The notes: a model not told the origin generated them from the sequence alone. A stretch of DNA of 64,000 nucleotides from Neophaeotheca triangularis (GCA_054600435.1 BAAIJX010000024.1:248001-312000), one strand, 5' to 3'; positions 1-64,000 are shown, numbered from the stretch's first letter. Translations and numbers: made by a program.

Positions 1-78
1 TATTATTAAGTACTAAAGATAGGCTATATAAGTCTAAAGTTTCTCCCCTTCGACAAGTAGACTATAAGATTTCTAGAA

Positions 79-1623
79 CATGATATAGCTATATATACTA
101 GGTAACGCCTAGGCGGAAAACGCACTACCCTCGACTTACTACTCCGCTTATTAGACGATAAAACTGTAAGTCGTAGCTTATTAACGTAAAAGAGATACTT
201 ACTAACTCTATAGTAGCGCTTTAACTAACTCGTAGCATATAATAAAGATGTCCTTAACATCGAATAAAAGGCTAAATTGAACTAGCTTAGTTACTACTTC
301 TAAGAGCTAGCTATAAGTATCGAGGATAGTTCGGAAGACGAGTTATTAGAAGGTAGAAGGAAAGACGTAGGGGAAGGAAATTCGAGAGGCGATAGTAAGT
401 AGTATAGGAAACGACCGCTCGAAGACTTCGGTAATAGTACGGCGAAGAGACGAGCTATAGCCGTTAAATAATCGGTCGTATAGAGTAAGCGAAATTAGAA
501 GGGAGGTACTAAGAAGAAGATGAATAAGGAATAGAGTCCTATTAACGCTTTTTAGGGCTTTACTAGCGCTAGGGGCCTTTAGACACTACCTAGTAGTAGC
601 TAAGGTAACTCTACTCGGGGTAGTCGTAATATATCGCCTTAGTCTACCGCTTCGAGCTATTAGTCTAGTATATTACGGCTAAAGTCGCTCTCGCTACCCG
701 AAGGCCTACTAATAACGGCCTAAGGCGAGTACGTAACCGTATACACTTTCCTCTTTACTAACGATATTAGAGTTAAGGGTTTCGCCCCTATTAGTAGTAC
801 CTATACGAGTAGAGATACGTTTATAGATCGGTATCTCTATACGCGGTAGCTTTATAACCATAAGGAAAAGGATTACTCGCGCCTATACTTCTTATTACTC
901 TAGTATTATGACATAGTAAAACTGATTTACCCTTAAGGCTCGGGTCGTATTAGGAGTAGAATAAGGGAGGTTCTTAGGGCTATTTTAGAAGAAAATAATA
1001 GTGGCGTTAACCCTAAAGACATTATCGACGACATTGTTAAGTAGAGCTTATACGGTAGAAAGATTAACATCTTATATAAGAAGTAGGGTATAGGATACAT
1101 CTTTTTTCTAGCTAAAGTACTAAGCGAGAACTTATAAGTCTTCCTTAATTTCGCTAAATACTACCCTTAGCTTACTAATAGCGATACTTATAGCCTAAAG
1201 AACATGTTTATATCTTCTAGAGATACTTTTAAAGAGGCTATATAGTACCTTAGCGACCTAGGCCTCTATAAGATAGCATAAGAGGAGATAGTAGCTAGCC
1301 TCGCAAATAAGACGCGAAGCCATTTCATTAAAGAGTTCTAAGAGGGGTTTAAGAAGATGGCGGCAGATGCGGAGAGCTCGAGTCACGTAGGCTAGTAGTT
1401 AAAGTTCACGGTCCCTACTTCATGTTATGTAGCCTTAGGATGTAGAGACACACGTATCGTAATATAGAGTTATTAGCTAGGGTCGAGTAGTGAGTGTAGA
1501 AGTGTGTCGCTAGTAGGTCTAGAGTGGCTAGCTTCTAAATTGCTATAAAGAACGGATCGTCTAAAAGTGCTCCACGCCTACTACGTCGCCCCGGGCCGAA
1601 GGAGGGAGACTTTAGATTACTAA
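79..1623 (+). pseudogene. RIP'd cargo gene of unknown function, present only in copy 1 within this window
   Basis: Long de-RIPpable plus-strand frame with an intron-like segment (GTAAGT near 165, CTAAC...TAG near 212) and an NLS-like KRPLEDFGNSTAKRRA. Coordinates approximate. Confidence 0.4.
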
Positions 1624-1659
1624 CTACTCGCCCGAACTATCCGTATACGTTCATTTTGT

Positions 1660-2490
1660 CATGTATACTATGGCGAAAGTTTTGACAGAGCTTTTTCGAC
1701 TACTAGAGTTTAAGGCGAATGTTCTTTTTCGACTCGATTTCCGTAAGTGTCTCTTTATACTTCTTAGAAGAGAGATTAATCCCTATACTTATAGTAGGCA
1801 CGACGCTAAACGCCTTCACGTTATCATCGATTATAACCCCTAGCTGCTCGAGGCTCTCGAGAGCTTAACCGAGCGAATTAACATAGCCCGCGTTGTCGTT
1901 CAGTAGGCTATCGACGGCGGAACGGAAATCGGGGGAGTTTAAAGTGCTAATAATTAAGTAGGAGAGGTAGTAGGCGTCACTATGCCTAAGCTAATCGGCG
2001 TAGGATTCAGCTTATCTAAAGACTTAATCGGCATACTTTAACTATACTAAAGCAGCATCTCTAGAAGGGAACTCGGCGGTATTCTCGAGCACCCAAAATA
2101 GTGCCTCGCGGTTAGGGTACGCTAGAAAGCCTAGGGACGGAAAAGCGGCTAGCGAGTAGCGGTCGGACGTAACTAACTAGTAACTTACGGTAGCGATAGT
2201 AACGCTTACGAGGAGGATAAAGAGCGCCTATTTAGATTAAAAGCTATCGCGAGGTTACTATTGCTTAGTAACTCGAGGCTAATAATCGCCGCTTTCGCTG
2301 CTCCTCTTAAGGCCCTACTAAAGCGCGCCTCCTTTCCCTTCCTTTTCTTTAACATAGACATCGAGTAGACTTAGGTCGAAACTCCCGTCTGCGAAGACGT
2401 AGCCTACTACGCGAACACGCTCGTTTAAGTCATCTACTATAGCTTGATTACTACTGCTTTTAGAATTTGAGTTTTAGACCGCTATCGCCG
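1660..2490 (-). pseudogene. RIP'd cargo gene, intact span in copy 1 and truncated in copy 2 at 38719
   Basis: The minus-strand frame runs through the 2245 homology breakpoint in copy 1. Confidence 0.35.
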
Positions 2491-4472
2491 CTATCGCTGC
2501 TATCGTCGCTGTCGTCGCTATCGTAGAGTGTGTAAGTACGTGAACGGAACGGCCTAAGGGGCATCGAGATAGACGGTAACAAGAAGAGATCACTAGTATA
2601 GCACGTAATGTCTATCTTCTAGAACATAAATAGGGCTTTACTCGTATCTTATTACCGAAGCTCTCTTGAAACTAATAGTATGCGGCTATACGCCGTCACT
2701 ACATATAGGTTATATATAGGTCCCCTTAGTTGTCCTTAACTTGCCTAATTAGTCGTGCTACTAGACTTGCCTATAGCTTATCTGCCGAGGGAGGTCGCTT
2801 TTAGTGTTATCGTAGAGGAATTATCTCTTAAGAGACCTATCGATATTACATTATTAAGAGGACCGGTAGTGGCATGGTTATATTCTTAAGATAGCATAAA
2901 AAGATGGCTCGTAGGTAGATCCGTCCTAAGACACTTTTAGCGGAGCTTCTAGCCGACCTATACAAATAGCTATTACTTTGTACTAGAATAAGGTTATCGC
3001 TTTAACCCTATTAACGACTATGTAGTAGAACGCAGAAGCTTAGTAAGAGGATAGGTTGAAAACCTCCGCTAGTAGGAATCGCTAAAGTAGATAACGAGGG
3101 TAGTGCACCCGTCGTAGCCCCCTTTCTATCGTCGACGTAGGCGAGCACTTTTACCTTTAAAAGCTGCCGGTCTCTCCCTAACTACTAGCCAACAAATTAT
3201 TAAAGCTAAACATAGTATAACTCGTATAACGTATTAGGAACGCACTCTTATAGGCCTACGTCGCTATAGTAGTAGTGGGTATCTCCGCCGTAGTACTCGA
3301 CGACGACCCTATCGCTATAGCTAATGTCCGAAGCGTTGTTACGCGGGCCTAACACTAAATCTCGCCGGTTCTCTATACCGTTCTTAACTCCGAAGCGCTA
3401 AAAGTTATATAGACTCGCCTCGAAAACCTCTTCTCTACCGCTTTTACTACGATCTAGATAGAGATGTCGTTTCGCTTTTACTCTAGCCTAGAAGCTTCTA
3501 CCCTTACTATATAGGACTATATAGCTATCGCGCTTTACGTATTAACGCTACTAGCCGCCTATAAGACATACCGGAGCCTATATCGCTTACTCTAGTATCT
3601 CGCGCGGTAAGTGTTTAATTAACTAATTCTCCGAAGTATAGCGCTAATAAAACTTATATCGCTATAGTCCTATAACGGTATCGCTTACAGTATAGGACAT
3701 TAGCGAGGAAGACTACGTAAGCTTCTTAAGGCGGACGTAAGGCCGTATTAGGAAGTATAGTCGTTAAGTGAATAGCGGTTCGGTTAGTTTAGTATAGTTA
3801 GTTAGTTAAGGGGAGGGGGGAGGGGGGAGGCAGGGTAGAAGGGGTAACTAAGGTGTCGATTACTAGACTTTTACCGACCTCGTTATACGTTCTAGGGTTT
3901 CCTATATTCGTCGAGCGAATTAGTACAATATAGTGTTTCGTTTCCTTCTATTAGAACTAGGCTAAATTTCATAGCTTGCTTCTACTTTACTTACTTATAG
4001 ACTTTTCGCTACTACGAGTTTATATAGCTATTACCTCCTAACCCTTTACTACCTGCCTTTTTAACCTCCCTACTTTACTATCCGTCTATTAGGCTCTCCT
4101 CCTACTTAGGGCTTATAGCTATATTATCCGTTCCGAAATAGCGTCTATAGCGCCTAGGCTAAACTAGGGGTTACCTAGTAGGGAAGTCGTTTAATTATAG
4201 TAATATAGTGCGGAAAGGTACTTCTTATAGCCTTTAAGCTCCTTAGACATACGTATACGCTAATTACTATAGCTTAACAACTTTTCCTACTATACTAGAG
4301 TAAGACTTAGCGTATATATATCCCTTCTACCCTCGACTCGGATCCTTAGTCCTTCTCTTCCCTATTACTTTAGTTAGCTTCTAACTCCTAAACTTTATAC
4401 CTAGACTACGCAGACTTCCTATTTCTATCCTAAACCGCTAAAAACCTACTAACAAAACCCTAAACACTCCTA

Positions 4473-4980
4473 ACATAGACGCTAGGCGCCTAACGGCACT
4501 TATGTCCTTTACGGCGGTTAGCGGTATGACTGCTTACCTCTTTACCACTATACTTAACGAAGGCTCCTAGGTCTAGGCTATTACTACTATTACTACCTTT
4601 ATTACCGACCTTAGCACTAGCGGCCTCCCTACTAAGCTCTTCGACTACTGTGTTAAACCTGCCGTTATCGGCCTCTTTATCGTCTTCCGTATCGTTAACC
4701 TCGTTATCGTCGACCTAGTTACCGCCTACCTTATCGACATTGTCGACTTAGCTAACTATCTCTACCTCGAGTTCGCGTACTACTACACTAAGATAATGTA
4801 CGCTTATAGTCCGATCGTCGTCTAGCCCGCTATTCTAACCTTTATCCTCCTCTTCTACTACGCCGTCTACGCCCTTAAAGCATATACTATCTATCTCGCC
4901 GGAATCTTCTCTAAGCTCTACCTCACGTTAAGCGCCGGATTAATCGGTCGTTACACGACTATCGCTAATCGGTAAGCCTA
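4473..4980 (+). pseudogene. Small hydrophobic (membrane) cargo protein; paralog near 40943-41450
   Basis: De-RIP frame MDARRLTALMSFTAVSGMTAYLF...VIGLFVVFRIVNLVIVDLV...AILTFILLFYYAVYAL with several hydrophobic segments. Confidence 0.4.
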
Positions 4981-7900
4981 GTTTCCTACTTCTCGCATCT
5001 TATATCCGGCTAACTATATAATAGTGTTAAAGTCTCCGTCTTCGGCGACCGCGAGTAAGTGACTAAGGGATTAACGGTTAAGTAGACGGTAGATAGGGGA
5101 TTAGGTAGATAGCAGTAAGGCGTGAAGGGGTTAAGAGTTAGAGGAGCTAATAATTTAGAGCCTTTCGGAGCACGTTACGAGTTACATTTTGTTCTTCTAC
5201 ATTATTAGTAAGTATTATCACGACAACGGCAGCTAGGTTTATAGGTTAGGTATTTAGACGTTCGGTATTTTCATTTAGTTATCTAGATAGTCACTTAGTT
5301 TTTAAGGCCTCGTTCGCAAAAGCTTTTCGAGTTATTTGTCACGTGCCCTTAAGTCTACTAAGTCGGCGGGAACCGCTACATATGTAGTAGTTAGCACGCA
5401 TATCACCTCCTACGTAAGTACATACTAGATTTGATATATATACTATATTAACCACTATAGCACCTCCTCGTTCCTTCTTCGATCTACCGATTCGGGACTA
5501 CTCGTACACGAAGGAGGAAGACGGTAAAGATCGAGCGGAGGGCCTTACGAGATAGGCTAACGATTTCGAGTAATAGTAGAGGTAGTAAGAGATAAGGTAT
5601 CGTGTTACGTAGACCTTAAAACTACAAGTACGAGTATAGAACTAAGCTAATGTTAAATATTAGATTAAGAGAGCTTTAAGTAGTAGTAGAGAGGCGGGAG
5701 ACCGTATACCGCGAGGCCTTAACAAGTAGTCGAGAAGAGCTAGAAAGCGTTAAACGCCGTCTTAGTAGGGAACTTATTGCGTTTATATAAGACGAGTAAC
5801 CGAATCGTATAGATGTATAGTATAAAGAATAGAAGCGAAGATTTCTTGCTACTATATATGAAACCGACAAATCTAATTAGAGAGTCACTAAAGGCGAGCG
5901 TACCCCTTAAGCTATAGTAACCTTAAGGGTAGCGTTAAGTATCTACATTCCTATCTTAATTCGTATACGCTATGCTTATTTATACCGGAACTTTTTATCT
6001 AGGGGCTAATCGCGCTATAGGCTAAGCTTACCGGTAATCGCTAATAGTAGCTAGAGCGTAGTCGTAGTTTCTAGCTCCGGCTCGTAGCTTAGGTGCTTTA
6101 AAAGCTACCTAGTACCTACTAGCTTTCGCGTACTAGGTAATGCCTTAAAAGGAAACACCGAACGTGTTAGTTAAACTAGCTAGTAAAGAAGGCCTAACCA
6201 CTACATACTCTTTTAGATCAAAGTATCGGACGCCCCTAACATAAGTCACCGCCTTTAAGCCGACTTAAGTGCCCCTTAGCGTAAACGCAAAGTATCTTTC
6301 GAGACAGATCTTCTTAAGGTCGATGACGGCGAAGTCGAAAGCGCTGTTTAGGACCGTAGCACTTAAGTAGCCGGGGCCGTAAAGCGTACTAAAACCACGC
6401 AATCTATAGACCTATGTACTCCTTATAATACCCGCATCTATAAGTCGAAGCTATCGCGTTCGCACCTTAAGAGCGCTACTAGTATAGAGCGAGTGTTTAA
6501 GGCTATTAGGAAGGGAGCTATCGCGGTCGACAAGCTATAAGAGAGACAAAAAACAATATCATTAATTCTACTAGCCTTTAAGCTAATGCCGAGAAGGAAG
6601 CCGTTTAGCGAGCGACTTGCTTACCTCGAGACTACTACTACGTAATATAGTAAGGTAATCGCCGACCTCTAGAAAAAGGATACTAAAGGCTACTCTAAAC
6701 CTTACGATGGTAAGGACTACGTAGTACTGCGGGGCAAGTTTAGTTAGGATGATCAAATCGATATACTTCTTATAGCTACGGACTCGTAGACTACGGCATT
6801 AGACGAGATTTAGGTGCTCTTTTACCCCTTCTCGAGCCTAGTCTTGTCCTAAGTATCCTACTACGGAAGACGAAGGATCGAAGGCGAAGGAGAGGGGATA
6901 GCTCGGCGCTGTCTATAGTTTTGCATCCTCCCGCTAGTCTATATTGCCGCGCTATAGAGGAGCGGAAAATAGATTATGGGCAAAGTAAAAGCTAAGGGTA
7001 TACGGTATAGTAACGTTATCCTTTAACTCTCCTACTTACTAGCCTCTACCTTACTTTAAAGAATTTACATCGTTTACTAGCCCGTGTATTCTATACACTT
7101 TTTCGCTATGTCTGCCGTAAAAGATTTATAGCCTACTATTACTACCCTCCCTACTATGCCCTTACTATAGTCCTTTAGTAATGCTTCCGGCATAGCGAGT
7201 ATTAGAATATAATGAAGACGAAGTAAGTTTTCATGTTGTAACATTAATACTAGACTGCTAATTCAAGAGTACAAAATAGCTATATAATAAAATCCCCGTA
7301 CAAAAGCCCTTACCTATCTATAGTACCTCCCTAGTAAGGATAATCCCTTACCGGGTCCTAATCTAAGTTCGAGAGGCGCACAATAAAGAACCTAGAAGGT
7401 ACTCTATAAACATTCCATTAATCCTCGCAACATCTCCCCTTCCCCGTTCCCCTACTAACTAGCGCCCTAAAGTGCCTAGACAATCCTTATACCTTCGTTC
7501 ACTACTAGCCCTTCTAAACCTCCGTAGGGAATAGGCTATTTATCTCGATGCGGTCATAGGCACTTATATCGTTAATACCGGACCTATCGACGATCTTCTG
7601 TAGCTAATCTAACTTGAACTAAAGGCTCCTTAGCTTTATGTCGTAGCTATCCTAGCGATACTCGATATAAGCTAGGCGATCGTCGAGTGCCTATAGGCGC
7701 TTAGGATTAAGGGCGGTCTTTTATATGCGCTCGATTATAGCCAAATTACGTTAGAGTTTCTTATAGTCGGCGTCGTCGTCTTTCTTAGAGGAAGCTTACT
7801 TTTGCTTTAATATCATTACTAAGGACGCGGATGTACGACGGGCGGTAGTAGAGGCCTTTAAGACCCTCGGCTTACCTTTAAACTTAGTGCTTAAGCCGGG

Positions 7901-8567
7901 CGATTTTGCACGTAGGCACGATAGACGGCTACTAGCCGAGATGTTATTAGAGGTAAGGTATAAGCTTAGGAGAGGGTCTACGAACTAATCTTCTAACTCT
8001 ATACTAGAGCCGGACATAGCCGTAAGTAAAGGTCGGCGAGTATACGACTATATAGTTAGGAGAGTCGAGCTAGTTAAGGAAGGGTGTTAAAATCACGTGT
8101 AGAGTAAATAGGTCGGTATAGCACGCTTCTACATACAATAAAAGTTGGATTCTGCCTTATAGGTTTGTTTAAAGACGCCTACTTATGACAAGGCGCGTGT
8201 AAGGCAAGCGATGTTTAAAAGCCTTTAAGTAATTATTGCCTTTACAAGCCGCTATTAAAGTTAACGCTTATCAAGAGCCGTTATAAACGAGATGCTAACA
8301 CTAACGGGTACTGCCTAGGCTTTACTAGGGCTATTAGCAGTTTATTAACATCTACGCATTCTCGTAATAATAGCGTATCCGCGCCTTATCTACCTTTATA
8401 GTCCTAATGACTAAGGATATATACTTAACATGTAGGTATCCTATTCGGGTACGGGCTTATAGAGCAGCCTATAGTAGCTCGTTTACCGTAGCGCTATCGA
8501 CTAGTAGACTACGGTAACTTTAATCTTCTCCCCTCTCTTAGCGGTGTATTAGTTGTTATAGGCGACG

Positions 8568-10742
8568 ATAATGTCTCCCTTATCGAAACGACAGCCGCTT
8601 AAAATCCTCGAACTAGTGCTTCTATATAGTAGAGGTGCGCTGTTCGAAGCTAACGTCTTCTCTATACTCCGAAAAAGGCTATATGTCGTCCGGTCGTTTA
8701 AATTCTCCCCTACTAATAGCGCCGTTAACTGCACGAGATAGTACGGCCTCTAAGACGATTACACTATAAGATTTCATCACCTTAATTCCTAGCTTCCCGG
8801 ACAGTAGAGCTAGTACCTCCTCTTCGACGTTAAATCCTCCTTAGATACGCTCGACTATTACCTCGTGACAGAACTAGAGCAAAAGCGTCTAGTTGCGTTC
8901 TACATTACAATGTACGCTTCTAACCCTTCCTTTGTCGACGTGTTCCTAAATCTAGACTAAGACGTACGCGACACGGTAATAAGCAGTACGAAACCTAATA
9001 ACGACTACAGCTCGTAAGAAAAGTAGGAGGGCAAAATGTTAGTAAACGTTCGATAGAAGTTACGGCTACGAGGCGGCACCTTCGGCATACTAGACTAAAG
9101 CTCCGCGCCTTATCGCATACTAATCGCATTACTTCTAGTTGCTATCGAAAACATTAGGCGATACGTGACCTATAGCTAGACGTATATTAACCTATAGACT
9201 AGTGTAATATTTAAGAACTAGAAACCTATCCTCGTAATGTAACCTACGTAGCTAAGGCCTATAGAGTATACGGCATACTTTATAGCCTATAAGTTAGCTA
9301 TTCACATCATGAGGTGCGATTCGTACGCCTATTAACTAAACTTCTACCTAATTAACCTCGTACTACGACTCGCGGACTTTAGTTTCTATAGCCGTCTTAT
9401 CTAGTATAAAGTGGACAACATCCTATAGCTCTCGAGCACGACTTTTAATAACATGCTTATGTCGCGTAAAACAAGGACTAGTACCGTATATCATTACTTT
9501 AACATATTCGAGCTTTTTAACTTCTTTTTCTACGAGTTCGAGATCAAGGCTAAACTACCTCGTAAAGTCTTCTTTTTCATACCCGAGAGCGAGTTCCCTA
9601 ATTCGTTCTACACTAAGACGGTAATACATGACAGTTTCGAGCCGTACCGAAAACGTTTCCTTATCGACCTTAATGACGACCTTAAGTGGATAACAAAAGT
9701 GTAGGACATTATGTAGCGTTACCTATAGGCTCGGAAAGCCGGCTATCGCCCCCTACGGGAGGTAGTAGCTAACCTATTAGTACTACTTTTAGGCGATAGC
9801 GACAATGACAACGACGACGACTACTACGGCCTCGGCAACGGCGATTACGATTCGTTAGTAGCGTATAGGAAGTAGAAAGCAAGTAAATATAAAGTAGGCA
9901 AGTAGGGGGTAGGGAACACGAGTTCTAAAGAGCATACTATACTTATAAGGTTAGCCTTTCGTCGATTCTTCTACAAGGTCATAGATCGATGCGCTTAGCG
10001 AAGGTCGATGCTAGTCGTCGTTTTAGCTCTAAATTATACACTCGGGGACTTTAGTATCTACTGCTATAAGTAGACTCTTAGTAAGTAGTACGACTAGTTC
10101 AAACGAGGCAAGCCTCCGTAGGTCGCTAATACGCTACCGAGTAGTACGCTAATAGTCCCGTTACTTTTCTTTTCACAAGTCTATAAAGCCGGCTTTGTCG
10201 GAGCTAAGCTTAGCGTGCCCTAATTTAGACGTCTAGATACGAGTACCCTTAGAAGATTAGTCCTTTAGGATATCGCTAGCTATAACACTACTACCTATGT
10301 GCCTTTAGTACCCGTAATAGTGCCCTTATAGGACATCTAGCCTACCTAAAGCTAGCGAGAGATCTTCCACGAAAAGACTTCGGCGGAAGGGGAGTAGTCC
10401 CTTATAACTCTAGAAGTCTCCTACTTTCTTAATACCGGTCGCTTCCTATCTAAGTATTCTATTAGATCGGGTCCGCAAAACTACTCTCGCGTAGGTAAGG
10501 ACAAAGTGTAGGGTAAGGTTTAGACTCTTCTCGAGCGTTTTACGGGTCTTTAATCGTTTTAGTATCTACCGGGTCTAGAGCGTAATCCTACGTAATTGCG
10601 CTGTACTTTACAAACAATCTACTAAGCACTTACTAACTAGTAGACTGCCGACCTCGAGTAGGTCTAAACTAGAGCAGATTCCGACCGAGTTAATATAAGC
10701 TATAGAGCATATTTAGTCGATTTGCTTACTAATTTAAACTAA
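8568..10742 (+). pseudogene. RIP-inactivated tyrosine recombinase (DUF3435/captain-like), copy 1
   Basis: Paralog of 45037-47217. Has a 6-bp deletion near 9961 that removes the HG of the FRHG motif. Confidence 0.65.
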
Positions 10743-10867
10743 ACTTTTACCCTATAGCACTTGTTTACTTTAATTCACTTTAAAATCTCTAAACACTAAA
10801 AAAAACCATTTAATGTTAAAATAAACAATATCCTCTAAGGAAAATACTAAAAAAATTGTTATAGGCT

Positions 10868-10915
10868 TAATTGTTCCCATTCCCGGGGACGACACCCTAG
10901 CGCTAGGAACAATTA
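10868..10915. other. attP-like right-end/left-end junction
   Basis: TAATTGTTCCCA (10868-79) pairs with TAGGAACAATTA (10904-15), one RIP-type mismatch. Inner arms CCGGGG and CCCTAG flank a 6-bp spacer ACGACA (10889-94). Confidence 0.8.
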
Positions 10916-11109
10916 CAAGTATATGTATTATAAGACATAAGGGTGGTTAAAGTAGTACTACGTAGTCTAGGCTCTCTAAACTCCCTAAGACATACATTAA
11001 CTACGCTGCAACTTAGAGCGTAGAAAGCGAGCTACGAAATGCCCCGGCCCTCCCTACGAGTAAGTAGTATGAGCCGACGCCGTAGATACACTTAGAAGGT
11101 AAAGGCTTA

Positions 11110-11603
11110 TCTAATCGCGGCTAGAGAATTGCTCGATGTCGTTAGGCAGATCCTCGAGCAGTAGTGCTAAGTTCGTAGACATATTAGTTAGGAGATCTTA
11201 AAAAGTATTATAGAGGTAAGGAGAGACTTTATACCTCGGGCGGCCTTTATGCCTTCGATTGCAGCTTAAAGAGCTTCTAAGATGTCCTGTTGTCTGTCGT
11301 AGCTTCCGCGTTCGATAGCGCGCTCGAGGACGGCGACAGTTTAATTAAGGGTTACTAGTACTATAGTCCTATGCATGTTGCCTACCGCCTCGGCGAGCTC
11401 GGGATCTTCCTCGCTTCCTAAGGCTAGCACGTCGATAGTAGCTTCGATAATAGCGCTAGTTCGAGCGTCGGTAATGTCTAGACTCGGTTAGATGATTCTA
11501 GGCCCGACAAGATAACTAGAACTTACTATTAAAGGCAGCGTAAGGCCTAGCCACCGCGTAATACATAGAGTCGATGTTTAAGCGGATCGAGGGTTTAGCC
11601 ATT
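11110..11603 (-). pseudogene. Small two-intron cargo gene at the element's left end
   Basis: ATG GCT AAA CCC near 11603. GTAAGT/CTAAC/AG intron signals. Helical acidic product (EEDPELAEAVGNMH). Confidence 0.4.
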
Positions 11604-11967
11604 TTTAACGGTTCGAGCTAAACGTTAAATTGCTAGTAGTAGAACAGCGCCTAAGGCCCTATAACTACGACACGTCGGTAAGTACCTAATTGCATGGTTT
11701 TATCGTGTTAAAATCGGGTACTGCTAGCATGTTTAGCTCTAGACTACACCCTGCTAATGCTATTAATTATCCCTAAGGCATAACCTAGAAGGTTTACTAA
11801 GTACGGTCCCTTATTAATGTAGTAAAGGCCGCACCTACGTACAAGTCTAGCATTATGCGCATTCTAAACGGGCATTTCCCTTGTCTTCCTTATGATCGGA
11901 GTAACGCGCTAGACTAAATGAAGTAGGGCAGGTAACGTAGGGCTAAGCCTCCGGCGCGAGCCGCGCC

Positions 11968-12122
11968 TATTATAATATGTAGCGGCACGAACTCGATTAA
12001 TTGATTTCAAAGGACTAAACTAGGTACTTTATAGCAAAGCCTATAAAGACAGGTTGCAGCTTCTATAGCTTCTACCTTAGGCATACGATGTTACGTACTA
12101 TACTGTATAGCTTATTACAACA
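11968..12122 (-). repeat. Copia 3' LTR
   Basis: Matches 26097-26251 and is preceded by the PPT on the minus strand. Confidence 0.95.
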
Positions 12123-12309
12123 CTCTCCCTACTGTTAAGTAACACGTGAATGCCCTTTTTAGTAGTGACTATGTGAATTTACTACGTTTTACGGTAATTG
12201 CCGCTAACACGCCCTACTATATATTATCACGTAGAAGCTACTAGTGACAGGAAGGTATTACTATCACTTTTAGAAAGCTCCTAAAAGAACACAGCACTAT
12301 AAAAAGGCC

Positions 12310-13570
12310 TACTCCCCCTACTATAGTTCTTTAACCCTTCCTACTACTATAACTAATAAGTAGTCTCTTTACTAGTTGCCTTAATACTAATAGCTATACC
12401 TTCTACTAATACTAATAGCCCTTTTACTAATACTAGCTAACAATACTAATAACACTTTAGCTTTAGTACCTTTAGTACTAATAGCAGCTTTAGTATAGCT
12501 ACCGTTAACTAAAGCACGATAGGTAGTATAGGTAGCTCTAGTAGTAGTAAGAAGCTACTAACTAGTACTCCCTCTACTTATACTATATACGACCTAAACT
12601 AGCTAGCTACTTTAAGTAAGTTACTATAGGCTAGCCGTAAGAATTTCGCTAATATGTAGATAGTCCTTAACTATATCTAGCTAGACTTAGCTACTTTATG
12701 TAGAATCCGCCGGGTCGCTATTAACCTTAGGCCGGACAACGTTAAGCAAATGCTACTATAATTCCGTAACAATAAAGCCTAGTAGTTCTACGCCTCTAAT
12801 AAGTCCCTAGCCCTAAAGAATAAGCTAGAAATAAGGGTAGCTAGCAAGAAATTCAACCTGTCTTCTACTAAGAATACTAATTACCTCCCTACTACTATAA
12901 CCTAAGCTATTAAGGGAGGCAAAATTCATAAAGGGGATGTAGCTTACACTAGATGTAAGAAGGGTAACGGCCCTTAGAAGAATTATGTTACCTTAGAACA
13001 TAAAGGAAAGAAGTTTATAAAGGGAGCCTATAGTAACTATAGCTATAGTAACTACTTTGACCGATATGACTTCTCTTATAAGTATTACTAATACAGGCTA
13101 ATTTCCGCGGGAATTCTTCGCTAATATGTAGGTAGCCTATTAACTAGTCCTACGAACAAAGTCTTCGTAGGAAACTCTAGTATCTTTACTAAGAAGGATA
13201 GGGTTAATAGCTAGCTCTCCCGCTCCCCTAACGACTAGTAGATATGCTAAAGTGCTAATCCCTAATAGCATTAATTAGAGCACACTAGCTAGGGCTACTA
13301 CATTTACTTAGGCCTTAAGGTAAAGGGTAGATGTCTATAGTAGTAGGTCTACCCTTAATAGGGGAATAGGTCTTAGATCTATACTGTCTACTATAAGAGC
13401 TAGGTCTAGTAGAGAAAGTACCTTTTAGGGCTTCCTAACTTCTATAGGAAGTTCTTCTAGTTCTAGTAGTTCTTCCTCCTCTTTAAGCCTCTTAGTAAGG
13501 AAGGATAGTAAGAAGGATAGTAGCTCTAAGGATAGTAGCTAGGGTAGTTCTAAGGATAGCTAGAAAAAGT
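12310..13570 (+). pseudogene. Extra antisense ORF in the Copia element, DUF3716-like Cys-rich domain
   Basis: De-RIP translation of 12930-13075: VACTRCKKGNGPWKNCVTLEH.GKKFMKGAC.NCSY....RCDF, followed by an acidic/Ser-rich tail. Confidence 0.65.
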
Positions 13571-15687
13571 AAAATAAAGGAAAAGGGTAGTAGTGTCCTA
13601 TAAGGGTATTGTTTCTTAGGAGATAGTTCCCTAGAGTTTTAGTGTTTTCTAGGTTTTCTTAAGTTTTGTTTCTTAGGTTAGTATAAAGGAAAATGCTGCA
13701 TTATATAGTAGGTTTCTCCTAGGATAGTTTTCCGGAGTTAGTGTTTTCTTAGGATAGAGTTTAGAAACAAAGGGAATACTACATCCTATAAGGGTATAAT
13801 ACTCTCTAAGTAGGATGATCTTAAATCATCTAGTTAGGGGACTTTAGCTTAGTTAGACTATCTGCTAGCTACTTAGTAGTATTAATATATTTAACACTAA
13901 TAACCCCCTTCTTAAGCTATTCCCTATAGTAATAGTTTCTAAGGGAGGTGTGTTTTAATCGCTTTAAGTTAGTATAGTCTTCTATAAGTAGGATAGCTAA
14001 CTTGTTGTTAATATAAACCTTAATAGTTTTTAAGCTAAATTCTATTAAGGGCTAAAGTTTAAGGAAAAGATTCTACATCTAGTTAATTTCCCTTATAGTT
14101 TCTATTAATATAACATACTCTACCTTAGTGCTTAATAGGATAACTTCCTTCTATCTCTAAGATCTCTAGACTATAGGTGCACTATTTATGAAAATGGCTA
14201 AGCTAGATGTTAATCTAGATGTAGCTAGATCACCTATAAAATCTAAGTCTAAGTAGGCCTTAATAGAAATTCCTTCCTATCTCTTATAGATAAGCCCTCT
14301 ATCTGTAGTACCTATAACATATCTCTAGATGTGTGTTATAGCTATAATATGCTCCTCTAATAGGTTTTAAAGGAACTTTACTAAGTAGTTAACTATATAA
14401 GAAATGTCTAGCCTTATCTAGTTTGCTAGGAATTGTAGTTCCCTAATCATCTTATTAAAGATGTAATAAACCTACTAAGTGTATTACTTCTTAGAAGGTT
14501 TATATAAGCGGTTAAGTAGGTACTTAACTATCCTTGCTTAGTCTAGATTATGCCCTTTAAGTTTGTTAAGGGCATAATGCTTCTAGGATAGCTTAATAGT
14601 ATTCCTACTCTCCTTAATATATAGGCCTAGGAAAAGGTTAGTATCTACCTCCTTAATGCTATACTTCTTCTTTATCTCTACGATAAGCTACTTAATCTTC
14701 TTAGGTTTAGGGCTAAAGATCTAGAAGTTATCTATATGTATTAAAACTAGTATATTATTATTAGTAAAAAGATATGCATTAGACTTTGTCTGCTTTAGTC
14801 CTATTAACTTAAGATAGGATGTAGTATCTTAAAACTAGAGGTAAGCTACCTACTTAAGACTATATAAGCCCTTGTTAATCTTTATAAGCTTGCCCTTCTT
14901 ATCTTTAAGAATAAGTTTAAGTCCTCCTAGTGCCTAGATAAAGATCTGTCTATCTAGATTAGGATTTAAGAATACTATCTCTATATTAATCTAAGTTCTA
15001 CTCTATTTAAGCTAGAATGTAATAGCTAGGAGGATCCTTCCTGTTCCTAGTCTTAGTGTTAGTGTAAAGGTGTTAATATAGTTAATACCTTGTTTCTATA
15101 AGAATCCCCTTACTATCTATCTAGCCTTATACTTATTAATAGAGCTATCTAGGAGAAGCTTTAGCTTAAACACCTACTTCCCTATAAGTGCTCTTCTACT
15201 AGGTAGTAGCTCTAATTACTTAATCTAGGTAATTATGCTAGTAGATTTAAGGCTTTTAATCTCCTTAATTATTATAGCCTTCTACTAGCTTATATCCTTT
15301 CTACTAAATGCATCGTAATAGTCCTTAGGATTATTAGTAGCCTAGGTTATAGCTCCTATATATAACTACCTATAATTCTACGATTTTATAGGCCTACCTA
15401 CCCTTATATATATTAAGGTGTTACGACCGCGGTGCTAGCGGGACATCGGCGGCCTAAGCTGCGGAGTAGCTCGGGAGTACTAAGCGTACACACTACGAAA
15501 GTATATGAGATAGCTAACAGTAAAGTCTCCTGTCTACTATCGAATAGTTTCTATATCAAAGGACTATTACTATTATTACCATTATTACGCTCCGCCCTCG
15601 CTCCGCCGTAATCCCGACCGAGTCATAGTCTCGGTCTTATAATTCTATTCGATCTTAGAACCTTTTCAGGTTAAGATTCGCTCGGAC

Positions 15688-18600
15688 ATTATAGTACTAT
15701 CGCGCTCGCTACGCCCTCGGGTTAACGACGCTAACCTAGCGGACTCCCCTAACACTATAACCGGAGTCAACACCCCGTAAGAATAAGAAGAGGCGGCGAC
15801 GGACTAATATACGGTCCTTACTACCGCTATTACGGAACTCTAACAGCAATTAGTAGAGCGTATAGCGCCTATTTAGCGAGCCGCCGATAGAGCGACGGTC
15901 CCCCGCGACGAGTCCGAAAGAGGATATATCGAACTAGAGGACCCGGCGGACATTGCCCCTACCCTAGTAGCACGTAAGTAGACGGTAGACGAAGATCTAC
16001 CTACCGGCGTAACGATAAAGGAGCGAAAGGCTTACATCGATATCGAGAAAGCTTTTCGCTCGGCCGAACTAACGGTTTATAGGAGTTATCCTAATCTCTA
16101 AAAAGCATAGACGTTTATCTAGCAATACGAGCATATGTTTAAGACGTACCCTTATGTTTACTTTTATTAGTACGAGCATATCTAGTATGCCGTAGGCCGT
16201 CTATACGGCCGCGTCGGCTAGAACTAGGAGAGTAAAGAATCACGACTCGAACGCGAAGAGATGAAATGGCCTATGTTTAAAGAATAGCTACTAGATTAGA
16301 TCCTCGACCCCGAAAACTATGCTATAAATATAGCGTTTCGAGGTTTTAGACACGTTTAGGGAGCGACCTAATCTATTCACGACTACCTCTTATATATCGA
16401 AGACTCCCTCCGCGAGGCCGACGTCGCCCCGCTACTAGAGCATACGCTCCTTACCCTCGTCAAGACAGGTCTACGGGAAAATCTTAAGGCTAAGCTAAAC
16501 GCCTAGCTAACGGTGCTAGACAATAGGCATAACCTCGTCGCGCTTTACACGCGCCTCGACGAGGCTAGCCGTAGTAGCTAGGATACTAGAGGCAAGACGG
16601 CGGACAAGCCACGTAAGACCGACTTAAGAGGTTTTAGCTATAGGAAAAGAGAACAAAACTAGAGCATAAGCGACAATAACTCTAAACCGCGCTGCTAGCG
16701 TACCGATAGAATACCGGCGACCGGCATGAACCGCACGGGTACGACTAATAGTGGCGAACGAAACAACAAAGCCCTCGAAGAAAACCTTTGTTTTAAGTGT
16801 AGTAACAAAGGCTACTAGTAAGAAAATTGCCGAAAGGGAAAAGCTTAGCCCTAGGCCATTTAATTGTTAGCCTTAAAGGCTTAGGGCGGCAAGTAGGTAG
16901 TACGTTAATAGAGCGCCTATAGGCTGTCGTAAAGACATGCGATTATACCCGTAACGGGCTACGCTTCGAGGCCTATAGGCTTATCGATATAGGAGCGTAT
17001 TACAATGTCATCTCGGAAGACATCGCGGTCTAGTATAACCTGCCGATAAAGGGTGACCGGATTCATAGGCTACGAGCCTTCGGCGACGTCGAAGCCCTAA
17101 TAGTAGGCTAATGTTAACTCTATACTGAAGTCGCTAATTTAGACGGTATAGTTTAGACTATCCCGTAGATGTTCGAAGTAGTAAACTAGAAGGATTACGA
17201 AATGATTCTTAGAATGCCTTAGATCCGATCCGTAAAAGTATAGCTCGATTTCGCGTCGCCGCTAGTATAGTGGCGCTATAGCGGTGTGTACGATAAAGAA
17301 GAAGTCGAAATTATCGAGGCCGAAGAACTAGCCCGAGATATTAATAGTAGAGCATCTATCCTCGCCGTTAGCGTAGAAGACCTACGCGGGACCCTAGCGG
17401 AGCCGCGGGTGCCTAAGTAGTTAGTAGAGTACGCCGAGGTGTTTAAATTAGAGAAGGCGAAAGAGTTACCTCTATATACGCTTCATGACCACTATATCGA
17501 ACTAGTCGAGGGAAAAAACCCTCCTAGTAGACCGATCTACCTATGTTCTAAGCTAGAGCTCGAAGAAATGTAGTCGTAGATTAATAACCTGCTCGCAACG
17601 GACTGTATTAAGCCTAGTACTAGCCCTGCTAGCGTACCGTTACTATTCGTTAAGAAGAAAAACGGCAAACTTCGCATGTATGTCGATTACCGCGGCTTGA
17701 ACGAAATCACTATTAAAAACAAGCGTCCTTTACCGCTTATCGGTGAACTCTTAGATAGAGTCCGCGGATTAACGTGGTTTTCGAAAATCGATTTAGTTAA
17801 GGCATACTACCGTTTACGTATCGCCCGGGGCGACGAGTAGAAGACGGCGTTCCGCTATTAGTACGGCTATTTCTAATACAAGGTCATGCCTTTTAGACTC
17901 GCTAATGTACCGGCGTCGTTCTAGGCCTTTATTAATAAGGTGCTTATAGAGCTAGTTAATCACTACTACGTGGTATATATAGATAATGTTCTTATCTACT
18001 CCTGTACCGAATTAGAACACTGCGAACACGTTCGAGCGGTCTGCCGTTAGCTCGCCGACGCTAAGCTGTATACTAGCCTCGAGAAATGCGAGTTCATGGT
18101 CCGAGAGATTAGATTCCTTAGTTTTATTATTAAATCTACTAGAGTAGCGATAGAGCCCCTACGGGTAGCTATAGTACAAGATTAGCTAATGCTAAAGTCC
18201 TTAAAAGAACTCTAAGTGTTCCTAGGATTCGCGAATTTCTATCGTCGCTTCATCGAGGGATATATAAAGATTACCGCTCCCCTTATAGACCGCCTACGGC
18301 ATAGCGGCAGTGAATAGTAGCCACTAGGTAAAGATGCCTAAAAATCCTTTAAAAGGTTAAAGCACAGCTTCATTTCGGCACTAGTGCTACGGCACTTTAA
18401 CGCTACGCTAGAGACCCGCCTTAAGACCGATACATTAGGATATATATTAGGAGGCATACTCGCGTAGAAGCACTTAGACACGCTATAGCATCCGGTCGCA
18501 TATTACTCTAAGAAGCTTAAAGGGCTAGAGTTACGATATCTAGTGCACGATTAGGAACTACTCGCTATCGTCGAGGCGACACGCTAATAGTAGCACTATA

Positions 18601-20760
18601 TATTGTCGGCTAAGAGCAAAGTTTAGGTGCTTATAGATCATAACAATCTAAAGTACTTCCTATCGATAAAGAAATTGTCGGGCCGCTAAGCGCGCGCTAT
18701 AGAAGAGCTATCGTAATACGACATCGAAATCATATACCGTGAAGGTAAATTAAACCCTAGAGTAGACGGGCTCTCGCGCCGTCCTAATATAGAGGCCGAT
18801 AGAGAATTGAGTAGGGCGGAGATACTACCTATACTAACTAGGCTTTTCGCTCCCCTAGCGGGCTACTATAAGGCCGCCGAAGTTCCGGCGAGTAGCCGTA
18901 AGACGGCCGCTAAAGATAGAGTAGAGATCCTATCTATGTCGCTAGGGTACGTAGCGCTAGTAAACCGCCGGGCGTTAGCCGCCTCGCTAGTAGGCTACAT
19001 AATAGCTACTAGAGATACCGGTCCTCTAAACAATAAGCTTTAGAGTAATGATACCGTGTACACTAAGCGAACGCTCTAAGGGGGAGGTAAACTAAACCTG
19101 ACTAGCTCCGTCGCTATAGTAGCGCTAACCTATTATGACCCCGTAGGTAAGTAGCTAGGTATACTCGCTATCACCGAATTAGACATTAGAGAGCCTAACA
19201 TGGCGGTAGACCGAATTGACCTTAGAGCGGATATGTTACGCGCATAGTAGGGAGACCCCTTTACTAAACGCATTCGTAAAGAGATCGACGAGGGATAGTA
19301 CCGTAGAGACGCTAATAGCGCCGCGCCTACGTGGTCGGTTAGTTTTACAGGACTTCTTAAGATTAATGGAAAGGTGTATATGCCGCTAGTAGAAAGCCTA
19401 CGGGCCGCCGTACTAAGCTACTACTACGAGGACCTATTAGTAGGATACCTAGGAGTAGGGAAGACTAAAGCCGTCTTCTACAAGGAGTTTTAGTGGTCTA
19501 AGTAGACTAAGGATGTCGAAGAGTATGTCCTTAGGTGTAATACCTACTAAAGACATAAGTCGCGCCGCTACCGGCCCTATAGCGCACTATAATCGCTAAG
19601 GGTTCTAGGTACTAATGAGATCTTTAAGCATTAGTCTATAGACATAGTGGTTAAGTTGCCTGTTGTAGAGACATATAAGGGCGAAACAGTCGATTCTGTG
19701 TTAGTTATTGTTAACCGCTTCTTAAAGTTCGCGAGGTATATCCCTATTAGCGAAGCGATAGGGGCCTACTAGCTAGCCGATATTTTCGAGCACGAAATTC
19801 TTACTAAGTTCGGTAAGCCAAAATCGATTATAACTAATAGAGGCAGTATATTCACCTCCGCGTTTTAGACAGAGCTCCTTTAGTATTAGAAAACCGAGCG
19901 CAAGTTATCGACGGCGTACTACCCTTAGTCTAACGGGTAGACGGAGAGGCAAAACCAAACAATAGAATAGTATCTACGATGCTTTGTTAACTTTGCATAA
20001 ACAGATTAGCCTTATTACCTCATATAGGCTAAATTCGCCCATAATAATAGCATAAGCGCATCGACTAAAGTGTCGCCGTTCTTTACCGTCTACGGGGCGG
20101 AGCCCTAACGGCCTAGCGGCGTTACGGATAACGCTGTCGGAGAGGGAGGCAGCGAACCGATAATCCCTAACCTCTAAGAAAGAACCGAAAACTAGAAAGC
20201 AATTCGCGAGGTCGTCGAGGAGAACATTCGGCACGCTGTTAGCAAGTAGGCGGAATACTACAACCGAAAACACGATCCTATAGTATTTAGTGTCGACGAC
20301 GAGGTTCTTATTTCCGCGAAAAACCTAAAAACGTTAAGACTAACTAAAAAGTACTCCTCGCGTTATGTAGGGCCCTTTCGAGTCATAGTAAGGGTCGGAA
20401 AACAAGCATACCGATTAGCCCTACCTCTATACCTTAGAAAGATCTATAACGTCTTCTATATCTCCCTCCTCGAACCGTACTACTAACGCGCCGACTTTGC
20501 ACCGCTAGCGGAGCGAGAAGTCGACGGAGGCGGCGAATAGGTTGTCGACGAAATAACGGCATCCGGTCTAGACGACGATGGCGACAAGATGTACTAGGTT
20601 CTTTAGAAAGATTAGCTAATAGAAGAGGGTACCTAGGAGAAAGAGAAGCATCTAAACAACGCGAAAGAAGCGATAGTAGACTTCGAGTAACACTAGTAGA
20701 CCTACGGCGGCGCGAAAAAGAAGCGTAGAAAGAAAACATAAAGCCCGAAAAAGAAGAAAA
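15688..20760 (+). pseudogene. Gypsy gag and pol with C-terminal chromodomain
   Basis: Conserved motifs are readable through RIP stops. Confidence 0.92.
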
Positions 20761-20879
20761 CTATAGGAAAAGGACGTAGTACACAAGCTTCTTAAGTAAT
20801 AGCTACTACGGATAGGCTAGCGATAGGATAACGGCGCTTATAGAGAGTACGCAAATGATTAGACAAACGCTTAAGCCCT

Positions 20880-22210
20880 AGTGTCTAACTCCTTCGCAAC
20901 ATTAGTAATATTAGCCTATAGCTAATCTTCGGCACTAATAGACTTCTCCGCATTCTCTCCTACTAACGGAGCGGCGTCGTCCCTACGGCGCATCCTAAGG
21001 AAGCCTAAGATACTAGAAGGCTTCTTCGGAGCCTTATCCTCCTTATCCAACTCCGACGAAGAAGAGCTTTCCCTAGAAGATACCTCTAGCGGCGTACCGG
21101 CGTCGCCCCTACTACTCTTCTAAACTAGACCCTTAGTCTCTACTACTAGTACCTTAGGAGCTACTACTAGCGCCGGCGTACTAACGGTCTTATCGTAAGG
21201 CGGCGACTTACTAAGACTAGGAGTCTCGCGTAGCGGCAAAGAAGAAGACGCGGCGTAACGGCAGCTAGACATCTCGCCGATAAGTACGGACATTTCCGTA
21301 TAGTAGACGGCGACAAGTCTCTCGATAGTATCGGTGACGATCGTAGCGAAGTCGCGAGTTTAATCCGTGATTAGGCGTGCTATATCGTGCGGAGTTAAGA
21401 TCTTATCGTTATTAGGACCGGAACGACGAAGGCCCCCTATCGGGATAACGGCGCGGTTATTCTTATAAAAGTACTAAGAGACCTTAGCGTCGACTTCTAA
21501 GACCTTAAGGTATATCGGCGAATCGGCGTCGGAACTACTAGTACGGTTAGCGCGATAGAGTATAGCGGTATGGTTTATCTAGACACGGTAGGCGCGCTAG
21601 CTAGCGAGGTTAGGAATGATCTAAAGAGACATTAGTAAAGCTCGTAACGACGACGGAGCTACGGCGGGCTTACCTCGATACACGATTGCTTCGCGTTAAA
21701 GTAGGTGTTATATACCGATCTAGTCGCGGAAGGCACTATCTTACATAGCGGGACGAAGTCGACGGACCTAGCGAGAACGTTGCTTAAGAGCTCCTTAATA
21801 TAGCGCGAACAACGAGGGCGATTAATATCGATAGGAGTAAGCTCCTTACCCTTATCGATGTCGGCGAAGCGACGGAACGCCGGCGTACCCTTATTAGACC
21901 TACTCTCTTCACTATTATTACCCTTAGTATGCTTACGTTTCGAGCCCGTACCCTTAACGGCCGTAGCGCGCTTCGTACTAATACCCTCCGACTTCAAACC
22001 CTTCTTAGTAGACTTCGACTCGTTAACTAGATCCTTTAACTCCTCCTCTATAAAGCTACTAGCGGCGATCTAACGACGGCCCTTAGTTATAAAGACTCCC
22101 TTAGCGACAATCGCGCTATCTATAGTAAAGGCACCCTTACTATTAACGGCTATAGCGCTAACGCTATAGTCGACTAGCGCCTTTAGACGCTTACTAACAC
22201 GTAGAGGCAT
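20880..22210 (-). pseudogene. Extra antisense ORF in the Gypsy element with a Cys6-like motif
   Basis: ATG at 22210. ORF-track peptide RCSR(C)IKELL...LCK.VPSATRSV(C)NT(C)FNAKQSCIE, followed by an intron-like segment (GTAAGC...CTAAT...TAG). Confidence 0.55.
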
Positions 22211-23259
22211 AATGGAATAGTAGCGGAGCAATAAAGGCAGTAAATAAAAGCTGGCGAAAAAGGGCGATAGCGAGATCGCGAAAAAAGTGGTCGATGAAGA
22301 AGGAAAGAAGGTATTAGAGGTACGAGGAGCGCCTTTTTGTTAAACCGCGCTAGGTAAGGTTTTCGAAAGGTTACCGGAAGTAGGTAATAATAGGAAACTA
22401 GGTAAGGTTAGTTTCATTGTCGAAGAACAATAGGAACTGTATATAGACCGATAGTGGCGCGTATACAAAGAACTAAAGTTCACTTACCGACAAAGAAGGT
22501 CACCTTATTAAAAGGCAAACCGGCACGCCGAAGGGACTACGACGGAGTAGAGGCTATTATTATTATTATGGTTAAAAGGAGGAAGTCTTTAAAAGAGAAG
22601 CGGCCGGCAGGTTACCTCCGCGTAATTATAGCGTAATCACGCTAAGGCTCCGCTAGCAATTACTACTCCGCTAAATCACCGCCACGTGGCCGTTAATACC
22701 GCTTATCGCGACGATAACGCACCTTGCCGTAGCGAACTTAGGTTTAGGGTAAATTCACTCTAGGGACCCGACGGTACGACGGCGGTACGCGGTATCACTC
22801 TTTTCCTTAGTAAAGACACTGCCGAGGTTTTTAACGAGGATGCTAACATACGCGCTATGACGGATCTCGTATAACTATGCTTATAGGTGCTAGCTCGAGG
22901 ACGAGCTACCGGAGAGGGAGGCAATTGTTATAACCGCGGCGCTAGCGGGACATTAGCGGCCTAAGCTACGGAGCAGCTCGGGAGTACTAAGTATATATAC
23001 TACGAAAGTATATGAGATAGCTAATAGTGAAGTCTCCTGTCTACTATTAAATAGTTTCTATATTAAAGGACTGTTACTATTATTACTATTATTACGCTCC
23101 GCCCTCGCTCCGCCGTGATCCCGACCGAGTCATAGTCTCGGTCTTATATAAGGGCTAGGGGGATAGTAATCTCTTCCTCTTACTAGTAGTTAGCTAAGGG
23201 AAGAATAGTGTTATTAGGGTGTCTCCCTAATCTTCCTCTATTAGGTTAACTAAGGGCTA

Positions 23260-23570
23260 CTATTACTCTCCCTAGTATATAGGGGAGACTTCTTAGTACT
23301 CTCCCTATTCTATAGGAGAGGCTTCTTATTATTACTCTCCCTATTCTATAGGAGAGGCTTAGTGTTACTACTCTCCCTTAGGAGAGGCTTATTAGTAATC
23401 TCCCTTAGGAGAAGATTAGTGCTCTCCCTACTCTTTAGGGGAGACTTACTAGTATTAGTACTCTCCCTTAGGAGAGGCTTGTTAATATTAGTGCTCTCCC
23501 TTAGGAGAGGCTTGTTATTATTAGTACTCTCCCTTAGGAGAGGCTTATTATTGTTACTACTCCTATTATA
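23260..23570. repeat. Degenerate tandem repeat (core CTCTCCCTTAGGAGAGGCTT) in the Copia IN-RT linker
   Basis: About nine imperfect units of 24-36 bp. Confidence 0.8.
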
Positions 23571-26096
23571 GGCTATTAAAGTTCTCCTAAAGCCCTAGGA
23601 TGTAAAGGGCTAACTACTCTCCCTAAACTATAGGAGCCTAAATAGGCCTAAAGCAAATGTCCTTATTAAAGGTTATATGTAGGCTCTAAACAATACTAAA
23701 TAGGCCCTATTTAGTTAGTATTATTAGGAGGTAGTTAGTAGTAGAGTTATCTTAGAAGCCTATAAACTAGTAGATAGTAGCTCTTAGGGTAAACTTTTCC
23801 GATGTAATCCTGTTCTAGTTATATAGGAATGCTTTATAGCTAAATCTTCTAAGGTTAGAGAGGTTAATAGTCTAGTCCTTAGATACCCCTAAATCCTCCT
23901 TAAGGTGTTATAGGGGGATCTTCTTAGTCCTAAGGTTATAGACTATATTAGTGACATAGGCTATATAGTTTATAGCTAAAGGCTAGAGATCTCTAGGAAT
24001 ACTAGAGTTAATTATCATTACCCTAGCCTTAGCTAGGATAGTTTTGTTAGATAACTCTGTAATGCTATTTTGTTTAGGAGTCTTTAGGCTTAAGATGTCC
24101 TATCTTATCCCTATCTACTACACTATAGTAATTAAATTATAGTTAATAAACTCCCTACTACTATTAGAGAACTACATCTTTAGTACCTTGTTATAGGCAT
24201 TTATAGTTCTTACTATAAAATTCCTAATAAGTAATAGTGCCTTACTTTTGTTTCTTATAAAGAGAGGCTACCTAAACCTAGTTTTAGAATCTGTTAGGAA
24301 GATAATGTACCTTAGACTAATGCTAGAGGTTAGTGTAATAGGGCTAACTATATTAACATATATCTTATCTAGGGCTTAGCTAGCCCTTACTCTTAAGGTT
24401 CTTAAGATAACCCTTTAAGACTTTAAGAGTTTATAGACCTTATAGTAGCCTAGGGCTATAGTGTCTACTACTTTAAGCCTAGTTATATGTTGTTTAGTAG
24501 CATTAAGAATACTACTACTAATGTGGCCTAGTCTTTAGTACTATCTAGTTATGTCTACCCTTAGCCCTAATACTACTAGTACTACTAGCAATCTTAGTAT
24601 AGCTACTACTATTAATAGTAGGCTTTATTACTAAGGTAGTAGAAGGATTTCAACATCCTATATAACATCTACCTTATAAACTTGCTTTACTGTCCTAATA
24701 GTGCTTTTATTAGACCTTAGCTTATTAGTATATCTATCTAGAGCAATCCTATACTTCTAGTATAGTATGTCTACACAAATTAGGTTAGTAGAGGATCCTA
24801 GGGAGTATAGGACATTCTTTAGGGTAATACTAAAAATCTTGTTATAGTACTTAAGGGAAAGCTTAACTATCCCTAAGTAGGTAATAGAGGCCTGTCTAAT
24901 AGCCTAGCTAAAGGTAATTAGCTTCCTAAGGGGCTTAATATCCTAAAAGTGCTTAAGCTTATTAAAGAAAGAGAAGGATAATCTAGAGTCTAAGATAATA
25001 GTGATTTCTAGTACTATAGCTTATAGTACTATAGGGAGAGATAGAGTAATACTTAATATGCCTCCTAAAGATAGGGATAAGATTAACTTAGTATTACTAT
25101 TTTTACTATTGTTAATAGCTATAGTAGCTTTTCTCCCCTTCTTCTTAGTAGACTTAGTGTTCTTATTCTTCCCTATATCCTTCTTCTTCCTCCCCTCCTA
25201 CCTATCCTTACTACTATCTTTACCTTTCTTATACTATTTAGGTGCCTACTCTAGGTACTACTTAAAGCATTTAGCATTAGTGTATTAGTAGTAATTATAT
25301 TAGGTGTAGATGTCATCTTTTACTATATCTGTAAACCCCTATATCCTTCTCTATTACTAAAATAGGGGAGGTAGGGCCTTAGACCTAAGGCTAGTAATTA
25401 TATCCTCTAAGTATTTCCCGCTCTAAGGGAGGTTATTATATCTCTAAGTCCTAAGCTACTCTACATTTAGAGTTCCCCCTTTAAAGAGAATTTTAATATA
25501 GTTATCTAGGAGACTAATGCTTCCTATATTAGTCTAGTTCCTTAGGGTAACCTACTAGTCTATAGCTCTCTTAAAGGTCTAATAGGCTGCTATAAACTCC
25601 TAGTAATACTTTAGGGTATTTGTTCCCTATAGCTTAATACTATAGAGGTTAGAGATAGCCTTATAGAGGGTAATTATGACATTAGGCCTATAGATAGATT
25701 TAACATACTTAAATAGCTTATAGGCTGTCTTATATAATATACTATAGTTAGGCCTATATTCGTCTAACAGCCTTTCTATAATAATGCTATATATAAGCAT
25801 GTCTTTTTTATAGAACTTAACTATAGTATCCGTTATAGACGTTAGTAGTTAGACTGCCCTTAGTAGCTATTTAAGGTTATAAAACACATAGTTAAGACAG
25901 TCCTTATTAAGCAGCTTGCTCTTTAGGATAGCCTCCTAGACACTAAAGGTTATGTTCTTCTTAAGGATCTTATTATCCTTAGCTCCCCTATTATTCGTGT
26001 CCATTTTGTTTAACTAGGGATAGTTATCCTAGGAATCGTTCGTAATTAGCTAGTTTCGTGCTCGCTTATGCGGATTAATATGCCGGGCTTATAACC

Positions 26097-26251
26097 TATT
26101 GTAATATATAGCGGCACGAACTCGATTAATTGATTTTAAAGGACTAAACTAGGTGCTTTACAGTAAAGCCTATAAAGACAGGTTGCAGCTTCTATAGCTT
26201 CTACCTTAGGCATGCGATGTCACGTGCTGTACTGTACAGCTCATTACAATA
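26097..26251 (-). repeat. Copia 5' LTR
   Basis: Matches 11968-12122 and is followed by the PBS. Confidence 0.95.
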
Positions 26252-26359
26252 GCGCTAAGAGTAGATAGAGACTTTATGTCTATAGGTAGTTCGAGTCTTA
26301 AGGCAAATACGAGGGTATAGGTGACTACCGACTAACTCAAACAGAAAATGCCTCGTAAA

Positions 26360-27991
26360 TTACTCGCTAGAAAACAGCTTTAAGGAAACTTCCGCCTATA
26401 TGTTAAGACTATAGCCCTCTCCCTCTACCGCCTCCCTAAAATGCTGCCTTAAAAGGCTATAGAACTTACTACCCGTGCTCGCGTTAAAGATAACAACCTT
26501 GTCTACCGCCTAATGCTAGAATTCGCTTAAGGTCGTCGAGAAAGTGCATTGCACCTTTATATACTAACTAGAAGCTTTCGAGACTTCGCACTTAGCCTAA
26601 GCTTCTTTGCCTTCGCCATTCTAAGCCAAATTCGCTATCGTCGCCACGATGAACTTAGAGCTCCTACAAAAGACCACTAACGGTCTACCTTGACCTTCGT
26701 ACTAATTAACGGCCGGGAACTAGAAGGTCGTAGTGAGCTTTTCGGTGTCTTCTTCTAAGCTCTCGTAGGCCGCAAATGCGATAGGAAGAGCCTTCTCTAG
26801 AGGGCTAGTAATAGAGTTAGTAGTTAGTCACGCGAAAGATTATAGGTAGTTAAACGGGAGGACTTACTCTTACGATAGGAAGTCGATACTGCCGCTTATC
26901 ATCAAGCGCTAATACGGGGTGTAGCTCTAGTATACTATAGCCTCGTTAGCCTCCTACGCGGTGTCGGTATAGTACGCGTACTAGGCCGCGAATCCTATTC
27001 TATGCCGCATCTTACCTATAGCTTGTATACTAGTAAGGTAGAGGGCTTAGGAAGTCGAGGGGCTATAAAGAGAATTTGTCATGTTATAGCGATAATCATT
27101 AGAAGACAGCACTACTACCGTAGCTAGTAGAAGTGCCGAGACCCTAGACGACTTAAGCTTAAGGCATGCTATCTAATCCCGAGCTCGAAGCGCTAGGTCC
27201 GAGAAGTTAGCGGTAGCCGGTACGGAGACGAACACGGGTAGTAGGGTTCCGGCTAAACGTAGGACGGCGGGGGCGTCGGTATAAAGCTCGGCCTAAGATC
27301 TAGTTAACGCCCGGGTTTCCTTAACTTTAGCCTTCTCCTCCCTACTAGAAGACGGCGCTAGGGAAGATGCTTTAGGAGACGCTCGTTTAGTAAGAAAACG
27401 ATACCGCGTTTAAATACTACACCTTAGCCTACCTAATGCCTTAGCGATATCTACCTAACGACCTCCTTTGTCTTTTATTTACAAGATCTATTAGTCCTCT
27501 TCGTCTTCGAATGCGCGCGCGCGGGTCTTTTGCTTTTTGCCTATACGCTTAGCCTTATCCTCTTTGCGCTAGTGTCGGGCCTCGTAAGATTTAGGAGTCC
27601 TACCGGGGAGCTAGTCTACGATAGCCGCCTAGCTTAGTCCCTACGTAACTCCCGCGTACAACATTTGCATTTCATTACCGTCCTACTCTAGTCGACTAAC
27701 GTTGTACTGTTTAACGTTAAGGATAGTGCCTATTATAACCGAGCCTCGATGATTAGCTCCCGCTATATACTAAGTAGTCGCGAGATTGGCGTCGTTAGTT
27801 AGTGACTAGTCTACGGGCGTCGAAGTGTCCCTAGAGTCGCTTGTTAAGGCTAGGGTAGGAGGTAAAGACGTAGAGGTAGAGGGCGAGGTAGGCGAGGATA
27901 AGTACTTCCGCTTTTTCGAAGAGTCGGCTACTAAACTAGCTGAGTTTCCGCCCTCTCGCATCCTAGAATGCTCGACTAACGGCTAAGACAT
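26360..27991 (-). pseudogene. Myb/SANT-domain cargo gene (two repeats)
   Basis: De-RIP of 27690-27390: EWDGNEMQMLYAGVTQGLSWAAIVDQLPGRTPKSCEARH...FEDEEDQQILQMKDKGGRWVDIAKALGRLRCSIQTRYRFL. Confidence 0.82.
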
Positions 27992-29299
27992 GTTATACGG
28001 ATTAAACAAGACGTCTAGACTTTAGCCGGAGAGTATATTAACTACGAAGGAAGAAGTTAGGGTGTTTAAATATTATTAGCAGAAACGGGCTCTAGCAAAA
28101 CACCTAGCGAATAACATATCTCACTAGGATACTCCCGGACCCTTCTATAAACGTACCGGGGATACTAGAGGAATAGAAGCTGTATATCGGTCGGGCTACT
28201 AGGGTCTAGAAATGCTTTAGTAATGTAGAGAGCCCTAGGACCTTCTACTATAAGGCTTACTAGTGCCGCGTAGGCATTACTAGAAGATTGAAACTACGGT
28301 AGGCTTTGTCTAATAGCTCTTATTTATTTGCGATATGAGTCTTAGGCTACTACACTTGTTTTGCACTCTAGTGTAAGCGGCAATCTAGGCGCCTTAGTAT
28401 AGAAACCACTATAGCCCTTTAGTCTTTAACGTAGAAGTCGCTCTTTTTCTAAGGTATCTATCGCTCTATAAGGGGACGTTTTCAGACGCAACAGGACGCT
28501 ACTATAGTAGAGTGTAGGATTTAGAGGATGCTTCGAGGCCTATACTCTACTATAACCGTAAACGGCAGACGGCGAGAAGTACGGCTCGCTATAAGAGGTA
28601 AGTTTAGGAGCTAGATCTATAAGTTGCTAATCTAACGAGGGATAGGGTACGAGTTCTCCCTATCCGACTTTACTCTAATCGTACTGTCGTCGGACTCTAC
28701 GGATATGCTACCCGAAAGTATCGCCGAGTTTAAGCTCATCTTATAGTAGACGAAGAAACCCGCTTAGCGCTACGTATGCTTCTTACATGTCGATAGGAAA
28801 ATGTGCCGGCTAAGCTAAGCTTAGCTAGTCGGCAGCTACGACGGTAAGGTAGCGCGAAGGACGCCCTACATCTAGGCAAAGGGAGGTAATAGGGAAGGGC
28901 GGACGATATAGGTAGACGGAAGTATACAATCTAACTACGAGGTCGTTATAGTTGTCGTAGAAGGGCTCCTAGAGCAAATAGCGCTAGTGCCTATAGTAGT
29001 ATGGCTAGAGAAGGCGAACACTTCTTATAGGCTAGAACCGGTAACCGCTCGGGCGCTATACTAGATGCCACCTTTCCTAGTCGACACTAGTAGTATGTAA
29101 AGCATATTAACTAACCTAATTACGGCGACTCTTGCTCCCGGTTCTTATTACTAGAATCCTATGACGGGCGTGCGATTCGATAGATAGCAGCCTCGACTTA
29201 TAAGCTTACCTGACCTCCGTTCGGTAACTACGAGTAAGCGAGGGTAGACGTTAGACGTAGTGGTTTTCAAATTTTTCGAAGAAGTTAAGAGTATCCCTA

Positions 29300-30615
29300 G
29301 CTATAAAATCTACCTAAACCCTCTTTAACCGGCCTTATTCGATTTCTTCGTCTACGTTCCCGGCGTAGGCTAGCTGTCCTTCGAATTCAAATATTCTTCG
29401 AGAACGGTCGTAGACACGACGTAGGACATCCGAGAACGGCGCTGCCCCTTTAGCGACACACGGGCCTAGATCATCTACTACTACGTCTATATAGATAGCT
29501 ACATCTGCATCTCGCGCGACGAAGTAGATTATCATTAGGCTTAAGAGGGTAGCCTTCCGTCTAGGAAGCTACTAGCCGAGTTCGTCGTAAACTATCGCTT
29601 TAAGACTCTCCGCTACGCCCTTAGGTATATTAAGTTGTATGTAGAGTAGGCTAGACTTACCGTAAATAGCGTAATCTACGCCATTCGACCCTCCGATACC
29701 TACTACGGCTTCGATTAGGATCTTGTCGACAGTCGTCTTAACGATATACTCGAATCGTCGTTAGACCTTAGCCCGCTCCTAAACCTTAAGTGTACTTAAC
29801 TGACTCTCCCCTAGGTAAGCGGCATCATTAACGATTAGTACGCGAGGCTACACTTTACTATGTGTCTAGCGCTAGGGCCGGGTCATCCCTAGGCGACTCA
29901 CGTATTTATCCGCTACTACTAGACTTATGTAGAAGTGTATGCCTACCGCCGCCGTAGAGTCTTGCCCTTTAAGATAAGTTCTAAGCTGATCTAAGACCGC
30001 GAATACGTCCTACTACGTTTAGAAGATCATACTTACCCCGGTAACGTCGACCCCGTGTAGTACCCTATAGTAATTAGACGCGCCTAGTAGAGGAAGCCTA
30101 CGGAAGGGGCGCCTAAATTCTTCATTATCGGAAGTATCTTAGAGAGTACTATCTTAGAGAAGGTAGAGGTACGCTCGTCGCTATATGTCTTTATGCCGTC
30201 TAGCTTCACTAAGCTCTCTACTACTAAGTAGAGCCTACCGGTAGTAGACGAAGTATAAAAGGTACGCGGAAGCCACTACTTTAATTATTCGGCGAGAAGA
30301 GAACTAGATGTAGAGGGTCTCGCTTAGCTAAGTAGGAGGGGCAGCATCATTTTCAAACGAGTGCTCTTAGATAACGGCATTAATCCCCTTCGATACATTA
30401 CTAATCTCGCCGACGGCGCCATTAATCGCTAGCTTCGCACTATCTTAGAGGCCTAAACTGACATTTCTATATATAGTCGTACCGGCTTACCCGGAGCTAA
30501 CCGCATGTTTAACCCGAGCGAGTACCGAACGAAGGTACGCCTCGCTATATAGGCTTACTAGGACTTTAGCTATAAGTACTTTTGCCGTAGAATCTTAGTA
30601 TATACCTACTAACAT
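29300..30615 (-). pseudogene. Cargo gene of unknown function
   Basis: Long de-RIPpable frame that includes ORF 29335-29535. No family recognised. Confidence 0.4.
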
Positions 30616-31889
30616 TCCTATTAGATAAGAAGATAGGAAGGGGCTTCTTATAGGGAGCTTAATTGTTAGTTACCGGCGGAGTAAGAAGCTAAGAGGTGTT
30701 AATGTTATGCGATAGACTACGTAATAGCTACATCGAGGTCATTACGTCCTTACCCGGCCTAGCTCCTATAGGTAACGCCTAGCTCCTACTACCGACTGTC
30801 TTTGGCCCTCTAAGAGTTACGTCGTATCCTATCTATCCTGCCTTGCCCTTATTACTACTATTCCCCGTCGCCGGCTCCGTATAAGAGGTACTGCTTTAGG
30901 AGACGCTCCGGCCATCTTTATAAAGACGCTCGCTAAGACCTTTGTCGAGCTCCTCTACCCCTTTAAGTAAGGCTAATGCCTAGATGCGTAGATCCTTAAT
31001 CTAGGTCTCGTAGTTACCGTAAGTGTTATAGTAATCGACGTAAGGGTCCCTAGTGTTCTTATAATCCTTAACGGTTAGGACGTGGTTTAAAAGCTTACCG
31101 TGGATCCGAGCGAGCATCTAGCGTACCTCCTTATTAATAGAGATACACGACTTAAAGCCCTATTAGTTAAGATCCCTATAGAAGGTCATAGTAGTGGTTG
31201 AAATTGTGGAAGCTACTAGAGACTTAGGAATCTTTAAGGATTAGTGCTTATTAAAACGTACTTCTTACGGTTAATCTTACTTGGAAGGCTACTAAAAGAC
31301 GAAGCTGTCTAAATGTAGTAGAAAGCTTAGGGTTAATTAGAGTGGCAAAGGATTGTCGTTAGCGAGCTTGTTGTTCTTTTCCATTATAGGGCGAGGAAGC
31401 GGCTACTAATAACGTTAGACTCGTCGCCCTAATCGAGCTATACGAGACATTAGCAGATACATGGTTTAGTTGCCCCTTATAATGTCTAGCTAGCTATTAA
31501 GACATGGGCGTATTAGCACTTTTAACAATGTTAACGGGATAAACTCGGCGTCTATCGAAGGATAGTCCGCGAATATCGACGGATAGTAACGGGGAAACTC
31601 GTAAGCTAAAGCGTAATAGCCGAGAAGTTAGTATACATTTATCGGCCACTTATATGTAATATGTAACACCTTAAACAGCTACATACACTATATGCAGTAC
31701 ACGTTCTTCAAATATTGAACCGATAGCGACGTACAGATCATGCCTTACGCCTATAGAAAGTAGCGGCGTCCGCCTACATTATGCCCGCCGTTCCTATATG
31801 CTTAGCCGCTACGATCGATTAAAGAAACCGTAACATTTGATTAAACAGGAGCCTATTTCTATTCACCCTTCCTCCGTTATACTAGCGTA

Positions 31890-33020
31890 CTAACGAACAA
31901 GTCTAGTAGACTATACTATCTAACGCTAATGTCCTAAGGGATATCCTACCCTCGGACCGCTTCTTCTAGCGGTAAACCATATCGGAGCAAATGTCGCTAT
32001 CGGTACACGACAGGAGGTAACGCTATAGCGATAGGGTTCTACTAGCTAACGAGATAACTACTATAGCGCTAAACGAAATAGCTATGTACTATAGGCGAGG
32101 CTTCTTCTTCTACCTACTACCTCGCGACACCTAGAGGAGAATAGCGGCTAAGAACTTCCTACTAAAGGGTAGAGTACCTCCTATACTAGGGTAAGTCGGG
32201 TGCTTAACAATACGTTCTATAGTAGTATATTAGCTAATAGCTACGCGGTAGTGCCTTATTCCTATAGATCATCTTTATGCATTACGTTTAGGACGATACT
32301 TTACGTGCTACGTTCCGTGCTAAACCGTAGAGGTCACGAAATTTGAAGTGTAATGCTATTATCAATCCGCCTACAAATGCGACTCCGCTATACTCGATAT
32401 AGTTCGCCTCTTCTCCCCGAGCAGCTCTATATACGACACCGAACGCTTCGCTAGCCTTATTAGTAACCGAATCAAGCCTATACCTTACGGACACCGATGA
32501 TTTAGCGAACGCTGTCGGAAAATGGCCTAAGAAGAAGTAGATAACAGCTCTAGACGTAGACAGTAAGCTAGACACCGCCCCTTACCTTTAGAACCTATCG
32601 AGCGTTACTAGTAAAACCCGCCCTAGGCTGACGTCCCTTTAAAGTTTCGAGCATCCTAGCCTTAAAGCTATCTATAAAGAGATCGTACATCGCTATACCC
32701 CGTTCTACGACGACAGCTTAAAGGCGACTCTACTCGCTAGAAACCTTCGCGAGATACTTCCCCGTAGAAAAGACCTAGACTATAGCTCGCCGCTCGGTAT
32801 AGACGCTGAAAACGGGCCGTAAGCAGTTAGGACTTCTAAGCTATAGTACTCGTAGGGCATCCGAACGCGTAGTACGGGGCGGCAACCTAAGGAGATAGTA
32901 GATAAAGAAGCGAAGGAGCGGGAGGGAAGTAGTATGGGTAGGTTTAGTAGTAGAGGAGACAACGGAGTAAAGGCCACGAGTGTTGTGTTAATCGATCTCA
33001 CTAAGGACGAGGACGAGTAA
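31890..33020 (+). pseudogene. Cargo gene of unknown function ending in a SIM-like VLIDLTKDEDE
   Basis: De-RIPpable frame with an intron-like segment near 32191-32250. Confidence 0.35.
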
Positions 33021-33986
33021 AAAGAGGTGTAATGATCGACTAGGCATACCCGGGGTATACTCGAAGTACAATATGTAGAGCTTTCTTTATACTTATACCT
33101 TACTTCGTATAATGCTCGATTAAAGTTAGCTTAGCAATCTCGGACTTTCTTTAGACTATAAAAATTGTAACTTCACATCACTTATCTAGGTACAGACTGT
33201 AGTAACTACATCCGAGAGTTGACAAGGGGCATTAGAACGGAAATAAACAGCTTAGTCAAGCCTTATTGTAAAGGAGAGACGACCTACAAGGTTCTTAGCT
33301 AGGTCTAGATTCACTAATACCTATAGTTAGCTTCTTAACTCTTTAGGATTCGATTACCCTAACGAGAGACAACATAGACTAGTACTAGGATCTTTCTTAC
33401 TCGTTCGGCTACTATCGAAAAGTGATTTTAGGGCTATTCTATGCCTTAACGATATGTTTAGACCTTTCTTATAGCGATGTAATAGCTTTACGCGACAAGG
33501 TCTAGCGGGGCGGTTCTTAGTCCGGTTTTTGCAAGCGCGTACGTCATAAGGGCATAAAGCTCTAGGTCTACTACTTCGGAAGGGCCGGTTACCTAGTAAG
33601 AGGTTATAGGATGTCTATTGTCGACGACGGAGCCGAGCTACCGACCCGTAGTTCGACTGCCCGCCGTTAACACGGCCTCTATATAGCACACCGGCTTTTC
33701 GAGACTAGTTATGAATTCTAAGGCTAAACGGTTTATAGAGGGTCTGTTTAATAGCTACGGCGGTCCGTTAAGTTCGTATGTCTCTATAGGCATTTAGGCG
33801 TGACGTAGACGCCGTAAGCCTTCGATGTTTTAGCTTGCTTTACGTGTCTTACGACTAGAGTCTCGCACTACACCTAATGATATAAGAGTATACTAGCGGT
33901 ATAGCTATCTTTACTACAATCTCTAGAATACCACAAAACGACGAGGTCAAAAACCCGGTATCGAGTCCTTCTAGACCTACTTCGAG

Positions 33987-34990
33987 ATGCCGACAAAGTC
34001 GAGCTCTAAAATCTTCGCCATTGTTTTAGTAGTCAGCACTAACTCGGATACGCTTCTTAGCTATCGCGTAAACAGGTTCATTACACATAGAAACAGCGAC
34101 AGTGTCGAAACCCTAAGAATTTACCTAGAGCTTCGTACGAATCTTTTAATAGGTCGCCTTAGCCTAGTCTTTAGCACACGGCGTGTAGTAGACATGCGGC
34201 TCGAGCTAGGGGAAGAATTGAACTATGGCAAAATCCATGACTATCATTTCTTTCTTACGCTTAATGAGCAAAACAGTCGCCTCTACATTATAGACACCTC
34301 CTACAGATGCACTTAGGTTAGTTATAGTCTATCGGGACCGTATATACGCCTAAGCTTGTCTACTTATGAGATCTCGACTCCCGTTTACGTAAGACTTAGG
34401 CATAAGGTGCATTACTCGATCAAAATCATTCCCACTATGCTCCCGAAATTGCCTATAGATAACGCTAATCTAGTCCGCTCGTCCGTGTGCTTAAGTAGCG
34501 AGTAGCGGAGATCGAGCGGCGACTAAAACTAGTAGGTCGAGCGCTATAGATCGAGTACGCGCCCCCGTAAGCAGGCGGAGCGCTATAGGTCTAGTACACA
34601 TTAGCATAAGTAGAGGAAACGCCGTAAGTCTAGTACATACGAACTAGAGTAGCATAAGCGTAGGCGCCCCGATATCGACTAAAATGATACGCTTTAAAGA
34701 TCTACGCCTCCTATCCGACAAGCCCGGCCTACGAAGAAGCTACTTTGTTCTTATCTTGTAGTGTTTCCGAGGTAAATCCCCCCCTTCTTAATTTGCCGGA
34801 AACCGGATATACTAACATTAATTGCAGTGATCTTACTAGCTATTACTAACTACGGATCCGACGTCGTGATTAACGCTATAGAAGGACCGGGGCTCGGGGT
34901 ATAGAGCGATAAAAGAGCGGTCGGGCGGCACACTACATACAATTCGTAGCGAGCAAACAAACGTACATGTTATATAGCGAGCATACTCTA
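33987..34990 (+). pseudogene. FHA-domain-like cargo gene
   Basis: LVF(G)TRRVVDMRL...HFFLTLNEQNSRLYIIDTS.RCTQVSY resembles the fungal FHA pattern FG..cD.l...HF.itf....rl...DtS..GT.Vsy. Confidence 0.55.
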
Positions 34991-36250
34991 ATAATCATAA
35001 CACCTTCCTAAACTAAACAATTAGCTTTAATGGCTACGCTATAGACCGTCTAACAGCTTCGCGTGCGGCCTAAGTGCGAGGACTAGGCTACTAAAGTCAC
35101 ATAGTTCTCCGAAACAATCTAGTCGTCTATGTGTAACGCTTAAATGCCCTTCTATAGAACGCATCCTTAGCTTTTAGAGGCGTTCGGCTCTCTTCTAGAG
35201 GACCGAGAATACTTCGAGCTAGCTAGTATAGTTATACTAGAGTTTAGAGGCTCTAGTAGTAGTAATAGTCTTTAACGTAAAGACCCCGCCATTACCCGGC
35301 TCCTCGAAAGGGTTAGCCCGTACATTTAGTACTCTATCGACGTCGCTAAAAGTTAGAGCTCTTTCGATACTAGCGAGTTCTAGGCCGAAAAAAGATTGTT
35401 CTATGAAGCGGAGATGTATAGAGTCCGCCTCCTCTTACATCATAGGCAAACCTTTACCGTAGAGGAAGAAGACTAGATTAACTAGTGGCTCGACGCCTGC
35501 CCTCTAGTACTACAAAGGGCGACAATGTAGTGATTTATCTTGCATCTTCACTAGTAAGTTAACGAGTGTTAGCGATCCGTAGTCACTATTACTTACGCTC
35601 TAGTATAGTTATCCCGATTCTCTTAACTCGGTCGGCTAACGTACCTGTTCATAGTATTTAACATACTAAAACTTTAAGAAGTAGAACTGTTTAGGGAGAC
35701 TAAGGACGACTATCGTAAGTCGGTAGGAGGGGTAGGCCTTCTAGTAGCTTATAAGTTTCCGGGATAAGCAGTTAGAATGGCAGCTCGCCTCGCTGTAGCT
35801 TTGCCTAGGCGATATGCGCTATTATTAATGTAAAACTCTAGTTATCGCAGTATTTAGGAGCTGCGAAAAGATAGGCCCGTCAGTGTTTTAAGGTCATATT
35901 AGTTTTAGATTCATAGGAGAGACTTAGGTAGCGTTCGAAGGTTATTTGTAAACATAGTAGGCTAGTCTCTAAACCACTTCGACTCTATCCTCGACCTAAT
36001 ACACCTAAAGATACTCCCGCATCCTATACCTCTTATATAGTAGCTAGCATCCTTTTAAAAATCAGCATTATACCCGTAGAAACCCTACGATAGCTACGAG
36101 CGTTTAGACCTACTACCGCCCCTTCACTCTTCGTCGCCTATAGTAACGCTGCTTTCGGCCACTTCTACTAGAACGGTGTAAGCTAAGTCTCCTAATTCGG
36201 TAGAGGCTTTAGTCTTAGGGGGTTTGTCGGTCGTAAGAGAAGCGTCTTGC

Positions 36251-36473
36251 TATAAGACCGAGACTATGACTCGGTCGGGATCACGGCGGAGCGAGGGCGG
36301 AGCGTAATAATGGTAATAACAGTAATAGTCCTTTAATACAGAAACTATTCGATGGCAGACAGGAGACTTCACTGTTAGCCATCTCATATACTTTCGCAGT
36401 GTGTACGCTTAGTACTCCCGAGCTACCCCGTAGCTTAGGCCGCCGATATCCCGCTAGCGCCGCGGTCGTGACA
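36251..36473 (-). mobile_element. Solo LTR of the Gypsy family
   Basis: Reverse complement of 15419-15641, 223 bp, flanked by TSD CTTGC/CTTAC. Confidence 0.95.
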
Positions 36474-39400
36474 CTTACTTACGGTAGCGGCGATAGTACC
36501 CGAGCTCTTCGTACTTATCGACGACCTTTACATCGATTCTAAGCGACTAGTCCGAGTTAAGCTATGTAGATATTTGTAGCTTTAGCGTACTACGGACATG
36601 TTAGCCGTCTTCGGTTAGCTTCCGGGTAGTAAAGACTATAATGTTTTCGGTAGGCATTATGAGATGATTTGGTTACCTATAAAGCTAGTTAGTACGGCGG
36701 GACATCTCGTGTGCTTCTACCCTATTTACCTTTCAATTGCTTACGAAGTCTACTTAGTAGAGATGATAAGCCCTTACCTCCTATCGGAGTAGCTATAAAC
36801 CCTCTATAACCACGAAGGTAAAGGGGAGAGGGAGGGAAGTTTCCTATATGTCATAAAGGCATAGAGTAGAAAGGAGTCTTTTTCGTTATAGTAAACCACT
36901 ACGACATTAGCATAATAGAAGACATATTGTAATAGCTGTCATTGTTAGCGATATATATGTAAGCGACTCCCGCGCCAAATTATACGAACCTTAGTACTAA
37001 GAATTCTAGAACACTATAGCAAAATCAAAATGTAAATAATCCTGCTCCTTACTATCGCTATACTCGGTTTCATCGGCATTATGCTAACTATCGCTCTAGC
37101 TATGCTTCGTAACATTATCTAGTTCCTTATAAACCTAATCACCGAAACCCTAAGCCTCTACTACTACATAATCACGTAACCTAAATTCTAGGAGGGAGTC
37201 TTTAGAGTATATAACAAACTGCTACAATTTAACGCGAGCTTTGTCGAGCTACCCGTCCCTATCGTCGAATACGTTAAGTAGCAGTGGAGAACTAACTGTG
37301 AACCGCCCCCTAACCGTCTAAGCGCCTAATCCTAGTATTAACTACACTACGAATAGCGCCTAAGGGGACATTAGCAATTATTAGGAGGTGACAGTAAGGG
37401 TTCCTATACGGAGGAGAAATTTGTCGTTTAGGGACTTAGGGATCGGCACATAGGACGACTTAGTATCTACGAGAATATTTAGCGTTTTTCTTAAGATTAA
37501 CTAAGGATCTATAGCTTCCGGGGTTCTAGGCGTTATTCCTATCTAGGGCGAGGGAGGATAGGAGGCTAATAGCTTCCGTTATAGGCCTTAGCCTCTTTCC
37601 TACTCTTAATCTAGTTTAGCTTGAAGATCCGGGTCTATACAAAGTTCAATCCGATTACGGGAACCCTAAGGTAGTCTAACTCGCCCCTAATTAACTTTAG
37701 ACTAAGCTATCTAGAAGATACTTCAGCTAGAAATTCTAGCGTCTACAAATTACCTAGTCCGAAGCGTACGCGCCCTATAAAGGCTACCTATAACTCCTGA
37801 CTTTAAGCTTTATAAGCGTAACGCTAGCCCGCCTCCTACGAGCCGCGCTCGGTATATTGACCGAGCTTAGCCTAACACCGAAGGAACATGTCCTCGTCCG
37901 CCTCGACGTATAAGTTAAAGTCATCTACAAGCTACTACAAAGTAGCTAGCTACGCTACACTCGGCGTGGTTATGCCCTAGGGATAATAAGGTCCTCGTCG
38001 TACTTAGACAGCTATAGCTTACTAAGCTCGGGGGGAGACGGTTAAGCTAGACAGAGTAATGACTAGTATACCGCGCGGCCCTACTAGGGGGCTAATCGAA
38101 GTAGAACACGGCATAGTCGCTTGACGAGGCGTGATGTTAAAACGAGCGGACCGTAATAGCCCGCGCTATAGAAGTCGCGACGTAGACAGGCTGCTTAGCT
38201 AATAGACGAAAGGTGTAGAGGCTACAAGTAATAGCTCTACGTCTACGCAGCTTCCTCTTATCTAGTAAGAGGCGAGGCCTCTTAGGTAGCGCATTACTAG
38301 AAATGCGCGTAAAATGATGATAGTTAGAGGCTATAGGGGGAGCTAAATAGCCTTGTCCGCGAAGGTTAAGGTAACGAGCTCGGGTTCCGAGGCTAGGACG
38401 CCCCTACTAAGCTTCGTAGAGGCCTGTACTAAGGCAACGCGAGGTAGATATACTAAGACGACAGCTCGGCGCTTAATAGTAGTAATAGCCTTCGTAGGCC
38501 ATAATGCTAAATCGCTACTAGGATTAGACGCCTCGATGAGGTAAAGTAAGAATTTAACAAACGAAGAGACACTCATTCTATTTAATTGACTATTAGCTTC
38601 CCCGAACTCTAGACCCGATAAACCGCTAGGCCCTTACCTTTCTAAGGAGCATTCGTTCTTAAGCTTAAGTAGCCTAAGCACAAAAAACCAAAGCAAATAT
38701 CCCGGCATAGCCTAACCTTATCGCGAGGTTACTATTACTTAGTAACTCGAGGCTAATAATCGCCGCTTTCGCCGCTCCTCTTAAGGCCCTACTAAAGCGC
38801 GCCTCCTTTCCCTTCCTTTTCTTTAACATAGATATCGAGTAGACTTAGGTCGAAACTCCCGTCCGCGAAGGCATAGCCTACTACGCGAACACGCTCGTTC
38901 AAGTTATCTACTATAGCTTAATCACTACTACTTTCAGAATTTGAGTTTTAGACCGCTGTCGCCGCTGTCGCTACTGTTATCGCTGTCATCGCTATCGTGG
39001 AGTGTGTAAGTACATGAACGGAACGGCCCGAGGGGTATCGAGATAGACGGTGACAAGAAGAGATCACTAGTATAGCACGTGATGTCTGTCTTCTAGAACA
39101 TGAACAGGGCTTTACTCGTGTCTTATTGCCGAAGCTCTCTTAAAACTAATAGCATACGGCTATACGCCGTCACTACACATAGGTTGTACGCGGGTCCCCT
39201 TAGTTGTCCTTGACTTACCTAATCGGTCATGCCGCTAGACTTGCCTATAGCTTGTCCGCTAAGGGAGGTCGCTTTTAGTGTTATTATAGAGGAATTATCT
39301 CTCGAGAGACCTATCGATGTTACATTATCAAGAGGACCGGTAGTGGCATAGTTATATTCTTAAGATAGCGTAAAAAGATAGCTTGTAGGCGGATCCGTCC

Positions 39401-42400
39401 TAAGACACTTTTAGCGGAGCTTCTAGCCGACCCGTACAAATAGCCATTACTTTACACTAGAACAAGGTCATCGCTTTAACCCTATTAACGACTATGCGGT
39501 AGAACGTAGAAGCTTGGTAAGAGGATAGGTTAAAAACCTCTACTAGTAGGAATCGCTAAAGCAGATAACGAGGGCAGTATACCCGTCGTAGCCCCCTTTC
39601 TATCGTCGACGTAGGCAAGCACTTTTACCTTTAAAAGCTACCGGTCTCTCCCTAACTACTAGCTAACAAATCATTAAAGCCAAACATAGTACAACTCGTA
39701 TAACGCATTAGGAACGCACTCTTATAGGCCTACGTCGCTATAGTAGTAGTAGGTATCTCCGCCGTAGTACTCGACGACGACCCTATCGCTATAGCTAATG
39801 TCCGAAGCGTTATTACGCGGGCCTAACACTAAATCTCGCTAGTTCTCTACATTATTCTTAACTCTAAAGCGCTAAAATTCATATAGACTCGCCTCGAAAA
39901 CCTCTTCTCTACCGCTTTCACTACGATCTAGACAGAGATGTCGTTTCGCTTTAACTCCGGCCTAGAAGCTTCTACCCTTACTATATAGGACTACGTAGCT
40001 ATCGCGCTTTACGTGTTAACGCTACTAGCCGCCTACAAGACATGCCGGGGCCTATATCGCTTACTCTAGTATCTCGCGCGGTAAGTGTTTAATTAACTAA
40101 TTCTCCGAAGTATAGCGCTAATGAAACTTACATCGCTATAGTCCCGTAACGGCATCGCCTACGGCATAGGACATTAGCGAAGAAGACTACGTAAGCTTCT
40201 TAAGGCGGACGCGAGGCCGTGTTAGGAAGCATAGTCATTAAGTAAACGGCGGTTCGGTTAGTTTAGTATAGTTAGTTAGTTAAGGGGAGAGGGGAGGGGG
40301 GGAGGCGGGGTAGAAGGGGTGACTAAGGTGTCGATTACTAGGCTTTTACCGACCTCGTTATACGTTCTAGGGTTTCCTACATTCGTCGAGCGAATTAGTA
40401 CAATATAGTGTTTCGTTTCCTTCTATTAGAACCAGGCCAAATTTCATAGCTTACTTCTACTTTACTTACTTATAGACTTTTCGCCGCTACGAGTTTATAT
40501 AGCTATTGCCTCCTAACCCTTTACTACCTACCTTTTCAACCTCCCTACTTTACTATCCGTCTATTAGGCTCTCCTCCTACTTAGGGCTTATAGCTATATT
40601 GTCCGTTCCGAAATAGCGTCCGTAGCGCCTAGGCCGAACTAGGGGTTACCTAGTGGGGAAGTCGTTTAATCGTAGCAACACGGTGTAGAAAGGTGCTTCT
40701 TATAGCCTTTAAGCTCCTTAGACATGCGTATACGCTAATTACTATAGCTTAACAACTTTTCCTACCGTACTAGAGCAAGCCTTAGCGTATATATATCCCT
40801 TCCGCCCTCGATCCTTAGTCCTTCTCTTCCCTATCACTTTAGTTAGCTTCTAACTCCTAAACTTTGTACCTAGACTACGTAGACTTCCCATTTCTATCCT
40901 AAACCGCTAAAAACCCACTAATAAAACCCTAAACACTCCTAATATGGACGCTAGGCGCCTAACGGCACTTATGTCCTTCACGGCGGTTAGCGGCATGACT
41001 GCTTACCTCTTTACCACTATGCTTAACGAAGGCTCCCGGGTCTAGGCTATTACTACTATTACTACCTTTATCACCGACCTTAGTACTAGCGGCCTCCCTA
41101 CTAAGCTCTTCGACTACTACGTTAAACCTACTGTTGTCGGCCTCTTCGTCGTCTTCCGTATCGTTAACCTCGTCATCGTCGACCTAGTTACCGCCTACCT
41201 TATCGACATCGTCGACTTAGCTAACTATCTCTACCTCGAGTTCGCATACTGCTATACTAAGATGATGTACGCTCACGGTCCGATCGTCGTCTAGCCCGCT
41301 ATTCTAACCTTTATCCTCCTCTTCTACTACGCTGTCTACGCCCTTAAAGCGTGTACTATCTATCTCGCCGGAATCTTCTCTAAGCTCTACCTCACGTTAA
41401 GCGCCGGATTAATCGGTCGTTACACGACTATCGCTAATCGGTAAGCCTAGTTTCCTACTTCTCGCATCTTATATCTAGCTAACTATATAATAGTGTTAAA
41501 GTCTCCGTCTTCGGCGACCGCGAGTAAGTAACTAAGGGATTAACGGTTAAGTAGACGGTAGATAGGGGATTAGGTAGATAGCGGTAAGGCGTGAAGGGGT
41601 TAAGAGTTAGAGGAGCTGATAATTCGGAGCCTTTTAGAGCATGTTACGAGTTGCATTTTGTTCTTCTATATTGTTAGCAAGCATTATCACGATAACGGCA
41701 GCTAGGTTTATAGGTTAGGTATTTAGACGTTCGGTATTTTCATTTAGTTATCTAGACAGTCACTTAGTTTTCAAGGCCTTGTTCGTAAAAGCTTTTCGAG
41801 TCGTTCGTCACGTGCCCTTAAGTCTACTAAGTCGGTAGGAACTACTACATATGTAGTAGTTAGCGCGTACATTACCTCCTACGTAAGTACATACTAGATT
41901 TGATATATATACTATATCAACTACTATAGCACCTCCTCGTTCCTTCTTCGATCTACCGATTCGGGACTACTCGTATACGAAGGAGGAAGACGGTAAAGAT
42001 CGAGCGGAGGGCCTTACGAAATAGGCTAACGATTTCGAGTAATAGTAGAGGTAGTAAGAGATAAGGTATCGTGTTACGTAGACCTTAAAACTACAAGTAC
42101 GAGTATAGAACTAAGCTAATGTCAAATATTAGATTAAGAGAGCTTTAAGTAGTAGTAGAGAGGTAGGAGACCGTACACCGCGAGGCCTTAACAAGTAGTC
42201 GAGAAGAGCTAGAAAGCGTTAAACGCCGTCTTAATAGGGAACTCATTGCGTTCATATAAGACGAGTAACCGAATCGTATAGATGTATGGCATAAAGAATA
42301 GAAGCGAAGATTTCTTGCTACTATACGTAAAACCGACAAATCTAATTAGAGAGTCACTAAAGGCGAGCGTACCCCTTAAGCTATAGTAACCTTAAGGGTA

Positions 42401-45036
42401 GCGTTAAGCATCTACATTCCTATCTTAATTCGTACGCGCTACGCTTGTTCACGCTAGAACTTTTTATCTAGGGGCTAATCGCGCTATAGGCTAAGCTTGC
42501 CGGTAATCGCTAATAGTAGCTAGAGCGTAGTCGCAGTTTCTAGCTCTAGCTCGTAGCTTAGGTGCTTTAAAAGCTACCTAGTACCTACTAGCTTTCGCGT
42601 ACTAGGCAATGCCTTAAAAGGAAACGCCGAACGTGTCAGTTAAACTAGCTAGTAAAGAAGGCCTAACCACTACACACTCTTTTAGATCAAAGCATCGGAC
42701 GCCCCTAACATGAGTTACCGCCTTTAAGCTAACTTAAGTGCCCCTTAGCGTAAACGTAAAGTATCTTTCGAGACAGATCTTCTTAAGGTCGACGACGGCG
42801 AAGTCGAAAGCGCTATTTAGGACTATAGCACTTAAGTGGCCGGGGCCGTAAAGCGCACTAAAACCACGCAATCCACAGACCTATACACTCCTTATAACAC
42901 CCGTATCCATAAGTCGAAGCTATCGCGTTCGCACCTCGAGAGCGCTACTAGCATAGAGCGAGTGTTTAAGGCTATTAGGAAGGGAGCTATCGCGGTCGAC
43001 AAGCTATAAGAGAGACAAAAAACAACATCATTAATTCTACTAGCCTTTAAGCTAATGCCGAGAAGGAAGCCATTTAGCGAGCGACTTGCTTACCTCGAGA
43101 CTACTACTACGCAATACAGTAAGGTGATCGCCGACCTCTAGAAAAAGGATACTAAAGGCTACTCTAAACCTTACGATAGCAAGGACTACGCGGTACTGTA
43201 GGGCAAGTTTAGTTAGGATAATCGAATCGACATACTTCTTATAGCTACGGACTCGTAGACTATAGCATTAGACGAGATTTAGGTGCTCTTTTACCCCTTC
43301 TCGAGCCTAGTCTTGTCCTAAGTATCCTGCTACGGAAGACGAAGGATCGAAGGCGAAGGAGAGGGGACAGCTCGGCGCTATCTATAGTTTTGCATCCTCC
43401 CGCTAGTCTGCATTACCGCGCTACGGAGGAGCGGAAAATGGATCGTAGGCAAAGTGAAAGCTAAGGGCATGCGGTATAGTAACGTTATCCTTTAACTCTC
43501 CTACTTACCGGCCTCTACCTTACTTTAAAGAATTTGCATCGTTTACTAGCCCGTGTATTCCGCACACTTTTTCGCTATGTCCGCCGTAAAAGATTTATAG
43601 CCTACTATTACTGCCCTCCCTACTATGCCCTTACTACGGTCCTTTAGTAATGCTTCTAGCACGGCGAGTATTAGAATATAATGAAGACGAAGTAAGTTTT
43701 CATGTTGCAACATTAATACTAGACTACTAATTCAAGAGTACAAAATAGCCATGTAACAAAATCCCCGTACAAAAGCCCTTACCTGTCTATAGCACCTCCC
43801 TAGTAAGGATAATCCCTTACTAGGTCCTAATCTAAGTTCGAGAGGCGTACGATAAAGAACCTAGAAGGTACTCTACAAACATTCCATTAATCCTCGTAAC
43901 ATCTCCCCTTCCCCGTTCTCCCGCTAACCGGCGCCCTAAAGTGCCTAGACAATCCTTATACCTTCGTTCACTGCCGGCCCTTCTAAACCTCCGTAGGGAA
44001 CAGGCTATTTATCTCGATGCGGTCGCGGGCACTTATGTCGTTAATACCGGACCTGTCGACGATCTTCTATAGCTAATCTAACTTGAACTAAAGGCTCCTT
44101 AGCTTTATGTCGTAGCTATCCTAGCGATACTCGATATAAGCTAGGCGATCGTCGAGTGCCTATAGGCGCTTAGGATTAAGGGCGGTCTTTTGCATATACT
44201 TAATTATAGCTAAATTATATTAGAGTTTCTTATAGTTAGCGTCGTCGTCTTTCTTAGAGGAAGCTTGCTTTTGCTTTAATAACATCACTAAGGACGCGGA
44301 TGCACGACGGGCAGTAGTAGAGGCCTTTAAGACCCTCGGCTTACCTTTAAACTTAGTGCTTAAGCCGGGCGATTTTGTATATGGGCGCGACGGACGGCTA
44401 CTAGCCGAGATGTTGTTAGAGATAAGGTATAAGCTTAGGAGAGGGTCTACGAACTAATCTTCTAACTCTATACTAGAGCTAGACATAGCTATAAGCGAAG
44501 GTCGGCGAGTATACGACTATATGGTTAGGAGAGTCGAGCTAGTTAAGGAAGGGTGTTAAAATCACGTGTAGAGTGAATAGGTCAGTATAGCACGCTTCTA
44601 CATGCAATAAAAGTTAGATTCTGCCTTATAGGTTTGTTTAAAGACGCCTACTTACGACAAGGCGCGTGTAAGGTAAGCGATGTTTAAAAGCCTTCAAGTA
44701 ATTATTGCCTTTATAAGCCGCCGTTAAAGTTAACGCTCATTAAGAGCCGTTACAAACGAGATGCTAACACTAACGGATGCTGCCTAGGCTTTACTAGGGC
44801 TATTAGCAGTTTATTAACATCTACGTATTCTCGTAATAATAGCGTATCCGCGCCTTATCTGCCTTTATAGTCCTAATGACTAGGGATATGCACTTGACAT
44901 ATAGGCATCCTATTCGGGTACGGGCTTATAGAGTAGCCTATAGCAGCTCGTTTGCCGTAGCGCTATCGACTAGTAGACTACGGCAAATTCAATCTTCTCC
45001 CCTCTCTTAGTAGTACATTAGTTGTTATAGGCGACG

Positions 45037-47217
45037 ATGATGTCTCCCTTATCGAAACGATAGCCGCTCAAAATCCTAGAACTAGTACTTCTACATAGTA
45101 GAGGTGCGCTGTTCGAAGCTAACGTCTTCTCTATACTCCGAAAAAGCCTATATATCGTCCGGTCGTTTAAATTCTCCCCTACTAATGGCGCCGTTAACTA
45201 CATAAGACAGTACGGCCTCTAAGACGATTACACTATAAGATTTCATCACCTTAATTCCTAGCTTCCTAGACAGTAGAGCTAGTACCTCCTCTTCGACGTT
45301 AAATCCTCCTTAGACACGCTCGACTATTACCTCGTGACGGAACTAGAGCAAAAGCGTCTAGTTACGTTCTACATTGCAATGTACGCTTCTAACCCTTCCT
45401 TCGTCGACATGTTCCTAAATCTAGACTAAGACATGCGCGACACGGTAATAAGTAGTACGAAACCTGATAACGACTACGGCTCGTAAGAAAAGCAGGAGGG
45501 CAAAATGTCAGTGAACGTTCGACGGAAGTCATAGCTACGAGGCGGCACCTTCGGCATACTAGACTAAAGCTCCGCGCCTTATCGCATGCTAATCGCATTA
45601 CTTCTAGTTACTATCGAAAACATTAGGCGATACGTGACCTATAGCTAGACGTACATTAACCTATAGACCGGTGTGATATTTAAGAACTAGAAACCTATCC
45701 TCGTAATGCAACCTATATGGCTAAGGCCTATAGAGTATACAGCGCACTTTACAGCCTATAAGTTAGCTATTCACATCATGAGGTGCGATTCGTACGCCCG
45801 TTAACTAAACTTCCGCCTAATTAACCTCGTACCACGACTCGCGGACTTCAGTTTCCATGGCTGTCTTATCTAGTACAAAGTAGACAACATCCTACGGCTC
45901 TCGAGCACGACTTTTAATGACGTGCTTATGTCGCGTAAAATAAGGACTAGTACCGCGTATCATTACTTTAACACATTCGAGCTTTTTGACTTCTTTTTCT
46001 ACGAGTTCGAGATTAAGGCTAAACTACCTCGTAAAGTCTTCTTTTTTATACCCGAGAGCGAGTTCCCCGATTCGTTCTACACTAAGACGGTAATACGTGA
46101 CAGTTTCGAGCTATACCGAAAACGTTTCCTTATCGACCTTAACGACGACCTTAAGTAGATAACAAAAGTACAGGACATCATATAGCGTTACCTATAGGCT
46201 CGGAAAGCTAGCTATCGCCCCCTACGGGAGGTAGTAGCTAACCTATTAGTGCTACTTTTAGGCGATAGCGACAATGACAACGACGACGACTACTACGGCC
46301 TCGGCAACGGCGATTACGATTCGTTAGCAGCGTATAGGAAGTAGAAAGCAAGCAAACATAAAGTAGGCAAGTAGGGGGTAGCGAACACGAGTTCTAAAGA
46401 GCATACTATACTTATAAGGTCAGCCTTTCGTCACGGTCGATTCTTCTATAAGGTCATAGATCGATACGCTCGGCGAAGGTCGATACTAGTCATCGTTTTA
46501 GCTCCGAATTATACACTTAGGGACTTTAGTGTCTACCGCTATAAGTAGACTCTTAGTAAGTAGTACGACTAGTTTAAACGAGGTAAGCCTCCGTAGGTCG
46601 CTAATACGCTACCGAGTAGCATGCTAATAGTCCCGTTACTTTTCTTTTCGTAAGTCTATAAAGCCGGCTTTATTAGAGCTAAGCTTAGCATACCCTAATT
46701 TAGACGTCTAGATACGAGTACCCTTAGAAGATTAGTCCTTTAGGATATCGCCGGCTATAACACTACTACCTATATGCCTTTAGTACCCGCAATAGTGCCC
46801 TTACAGGACATCTAGCCTACCTAAAGCTAGCGAGAGATCTTCTACGAAAAGACTAGGGCGGAAGGGGAGTAGTCCCTTATAACTCTAGAAGTCTCCTACT
46901 TTCTTAATACTAGTCGCTTCCTATCCGAGTATTCTGTTAGATTAGGTCCGCAAAACTACTCTCGCGCAGGTAAGGATAAAGTGTAGGGTGAGGTTTAGAC
47001 TCTTCTCGAGCGTTTTACGGGTCTTTAATCGTTTTAGTATCTACCGGGTCTAGAGCGTAATCCTACGCAATTGCGCTGTACTTTACAAACAATCTACTAA
47101 GCACTTGCTAACTAGCAGACCGCCGACCTCGAGTAGGTCTAAACTAGAGCGGATTCCGACCGAGTTAATATAAGCTATAGAGCATATTTAGTCGATTTGC
47201 TTACTAATTCAAACTAA
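45037..47217 (+). pseudogene. RIP-inactivated tyrosine recombinase (DUF3435/captain-like), copy 2
   Basis: One reading frame of about 725 codons interrupted only by TAA/TAG. Motifs occur in tyrosine-recombinase order: LIRSAFRHG (R at 46429), LGDFSVY...FKRGK (K), E(Y/H)SVRSG (HxxR at 46930-46941; TAT may be RIP'd CAT), then QTGADSDRVNVSYRAY (candidate catalytic Y near 47176-47187). Boundaries approximate. Confidence 0.68.
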
Positions 47218-47323
47218 ACTTTTACCCTATAGTACTTGTTTACTTTAATTCACTTTAAAATCTCTAAACACTAAAAAAAACTATTCAATGTCAAAATAAA
47301 CAATATCCTCTAAGGAAAATACT

Positions 47324-47330
47324 AAAAAAA
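47324..47330 (-). terminator. Probable Pol III terminator (T7) for the tRNA, located inside the element end
   Basis: First run of at least 5 T on the minus strand downstream of the tRNA, 35 nt after the discriminator base. Confidence 0.6.
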
Positions 47331-47364
47331 TTGTTATAGGCTTAATTTTTCCCATTCCCGGGGA

Positions 47365-47443
47365 CGACCAACATGGGACTCGAACCCACAACCTTCCGCT
47401 AATCAGTTAGGAGGCGGACGCTCTACCATTGAGCCAATCGGCC
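47365..47443 (-). tRNA. tRNA-Arg(CCT) with a 7-nt intron
   Basis: GGCCGAT-TG-GCTC-AATGGTA-GAGC-G-TCCGC-CTCCTA[ACTGATT]A-GCGGA-AGGTT-GTGGG-TTCGAGT-CCCAT-GTTGGTC-G folds into a full cloverleaf with A and B boxes. Confidence 0.93.
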
Positions 47444-50400
47444 GACTACTTGCATATGCCGAAATCTGCAGCAAATCGAATATAAATCTGTGTTGTTGTA
47501 CTCCACACGCTTTATCCCAACCAATCTGCCTCGAAGCTCGCACCACTCGTGAATGGCGATTCTCGCTCGACCAAAGCCGTGCAAGCCCCCAAGAGTTTCT
47601 TTGTTCGACAAATGCGTGCGCGCCTAATAGGGTTCTCCACGGCGGTCTTTCGGCGGTTCCGGCTAACCCTGACCCTACTCGGAGTCAATCGTAGAGCCCG
47701 GAACGAGCGCTACGCCACTGCGTCTTGTCGTTCTATCGGTTGGAGTATTTTATACCTTGATCCGATGGAAATGTGGCCATCCCAAATATTCCGAGAGGTG
47801 AGGTCAAAGGGAAAATTGTCTGAATATTGAAGGTGCGAGTACGACAGGTATGGACGTCCCGCTGTCATGTTGAAGTGGCGGTTTTGATAGAAGTGGGCGA
47901 CTTTAAGGTGAAGAGGGGAGGGAAGGTAAGTGTAGAGACCACGCAAAGGTTGTCCGGGCGGGCGAGAATTTGTATCAATTGTGCGATCAGCTAAATTCTA
48001 GTATGAGGTGATAGGTATCGTGTTCTTTTCGATTCCTAAGTATGTAAGTAGATGGCTTCGTCCTGGAAGTTGGCAGCTTCCCACTACTACAGCCTACAGC
48101 CCGAGGTCTTGGAATGGGAGAGCGCTTGCCTAGTGCGATTTCGTTAACACAGACAGAACGGAGAGATGTGTCGAGACCAGATGTATCGATACGCTCTATG
48201 AGCTTCTGGAACTACCCGTTACTACGCATTTCAGACGGTAGTTCTGCCTCGCCTATCGACAGCTAGGCCTCGGGAATTGGTGAGATTGCCAGGGATAAAG
48301 TGCCTACTGCAAGCAGTGAAGATATGATCTCTATATGCACTACAATTGACTTAAGTTATTTAGCACTACTTGAACCGTATCTCGTATACAATGGCCGTAA
48401 CACCTCCCTCGCAACTCCACTCCAAAGCAAGCCGGTTCATACCTTGCCCTCTTTCTTTTCGGCCCCCCCCTCGAAGCATAAATCCGGAAATGTGCTGAGA
48501 TCGCACGGGTTTTGGAGGCGCACGATGGGCGCTCGAGATGTCGCTGAATCTCGACACGACGGAGACAGGTAGCTGAGAGGGAACCGAGGAATTGGGACTT
48601 CTTGGCGAAGATTTCGAAGTGTCCGGCCCAGAGGGAAAGTCGGAGGTCGTATGGCAGAGTAAAACAGAGCGGAACCGTAAAGAAGACCCCGACATGCAGC
48701 TGCTCATCGCAGCCTTACCATGTGGATATCTGGCACCACTCTTTCCCCATCCATCGAAGAGCCTTCGGTCAAGCAAGAGAAAGCGAGCCAGTTGGATCCG
48801 CAAGATATCAGCGTCTAGCCGCCGTCCGCCGCACAAACAGCGCGGCCACCGCCCCGTCTCAACACGAACATCTACTCGCTTCACCTTAAAAACCAAGTCC
48901 AAAACTCCAGCGGCGAGCACGAGATAGGCATGTGCTGTCCCTTCGCAGCAACCACCCTCACCGCTCCCTAATACCTTGAGACACCCAGACTACGAAAATC
49001 TACCCACTATGCTGACCGCCTCTTGATAGCAAATAAGTCAAGGCAGATAACCGTTGCTACACCAAAAAAAAAAAAAAAGCACCATCATGGCAAAAACTGC
49101 CGTCCACGTTTGTCCTCGCCTACCGGTACCAGTGCAGTGGGTTTTGACAGGTGCGCGGTGTCCCCATCGCTCGTTTGCCGTGTCGCACAGCACGAACGTG
49201 GTGTCGGGAGCGAAATTACAACGCGGCATGCGAGTAGCCGGGTGCAGGTCGACCGGGTTTGTGCTGCGATGGGGGGCCGGGCGGATGAAGCTTCCACTGG
49301 AAATGAATTTGGAGATTTGAGATTGGGGGAATTGGAGCGGCTGGACGGGGTTTGTTTGCTCGACGAGCTGCTTGCGAGGACGTGAGTGTTCGCGGTGCGG
49401 GATCGGTCCTTACGCAGTGGTAATTGTTAGGGATAGAGCTGGCTGGTCTGATCCATTGGAAGAGCGGTGAAAAGCAGCGCGCGGATAGATGCAGTTTTGT
49501 TGACGTGCTTGGACGGACGAATTTGGGTGATTGAGTTGTCGGCCAGGATCGATGTTTGCGTGCTTACGACTGCGTTTGGCTTCCTGTATTTGTGGCAATT
49601 CCTTCGATCATCCTGTACAAGGCAATGGCTTCGGAGGCGGAACTTCAACGTCAAAGCGACAAGCGTTAGGAGGGGAAACCTTTGTGGCACCGTCGACGGT
49701 TTACTTTGATGGCAAGTCGCATTTCGTTGGAGAGAAGCGTGGACTAGAATGTCTGCAGCGACCTTCACAACGACAGGGACAACGAAGATGCGGTATCGCA
49801 AACCTCGAGTATCAACAAACCTTGCAAACGGTCGGCCGCCTCGTAAACTCCCTTCATGCAAGCATCCAGCCAATCAAAAAATGTCCAAGTGATGTTTTGC
49901 CTGTCAAAGTAGTGTTGGGCTCCAAACGCGCGACGTGGACGCCCTAACGCAAGCGCTGCAGCCTCGCAGCTCTTGGCCGGTTCCGTTCATGCAGCTCGCT
50001 CGTTCACTACTCGCTTGCTATGACTTCTGCAACCTTTTACCTGCTTAGGAGGGCTGCAGGCTTGATTACTGGTGCTTTTTCCACCGCAGCTCCCCGCTGT
50101 GGAATTTTGCTATTGTTCGTTGGTCGGCCGCGCTCAGCGCAGGCTCGACTTTTTTTGCGCATATGGCTTGCTTGCTTGCTCGTTTCCATCGGGTTCGTTT
50201 GCTGCCTTTTGGGCCGAGGACGCTTTCTCGCATGAACACCTGCACGCTGATGGGGCCGAAATTTCTTTATGCTTTATTGGCGTGGAGATTGCGAGTGCGT
50301 TGATTTTTCCCGTGGCTTGCTAGTTGTCGTAATGCTCGCTGGCTGTTTTTCGACTGCCGTTGTCCAGTGCAAGGGTGGTGGTCGTGGGAGAATGTACAAG

Positions 50401-51256
50401 CGTTGGCCGGGCGCCTGCATTCGGGTGTTGCTCTGCCGTCTCCGCACGCTGTAGTAGCCTGCTCTTCGATTTGTCCGGCGTGGATTATAGGATTCGTCCT
50501 CACCCGCGCGCACCGTATGCCCGACAATCAATGAGGCGGCCATGACATCTGCAGCTGCATGCACGCCGCCTCTCATCGTTCTAGCTCTACCGGTTCACCT
50601 TAAAGCGTCCCGTCCCAGCCCTTTGCGATCCGACACGCTGGCGCGGTAAGTCCTGTCGAGGCAGGGCTGCTGGAAGAGAGGACCACACTGTCAATGCAAG
50701 AACCCTTCGATACCCCTCCGCATCGTTTCCACCTGGTCAATTGGCAGAGTCAAGCCAACGCACACCCTCCTTCGCCCGAAAATTTGACCCCAACACATAG
50801 CTCTCACTTCATTCTACGCTGTTCCCAAACGGCAAGCCATCAAATGGGCAAGTGCAGCGGCTCTGCCTGCTGACATCGGAAAGCTGCGCCAGCCGACAAC
50901 GCTTTGCTCTGTTGGCAGCAATAAAACACCGCGATTGACAATCAAAGGCCAGGAAAGGAAAAGCAAAAGGAAGGAGGCGGGCTGCGGGCAGCGTATAAGA
51001 GAGTAGTCGTGGACCGCGCTTCTACTTGACCTTCTCTCCTTGCCGCTAAGTCGATCTTATCATAGCCCGCTACCATTCATTCGATAACCGAGTGCTGCAT
51101 TGTCAACTGCTTCGCATTCTACTAGTCTTTCACTTTAACGCTAGTCAACCATCTTGGACGAAATCAGGAACCAGACCTACCTGGCCTAGCCTACCTTGAC
51201 CGAAGATCACAACCAACGCTCGCCTTGCATACCATAGTACCTCCGACTCTGTCATC

Positions 51257-51733
51257 ATGTCTTCGAACGGCTCCCAGGCGTCAGCCTCACCCATTCCTAC
51301 GACGCAGCATTACCAAGACAGGCTTGCTAGTGAGTAGAGCAATGGACTCAGCCGCGGACCAGTCCAGGACTGACCTGAATCTTAGGTTACTGCCGCAACA
51401 ACGGCGGCCGCCAACCGACTTGGCAAATCGTATCTGATCGTCGAGGTATGCGTTGGCAACCAGAGCCTTGACGCTGCGAGACTGACTAGAATTTTTCCAG
51501 GCGCAAGAACAGCTTGGAGCTGCACTGTCGTCGTCGGAGGCCAATCTGTCCAGGCACGCTTCTGGTACGACGGACAATATGTCAACAGCGCTCGCGAGGA
51601 TGCCGCAGAGCGAGCCCTGGAGATTCTCGGGCAGATTCCCAGCCCCAACGGACCAAGGCCAGCGCACCTCCAGGCTCAGCAACAACAGCAGCAGCAGCCG
51701 CCTTGTTACCGTCAGGGGACTGTGACGAACTAG
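51257..51733 (+). CDS. Small dsRNA-binding-motif (dsRBD-like) protein; exons 51257-51329, 51386-51445, 51501-51733
   Basis: Two GT-AG introns with CTGAC branch sites. Spliced product contains IVSDRRGARTAWSCTVVVGGQSVQARFWYDGQYVNSAREDAAERAL, a conserved fungal motif. Confidence 0.88.
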
Positions 51734-52131
51734 TCGGGTGGTTGTCGGTCGGCTTACTGCTTGGAGCTTTCTTCGCTGGTGTTGAGTATCATTTGGTGGA
51801 CGTTTTCGTCCAAACTTGGTCCTCGGTCGATGGTGGAATCCGAGTGAACAGGCTTCGGTTTGGGTGAAGGGGTTTCTGGATTCTGCGTTGGTATGGTCAC
51901 CGCAAAAGGACTGGGTGGAGGACAGCAGTCTTTCGTTTTTCCTTTGATGTAATCTAGAAAAGGATCGGCATGATGAGAGGCAGAGTAACGAGGTTCAGAT
52001 AGTGTTTTGCCTTCTTTACTTCAGATAGCTGAACCTCGTTGATATAAGTTAGCATGAGTGTCGCGGTATGGCAGTCAAGGCGGTGTACTAGAACAAGGTG
52101 TATACAGTATGTAAAAGGTAGGACAGAAGCA

Positions 52132-52145
52132 TCGGTCGGCTCCGA
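52132..52145. promoter_or_regulatory. UaY-type Zn2Cys6 binding site TCGG-N6-CCGA
   Basis: TCGGtcggctCCGA about 585 bp upstream of the permease ATG, with nearby GATAAG sites. Confidence 0.6.
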
Positions 52146-52729
52146 CACAGATCTTACTGCCAAGACTTGCTATCAATGTCACGTGCAGCGAAAACGATAA
52201 GCCTTCTCGAAAGAGGAACGACAGGCGAGAGGAAGCTTCACACAAAGCTATGACTAGCAAAGCGTGGCTCTTATCTTCGCCGTCGCCCGAAGACAAATAC
52301 TCGATCGACAGGCTATCGGCCGTCTCCATTCTTGTATGAGCTCACTCGGCCGGAGGCTATCCTCAGTAGGTTCGGAGATATATTCACCTACATCTCCTCT
52401 CTGTTCGTTTCCAATCAGTCATCTCCAAACCAACCCATCGCCACTACGACCCATCTAGGACTGATCGATAAGAGGAGTGAACCATCCGAGAAAGACAGTG
52501 AAACCTCACGTTTGAGAGACCGCACAGAACAGACATTACCGAAAGAACCCGAACTGCGTAGCAATCTTTTCTTCCTCGCCCCGTCGAGTCTTGAGCCTCT
52601 CCTGGGACAGCTAATGCGCTTCTTCCATAACATACCGCACGACTGGAGGTGCGATCAGCGCAGCTCTTGAAAACGATATACAGTATATTCGAGAAAAACC
52701 ACAAAGGCCCCCAAAAGGAACTTTCAAAC

Positions 52730-54750
52730 ATGTCTGCCTCTTCCAACGAAGTCAAGGACGATCATCCTGATCGCATCGGACCGGATGTCTCACGAAAGCA
52801 AGCATGGAGCGACAAGGGAAGGCGTGTCGTTCAAGCATTCACCACCAAGTACGCTGTAACTTGACCCACAGGCTATGATGATTGCATGCTAACAAGCTCA
52901 TAGAAAGGGCCTGATCGGCGACTACGACTATGCCTTTTTATTCAAGCCAAATCTGCCTTTTATGAAGAAAGCTCGACGAGCAGCTCCCTTTTTCGGTCTA
53001 TACCAGCCGATGCCGGTTTTCCTAGCTCTCCTGCTGGGTTTCCAACATGCTCTCGCCATGCTGGCGGGTGTAGTGTGAGTTCTTCACTCGCTTGTCGGCA
53101 ATGAGTAATCTGCTGACAATCTTCAAGCACACCTCCAATCATCCTCTCCTCCGCCGCCAACTTCGATGCTTCCTTACAAACCTACCTCGTTTCCAGCTCG
53201 CTAATCGCCTGTGGTTTCCTATCAATGCTGCAAATCTCCCGATTCCACATCCATAAAACCCCATACTATCTGGGTACAGGGTTGATCAGTGTAGTCGGAA
53301 CTTCCTTGGCTACGATCCCAGTCGCAACGGGTGCGTTGGCGCAAATGTATGACAACGGCATGTGTCCGACCGACGCCGATGGGAACCAGCTGCCTTGTCC
53401 AGACGGCTATGGCGCTATCCTGGGCACGCAGATGTGCTGTGCGCTCTTGGAGATTCTGATGAGCTTTATGCCGCCGAGGATGTTGAAGAAGATCTTCCCG
53501 CCTCTTGTTACGGGACCGGTGGTGTTGCTGATTGGTGCCAAGTTGATTGAGACTGGTTTTCAGAACTGGGCCGGTGGATCTGGTGATTGTGCTTCGATGC
53601 CAGAGACTGGTTTTTTCTCTCTGTGTCCTAACGTTGATGCTCCTCGTGCTTTACCGTGGGGGTCGGCCGAGTTCATTGGGTTGGGCTTTTTGGTGAGCAT
53701 CTTGTCCGTTCCGGTCCTCGACATGATTTGCCTTGGCTAACTATCCTGCCTCCGTCTAGGTTTTCGTCACCATCATCCTTTGCGAACGCTTCGGCTCTCC
53801 AATAATGAAGTCCACCGCCGTCGTCATTGGCCTCCTCGTCGGTTGCATCGTAGCAGGAGCCTGCGGGTACTTCGATCGTAGCGACATCGACGCCGCTCCT
53901 GCTGTCAGCTTCATCTGGGTCAGGACGTTCAAGTTGAGCGTCTATGGTCCTATAGTTTTACCCATGCTGGCCGTCTACATTGTCCTCGCCATGGAGGCAA
54001 TCGGAGACATCACAGCGACTTGCGACGTCTCGCGCCTGCAAGTCGACGGCCCCGTATTCGACAGCCGCATTCAAGGCGGTGTGCTCGCAGACGGCTTCAA
54101 TGGCATCTTAGCCGGACTGGTGCGTAACCCAAGACAGACACCAAAACTCTACCGCCCAGACTAACCCAAATCCCCCCCCCCAGGCAACCATCACGCCCAT
54201 GTCCGTTTTCGCACAAAACAACGGCGTCATAGCCCTAACGCGCTGCGCCAACCGCAAAGCCGGCTTCGCAGCAACCTTCTGGCTGATCCTGATGGGCATC
54301 TTCGCCAAATTCGCCGCAGCCCTCGTGGCCATCCCCAAACCCGTGCTGGGCGGCATGACAACCTTCCTCTTTGCCGCCGTCGTCGCCTCCGGCATCCGCA
54401 TCATCTCCACCGTCCCCTTCACCCGCCGCAACCGCTTCATACTCACGGCGTCTTTGACACTGGGACTCGGCGCTACTTTGGTGCCGAATTGGTTCGATTT
54501 CGTCTTTACCTATAACGGCGACAATGGCGCTTTGCGCGGCTTTTTCGACGCCATCGAGTTGGTCATGGAGACTGGGTTCGCGATTGTCGCGTTTTTGGCT
54601 TTGATTCTGAATCTGATCTTACCCGAGGAAGACGAGGACGAGGAGGTGCCGGAGCTTACTGCGGATGATACCGACGAGAGACGTGATCGGGACGAGTGGG
54701 AAAATGTTCAGCCGCAGATGGTTGGCGAGAAGGGGGAGGCTAAGGTGTGA
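52730..54750 (+). CDS. uapC: Uric acid-xanthine/purine permease (NAT/NCS2, UapA/UapC family), four introns
   Basis: LLGFQHALAM in TM1 and the NAT signature FAQNNGVIALTRCANRKAG. Introns at about 52849-52903, 53075-53127, 53693-53759 and 54120-54183. uapA versus uapC orthology is not resolved. Confidence 0.93.
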
Positions 54751-55540
54751 GCTTTATTGCTTTAGGGAAAAATTGGGCGTGTGGACGAATAATGTGCCAG
54801 CTGCTGCTTACGAGCTATGAACGACACCGAAAGAAAGTGTTTATGATTCTTTGAGTCATGTAGTAAAGCAAGCCACGACAACCTTGTGTCTCGAATGCAA
54901 TCTTGCGCCTCTTAGCAGCCCCGTGATAGTGCGTATAAGCGCAGACCCTGGAAAGACGGGAGGAGCCCGACAAACCCGTCCCCCAAAAACCACGATCCAC
55001 GACACCAAGGTCCAATCTTGCCCCTTTACCCCTTTGTTCGTGGGCGCAAAGTGCGAAGACTAAGTTTAAAACAACCTAGAAAGTAAGCGTGCAACGAAGG
55101 TAGCTAAAGCACCAAAATAGAGATCGAAGCGCTAACGCTCACTACCTCTAGCTACCTAGGTAACCCCGTGAGTTTCTGTCTGCTGCGGCCGAGCCCTTCT
55201 ACATCCACGTGATTCGTCCATTCAGCACAGTAGACGGAGCCAACGAAGTGTTTACCCAGCCGAAACTCCCGGCAGCCGTAAACTGCAGCTATAGTAGCAG
55301 TGGGGTAGCGACGCGAAACCCGGTTTCTTTCGCCTTGTTATCGTCTATCTTAGTTCGAGAGCATGAACTGAACACCTATTCAAGAAAAAAAAAAAAATAA
55401 CAACTACAAACACTGGGAGGGTATCATTAAACTATCACTTCTTCCCCAGAGAAAACACAAATCTACTAACCTTCTCCTCTCCCACATCTCCTACTCCCTG
55501 AAGCTGACCCCCGACCCACAACCTCCCCTCCTCTCCCCCT

Positions 55541-58140
55541 CTACCGATCCAAACACTGACAATCCCCCACCCCCCCTCCTCTCCGCCACCCACTCAACAA
55601 AGACGGACAAACCGCAGCGACATGCAAACCGGGACACTGCATCAGCACCCCCCAAAGCCTCTCAACAGTATACCCAAAAACAGGGCGATCCAAAGCATCA
55701 TCGACGGTTGCACCGGCGTCGACGCGCAAAAGCCCGCCCCCGAACCGCCTCGCCCCCCCACCGATGGCATCAGGATCGAGCAACTCGCGGCGCAAAGCCT
55801 CAAAAACCGCCCTCCCCACCCCGCGGATCCGTGGCGCCGAAGCGATGAACTGCCCTTTGTACGCCAGCGCGACTCGTTGGCCTGCTTGGCACTCGCGCGC
55901 GAAGACCCGGCGGTAGATGGCGGGGAAACTGGAGCGGTCGTCTTGCCAGTCCCAGCGGTCGGAGCAGTCGTCGCACTCGCACGTCGTGTCGCTGCGGGCT
56001 AGGCTCAGGAAGCCTGTGCGCTCGGGGTCGAAGTAGTTGGCGGCTCGCTTTTGCATTGCGATGGCGTTGTGCGCGCCGGCTTGGAGGAAGAGGGTGTGGG
56101 CTGCTAGCTGGTCCCAGCGGGTTGTGATGTGGTGGAGGTAGGTTTCGCCTTCGCGGCCGAGGTTGGGGAGAGGGTGGACGAGGGTGGCGTTGGTGAGGGT
56201 TTGGATGGCGGTTGGGTTGGCTGAGGGGTCTTTGAGGTAGATGATGATGTTGGGGTTGGTGGATGCGATGGAGGGGATCTGGAGGAGCGTGGCGAGCATG
56301 CTTTGCACCGAGGCGGGGGACTCGCGGTACATGCTTATGACAATGTCGAGGTCGTTGGTTGGTGAGTAAGTGTGGTCTAGGGTGGGGGATAATGGGGGTT
56401 GGCGCGAGAGTAGGGATGGTTCGGCTGAGCAGGTTAGGATCCATAGCCAGGCTGCTGCGCTTACAGCTACCATGGCGGCTTTGAGATTCAGATAGTGTAC
56501 CTCTGGCCTAATGTCTGTGGATTGGTTTGTGGGCTTTTCTAGACCATCGAGGCTGGTTGTTGATGGCAGAGCTAGGCGAGCCAGTCGACGAGGTTCGCAT
56601 TCAGGACTCGAACCCAGATCCAAGGCATTGTCGACGATGGTATGGAGGAAGAAAGCTAGAAGCTGAGTAACGCTCAAATAAGGCGGCAGTTCTGTCTGTA
56701 GTGCCATGACGGTGGACAGTCCGATGCAGCAAAGCACCTTGGCATTGCCATTGTCGAACAAATCAAGTGCTGAGCACGCGCGCTGATCTCTACGAGACGT
56801 TGTGCCATGCTGGCCATCTATGATTGCCATTTGGCCCGTCGTAACAATCGAGATCGCGGTTGATAGCAAGTTGACAGCAATCAGTCAATCGATACCGGGA
56901 CGAAGCGATTCGTCGTTTCGACACGGTAAGTGAGCAGTGCAGTTACCGTGGCGGCAAAAGCAAGAGAGGTCGGGAAAAGCGCTTTCCCTACACAAGCATG
57001 CTCGTGTCCGGGCGGACCGCTCAAAGTCCTCGACAAAGCCTTGGCAATGCCAGCAAAGCACGCCGCTGGAATTGCGAAGAGTAGACCGTTGACGGAAAGG
57101 CGATAGTCCTCATAGACGACGACCAGCAAAGCTAGAAGGCCAATGGCGATCTTCATCTTCACTTTCCCACATACACGCTCTGATTTCTGGACCCACCAAT
57201 CAGCTCCGCTGATCACAGACATTCCAATACTCTGTAGGCTCGTCAGCAGGTGCATTGGTGAATTTGAGGGAACTCTTCGACTCACCACTATCATCAACAA
57301 TGTTGGTAGATTGCTTAAGTGGAGGAGGGTTTGATAGAAAAATATCAAGGCCAGGGACATACTAGCTGTAAAAGCAAAGCATACTGTATAATGCAAAGTC
57401 GAGCTGCGAGCGGGCGACGAAGGTACCTGGCATGGACCTGGGCTTGGTAAAGAGATTTTGTCTGATGTCTTCCTTGATCTTTTGGTCCAGAGTTTGGTGG
57501 TATGACGGAGTGCAATGAGCAGTAGGGAGACGAGAAGATGAAGCAGCAACAATCGCCACGCTGGGTAAAGCATGAGTGTACGGTTTTCACGATCAAGAAG
57601 GTTGGTAGCTTACGGAAGTCTGCGAGACAGTCAGTATGGACGGCCTGTGTCGAAACAAGTGTTACTCACGAAAAGCCGTCGACGACAAAATGTATTTGGT
57701 AGTAGTCAAGGTACAGCAGGTACTCAGTATCCAAATACTGCGGGAGCTGAAATCAGTATCCTCGTCCTCCTCTTTCAGCATACGGTACGACAAACGTACA
57801 TGGCGGTCCAGTGTCCCTGCCTTGGACGTTTTGCGCAGGCATCCCAGTCATGGTCGTGATTAAGATGCAATCGGCGGAGGCATTGAGGATAGATGTCGTC
57901 TTGCTCTTGCTCTCCATCACATTGTAGGCTCTGGAAACGGCATAGCTCGCAAAGGTTTGATGAACTGCTTCTGGCGGCCGATTCAGCGTCGCCTTGTAGC
58001 CTCTCGATGGCAAAGGCTTTCTCGGCCATGCCCCGTTCGCAATAGCAACGCTGTATAGACTCTCCAGCCTCGCAATCTTGGTCTCGGGGGAAGCGCTGCT
58101 CAATAGTCTCCGAGCCCAAGATAGGGAAACAGCCAGCCAT
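55541..58140 (-). CDS. Membrane protein with a multi-TM N-terminal region and a C-terminal DUF3431-like domain; exon structure uncertain
   Basis: LDIVISMYRE...LPNLGREGETYLHHITTRWDQLAAHTLFLQA...FGYTVERLW in ORF 55541-56869. Hydrophobic upstream ORFs are linked by GT-AG introns. Confidence 0.7.
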
Positions 58141-59658
58141 GGCGAAGATGGAAAGGCAAGAAGAACAACAACAACAAGCCGAAGTAGGCAGAAGATTGAA
58201 AGCTCGCGAGACGGTCCTACCGTCCTAGACTCGTCCCGTGGGGGATCTTCTTAACTGCACGGCAAGCCATGGGCATGATTTTTATTGCTGCCTAGACGTG
58301 CCCGCAAGTCACGTCGACCCAACCACTGTCGACGACAGGGCGGCGGCGCAGCTCAAGCAGACCTAAGGATGGATATTTAGTTAGTTAGGGAAAGACCCTC
58401 GGTACTGGTAGTAAGTTGATGGCTATACCTGTAGTATAACGAAAATTAACAACGGTCGGGTTGCCATTGAGTCAACATGCCTGCATTCCTGAAGGGAGTA
58501 TTGTGATCAAACGGGAAGCAGTCCGAGCGTGTTGCTTATTTATATACAATTCCAGACCGTTCCAAGTACTGTAACGTTAAGCGCGAACGCGATTGATCAA
58601 GTTGATGGGTAGAACGTAGTTTCTGCAGCATCCCGATCTCCTTTAGGCCAAGAGTGCATTCAGCCTGCAAAGACGATATAGATTGATAATAGTACAGTAA
58701 GTACTGTACGTGGGCAGTAAGTACCTGTATCAAAGTCTCTCGGTAGGCTTAGTAGGGCTTAGCCATGGCTTAGGGTTAGGTGAGTGCATCACACCACCAA
58801 GACACGATTCCCCATCAACAGGCGGGGGTCAAGTTGAAGGACGGTCACGTCATATATTACTTGGTGAGGCTGAAATTGTCTTGTCCTCTTTATGTTCCGT
58901 TCAAGGGCCCATGTGCTTGATCAGTGTGGATACGTGGCGGGTGAAAAAAAAAAGAAAAGAAAAAAGGATGCCCAAAGCATGCCACATTCTAGCACAGACG
59001 CGTTACACGAGCCGAATCATGTCTAGCGAGGTTAGCAGGGAGAATAATAATAACATTAGCAAGGATTCTTGCTGCACGTACGTACACGCGGCGGCCGGGG
59101 CCAGGGGTGTGTGTGTAAACAGCATTTGAGACGACGTCCGCCGTAAATTAACCGTATCTATCGGTCACAACATCGAAGTATCGGGTCAGCCCTGATCAAG
59201 ACGTGAGGTGAGGTCAAGAAGAGACGGAAATTTTCTCAGATGGAGTAGTTACCTCGACTACCTAACTTTTATAAGGTATACCCGACTGTAGGTTTTTGAG
59301 AAGGGGACAGAGGAAGCCCAGCGGCCGGAGAGTCTGATGAATGACTAAGGTGCCGAGGGGTCAAGGTTCTGAAACATCACCTGAGCAACGCATCACGCGT
59401 GTCTTCTTTGGAGAAAGGACTTGGAACTGCTATACAGCTGGAGTTCTAAGATTGGGTAGTCGCTACAAGGAAAGACACGGAATTACCTGTGATAAACGTC
59501 TAGACTATAGTGGTATTAACTCTTACCACACTCATCATAAGTCCCGTCCATCAAACCATCTTAAAACCCCCCATGACACCATCTGGTCTTTAATATTCCT
59601 CCGGCTATCAACCATTACAACCCTACCAAGTTCCGACACTCCCAAAACCCCAACCACC

Positions 59659-61383
59659 TCACTTATGCCCATTCTGCTTCCCCTGCCTAACAAGCCAAGT
59701 AAGCAAATCGACCTTGGTAACAACCGCCTTGGCCTTGAGCACCCCCCTCCCCTCCTCCTCCTCCTTTCCAACCTTCCCACCATCCCTCTCCGTAACAACA
59801 GCCGCACTATTCCAAACAAAAAATCTCTCTAGAACCGCCAGTGGCGTCCCCATTGTAATCTCAACATAACTCCTGCCCGCCTCCTCGCCCTGCACACTCT
59901 CCAAACTGCGGGAATCGAGCGGCTTGACATCGTCGAGTTTGCTGAAAGCGAACATGACGTTTTTGACGTGGTCGGCCACGCTGCAGCGGCCGCTGGAGAG
60001 GTACGAGAGGCAGTTGCCGAGGGTTAGGAGGCCGATGAGTTTGCCCGATGCAGGCGACGTGATGGGGATTTGGTCAAAGTTTTTCTCGCGCATCAGTTCG
60101 ATGGCTTCGTCGATGGTCGAGTTGGATGCAAGAGTTTGGATGGGTTTGAGGCGGAGGTCGCCGACCTTGGCTGTGCCGTACTCGTCGCGCGAGTTTTTGC
60201 GGGGGCGCGCTGGGAGGCTTGTTTTCGGCGTTGTTGGAGAGGCGGTGGTTTGCTCGAGTTTGGAAGGCGTTTCGGTGAGTTTCTTTTCCTGGCCTGCCGC
60301 GTCGTTGTCGACCATTTTTGGAGACGAGGGCGCGGTGATGGGTGGGGAGGGAGGAAGGAGGTCGTTGGCGGCTAGCCAGTCGTCGTCGACGAATTTGGAG
60401 AGGTAGGAGCGGATGCTGTCCGGGAGAATGACGACAATGGAGTCTTCCGGACCCAATTGCATTTCTTGCACTGCTTTCATGCAAGCTGTCATTGCTGAGC
60501 CGGCACTCCCACCGACGAGGAGGCCTTCCTCTGCTATGAGGCGTCGGGCCCAGTAGAAGCTGTCGCGGTCGTCGGTCTTGTACCAGACGTCGACTTCGTC
60601 CTGCTTCAGTACATCTGGGATGAAGTCGTAGCCGATCCCTTCGACTTTGTAGGGTTTGTCTTTGAACTCGTCGTTGAGGCTGGCAGGGAGGGCTAGAATG
60701 GAGCCCTGGGGATCCGCCGCGACAATTTTGACTTGCTTGTCTGCTTTTCTGATGCCTCTGGAGAGTCCAGTAATGGTCCCTCCGGTGCCTGCTCCCGCTA
60801 TCACCGCCCTAAGCCTGCCTTCAACTTTCAAAGTCTGCTCAACAATCTCCTTTGCCGTGCCCATCTCATGCGCTAGAGGATTATTGGGATTGCTGTATTG
60901 ATCCAGAATGACACCTCCGGGAATCTCCTTTTCCAATCTCCTCGCCACTCCAATATGACTCTCAGGACTGTCCCAAGCAGCGCTGGTCGGCGTACGGATA
61001 ATCTCCGCACCCAGCGCTTTCAGCACGCTCACCTTCTCGCTACTCATCTTCTCCGGCAGGGTGATGATGGTCCTGTACCCCTTGACAGCCCCTACCAACG
61101 CGAGTCCGATGCCCGTATTGCCGCTAGTGGGCTCAATCAGTACCGAGTGGCCGGGCGTGATGCGACCTTCTTTTTCCGCGGCCTCGACCATGCGTAGCGC
61201 GATTCGGTCCTTGACGCTGCCGCCGGCGTTGAAGTATTCGCATTTGGCGTAGACGTGGCAGGAGATTCCCATGGACTGAGGGATGCGGTTTAGCTTGACC
61301 AGAGGCGTGTTGCCGATGTTTTCTAGGATCGAATCCATGATTGCAGGCGGCTGCCGAGGGGGTTTGGAGGAGAGGTGGGACAT
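59659..61383 (-). CDS. CYS4: Cystathionine beta-synthase
   Basis: AKCEYFNAGGSVKDRIA (PLP lysine), EPTSGNTGIG, GAGTGGT, VEGIGYDF and C-terminal CBS domains. Confidence 0.97.
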   Translation of the reverse strand: MSHLSSKPPRQPPAIMDSILENIGNTPLVKLNRIPQSMGISCHVYAKCEYFNAGGSVKDRIALRMVEAAEKEGRITPGHSVLIEPTSGNTGIGLALVGAVKGYRTIITLPEKMSSEKVSVLKALGAEIIRTPTSAAWDSPESHIGVARRLEKEIPGGVILDQYSNPNNPLAHEMGTAKEIVEQTLKVEGRLRAVIAGAGTGGTITGLSRGIRKADKQVKIVAADPQGSILALPASLNDEFKDKPYKVEGIGYDFIPDVLKQDEVDVWYKTDDRDSFYWARRLIAEEGLLVGGSAGSAMTACMKAVQEMQLGPEDSIVVILPDSIRSYLSKFVDDDWLAANDLLPPSPPITAPSSPKMVDNDAAGQEKKLTETPSKLEQTTASPTTPKTSLPARPRKNSRDEYGTAKVGDLRLKPIQTLASNSTIDEAIELMREKNFDQIPITSPASGKLIGLLTLGNCLSYLSSGRCSVADHVKNVMFAFSKLDDVKPLDSRSLESVQGEEAGRSYVEITMGTPLAVLERFFVWNSAAVVTERDGGKVGKEEEEGRGVLKAKAVVTKVDLLTWLVRQGKQNGHK

Positions 61384-62143
61384 CGTTGGATTTGAGAGAG
61401 AGGGAGGGAGAGTGAGTTGATGGAGGGTGTAGATGTGAGGGAGAGAGAGTTGTAATTTCTCAAGAAACCTACGTAATTTATTGTTCTACAGGAAGAGAGA
61501 GTGAGTAGAAGGAAGAGTCTGCGGATAGTGTTTTGGAGGAAGACAGAGACACTGGAAGAGGCGAGAGAGGGAGACGATCGCCCTTGCCTCTTATCGCTTC
61601 TTGAACCGTAAACAGCCGGCCTTCTTATCTTCTAATCTTATCTGCCATATCTTATCTTATCTGCCAATCTGCTTATCTATCATCCGAGGTGTCTCGAGCC
61701 TGGTCCGGTCCGACGACTGCCAGTTGACGATTCGTCTCGTCTCGTCTCGTCTCGTCTTGCCAACCCAACCTACCGTACCTTGGTTATTCCTGTACCCAAC
61801 CAACCCCCTCGCTTCCTCTTCTCTATTGACGCATGCTAGCAGACTACAAAAACCTCTATCCGCTACACCGCCGGAACAGGTGGAAGTTGCTCGTCGACCG
61901 CATTTCTCCGCCGCCCGGATATAACGGTATGGCCCTTGACGTAAGTACGGGGGAGAGCTCCATGAAAACGTCATGTAGAAGTGTTAAGGTTAGGTCGATT
62001 GGTTGATTGGTTGATTGAGAGCTCTCCAATGGTAAAATATATATCGTTCCCTTTCCTATGCTCTATCACAATGATTGTTTCCAACATCTAAACATATTCC
62101 TATCCGTCTCTTAGTCCCATTGATTCCCCTTCTGCCCCCAAAC

Positions 62144-63091
62144 ATGACAGACACCTCCAACCCGCCACGCCTCGCCTGGATAGGCCTAGGCAACATGGGT
62201 CGCGGTATGGTCAAGAATCTCGCAACCAAAGGCAACTTCACCGCACCCCTGACAATCCACAACCGCACCACCTCGCGGGCCGAGGACCTCGCCTCCAGCC
62301 TCCCATCTGGCCGCGCAGCAGTAGCCCAAAATATCCACGAAGCCGTACACAGCGCCGACATCATCTTCACATGCGTGGGCGACGATGCCGCAATCAAAGA
62401 AACCCTCACTACCGCTCTCTCTACCCCTTCCGACGGAGCAAAGGGAAAACTTTTTGTTGACTGCAGCACCGTGCATCCGGAGACGACCGAAGCACTCTCC
62501 ACTCAAGCCACAACCGCAGGCGCGCACTTCGTAGCCTGCCCAGTCTTCGGCGCGCCCGCCATGGCCGACGGGGGCCAACTCATTTGCGTGCTCGCGGGCC
62601 CAGCAGCCCAAACAAGCCGAGTTAAACCCTTTTGCACCGGCGTCATGGGCCGGGCAGTCATAGATTTCAGCGACCAAAACCCGGGCACCGCTTCCAAACT
62701 AAAAATCATCGGCAACACTTTTATTTTAAACATGATCGAAACGCTGTCAGAAGGCCACGTGCTAGCGGAGAAATCCGGTCTCGGAGTCGACAACCTCCAC
62801 CAATTTATCGAACAGCTCTTTCCCGGCCCATATGTCGCTTATAGCAATCGTTTGCGTTCTGGCGATTATTATCAGCGCGAGGAGCCGCTTTTTGCCGTTG
62901 ATTTGGCTAGGAAGGATGCGAGGCATGCTATGGGGTTGGCGCAGGATGCTGGGGTGAGGATGCGGGATGTCGAAGTTGCGGATCAACATTTGGCCATGGT
63001 TAGGGAGGAGATGGGTCAGAGGGGGGACATTGCGGGGATTTATGGGGCGGTGAGGAAGGAGAGTGGGTTGGAGTTTGGCAATCAGGGGTAA
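62144..63091 (+). CDS. NAD-dependent beta-hydroxyacid dehydrogenase (3-hydroxyisobutyrate / 6PGD NAD-binding family)
   Basis: WIGLGNMGRGM Rossmann motif, VDCSTVHP, ACPVFG, KLKIIGN, LARKD. First in-frame ATG at 62144. Confidence 0.93.
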   Translation: MTDTSNPPRLAWIGLGNMGRGMVKNLATKGNFTAPLTIHNRTTSRAEDLASSLPSGRAAVAQNIHEAVHSADIIFTCVGDDAAIKETLTTALSTPSDGAKGKLFVDCSTVHPETTEALSTQATTAGAHFVACPVFGAPAMADGGQLICVLAGPAAQTSRVKPFCTGVMGRAVIDFSDQNPGTASKLKIIGNTFILNMIETLSEGHVLAEKSGLGVDNLHQFIEQLFPGPYVAYSNRLRSGDYYQREEPLFAVDLARKDARHAMGLAQDAGVRMRDVEVADQHLAMVREEMGQRGDIAGIYGAVRKESGLEFGNQG

Positions 63092-64000
63092 GGCAGGGTG
63101 CGTTTTGACGACAATGGCGTCACGTAGTCATGAGAGAACGTGCTTGGAATCGTGGTTGGAATAAAAGACCACCTCGTTCTAGGGCTCGGGTTAGAGAAGA
63201 CCATCCCTCTTGCTCAGATTGAAACAAATCCAGCTCCCGAGAATCCCCCTATGTAAATCAAGCACAACCACCAAGCGACCTCCACTAATCTAGCTTCCAA
63301 AGTCCTCGGCAACCAGTTGTACTCGCCGTGCCACCCATATAAACCACATCTCCCAAAAAGCCCAAAACCTGCTTACAGACTCCAACCAAGACCCGCACAA
63401 ACCCTTGCACATGTTAAAGCAAAGGCGACACACTCACGAGGCATCGGCCGACAGCATCCCTCCCACAGCTAAGCCAGCCACCATGCCAACCAATCCCCCT
63501 TCCGGCATCTCCATCCCACCAGACCACCAGCCAACCTTTCACGCACCCAAAAAATCGCCTCTCACGTTCGTTTACTTTCTCCCCCGCTCTCTCTCTAGGG
63601 TCGATCACCACATGAAAACCAGCCCTGTACTAACAACAACAGCCTCCAAGCATACACCCATCTTGGAGCTAGACATATACCCGGCCAAAGACTCTTCCCC
63701 TGCGAGCAAGGTGGCCCCGCTGCTCTCTCTCGGCTACTAAAGCAACGCAACCTATTCCGTGACCACGCCTAGATAAGTAACAAAGAGCGGCAGATGGCAA
63801 CTCGAGGGAAAACAGGCTTTGGACGAAGGGGAGTTTGGGAATTCCGCTCTAGCGAAGGCGCAGGAGGGAGCGCGGAGCGCCAAGGGTGAAAGGGAGCCTA
63901 TACCACTTCGGAAGCGGGAGGACGAAACAGAAAGACAGGCCGGGACGGCACTGTGGCTCGTCTCTTCTCTTTTCTTTTCTTCTTTTCCCCATCCTCCACC

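Follow-up and report, generated by a model that had tools for sequence, protein, structure and literature searches.

The window analysed here is a stretch of 64,000 nucleotides from Neophaeotheca triangularis (GCA_054600435.1 BAAIJX010000024.1:248001-312000). Its left part, positions 1-47368, is a RIP-mutated block whose composition switches abruptly at 47368/47369, as judged by dinucleotide indices and visible also in 200-nt bins. TpA/ApT is about 2.0-2.1 in all segments of the block compared with 0.74-0.80 to the right of it, while (CpA+TpG)/(ApC+GpT) is 0.29-0.59 in all segments compared with 1.10-1.20. The block contains no intact ORF of 150 aa or more. The block abuts an intact tRNA gene and contains parts of a large repeat unit, into which retrotransposons are nested. 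The features are listed below from left to right, with the strand in brackets where one is assigned.

1-2244: RIP-mutated DNA unrelated to the unit; RIP indices 2.09 and 0.29; no Pfam match in six frames
2245-10893 (+): upstream copy of the unit's right-hand 8.65 kb, 93.3% identical to 38719-47368
10868-10915: junction between copies; right end ...CCCGGGGACGAC joined to left end ACCCTAGCGCTAGG... at 10893/10894
10894-11965 (+): left-terminal segment of the unit; stop-riddled frame with an ATG at 11039, without Pfam or PHROG match
11966-26249 (-): Copia-type LTR retrotransposon; 155-bp LTRs at 11966-12120 and 26095-26249, 92% identical; RVT_2, E = 8.5e-22
15419-23148 (+): Ty3/Gypsy LTR retrotransposon inside the Copia element; LTRs of about 223 bp; target duplication TAAGG
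26250-36250: core of the unit; no recognisable gene; six frames without any Pfam or PHROG family
36251-36473 (-): solo LTR of the same Gypsy family; target duplication CTTGC / CTTAC; present in this copy only
36474-38718: core of the unit; the source strain has another, RIP-diverged copy outside the window
38719-47368 (+): downstream copy of the unit's right-hand 8.65 kb; ends 4 nt inside the tRNA gene; 0 Pfam families
47365-47443 (-): intact tRNA-Arg(CCT) with a 9-nt intron; Rfam RF00005, 51.8 bits, model positions 1-71

The tRNA match runs full length from 47443 to 47365 (the Rfam gathering score for tRNA is 29), and ARAGORN places the gene at 47362-47444. The anticodon loop, CTCCTAA, assigns it to Arg(CCT). 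At up to 3 mismatches, the 3′ part of the gene has a single match in the window, which is the tRNA itself. Both nested elements carry the hallmarks of LTR retrotransposons, a pair of LTRs and a reverse transcriptase (RT) domain. In the Copia element, the RVT_2 match spans about 14.5-15.2 kb of the minus strand; the Gypsy element has its LTRs at 15419-15641 and 22926-23148 and encodes RVT_1 (E = 1.6e-26), RT_RNaseH, Integrase_H2C2 and SH3_Tf2-1 domains (Pfam).

The repeat unit and its two ends

The repeat end CCCGGGGACGAC occurs in two exact copies in the window, one at 10882-10893 and the other at the right end of the block. Two ends of the same type, at 47368 and 10893, are thus 36,475 nt apart, in agreement with a preliminary description of this DNA, which had reported the same end 36.47 kb upstream. 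By blastn, 2245-10893 and 38719-47368 align over 8,656 columns with 93.3% identity. Transitions, mostly in a CpA/TpG context, account for 553 of the 564 substitutions between the copies (98%); there are three indels, of 1, 6 and 6 nt. The RIP signature of duplicated DNA is therefore present both in the transition pattern between copies and in the indices of the block relative to its flank. The unit terminates with ...CCCGGGGACGAC on the right and ACCCTAGCGCTAGGAACAATTA... on the left. It measures 36.5 kb including later insertions; the nested Copia and Gypsy elements and the solo LTR make up about 14.5 kb of it (about 40%), leaving about 22 kb of its own DNA. The 36.5-kb cargo element proposed earlier is thus retained as a spacing of 36,475 nt, but some 40% of it is nested LTR-retrotransposon DNA and no cargo domain was recognised.

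At its right end the repeat overlaps the tRNA gene by 4 nt, CGAC on the plus strand or GTCG on the tRNA strand, corresponding to tRNA positions 70-73. The block had been described as ending at ACGAC (47364-47368) over the tRNA; the end at 47368 holds, and the overlap is 4 nt (CGAC), not 5. As at the boundary of a genomic island, the end of the unit lies inside the tRNA 3′ end and the tRNA is full-length. The 4 nt from the block are native tRNA bases and pair with the 5′ acceptor strand. The first T-run on the tRNA strand is a T7 (47330-47324) located 35 nt downstream, inside the RIP block. The 3′-terminal 23 nt of the tRNA together with the following T recur in a tRNA of metagenome contig L001, the only such locus found, where the T-run starts 4 nt past the tRNA. 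L001 was considered as an orthologous empty site and rejected, since the fungus is unrelated and the tRNA gene a different one.

The other terminus is structured. Perfect 10-nt inverted arms, TAATTGTTCC (10868-10877) and GGAACAATTA (10906-10915), stand 28 nt apart with their centre 2 nt from the junction, which bears out the earlier remark that the upstream end is joined to a sequence carrying its inverted repeat. Of 20,000 random block positions, 49 have an inverted repeat at least as good centred no more than 3 nt away. A 12-nt palindrome, CCTAGCGCTAGG, lies at 10896-10907; palindromes of that size number 32 in 47,368 nt. Beyond the 10-nt arms there is no terminal inverted repeat: a candidate alignment for long terminal inverted repeats scored 51, within the range of shuffled sequences (mean 37.6, maximum 57), was not terminal, and was discarded. 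This geometry (an end inside a tRNA, a structured second terminus and RIP of the copies) is compatible with a circle junction or attP-like site.

In the window, the upstream copy can be followed without a break for only 8.65 kb (2245-10893). Neither blastn nor a RIP-collapsed k-mer comparison matched 1-2244 to 2300-47368, and the left (distal) boundary of the array lies beyond position 1, outside the window. The head-to-tail tandem of the preliminary description accordingly stands as a same-orientation copy of 8.65 kb; only that stretch is contiguous, and 1-2244 is unrelated. Most likely, 1-2244 is the right part of a later insertion that interrupted the upstream copy at the equivalent of 38718/38719. 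Contigs of the source strain hold a second copy of the 36.2-38.4 kb interval, 2.2 kb or more in length, as loose contigs without placement. They differ from the window by C>T and G>A changes at 36531-38361, and in one contig of the source run 36245 is followed directly by 36474, without the solo LTR. Summed depth is 270-350 over the 36474-38718 region compared with 122.5 in the single-copy flank, and stays at the same level over 38.7-47.3 kb. Equal depth over 36.7-38.7 and 38.7-47.3 kb implies that the outside copy stops where the copy in the window starts. Judged from contigs and depth, the second copy fits a tandem with an interruption of its upstream copy at 2244/2245.

Search for a recombinase and other genes

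The unit had been called a tyrosine-recombinase element and a possible Starship relative, with a recombinase-like pseudogene about 150 bp from each end. Pfam searches of six frames returned 0 families for 38719-47367 even at E <= 10, 0 for 7894-10893 (E <= 1), 0 for 24901-38718 and for 1-2244, and 0 outside the retroelements for 10894-24900. Whatever the frame and the threshold applied, neither PF11917 nor PF00589 matched the terminal 3 kb of the two copies or the left end. Phage_integrase, Resolvase/Recombinase and PHROG integrase profiles likewise had no match in any frame examined, and PHROGs as a whole matched 0 of 18 frames. An exhaustive phmmer search with the +1 frame of 26252-29851 yielded 0 matches at E <= 0.001 among 1.84 billion proteins; word-seeded homology searches with frames of the unit, including the frame with the ATG at 11039, retrieved no homologue, and a search of PDB gave nothing meaningful. 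No Myb/SANT domain, Starship accessory family or cargo domain was recognised in six frames of 10894-47367, 1-2244 and 7894-10893. Since frames of RIP-mutated DNA were translated with X at stops, a decayed captain could escape a profile search; within the same block, the equally RIP-mutated RTs of the Gypsy and Copia elements were readily detected.

These searches do not bear out a recombinase at the ends. No family or homology match lies near either of them, and the end regions share no protein-level similarity, with matches to LTRs only. The reported pseudogene is probably the stop-riddled plus-strand frame with the ATG at 11039. About 560 nt from the right end, the minus strand encodes a stretch resembling 'CPV(R/I)ALLRVL' that looks recombinase-like by eye only and was set aside; Pfam, PHROGs, the word-seeded search and PDB gave it no support. 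Stops shared between the two copies number 189-230 in every frame, with no run of at least 450 nt, and do not separate the frames; scans of stop density did not single out a coding frame either. With no DUF3435, phage integrase, PHROG integrase or Myb/SANT match, the labels 'tyrosine recombinase' and 'Starship' are unsupported.

Possible integration at the tRNA gene or duplication of decayed DNA

We tentatively interpret the block as a RIP-inactivated relic of a low-copy element with about 22 kb of its own DNA, present as two copies arranged head-to-tail directly against the 3′ end of tRNA-Arg(CCT). With equal reserve, and at somewhat less than an even chance, we suggest that it was a site-specific integrative element served by an enzyme that is not recognised here. 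A circular or tandem form would have recombined conservatively with a short core at the tRNA 3′ end that consists of GTCG and the trailer base following it (plus-strand ACGAC), and the tRNA would have stayed intact. A second unit would then have entered, or arisen at, the same site, creating an attP-like junction made up of right end, core, left end and 10-nt arms. The duplicated state of the DNA may next have exposed both copies to destruction by RIP in sexual cycles, and retrotransposons would later have inserted into single copies. This four-step history (recombination, second unit, RIP, retrotransposons), inferred throughout, is the most likely order of events.

Several observations favour integration. 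Repeat and RIP signature stop together at 47368, 4 nt into a full-length tRNA, where the bases supplied by the block are the native ones and complete the pairing of the acceptor stem. A perfect 10-nt inverted repeat has its centre at the junction and a 12-nt palindrome lies beside it, features that the breakpoint of a random duplication need not have. The first T-run past the tRNA is 35 nt downstream, inside the block, compared with 4 nt in L001. The second copy of 36531-38361 in the source strain, the form without the solo LTR and the equal depth point in the same direction. Other observations weigh against it: no recombinase or other domain was found in about 22 kb although RIP-mutated RTs are detectable, the unit and the tRNA share only 4 nt, and the arms stand 28 nt apart, unlike the core of a tyrosine-recombinase site. 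In addition, the RIP-type TpA common to the two copies greatly exceeds what parallel mutation would produce under a site-independent model, and (CpA+TpG)/(ApC+GpT) at the time of duplication is estimated at 0.58, compared with about 1.15 in normal DNA here. The excess of shared TpA and this index suggest that already mutated, dead sequence was duplicated, and such pre-degraded sequence would be better explained by host recombination or by gene conversion between tandem copies than by self-integration.

An almost equally likely competitor is a tandem segmental duplication made by the host within an old, transposon-derived, AT-rich RIP block bounded by the tRNA, with no element-encoded recombinase ever involved. 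Errors of replication or repair, through template switching or breakage at the palindrome and at the Pol III-transcribed tRNA gene would have duplicated about 22-36 kb, and RIP would then have acted up to the boundary. Both palindromes and tRNA genes are known in yeasts as fragile sites where rearrangements have their breakpoints, and this counts for duplication, as do the copy number of exactly two, the adjacency and shared orientation of the copies, the confinement of RIP to the duplicated DNA, and the lack of a gene of any kind in the unit. The ancestral index discussed above suggests likewise that the sequence was degraded when it was copied, and the same geometry is obtained without a recombinase. 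RIP-mutated tandem duplications and AT-rich regions of filamentous ascomycetes resemble the block in their C-to-T and G-to-A differences, sharp compositional edge, nested LTR retrotransposons and absence of an intact ORF of at least 150 aa. They differ in that here a tRNA end lies no more than 4 nt from the edge, and an inverted repeat and a palindrome mark the junction. Duplication must place its right breakpoint within 4 nt of the tRNA 3′ end, by chance or by fork stalling, and must centre its junction on a 10-nt inverted repeat (at the frequency of 49/20,000 given above) beside a 12-nt palindrome.

If site-specific integration did take place, a more far-reaching version of it, which we consider improbable, would make the unit a fungal counterpart of a genomic island: a circle-former of about 22 kb that entered conservatively in the last 4-5 nt of tRNA-Arg(CCT) by means of a recombinase diverged beyond recognition. 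On the same improbable reading, that recombinase would be divergent from DUF3435 captains, Cryptons and phage integrases, and the unit would be the RIP-killed relic of an undescribed eukaryotic class. As with bacterial islands, ICEs and prophages, the boundary lies inside a tRNA 3′ end, the tRNA is restored and the junction has the form of an attP. In contrast to them, the host is a eukaryote, no integrase gene was found beside the att-like site, the overlap is 4-5 nt and the inverted arms are 28 nt apart; this spacing is closer to that of large-serine-integrase sites than to a tyrosine-recombinase core. Cryptons are fungal tyrosine-recombinase DNA transposons, a few kb long and defined by their recombinase gene. 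They share with the unit, as interpreted here, proposed circular intermediates, site-specific recombination and the absence of long terminal inverted repeats, but the unit is about 22 kb and no recombinase was detected in it.

A genuine Starship, with a DUF3435 captain too heavily RIP-mutated to be detected or residing in the unseen part of the upstream copy, appears no more likely. The 5S-rDNA-targeting Starship families Voyager, Enterprise and Arwing of Pezizomycotina are similar in being large, low-copy elements with defined ends, in their association with a conserved Pol III gene and in RIP, and the size of the unit (about 22 kb of its own DNA) fits. The available text of two sources describes specialisation on conserved Pol III genes, namely 5S rDNA, and palindromic target sites for Enterprise-type Starships (PMC11162782, PMC9156397); some Starships have palindromic or otherwise structured targets (PMC11162782). 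Against this, PF11917 and PF00589 are without match, and no captain, accessory family or cargo domain was detected. The target here is the extreme 3′ end of a tRNA that remains intact, unlike the internal and disruptive 5S rDNA insertions of Starships described in the part of PMC11162782 that was available. The target sites named in the accessible portions of the same literature are 5S rDNA, AT-rich sequence and short motifs, with tRNAs appearing only as a bacterial analogy or in methods (PMC11162782, PMC9156397), and a head-to-tail pair was not found as a described arrangement in the literature searched.

Equally hard to credit is the absence of any tandem, that is, two or three scattered copies of an ordinary transposable element of 11 kb or more, one of them beside the tRNA and another inserted in unrelated repeat DNA at 10893/10894: this would accommodate the 8.65-kb limit of the upstream copy, the unrelated 1-2244 and the unplaced loose contigs of 36.2-38.4 kb, but depth is about twice that of the flank over both 36.7-38.7 and 38.7-47.3 kb, as for one interrupted copy, neither a transposase nor a reverse transcriptase was found in the unit, and neither 2245 nor 10893 shows a target-site duplication.

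Should site-specific entry be correct, the 'safe-haven' targeting of Starships at 5S rDNA would extend to tRNA genes, and the classic architecture of bacterial islands would have appeared in a eukaryote. If the locus is only a RIP-destroyed tandem duplication, it represents ordinary genome decay and offers a caution, in that edges of RIP and duplication at tRNA genes with small inverted repeats can mimic integration sites. Site-specific entry, if true, would also provide a concrete site, the ACGAC core in tRNA-Arg(CCT), at which intact relatives can be sought. Among the other sequence sets compared with the window, an air metagenome (X3) matched the Gypsy LTR only, and in another set (X4) the matches were confined to the tRNA body and two short stretches. 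Contigs of a related strain (X2) give no cover on 36668-47339 at a likeness of at least 85%, an uncovered part that does not count as a finding; they cover 47340-56000 and, among the pieces listed, differ by about 1-1.6% over 50.3-54.0 kb.

Edge of the RIP block at a tRNA gene

The window is split in two at 47368/47369. By dinucleotide indices calculated by segment, the whole left part is RIP-type DNA, with TpA/ApT of about 2 and (CpA+TpG)/(ApC+GpT) of 0.29–0.59 in all segments, whereas the right side is normal (0.74–0.80 and 1.10–1.20, respectively). The same switch is seen with 200-nt bins. No stop-free frame of at least 150 codons is present in 1–47368. A tRNA gene comes first on the normal side, followed by four ordinary genes, of which the permease is probably split by an intron.

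Features at and to the right of the edge
47443–47365, minus strand: tRNA-Arg(CCT), full-length (Rfam, 51.8 bits; ARAGORN, 47362–47444)
53117–54750, right flank: xanthine/uracil-type (purine) permease, two ORFs
55544–56884, right flank: DUF3431 protein
59662–61485, right flank: PALP+CBS protein, cystathionine-beta-synthase-like
62075–63088, right flank: 3-hydroxyisobutyrate-dehydrogenase-like protein

The tRNA carries a 9-nt intron and is assigned to Arg(CCT) because its anticodon loop reads CTCCTAA. The downstream repeat copy stops at 47368, 4 nt within the gene (GTCG, tRNA positions 70–73). These nucleotides make the expected base pairs with the 5′ acceptor strand, and the tRNA's 23 3′-terminal nucleotides with the following T are also present in a tRNA gene of L001, an unrelated fungal metagenome contig. 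Thus, the window tRNA is native and intact, whichever model of the block holds. The L001 gene (2425–2523) shares these last 23 nt, and has a different body and an intron-like insert far longer than that of the window tRNA. The first T-run past the tRNA is T7 at 47324–47330 (minus strand), 35–41 nt beyond the 3′ end and within the RIP block; it could serve as the first Pol III terminator of the gene. In the L001 tRNA, a T6 run begins 4 nt after the gene.

The repeat copies and their junction

The sole long repeat of the window pairs 2245–10893 with 38719–47368 at 93.3% identity. Transitions, chiefly in CpA/TpG context, make up 553 of the 564 substitutions, and there are three indels, all small; the copies therefore diverged by RIP. 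Sites with CpA/TpG kept in both copies versus one give a RIP probability per copy since separation of about 0.39, and an inferred (CpA+TpG)/(ApC+GpT) at separation of 0.58, half the genome's normal 1.15. It is possible either that the sequence was already mutated when duplicated, or that shared mutations are inflated by site heterogeneity and gene conversion between the tandem copies. The index speaks moderately against a self-catalysed second integration.

The upstream copy finishes with identical end letters at 10893, after which different DNA follows (ACCCTAGCGCTAGG...). The preliminary description had placed the same end here and at the tRNA 3′ end, which holds; the repeat and the tRNA share 4 nt, not 5. 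The inverted repeat that it reported at the upstream end is confirmed as perfect 10-nt arms (10868–10877 and 10906–10915), 28 nt apart and centred 2 nt off the 10893|10894 junction. An equally long inverted repeat centred within 3 nt occurs at 49 of 20,000 random RIP-block positions. A perfect 12-nt palindrome begins 2 nt past the junction, the 47,368-nt block holding 32 of that size. From these frequencies, computed post hoc, we argue that 10894 is a genuine terminus or a recombination-prone site, not an arbitrary point. Longer terminal inverted repeats are absent from the unit, and neither the end motif nor the tRNA 3′ part has any further copy within the window. Thirteen nucleotides right of each junction lie the tRNA T-arm CGAAC (47381–47385) and the inverted-repeat arm GGAAC (10906–10910), respectively; overall, agreement in register is 5 of 10 letters, within chance.

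The repeat unit (10894–47368), proposed earlier as a 36.5-kb element, includes nested retroelements, leaving about 22 kb of its own DNA (10894–11965, 26250–36250 and 36474–47368).

Retroelements of the unit
11966–26249, minus strand: Copia-type retrotransposon with 155-bp LTRs (RVT_2, E = 8.5e-22)
15419–23148: Ty3/Gypsy element inside Copia (RVT_1, E = 1.6e-26; RNase H; integrase zinc domain; TAAGG target duplication)
36251–36473: solo LTR of the same Gypsy family (target duplication CTTGC / CTTAC)

Only the last 8.65 kb of the upstream copy lies in the window, and 1–2244 matches nothing elsewhere in it. Contigs from Logan for X1, the probable source run, were placed on 36001–56000. A second contig set with RIP-type differences covers 36531–38361, and in one contig 36245 is followed directly by 36474, the solo LTR being absent. 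Summed depth at 36.7–38.7 kb (270–350) equals that at 38.7–47.3 kb, the stretch with two in-window copies, against 122.5 in the single-copy flank; depth added up over contigs is no more than an approximate measure. The most economical interpretation is a single upstream copy, broken at the point equivalent to 38718/38719 by an insertion with its right end at 2244, and a head-to-tail pair spanning at least 11 kb. On this interpretation, the solo LTR and the 2244 insertion postdate the duplication.

Gene searches and competing explanations

All six frames were read with X at each stop and scanned. Pfam returned nothing in 38719–47367 (six frames, even at E ≤ 10), 24901–38718 (six frames), 1–2244 or the last 3 kb of the independently mutated upstream copy, and nothing besides the two retroelements in 10894–24900. 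PHROGs, which includes many families of phage integrases, gave no match in 18 frames. An exhaustive phmmer search with 1,200 residues of +1 frame 26252–29851, where the left-end reading frame resumes behind the Copia insertion, gave no match at E ≤ 0.001 among 1.84 billion proteins. Word-seeded searches detected no relatives of the left-end frame 11039–11965, the right-end minus-strand frame 45686–47185 or, among the right-end plus-strand frames, the most protein-like one (45166–47085). PDB sequence searches yielded no meaningful match, and the unit's two end regions share no protein-level similarity. RIP reduces the sensitivity of such searches, which missed the Gypsy element's own integrase core; a DUF3435 domain (~400 residues) would probably be detectable here nonetheless. 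The tyrosine recombinase, Myb/SANT gene and cargo proposed earlier find no support in any of these searches. Of all frames in the unit, 45451–46590 (plus strand, ~4% stops, relatives not detected) looks most like a protein; at one codon that is TAG in the downstream copy, the upstream copy reads TGG (Trp).

The observation is largely real, and its earlier interpretation half supported. We tentatively favour a site-specific integrative element with an unrecognised enzyme, because one end falls inside the 3′ end of a preserved tRNA, the second terminus is structured, copy number is low, and the tRNA's first T-run is 35 nt off, in the block, versus 4 nt in L001. Close behind in likelihood stands tandem duplication by the host with subsequent RIP. 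It yields the tRNA and junction geometry automatically, since RIP stops where the duplication stops, and accords with a unit without genes and a sequence seemingly degraded already when duplicated; tRNA genes and palindromes are plausible sites of DNA breakage. A true Starship, for which the recombinase searches came back empty, is unlikely, and dispersed copies of an ordinary element are just as improbable.

Described Starship targets are 5S rDNA, AT-rich DNA and short motifs (PMC9156397, PMC11162782); in the retrieved portions of these papers tRNA genes appear only as bacterial analogy or in methods. Among the texts retrieved by a full-text literature search, none was found to describe a fungal element inserted at the 3′ end of a tRNA. 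The block is a dead relic from which its own mechanism is not readable. What it offers is a lead for seeking intact relatives, by way of the ACGAC core at tRNA-Arg(CCT) and the two terminal motifs.

Repeats accompanying the nested retroelements

A minisatellite of ~33-nt units (...CTCTCCCTTAGGAGAGGCTT...), each with a small palindrome, occupies 23213–23645, directly beyond the right Gypsy LTR and inside the Copia interior. The Gypsy LTR family (36001–36667) is high-copy, with a summed contig depth of 2863 versus 122.5 for single-copy DNA in X1 and of 1345 in the related-strain run X2; a 219-nt match to the LTR is also present in the air-metagenome run X3.

Follow-up and report, generated by a model that had tools for sequence, protein, structure and literature searches.

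Probable joint of a dead mobile element at a tRNA gene end in the genome of Neophaeotheca triangularis

Described elements with short direct repeats and inverted arms

In filamentous fungi, the known insertion targets of giant elements with cargo are 5S rDNA, AT-rich DNA and loosely defined motifs. In the Starships among them, the captain, a DUF3435 tyrosine recombinase, is encoded at the 5′ end, usually within 2 kb of the boundary and at most ~7 kb from it, and auxiliary genes of the DUF3723, FRE, PLP and NLR types are often present. In att-site systems, inverted recombinase-binding arms flank an overlap of 6–8 bp that is identical in element and target, and the integrative elements and prophages of bacteria and archaea integrate in this manner, by attP × attB recombination, at the 3′ ends of tRNA genes.

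In the parts of the literature covered here, Starships are bounded by short direct repeats of 2–6 bp, occasionally have terminal inverted repeats, and include members that target a small multicopy RNA gene, the 5S rDNA (PMC11162782). Tangerine combines direct repeats of 4–5 bp with inverted repeats of 10–12 bp that are set in from the ends (10.1101/2025.11.25.690456). For Hephaestus, a circle junction consisting of the 3′ end, TTAC and the 5′ end was detected in reads, and a synthetic circle also integrates (10.64898/2026.09.21.753150). In the Dada superfamily of DDE transposons, the transposase is longer than 1000 aa and contains zinc fingers (CCCC and CCHC), the sub-terminal inverted repeats keep a constant spacing to a 6–7-bp duplication, and tandems with one duplication are formed (PMC3706591). 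Integration at tRNA genes is mentioned as a bacterial analogy (PMC9156397), and within the literature covered no Starship or Pezizomycotina DNA element is reported at a tRNA 3′ end.

The locus that we compare with these systems lies in a stretch of 64,000 nt from N. triangularis (GCA_054600435.1, BAAIJX010000024.1:248001-312000; here called the window, with positions counted from its first letter). An initial annotation had described the palindrome at 10868-10915 as the junction of an excised circle, formed by a tyrosine recombinase and preserved between two copies of an element. The features on which our analysis draws are collected in Table 1.

Table 1. Coordinates of the features in the window; element parts are named according to the preferred reading.
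Feature	Position	Strand	Basis or remark
Copy 1 of the 8.65-kb repeat, right-hand part of a putative upstream element copy	2245..10893	+	homology begins abruptly at 2244/2245
Right sub-terminal inverted-repeat arm, copy 1	10868..10879	+	TAATTGTTCCCA
Inner arm CCGGGG, right end of copy 1	10883..10888	+	sequence
ACGAC, short direct repeat (crossover core or target duplication)	10889..10893	+	common to the copy-copy and tRNA junctions
Putative whole copy 2, 36,475 bp	10894..47368	+	inverted arms 10895-10915 and 47343-47363; RIP indices high throughout
Inner arm CCCTAG, left end of copy 2	10895..10900	+	differs from CCCCGG by one C>T and one G>A
Left sub-terminal inverted-repeat arm, copy 2	10904..10915	+	TAGGAACAATTA
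Left arm as RIP-tolerant pattern			CCCYRG, 3 nt, TRGGAACAATTA
Nested copia-like element	11965..26251	-	158-bp direct repeats 11965-12122 and 26094-26251; RVT_2 E = 1.3e-22
Gypsy-like LTR retrotransposon, inside the copia-like element	15419..23148	+	223-bp LTRs, target duplication TAAGG
RIP-inactivated protein-gene remnant, uncharacterised family (cargo or host gene)	32292..32900	+	phmmer
Solo LTR of the gypsy family	36251..36474	- (inverted)	in copy 2; missing in the second genomic version
Copy 2 of the 8.65-kb repeat	38719..47368	+	self-blastn and recoded comparison
First 7-T run on the tRNA strand	47324..47330	-	35 nt past the tRNA 3′ end, inside the element end
Right sub-terminal inverted-repeat arm, copy 2	47343..47354	+	one G>T relative to copy 1
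ACGAC at the tRNA junction	47364..47368	+	1 trailer nt and last 4 nt of the tRNA gene
Intact tRNA gene, Arg-like, anticodon-loop CCU	47365..47443	-	Rfam RF00005, 51.8 bits, model 1-71 of 71

The palindromic joint and the end of the tRNA gene

Read directly from the sequence, the outer inverted repeat consists of a first arm, TAATTGTTCCCA, and a second arm, TAGGAACAATTA, the latter being the reverse complement of the former at 11 of 12 positions with G>A as the sole mismatch. The inner arms, CCGGGG and CCCTAG, are complementary save for one C>T and one G>A and enclose the spacer ACGACA (10889-10894); arms, spacer and the 11/12 complementarity all agree to the letter with what the initial annotation had reported. 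The layout is symmetric, running from a 12-nt arm through 9 nt, ACGAC and 9–10 nt to the other 12-nt arm, and the inverted repeat extends to the bases that directly adjoin ACGAC. When the arms are compared over 21 nt, 15 positions are identical, four differ by RIP-type transitions and two are other mismatches. The 12-nt motif TRRRAACAATTA, searched with transitions tolerated at three positions, has exact matches in the window only at 10868(-) and 10904(+), and allowing one mismatch adds a match at 47343(-), which is the corresponding arm of copy 2.

On its own the palindrome is ordinary, and the unusual part is its position on a repeat boundary. Within the 64-kb window, 11 loci have a 12-nt inverted repeat with no more than one mismatch and a loop of up to 30 nt; the RIP-tolerant 21-nt criterion gives three loci in the window, with 0–6 matches (mean 1.45) in 20 block shuffles; and as a single strand the palindrome folds weakly (-8.1 kcal/mol, z = -1.84, with 10 of 200 shuffles at least as stable). 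The centre of the palindrome lies within 2 nt of the end of an 8.65-kb direct repeat (10893/10894), and we estimate the chance of a palindrome centred on this boundary at <1%, or at <~3% if all four repeat boundaries are allowed. Two other small palindromes were seen elsewhere: the one at 28502-28555 has a RIP-tolerant match of 20/21, and the one at 51987-52040, which lies in the host part, has perfect 12-nt arms around a loop of 30 nt. A search of metagenomes with the 21-nt right end returned one match, which lies in an apparently coding stretch of a GC-rich contig from sediment (L001), has no tRNA in its vicinity and is taken here as chance.

The right end of the repeat is encountered a second time at a tRNA gene. 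When the right ends of the two copies are aligned, they are identical through ...CCCATTCCCGGGGACGAC (10893/47368) and diverge after it: past the shared ACGAC, copy 1 continues into A-CCCTAGCGC-TAGGAACAATTA and copy 2 into the 3′ half of the tRNA gene. The tRNA-side junction (47364-47369) reads ACGACC and thus matches five bases of the spacer ACGACA, as had been pointed out before; the shared core is 5 nt long, and the sixth base is A at the copy-copy joint and C at the tRNA joint. This tRNA-Arg(CCU)-like gene, which ARAGORN delimits at 47362-47444, is the sole Rfam match in the window at the gathering score; it has a 9-nt insert in the anticodon loop, and its 3′ end faces the element. Because the match to the tRNA model is complete and the repeat ends 4 nt inside the gene, ACGAC comprises one trailer nucleotide followed by the last four nucleotides of the tRNA gene. 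The chance that a random boundary falls within 5 nt of the tRNA 3′ end is ~10 in 64,000 (~1 in 6,000). The 7-T run listed in Table 1 would be a candidate Pol III terminator. We ruled out that the tRNA gene is itself a part of the element, as no tRNA follows copy 1, and we rejected an LTR primer-binding site or a two-LTR circle junction, for which neither TG...CA ends nor a complement of the tRNA 3′ end are present.

These positions bear directly on an origin that involves no mobility, in which a plain tandem or segmental duplication, or a rearrangement that broke at a pre-existing palindrome and was joined through 5 nt of microhomology, placed the 8.65-kb segment beside the tRNA gene, after which RIP degraded the duplicated DNA; the inverted repeat would then be either chance or the cause of the break. 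The 5-nt ACGAC is the residue that microhomology-mediated joining is expected to leave, similar palindromes number 3–11 per 64 kb (0–6 in shuffles) and the stability of the hairpin is unremarkable. Also in keeping with such an origin, no terminal feature was found at the left limit of the 8.65-kb repeat (2244/38718), and our searches of the region recovered no mobility gene and at least one remnant of an ordinary protein-coding gene. However, two coincidences are needed, one placing the palindrome on the boundary and the other placing the boundary at the tRNA 3′ end, at the estimates given above, and the arms are symmetric about the same 5–6 nt that are common to the tRNA junction. We therefore regard a non-mobile duplication or rearrangement as unlikely. 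Because the palindrome centre coincides with the repeat end, and because the same end lies 4 nt inside the only tRNA gene, we consider it fairly probable that 10868-10915 is a joint left by some type of target-specific mobile element. The joint had also been said to define both ends of the element; the right end is seen twice in the window and the left end at this joint only.

Duplication, RIP mutation and a second genomic version

In self-blastn, 2245-10893 and 38719-47368 form a direct repeat with 93.3% identity over 8,656 bp and a start-to-start spacing of 36,475 bp, and a comparison of purine/pyrimidine-recoded sequence, which is insensitive to RIP, returned the same limits. Over 8,644 aligned sites there are 565 differences between the copies; transitions account for 554 of these, 540 of them at CpA or CpG. 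Because the differences are dominated by transitions at CpA and CpG, we conclude that the copies are real and separately mutated rather than an assembly duplicate. RIP-type changes at CpG (242) nearly match those at CpA (298), and the mutated base is in copy 1 more often than in copy 2 (353 vs 201).

Base composition follows the same right-hand limit. From position 1 to ~47368 the window is AT-rich (30–48% G+C), with TpA/ApT of ~2.0–2.1 and (CpA+TpG)/(ApC+GpT) of 0.29–0.51; from ~48000 onward it has 49–57% G+C, and over 48000-64000 the two indices are 0.77 and 1.17. Across 47368/47369 they change abruptly from 2.15/0.34 to 0.72/1.04. Because RIP requires duplicated DNA, all of 10894-47368 was once duplicated.

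The extent to which this duplication is preserved in the window is limited. Positions 1-2244 have no match to the rest of the window, 36476-38718 included, in either self-blastn or the recoded comparison, and because of this lack of a match to 36476-38718 a full tandem requires an extra insertion or rearrangement in copy 1, which must be interrupted, rearranged or cut short. What stands there in place of the sequence predicted by a simple tandem model is RIP-mutated sequence, in which no Pfam family was found in six frames. The 8.65-kb repeat was rejected as a self-contained transposon in its own right: it has neither inverted nor direct repeats at its termini, is not flanked by a duplication and lacks a Helitron-type 3′ end. 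The palindrome does lie at the boundary of a repeat, as a junction between two copies would, and the copies can be traced over 8,656 bp and not over the full spacing of 36.5 kb.

Information on sequence outside the window came from contigs of three public runs, which we placed on 34001-54000 at 85% likeness. One run (X1) contains the stretch and is probably from the source strain; the other two (X2 and X3) carry the same organism label, and the stretch was not detected in them. In X1, the host flank has a depth of 122.5 and the summed depth over 34001-47340 is ~200–370, save for the bin of the solo LTR at 2,868. The raised depth includes 34001-38718, a region that has no partner in the window, and at 34536-34865 two versions are present, with 0 and 34 differences in 330 nt and depths of 128.7 and 155.3. 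Because there are two versions of 34001-38718 in X1, the sequence to the left of the 8.65-kb repeat has a second, similarly diverged copy outside the window. At 38803-39421, the divergent version shows 61 differences in 619 nt and is exactly copy 1. Read most simply, copy 1 would extend further upstream, beyond an insertion or rearrangement that interrupts it at 2244. One X1 contig joins 36245 to 36474, skipping 228 nt (36246-36473) so that the solo LTR is missing; because the other genomic version is without this LTR, its insertion is later than the duplication. X1 also contains 63% of the sampled words of 10400-11400. In X2 and X3, contigs cover neither the element nor the host flank 47369-54000, beyond a 59-nt and a 44-nt piece in X2, and the 59-nt piece (47379-47437) comes from a tRNA paralogue whose flanks differ. 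The host flank left uncovered in these two runs may be strain-specific, or the organism label may span diverged lineages.

The read contigs also speak to the proposal that degraded transposons without relation to each other form a mosaic at the junction, or that the assembly is wrong there, such that the 8.65-kb repeat and the sequence from 10894 onward would be different, abutting families or a misjoin. The region is indeed a nest of copia-like, gypsy-like and solo-LTR sequences, its LTR family reaches ~23x single-copy depth, and the joint is seen in assembled sequence. Yet both versions of the 8.65-kb repeat are separate X1 contigs at single-copy depth, the sequence to the right of 10894 is low in copy number (~2 copies where measured), and neither a target duplication nor termini of separate elements are present at 2245/10893. 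A mosaic or misjoin would moreover leave the inverted symmetry across the joint unexplained, and we hold it to be very unlikely.

Returning to the element reading, the putative copy 2 comprises ~22 kb once the nested LTR-element sequence is subtracted from 10894-47368, and the 27.8 kb between the 8.65-kb copies contains sequences that were inserted later. Copy 2 is interrupted, 1,071 nt from the left end, by a copia-like element; the 158-bp repeats of this element are 92% alike, its RVT_2 domain lies at ~14540-15200, and it is itself split by the insertion of the gypsy-like element. In the latter, RVT_1 (3.8e-27), RT_RNaseH and Integrase_H2C2 are detectable despite RIP. The gypsy-like LTRs are 91.5% alike, and the depth of their family in X1 is that given above. 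Just past the gypsy 3′ LTR, at 23261-23562, lies an imperfect array of ~33-nt repeats with CTCTCCCTTAGGAGAGGCTT-like units, each of which is a small palindrome.

Coding content, relationships and a proposed origin

We scanned six-frame translations against Pfam with RIP-made stops read as X and E <= 0.01–0.1. No family at all was found in the six frames of 2245-10893, 10894-11964 and 26252-38718. Specifically, these scans of the non-LTR sequence (~22 kb) gave no DUF3435, Phage_integrase or any other recombinase or transposase domain, no Starship auxiliary gene (DUF3723, FRE, PLP, NLR) and no zinc-finger, exonuclease or DDE-like domain. As positive controls, the RIP-mutated gypsy and copia domains were recovered by the same procedure with E = 1e-22 to 1e-27. 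Because these nested-element controls worked, a conserved domain of 300–400 aa under a similar RIP load is expected to be detectable, and a captain gene within ~2 kb of an end should have shown up; severe RIP or introns could still hide a captain. Word-based protein searches with the read-through of 27700-30300(-) and 27901-30399(+) gave no match at E <= 0.001 among proteins of 0.55–1.75x the query length, no long coding frame stood out in maps of stop-codon density, and no open frame of at least 120 aa appeared when the RIP differences between the 8.65-kb copies were partly removed.

How, then, does the locus relate to the described systems? With Starships (Hephaestus, Tangerine and the 5S-rDNA-targeting Voyager, Enterprise and Arwing, all of the Pezizomycotina) it shares large size, low copy number and cargo, here a span of 36,475 bp, two versions at single-copy depth where measured and one gene remnant, as well as inverted repeats of 10–12 bp set in from the ends, here 12-nt arms that agree at 11/12 positions; ACGAC, present at the copy-copy and tRNA joints, would correspond to the short direct repeats of Starships that match the target. 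Starships likewise use a small multicopy RNA gene as target, occur in tandem insertions and in hosts that show RIP, and pass through a circular intermediate in which the joined ends flank the direct repeat. The locus differs from them in that neither captain nor auxiliary genes were detected in the six-frame Pfam scans, in that the target is a tRNA 3′ end with the gene left intact whereas Starship insertions in 5S are internal and likely disrupt the 5S rRNA, and in that ~22 kb without the nested elements is at or below the small end of the Starship size range. Integrative elements and prophages of bacteria and archaea would be alike in integrating at tRNA 3′ ends, in keeping the tRNA through a shared crossover sequence and in retaining an attP-type junction between the copies of tandem arrays; unlike them, the locus is eukaryotic and nuclear, the shared block is 5 nt, and no integrase gene (Phage_integrase or DUF3435) was found beside the junction. 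Cryptons are fungal DNA transposons with a tyrosine recombinase and a proposed circle intermediate; they are, however, a few kb long and without terminal inverted repeats, no recombinase was found here, and no Crypton is known to target tRNA genes.

The comparison with Dada elements bears on another alternative for the joint, namely that a target-specific DDE transposon of the Dada kind inserted twice at the same tRNA-end target. By analogy, ACGAC would be a target duplication of 5–6 bp, the arms would be the ends bound by the transposase, and the tandem would share one duplication. Dada elements target tRNA and snRNA genes, have short (6–7-bp) duplications flanked by equidistant sub-terminal inverted repeats, form tandems with a single duplication and are known in a fungus, Laccaria (PMC3706591); here, too, the inverted repeat reaches the bases adjoining ACGAC. 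Moreover, because Dada transposases match no other transposases in blast (PMC3706591), a blank Pfam result may be compatible with a Dada element. On the other hand, Dada elements are 4.7–11 kb long and insert inside the RNA gene, whereas the element here would be ~22 kb or more, is present in ~2 copies and takes in only the last 4 nt of a tRNA gene that stays intact. The repeat is 5 nt, or 6 nt with a mismatch, the six-frame Pfam scans gave no zinc-finger, exonuclease or DDE-like domain, and whatever relatives our searches recovered for parts of the element come from one small uncharacterised family. We consider a Dada-like origin quite unlikely. In sum of the family comparisons, Starship membership fails on the captain, which is its defining test, and Dada membership fails on size and insertion point; from its sequence, the element appears to be of a known kind, site-specific with a short repeat and inverted arms, and of a family assignable to neither Starship nor Dada.

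Our preferred reading is that the locus is probably a dead element that targeted the end of a tRNA gene, with a head-to-tail joint, and we propose the following sequence of events for it. A large low-copy element of ~22 kb (36.5 kb with the later LTR insertions) would have integrated where the tRNA-Arg(CCU)-like gene has its 3′ end. Both ends of the element would carry an inverted repeat of ~21 nt made up of the 12-nt outer and the 6-nt inner arm, and ACGAC, overlapping the last 4 nt of the tRNA, would be present once between the elements and once between copy 2 and the tRNA. A Starship-like tyrosine recombinase may have acted on a circular form, in which the joined ends (arm, ACGAC, arm) would recombine with ACGAC at the tRNA end. 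A second integration beside the resident copy, or the integration of a dimer, would then have fixed the circle junction in the chromosome, and the resulting duplication would have exposed both copies to RIP and led to their inactivation. In this scheme, we infer a full-length copy 1, a true left end at 10894, the circle and the class of the enzyme.

The proposal of an excised-circle junction, made in the initial annotation, gains from the palindrome on the boundary, from the recurrence of the same end with ACGAC at the tRNA, from the second version of 34001-38718 and from an anatomy that fits the Hephaestus circle; it does not gain from the scans, which gave no recombinase domain, or from 1-2244, which does not match 36476-38718. 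Arms placed around a spacer are what was expected of a tyrosine-recombinase site, but this layout is not specific, as the tandems of the DDE element Dada are alike (PMC3706591). By analogy, a joint of the tyrosine-recombinase (circle) type, Starship-like, is a tentative assignment that we put somewhat below an even chance. The most comprehensive version, in which giant elements of fungi include a lineage, either Starship-like or of a class not yet described, that targets tRNA 3′ ends, keeps the tRNA intact by sharing its last nucleotides and left a circle-junction fossil between tandem copies killed by RIP, is possible but rather doubtful.

If true, giant fungal elements would occupy a new niche at tRNA 3′ ends, with the tRNA kept intact, in which they would closely resemble bacterial genomic islands. 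The end-to-end joint fixed in the chromosome would, in that case, give both element ends and the crossover core without experiment, and the locus would illustrate how tandem integration triggers RIP and yields an AT-rich block bounded by a tRNA gene. Because the element is dead, is known from one genome and has no identifiable enzyme, its value is that of a structural lead. As such a lead, from one dead locus in one genome, it is a good one: the observation is confirmed and the interpretation is partly supported.

The one part of the putative element for which our searches recovered protein relatives is the gene remnant to the right of the copia-like insertion. In a phmmer search of 32292-35891(+) against 1.84 billion representatives, 83 proteins matched at E <= 0.001; the best had an E value of 1.9e-24 and 37% identity, and all best stretches lay in query residues 1-254. 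The N-terminal part continues upstream in a different frame at ~32,000-32,200, as judged by eye, and this change of frame between the N-terminal and the C-terminal part points to an intron or an indel. As far as this similarity goes, the putative element had one real gene or more as cargo or host sequence, the family of which is uncharacterised. Eleven of the 12 family members scanned were without a Pfam family and the twelfth had only an FHA domain, and the structural neighbours of one relative in the ESM Atlas were of low confidence (TM <= 0.34). Members of the family are mostly 150–400 residues long and have a conserved core of the form ...YLKCNALINPP...TPLYAIQ....
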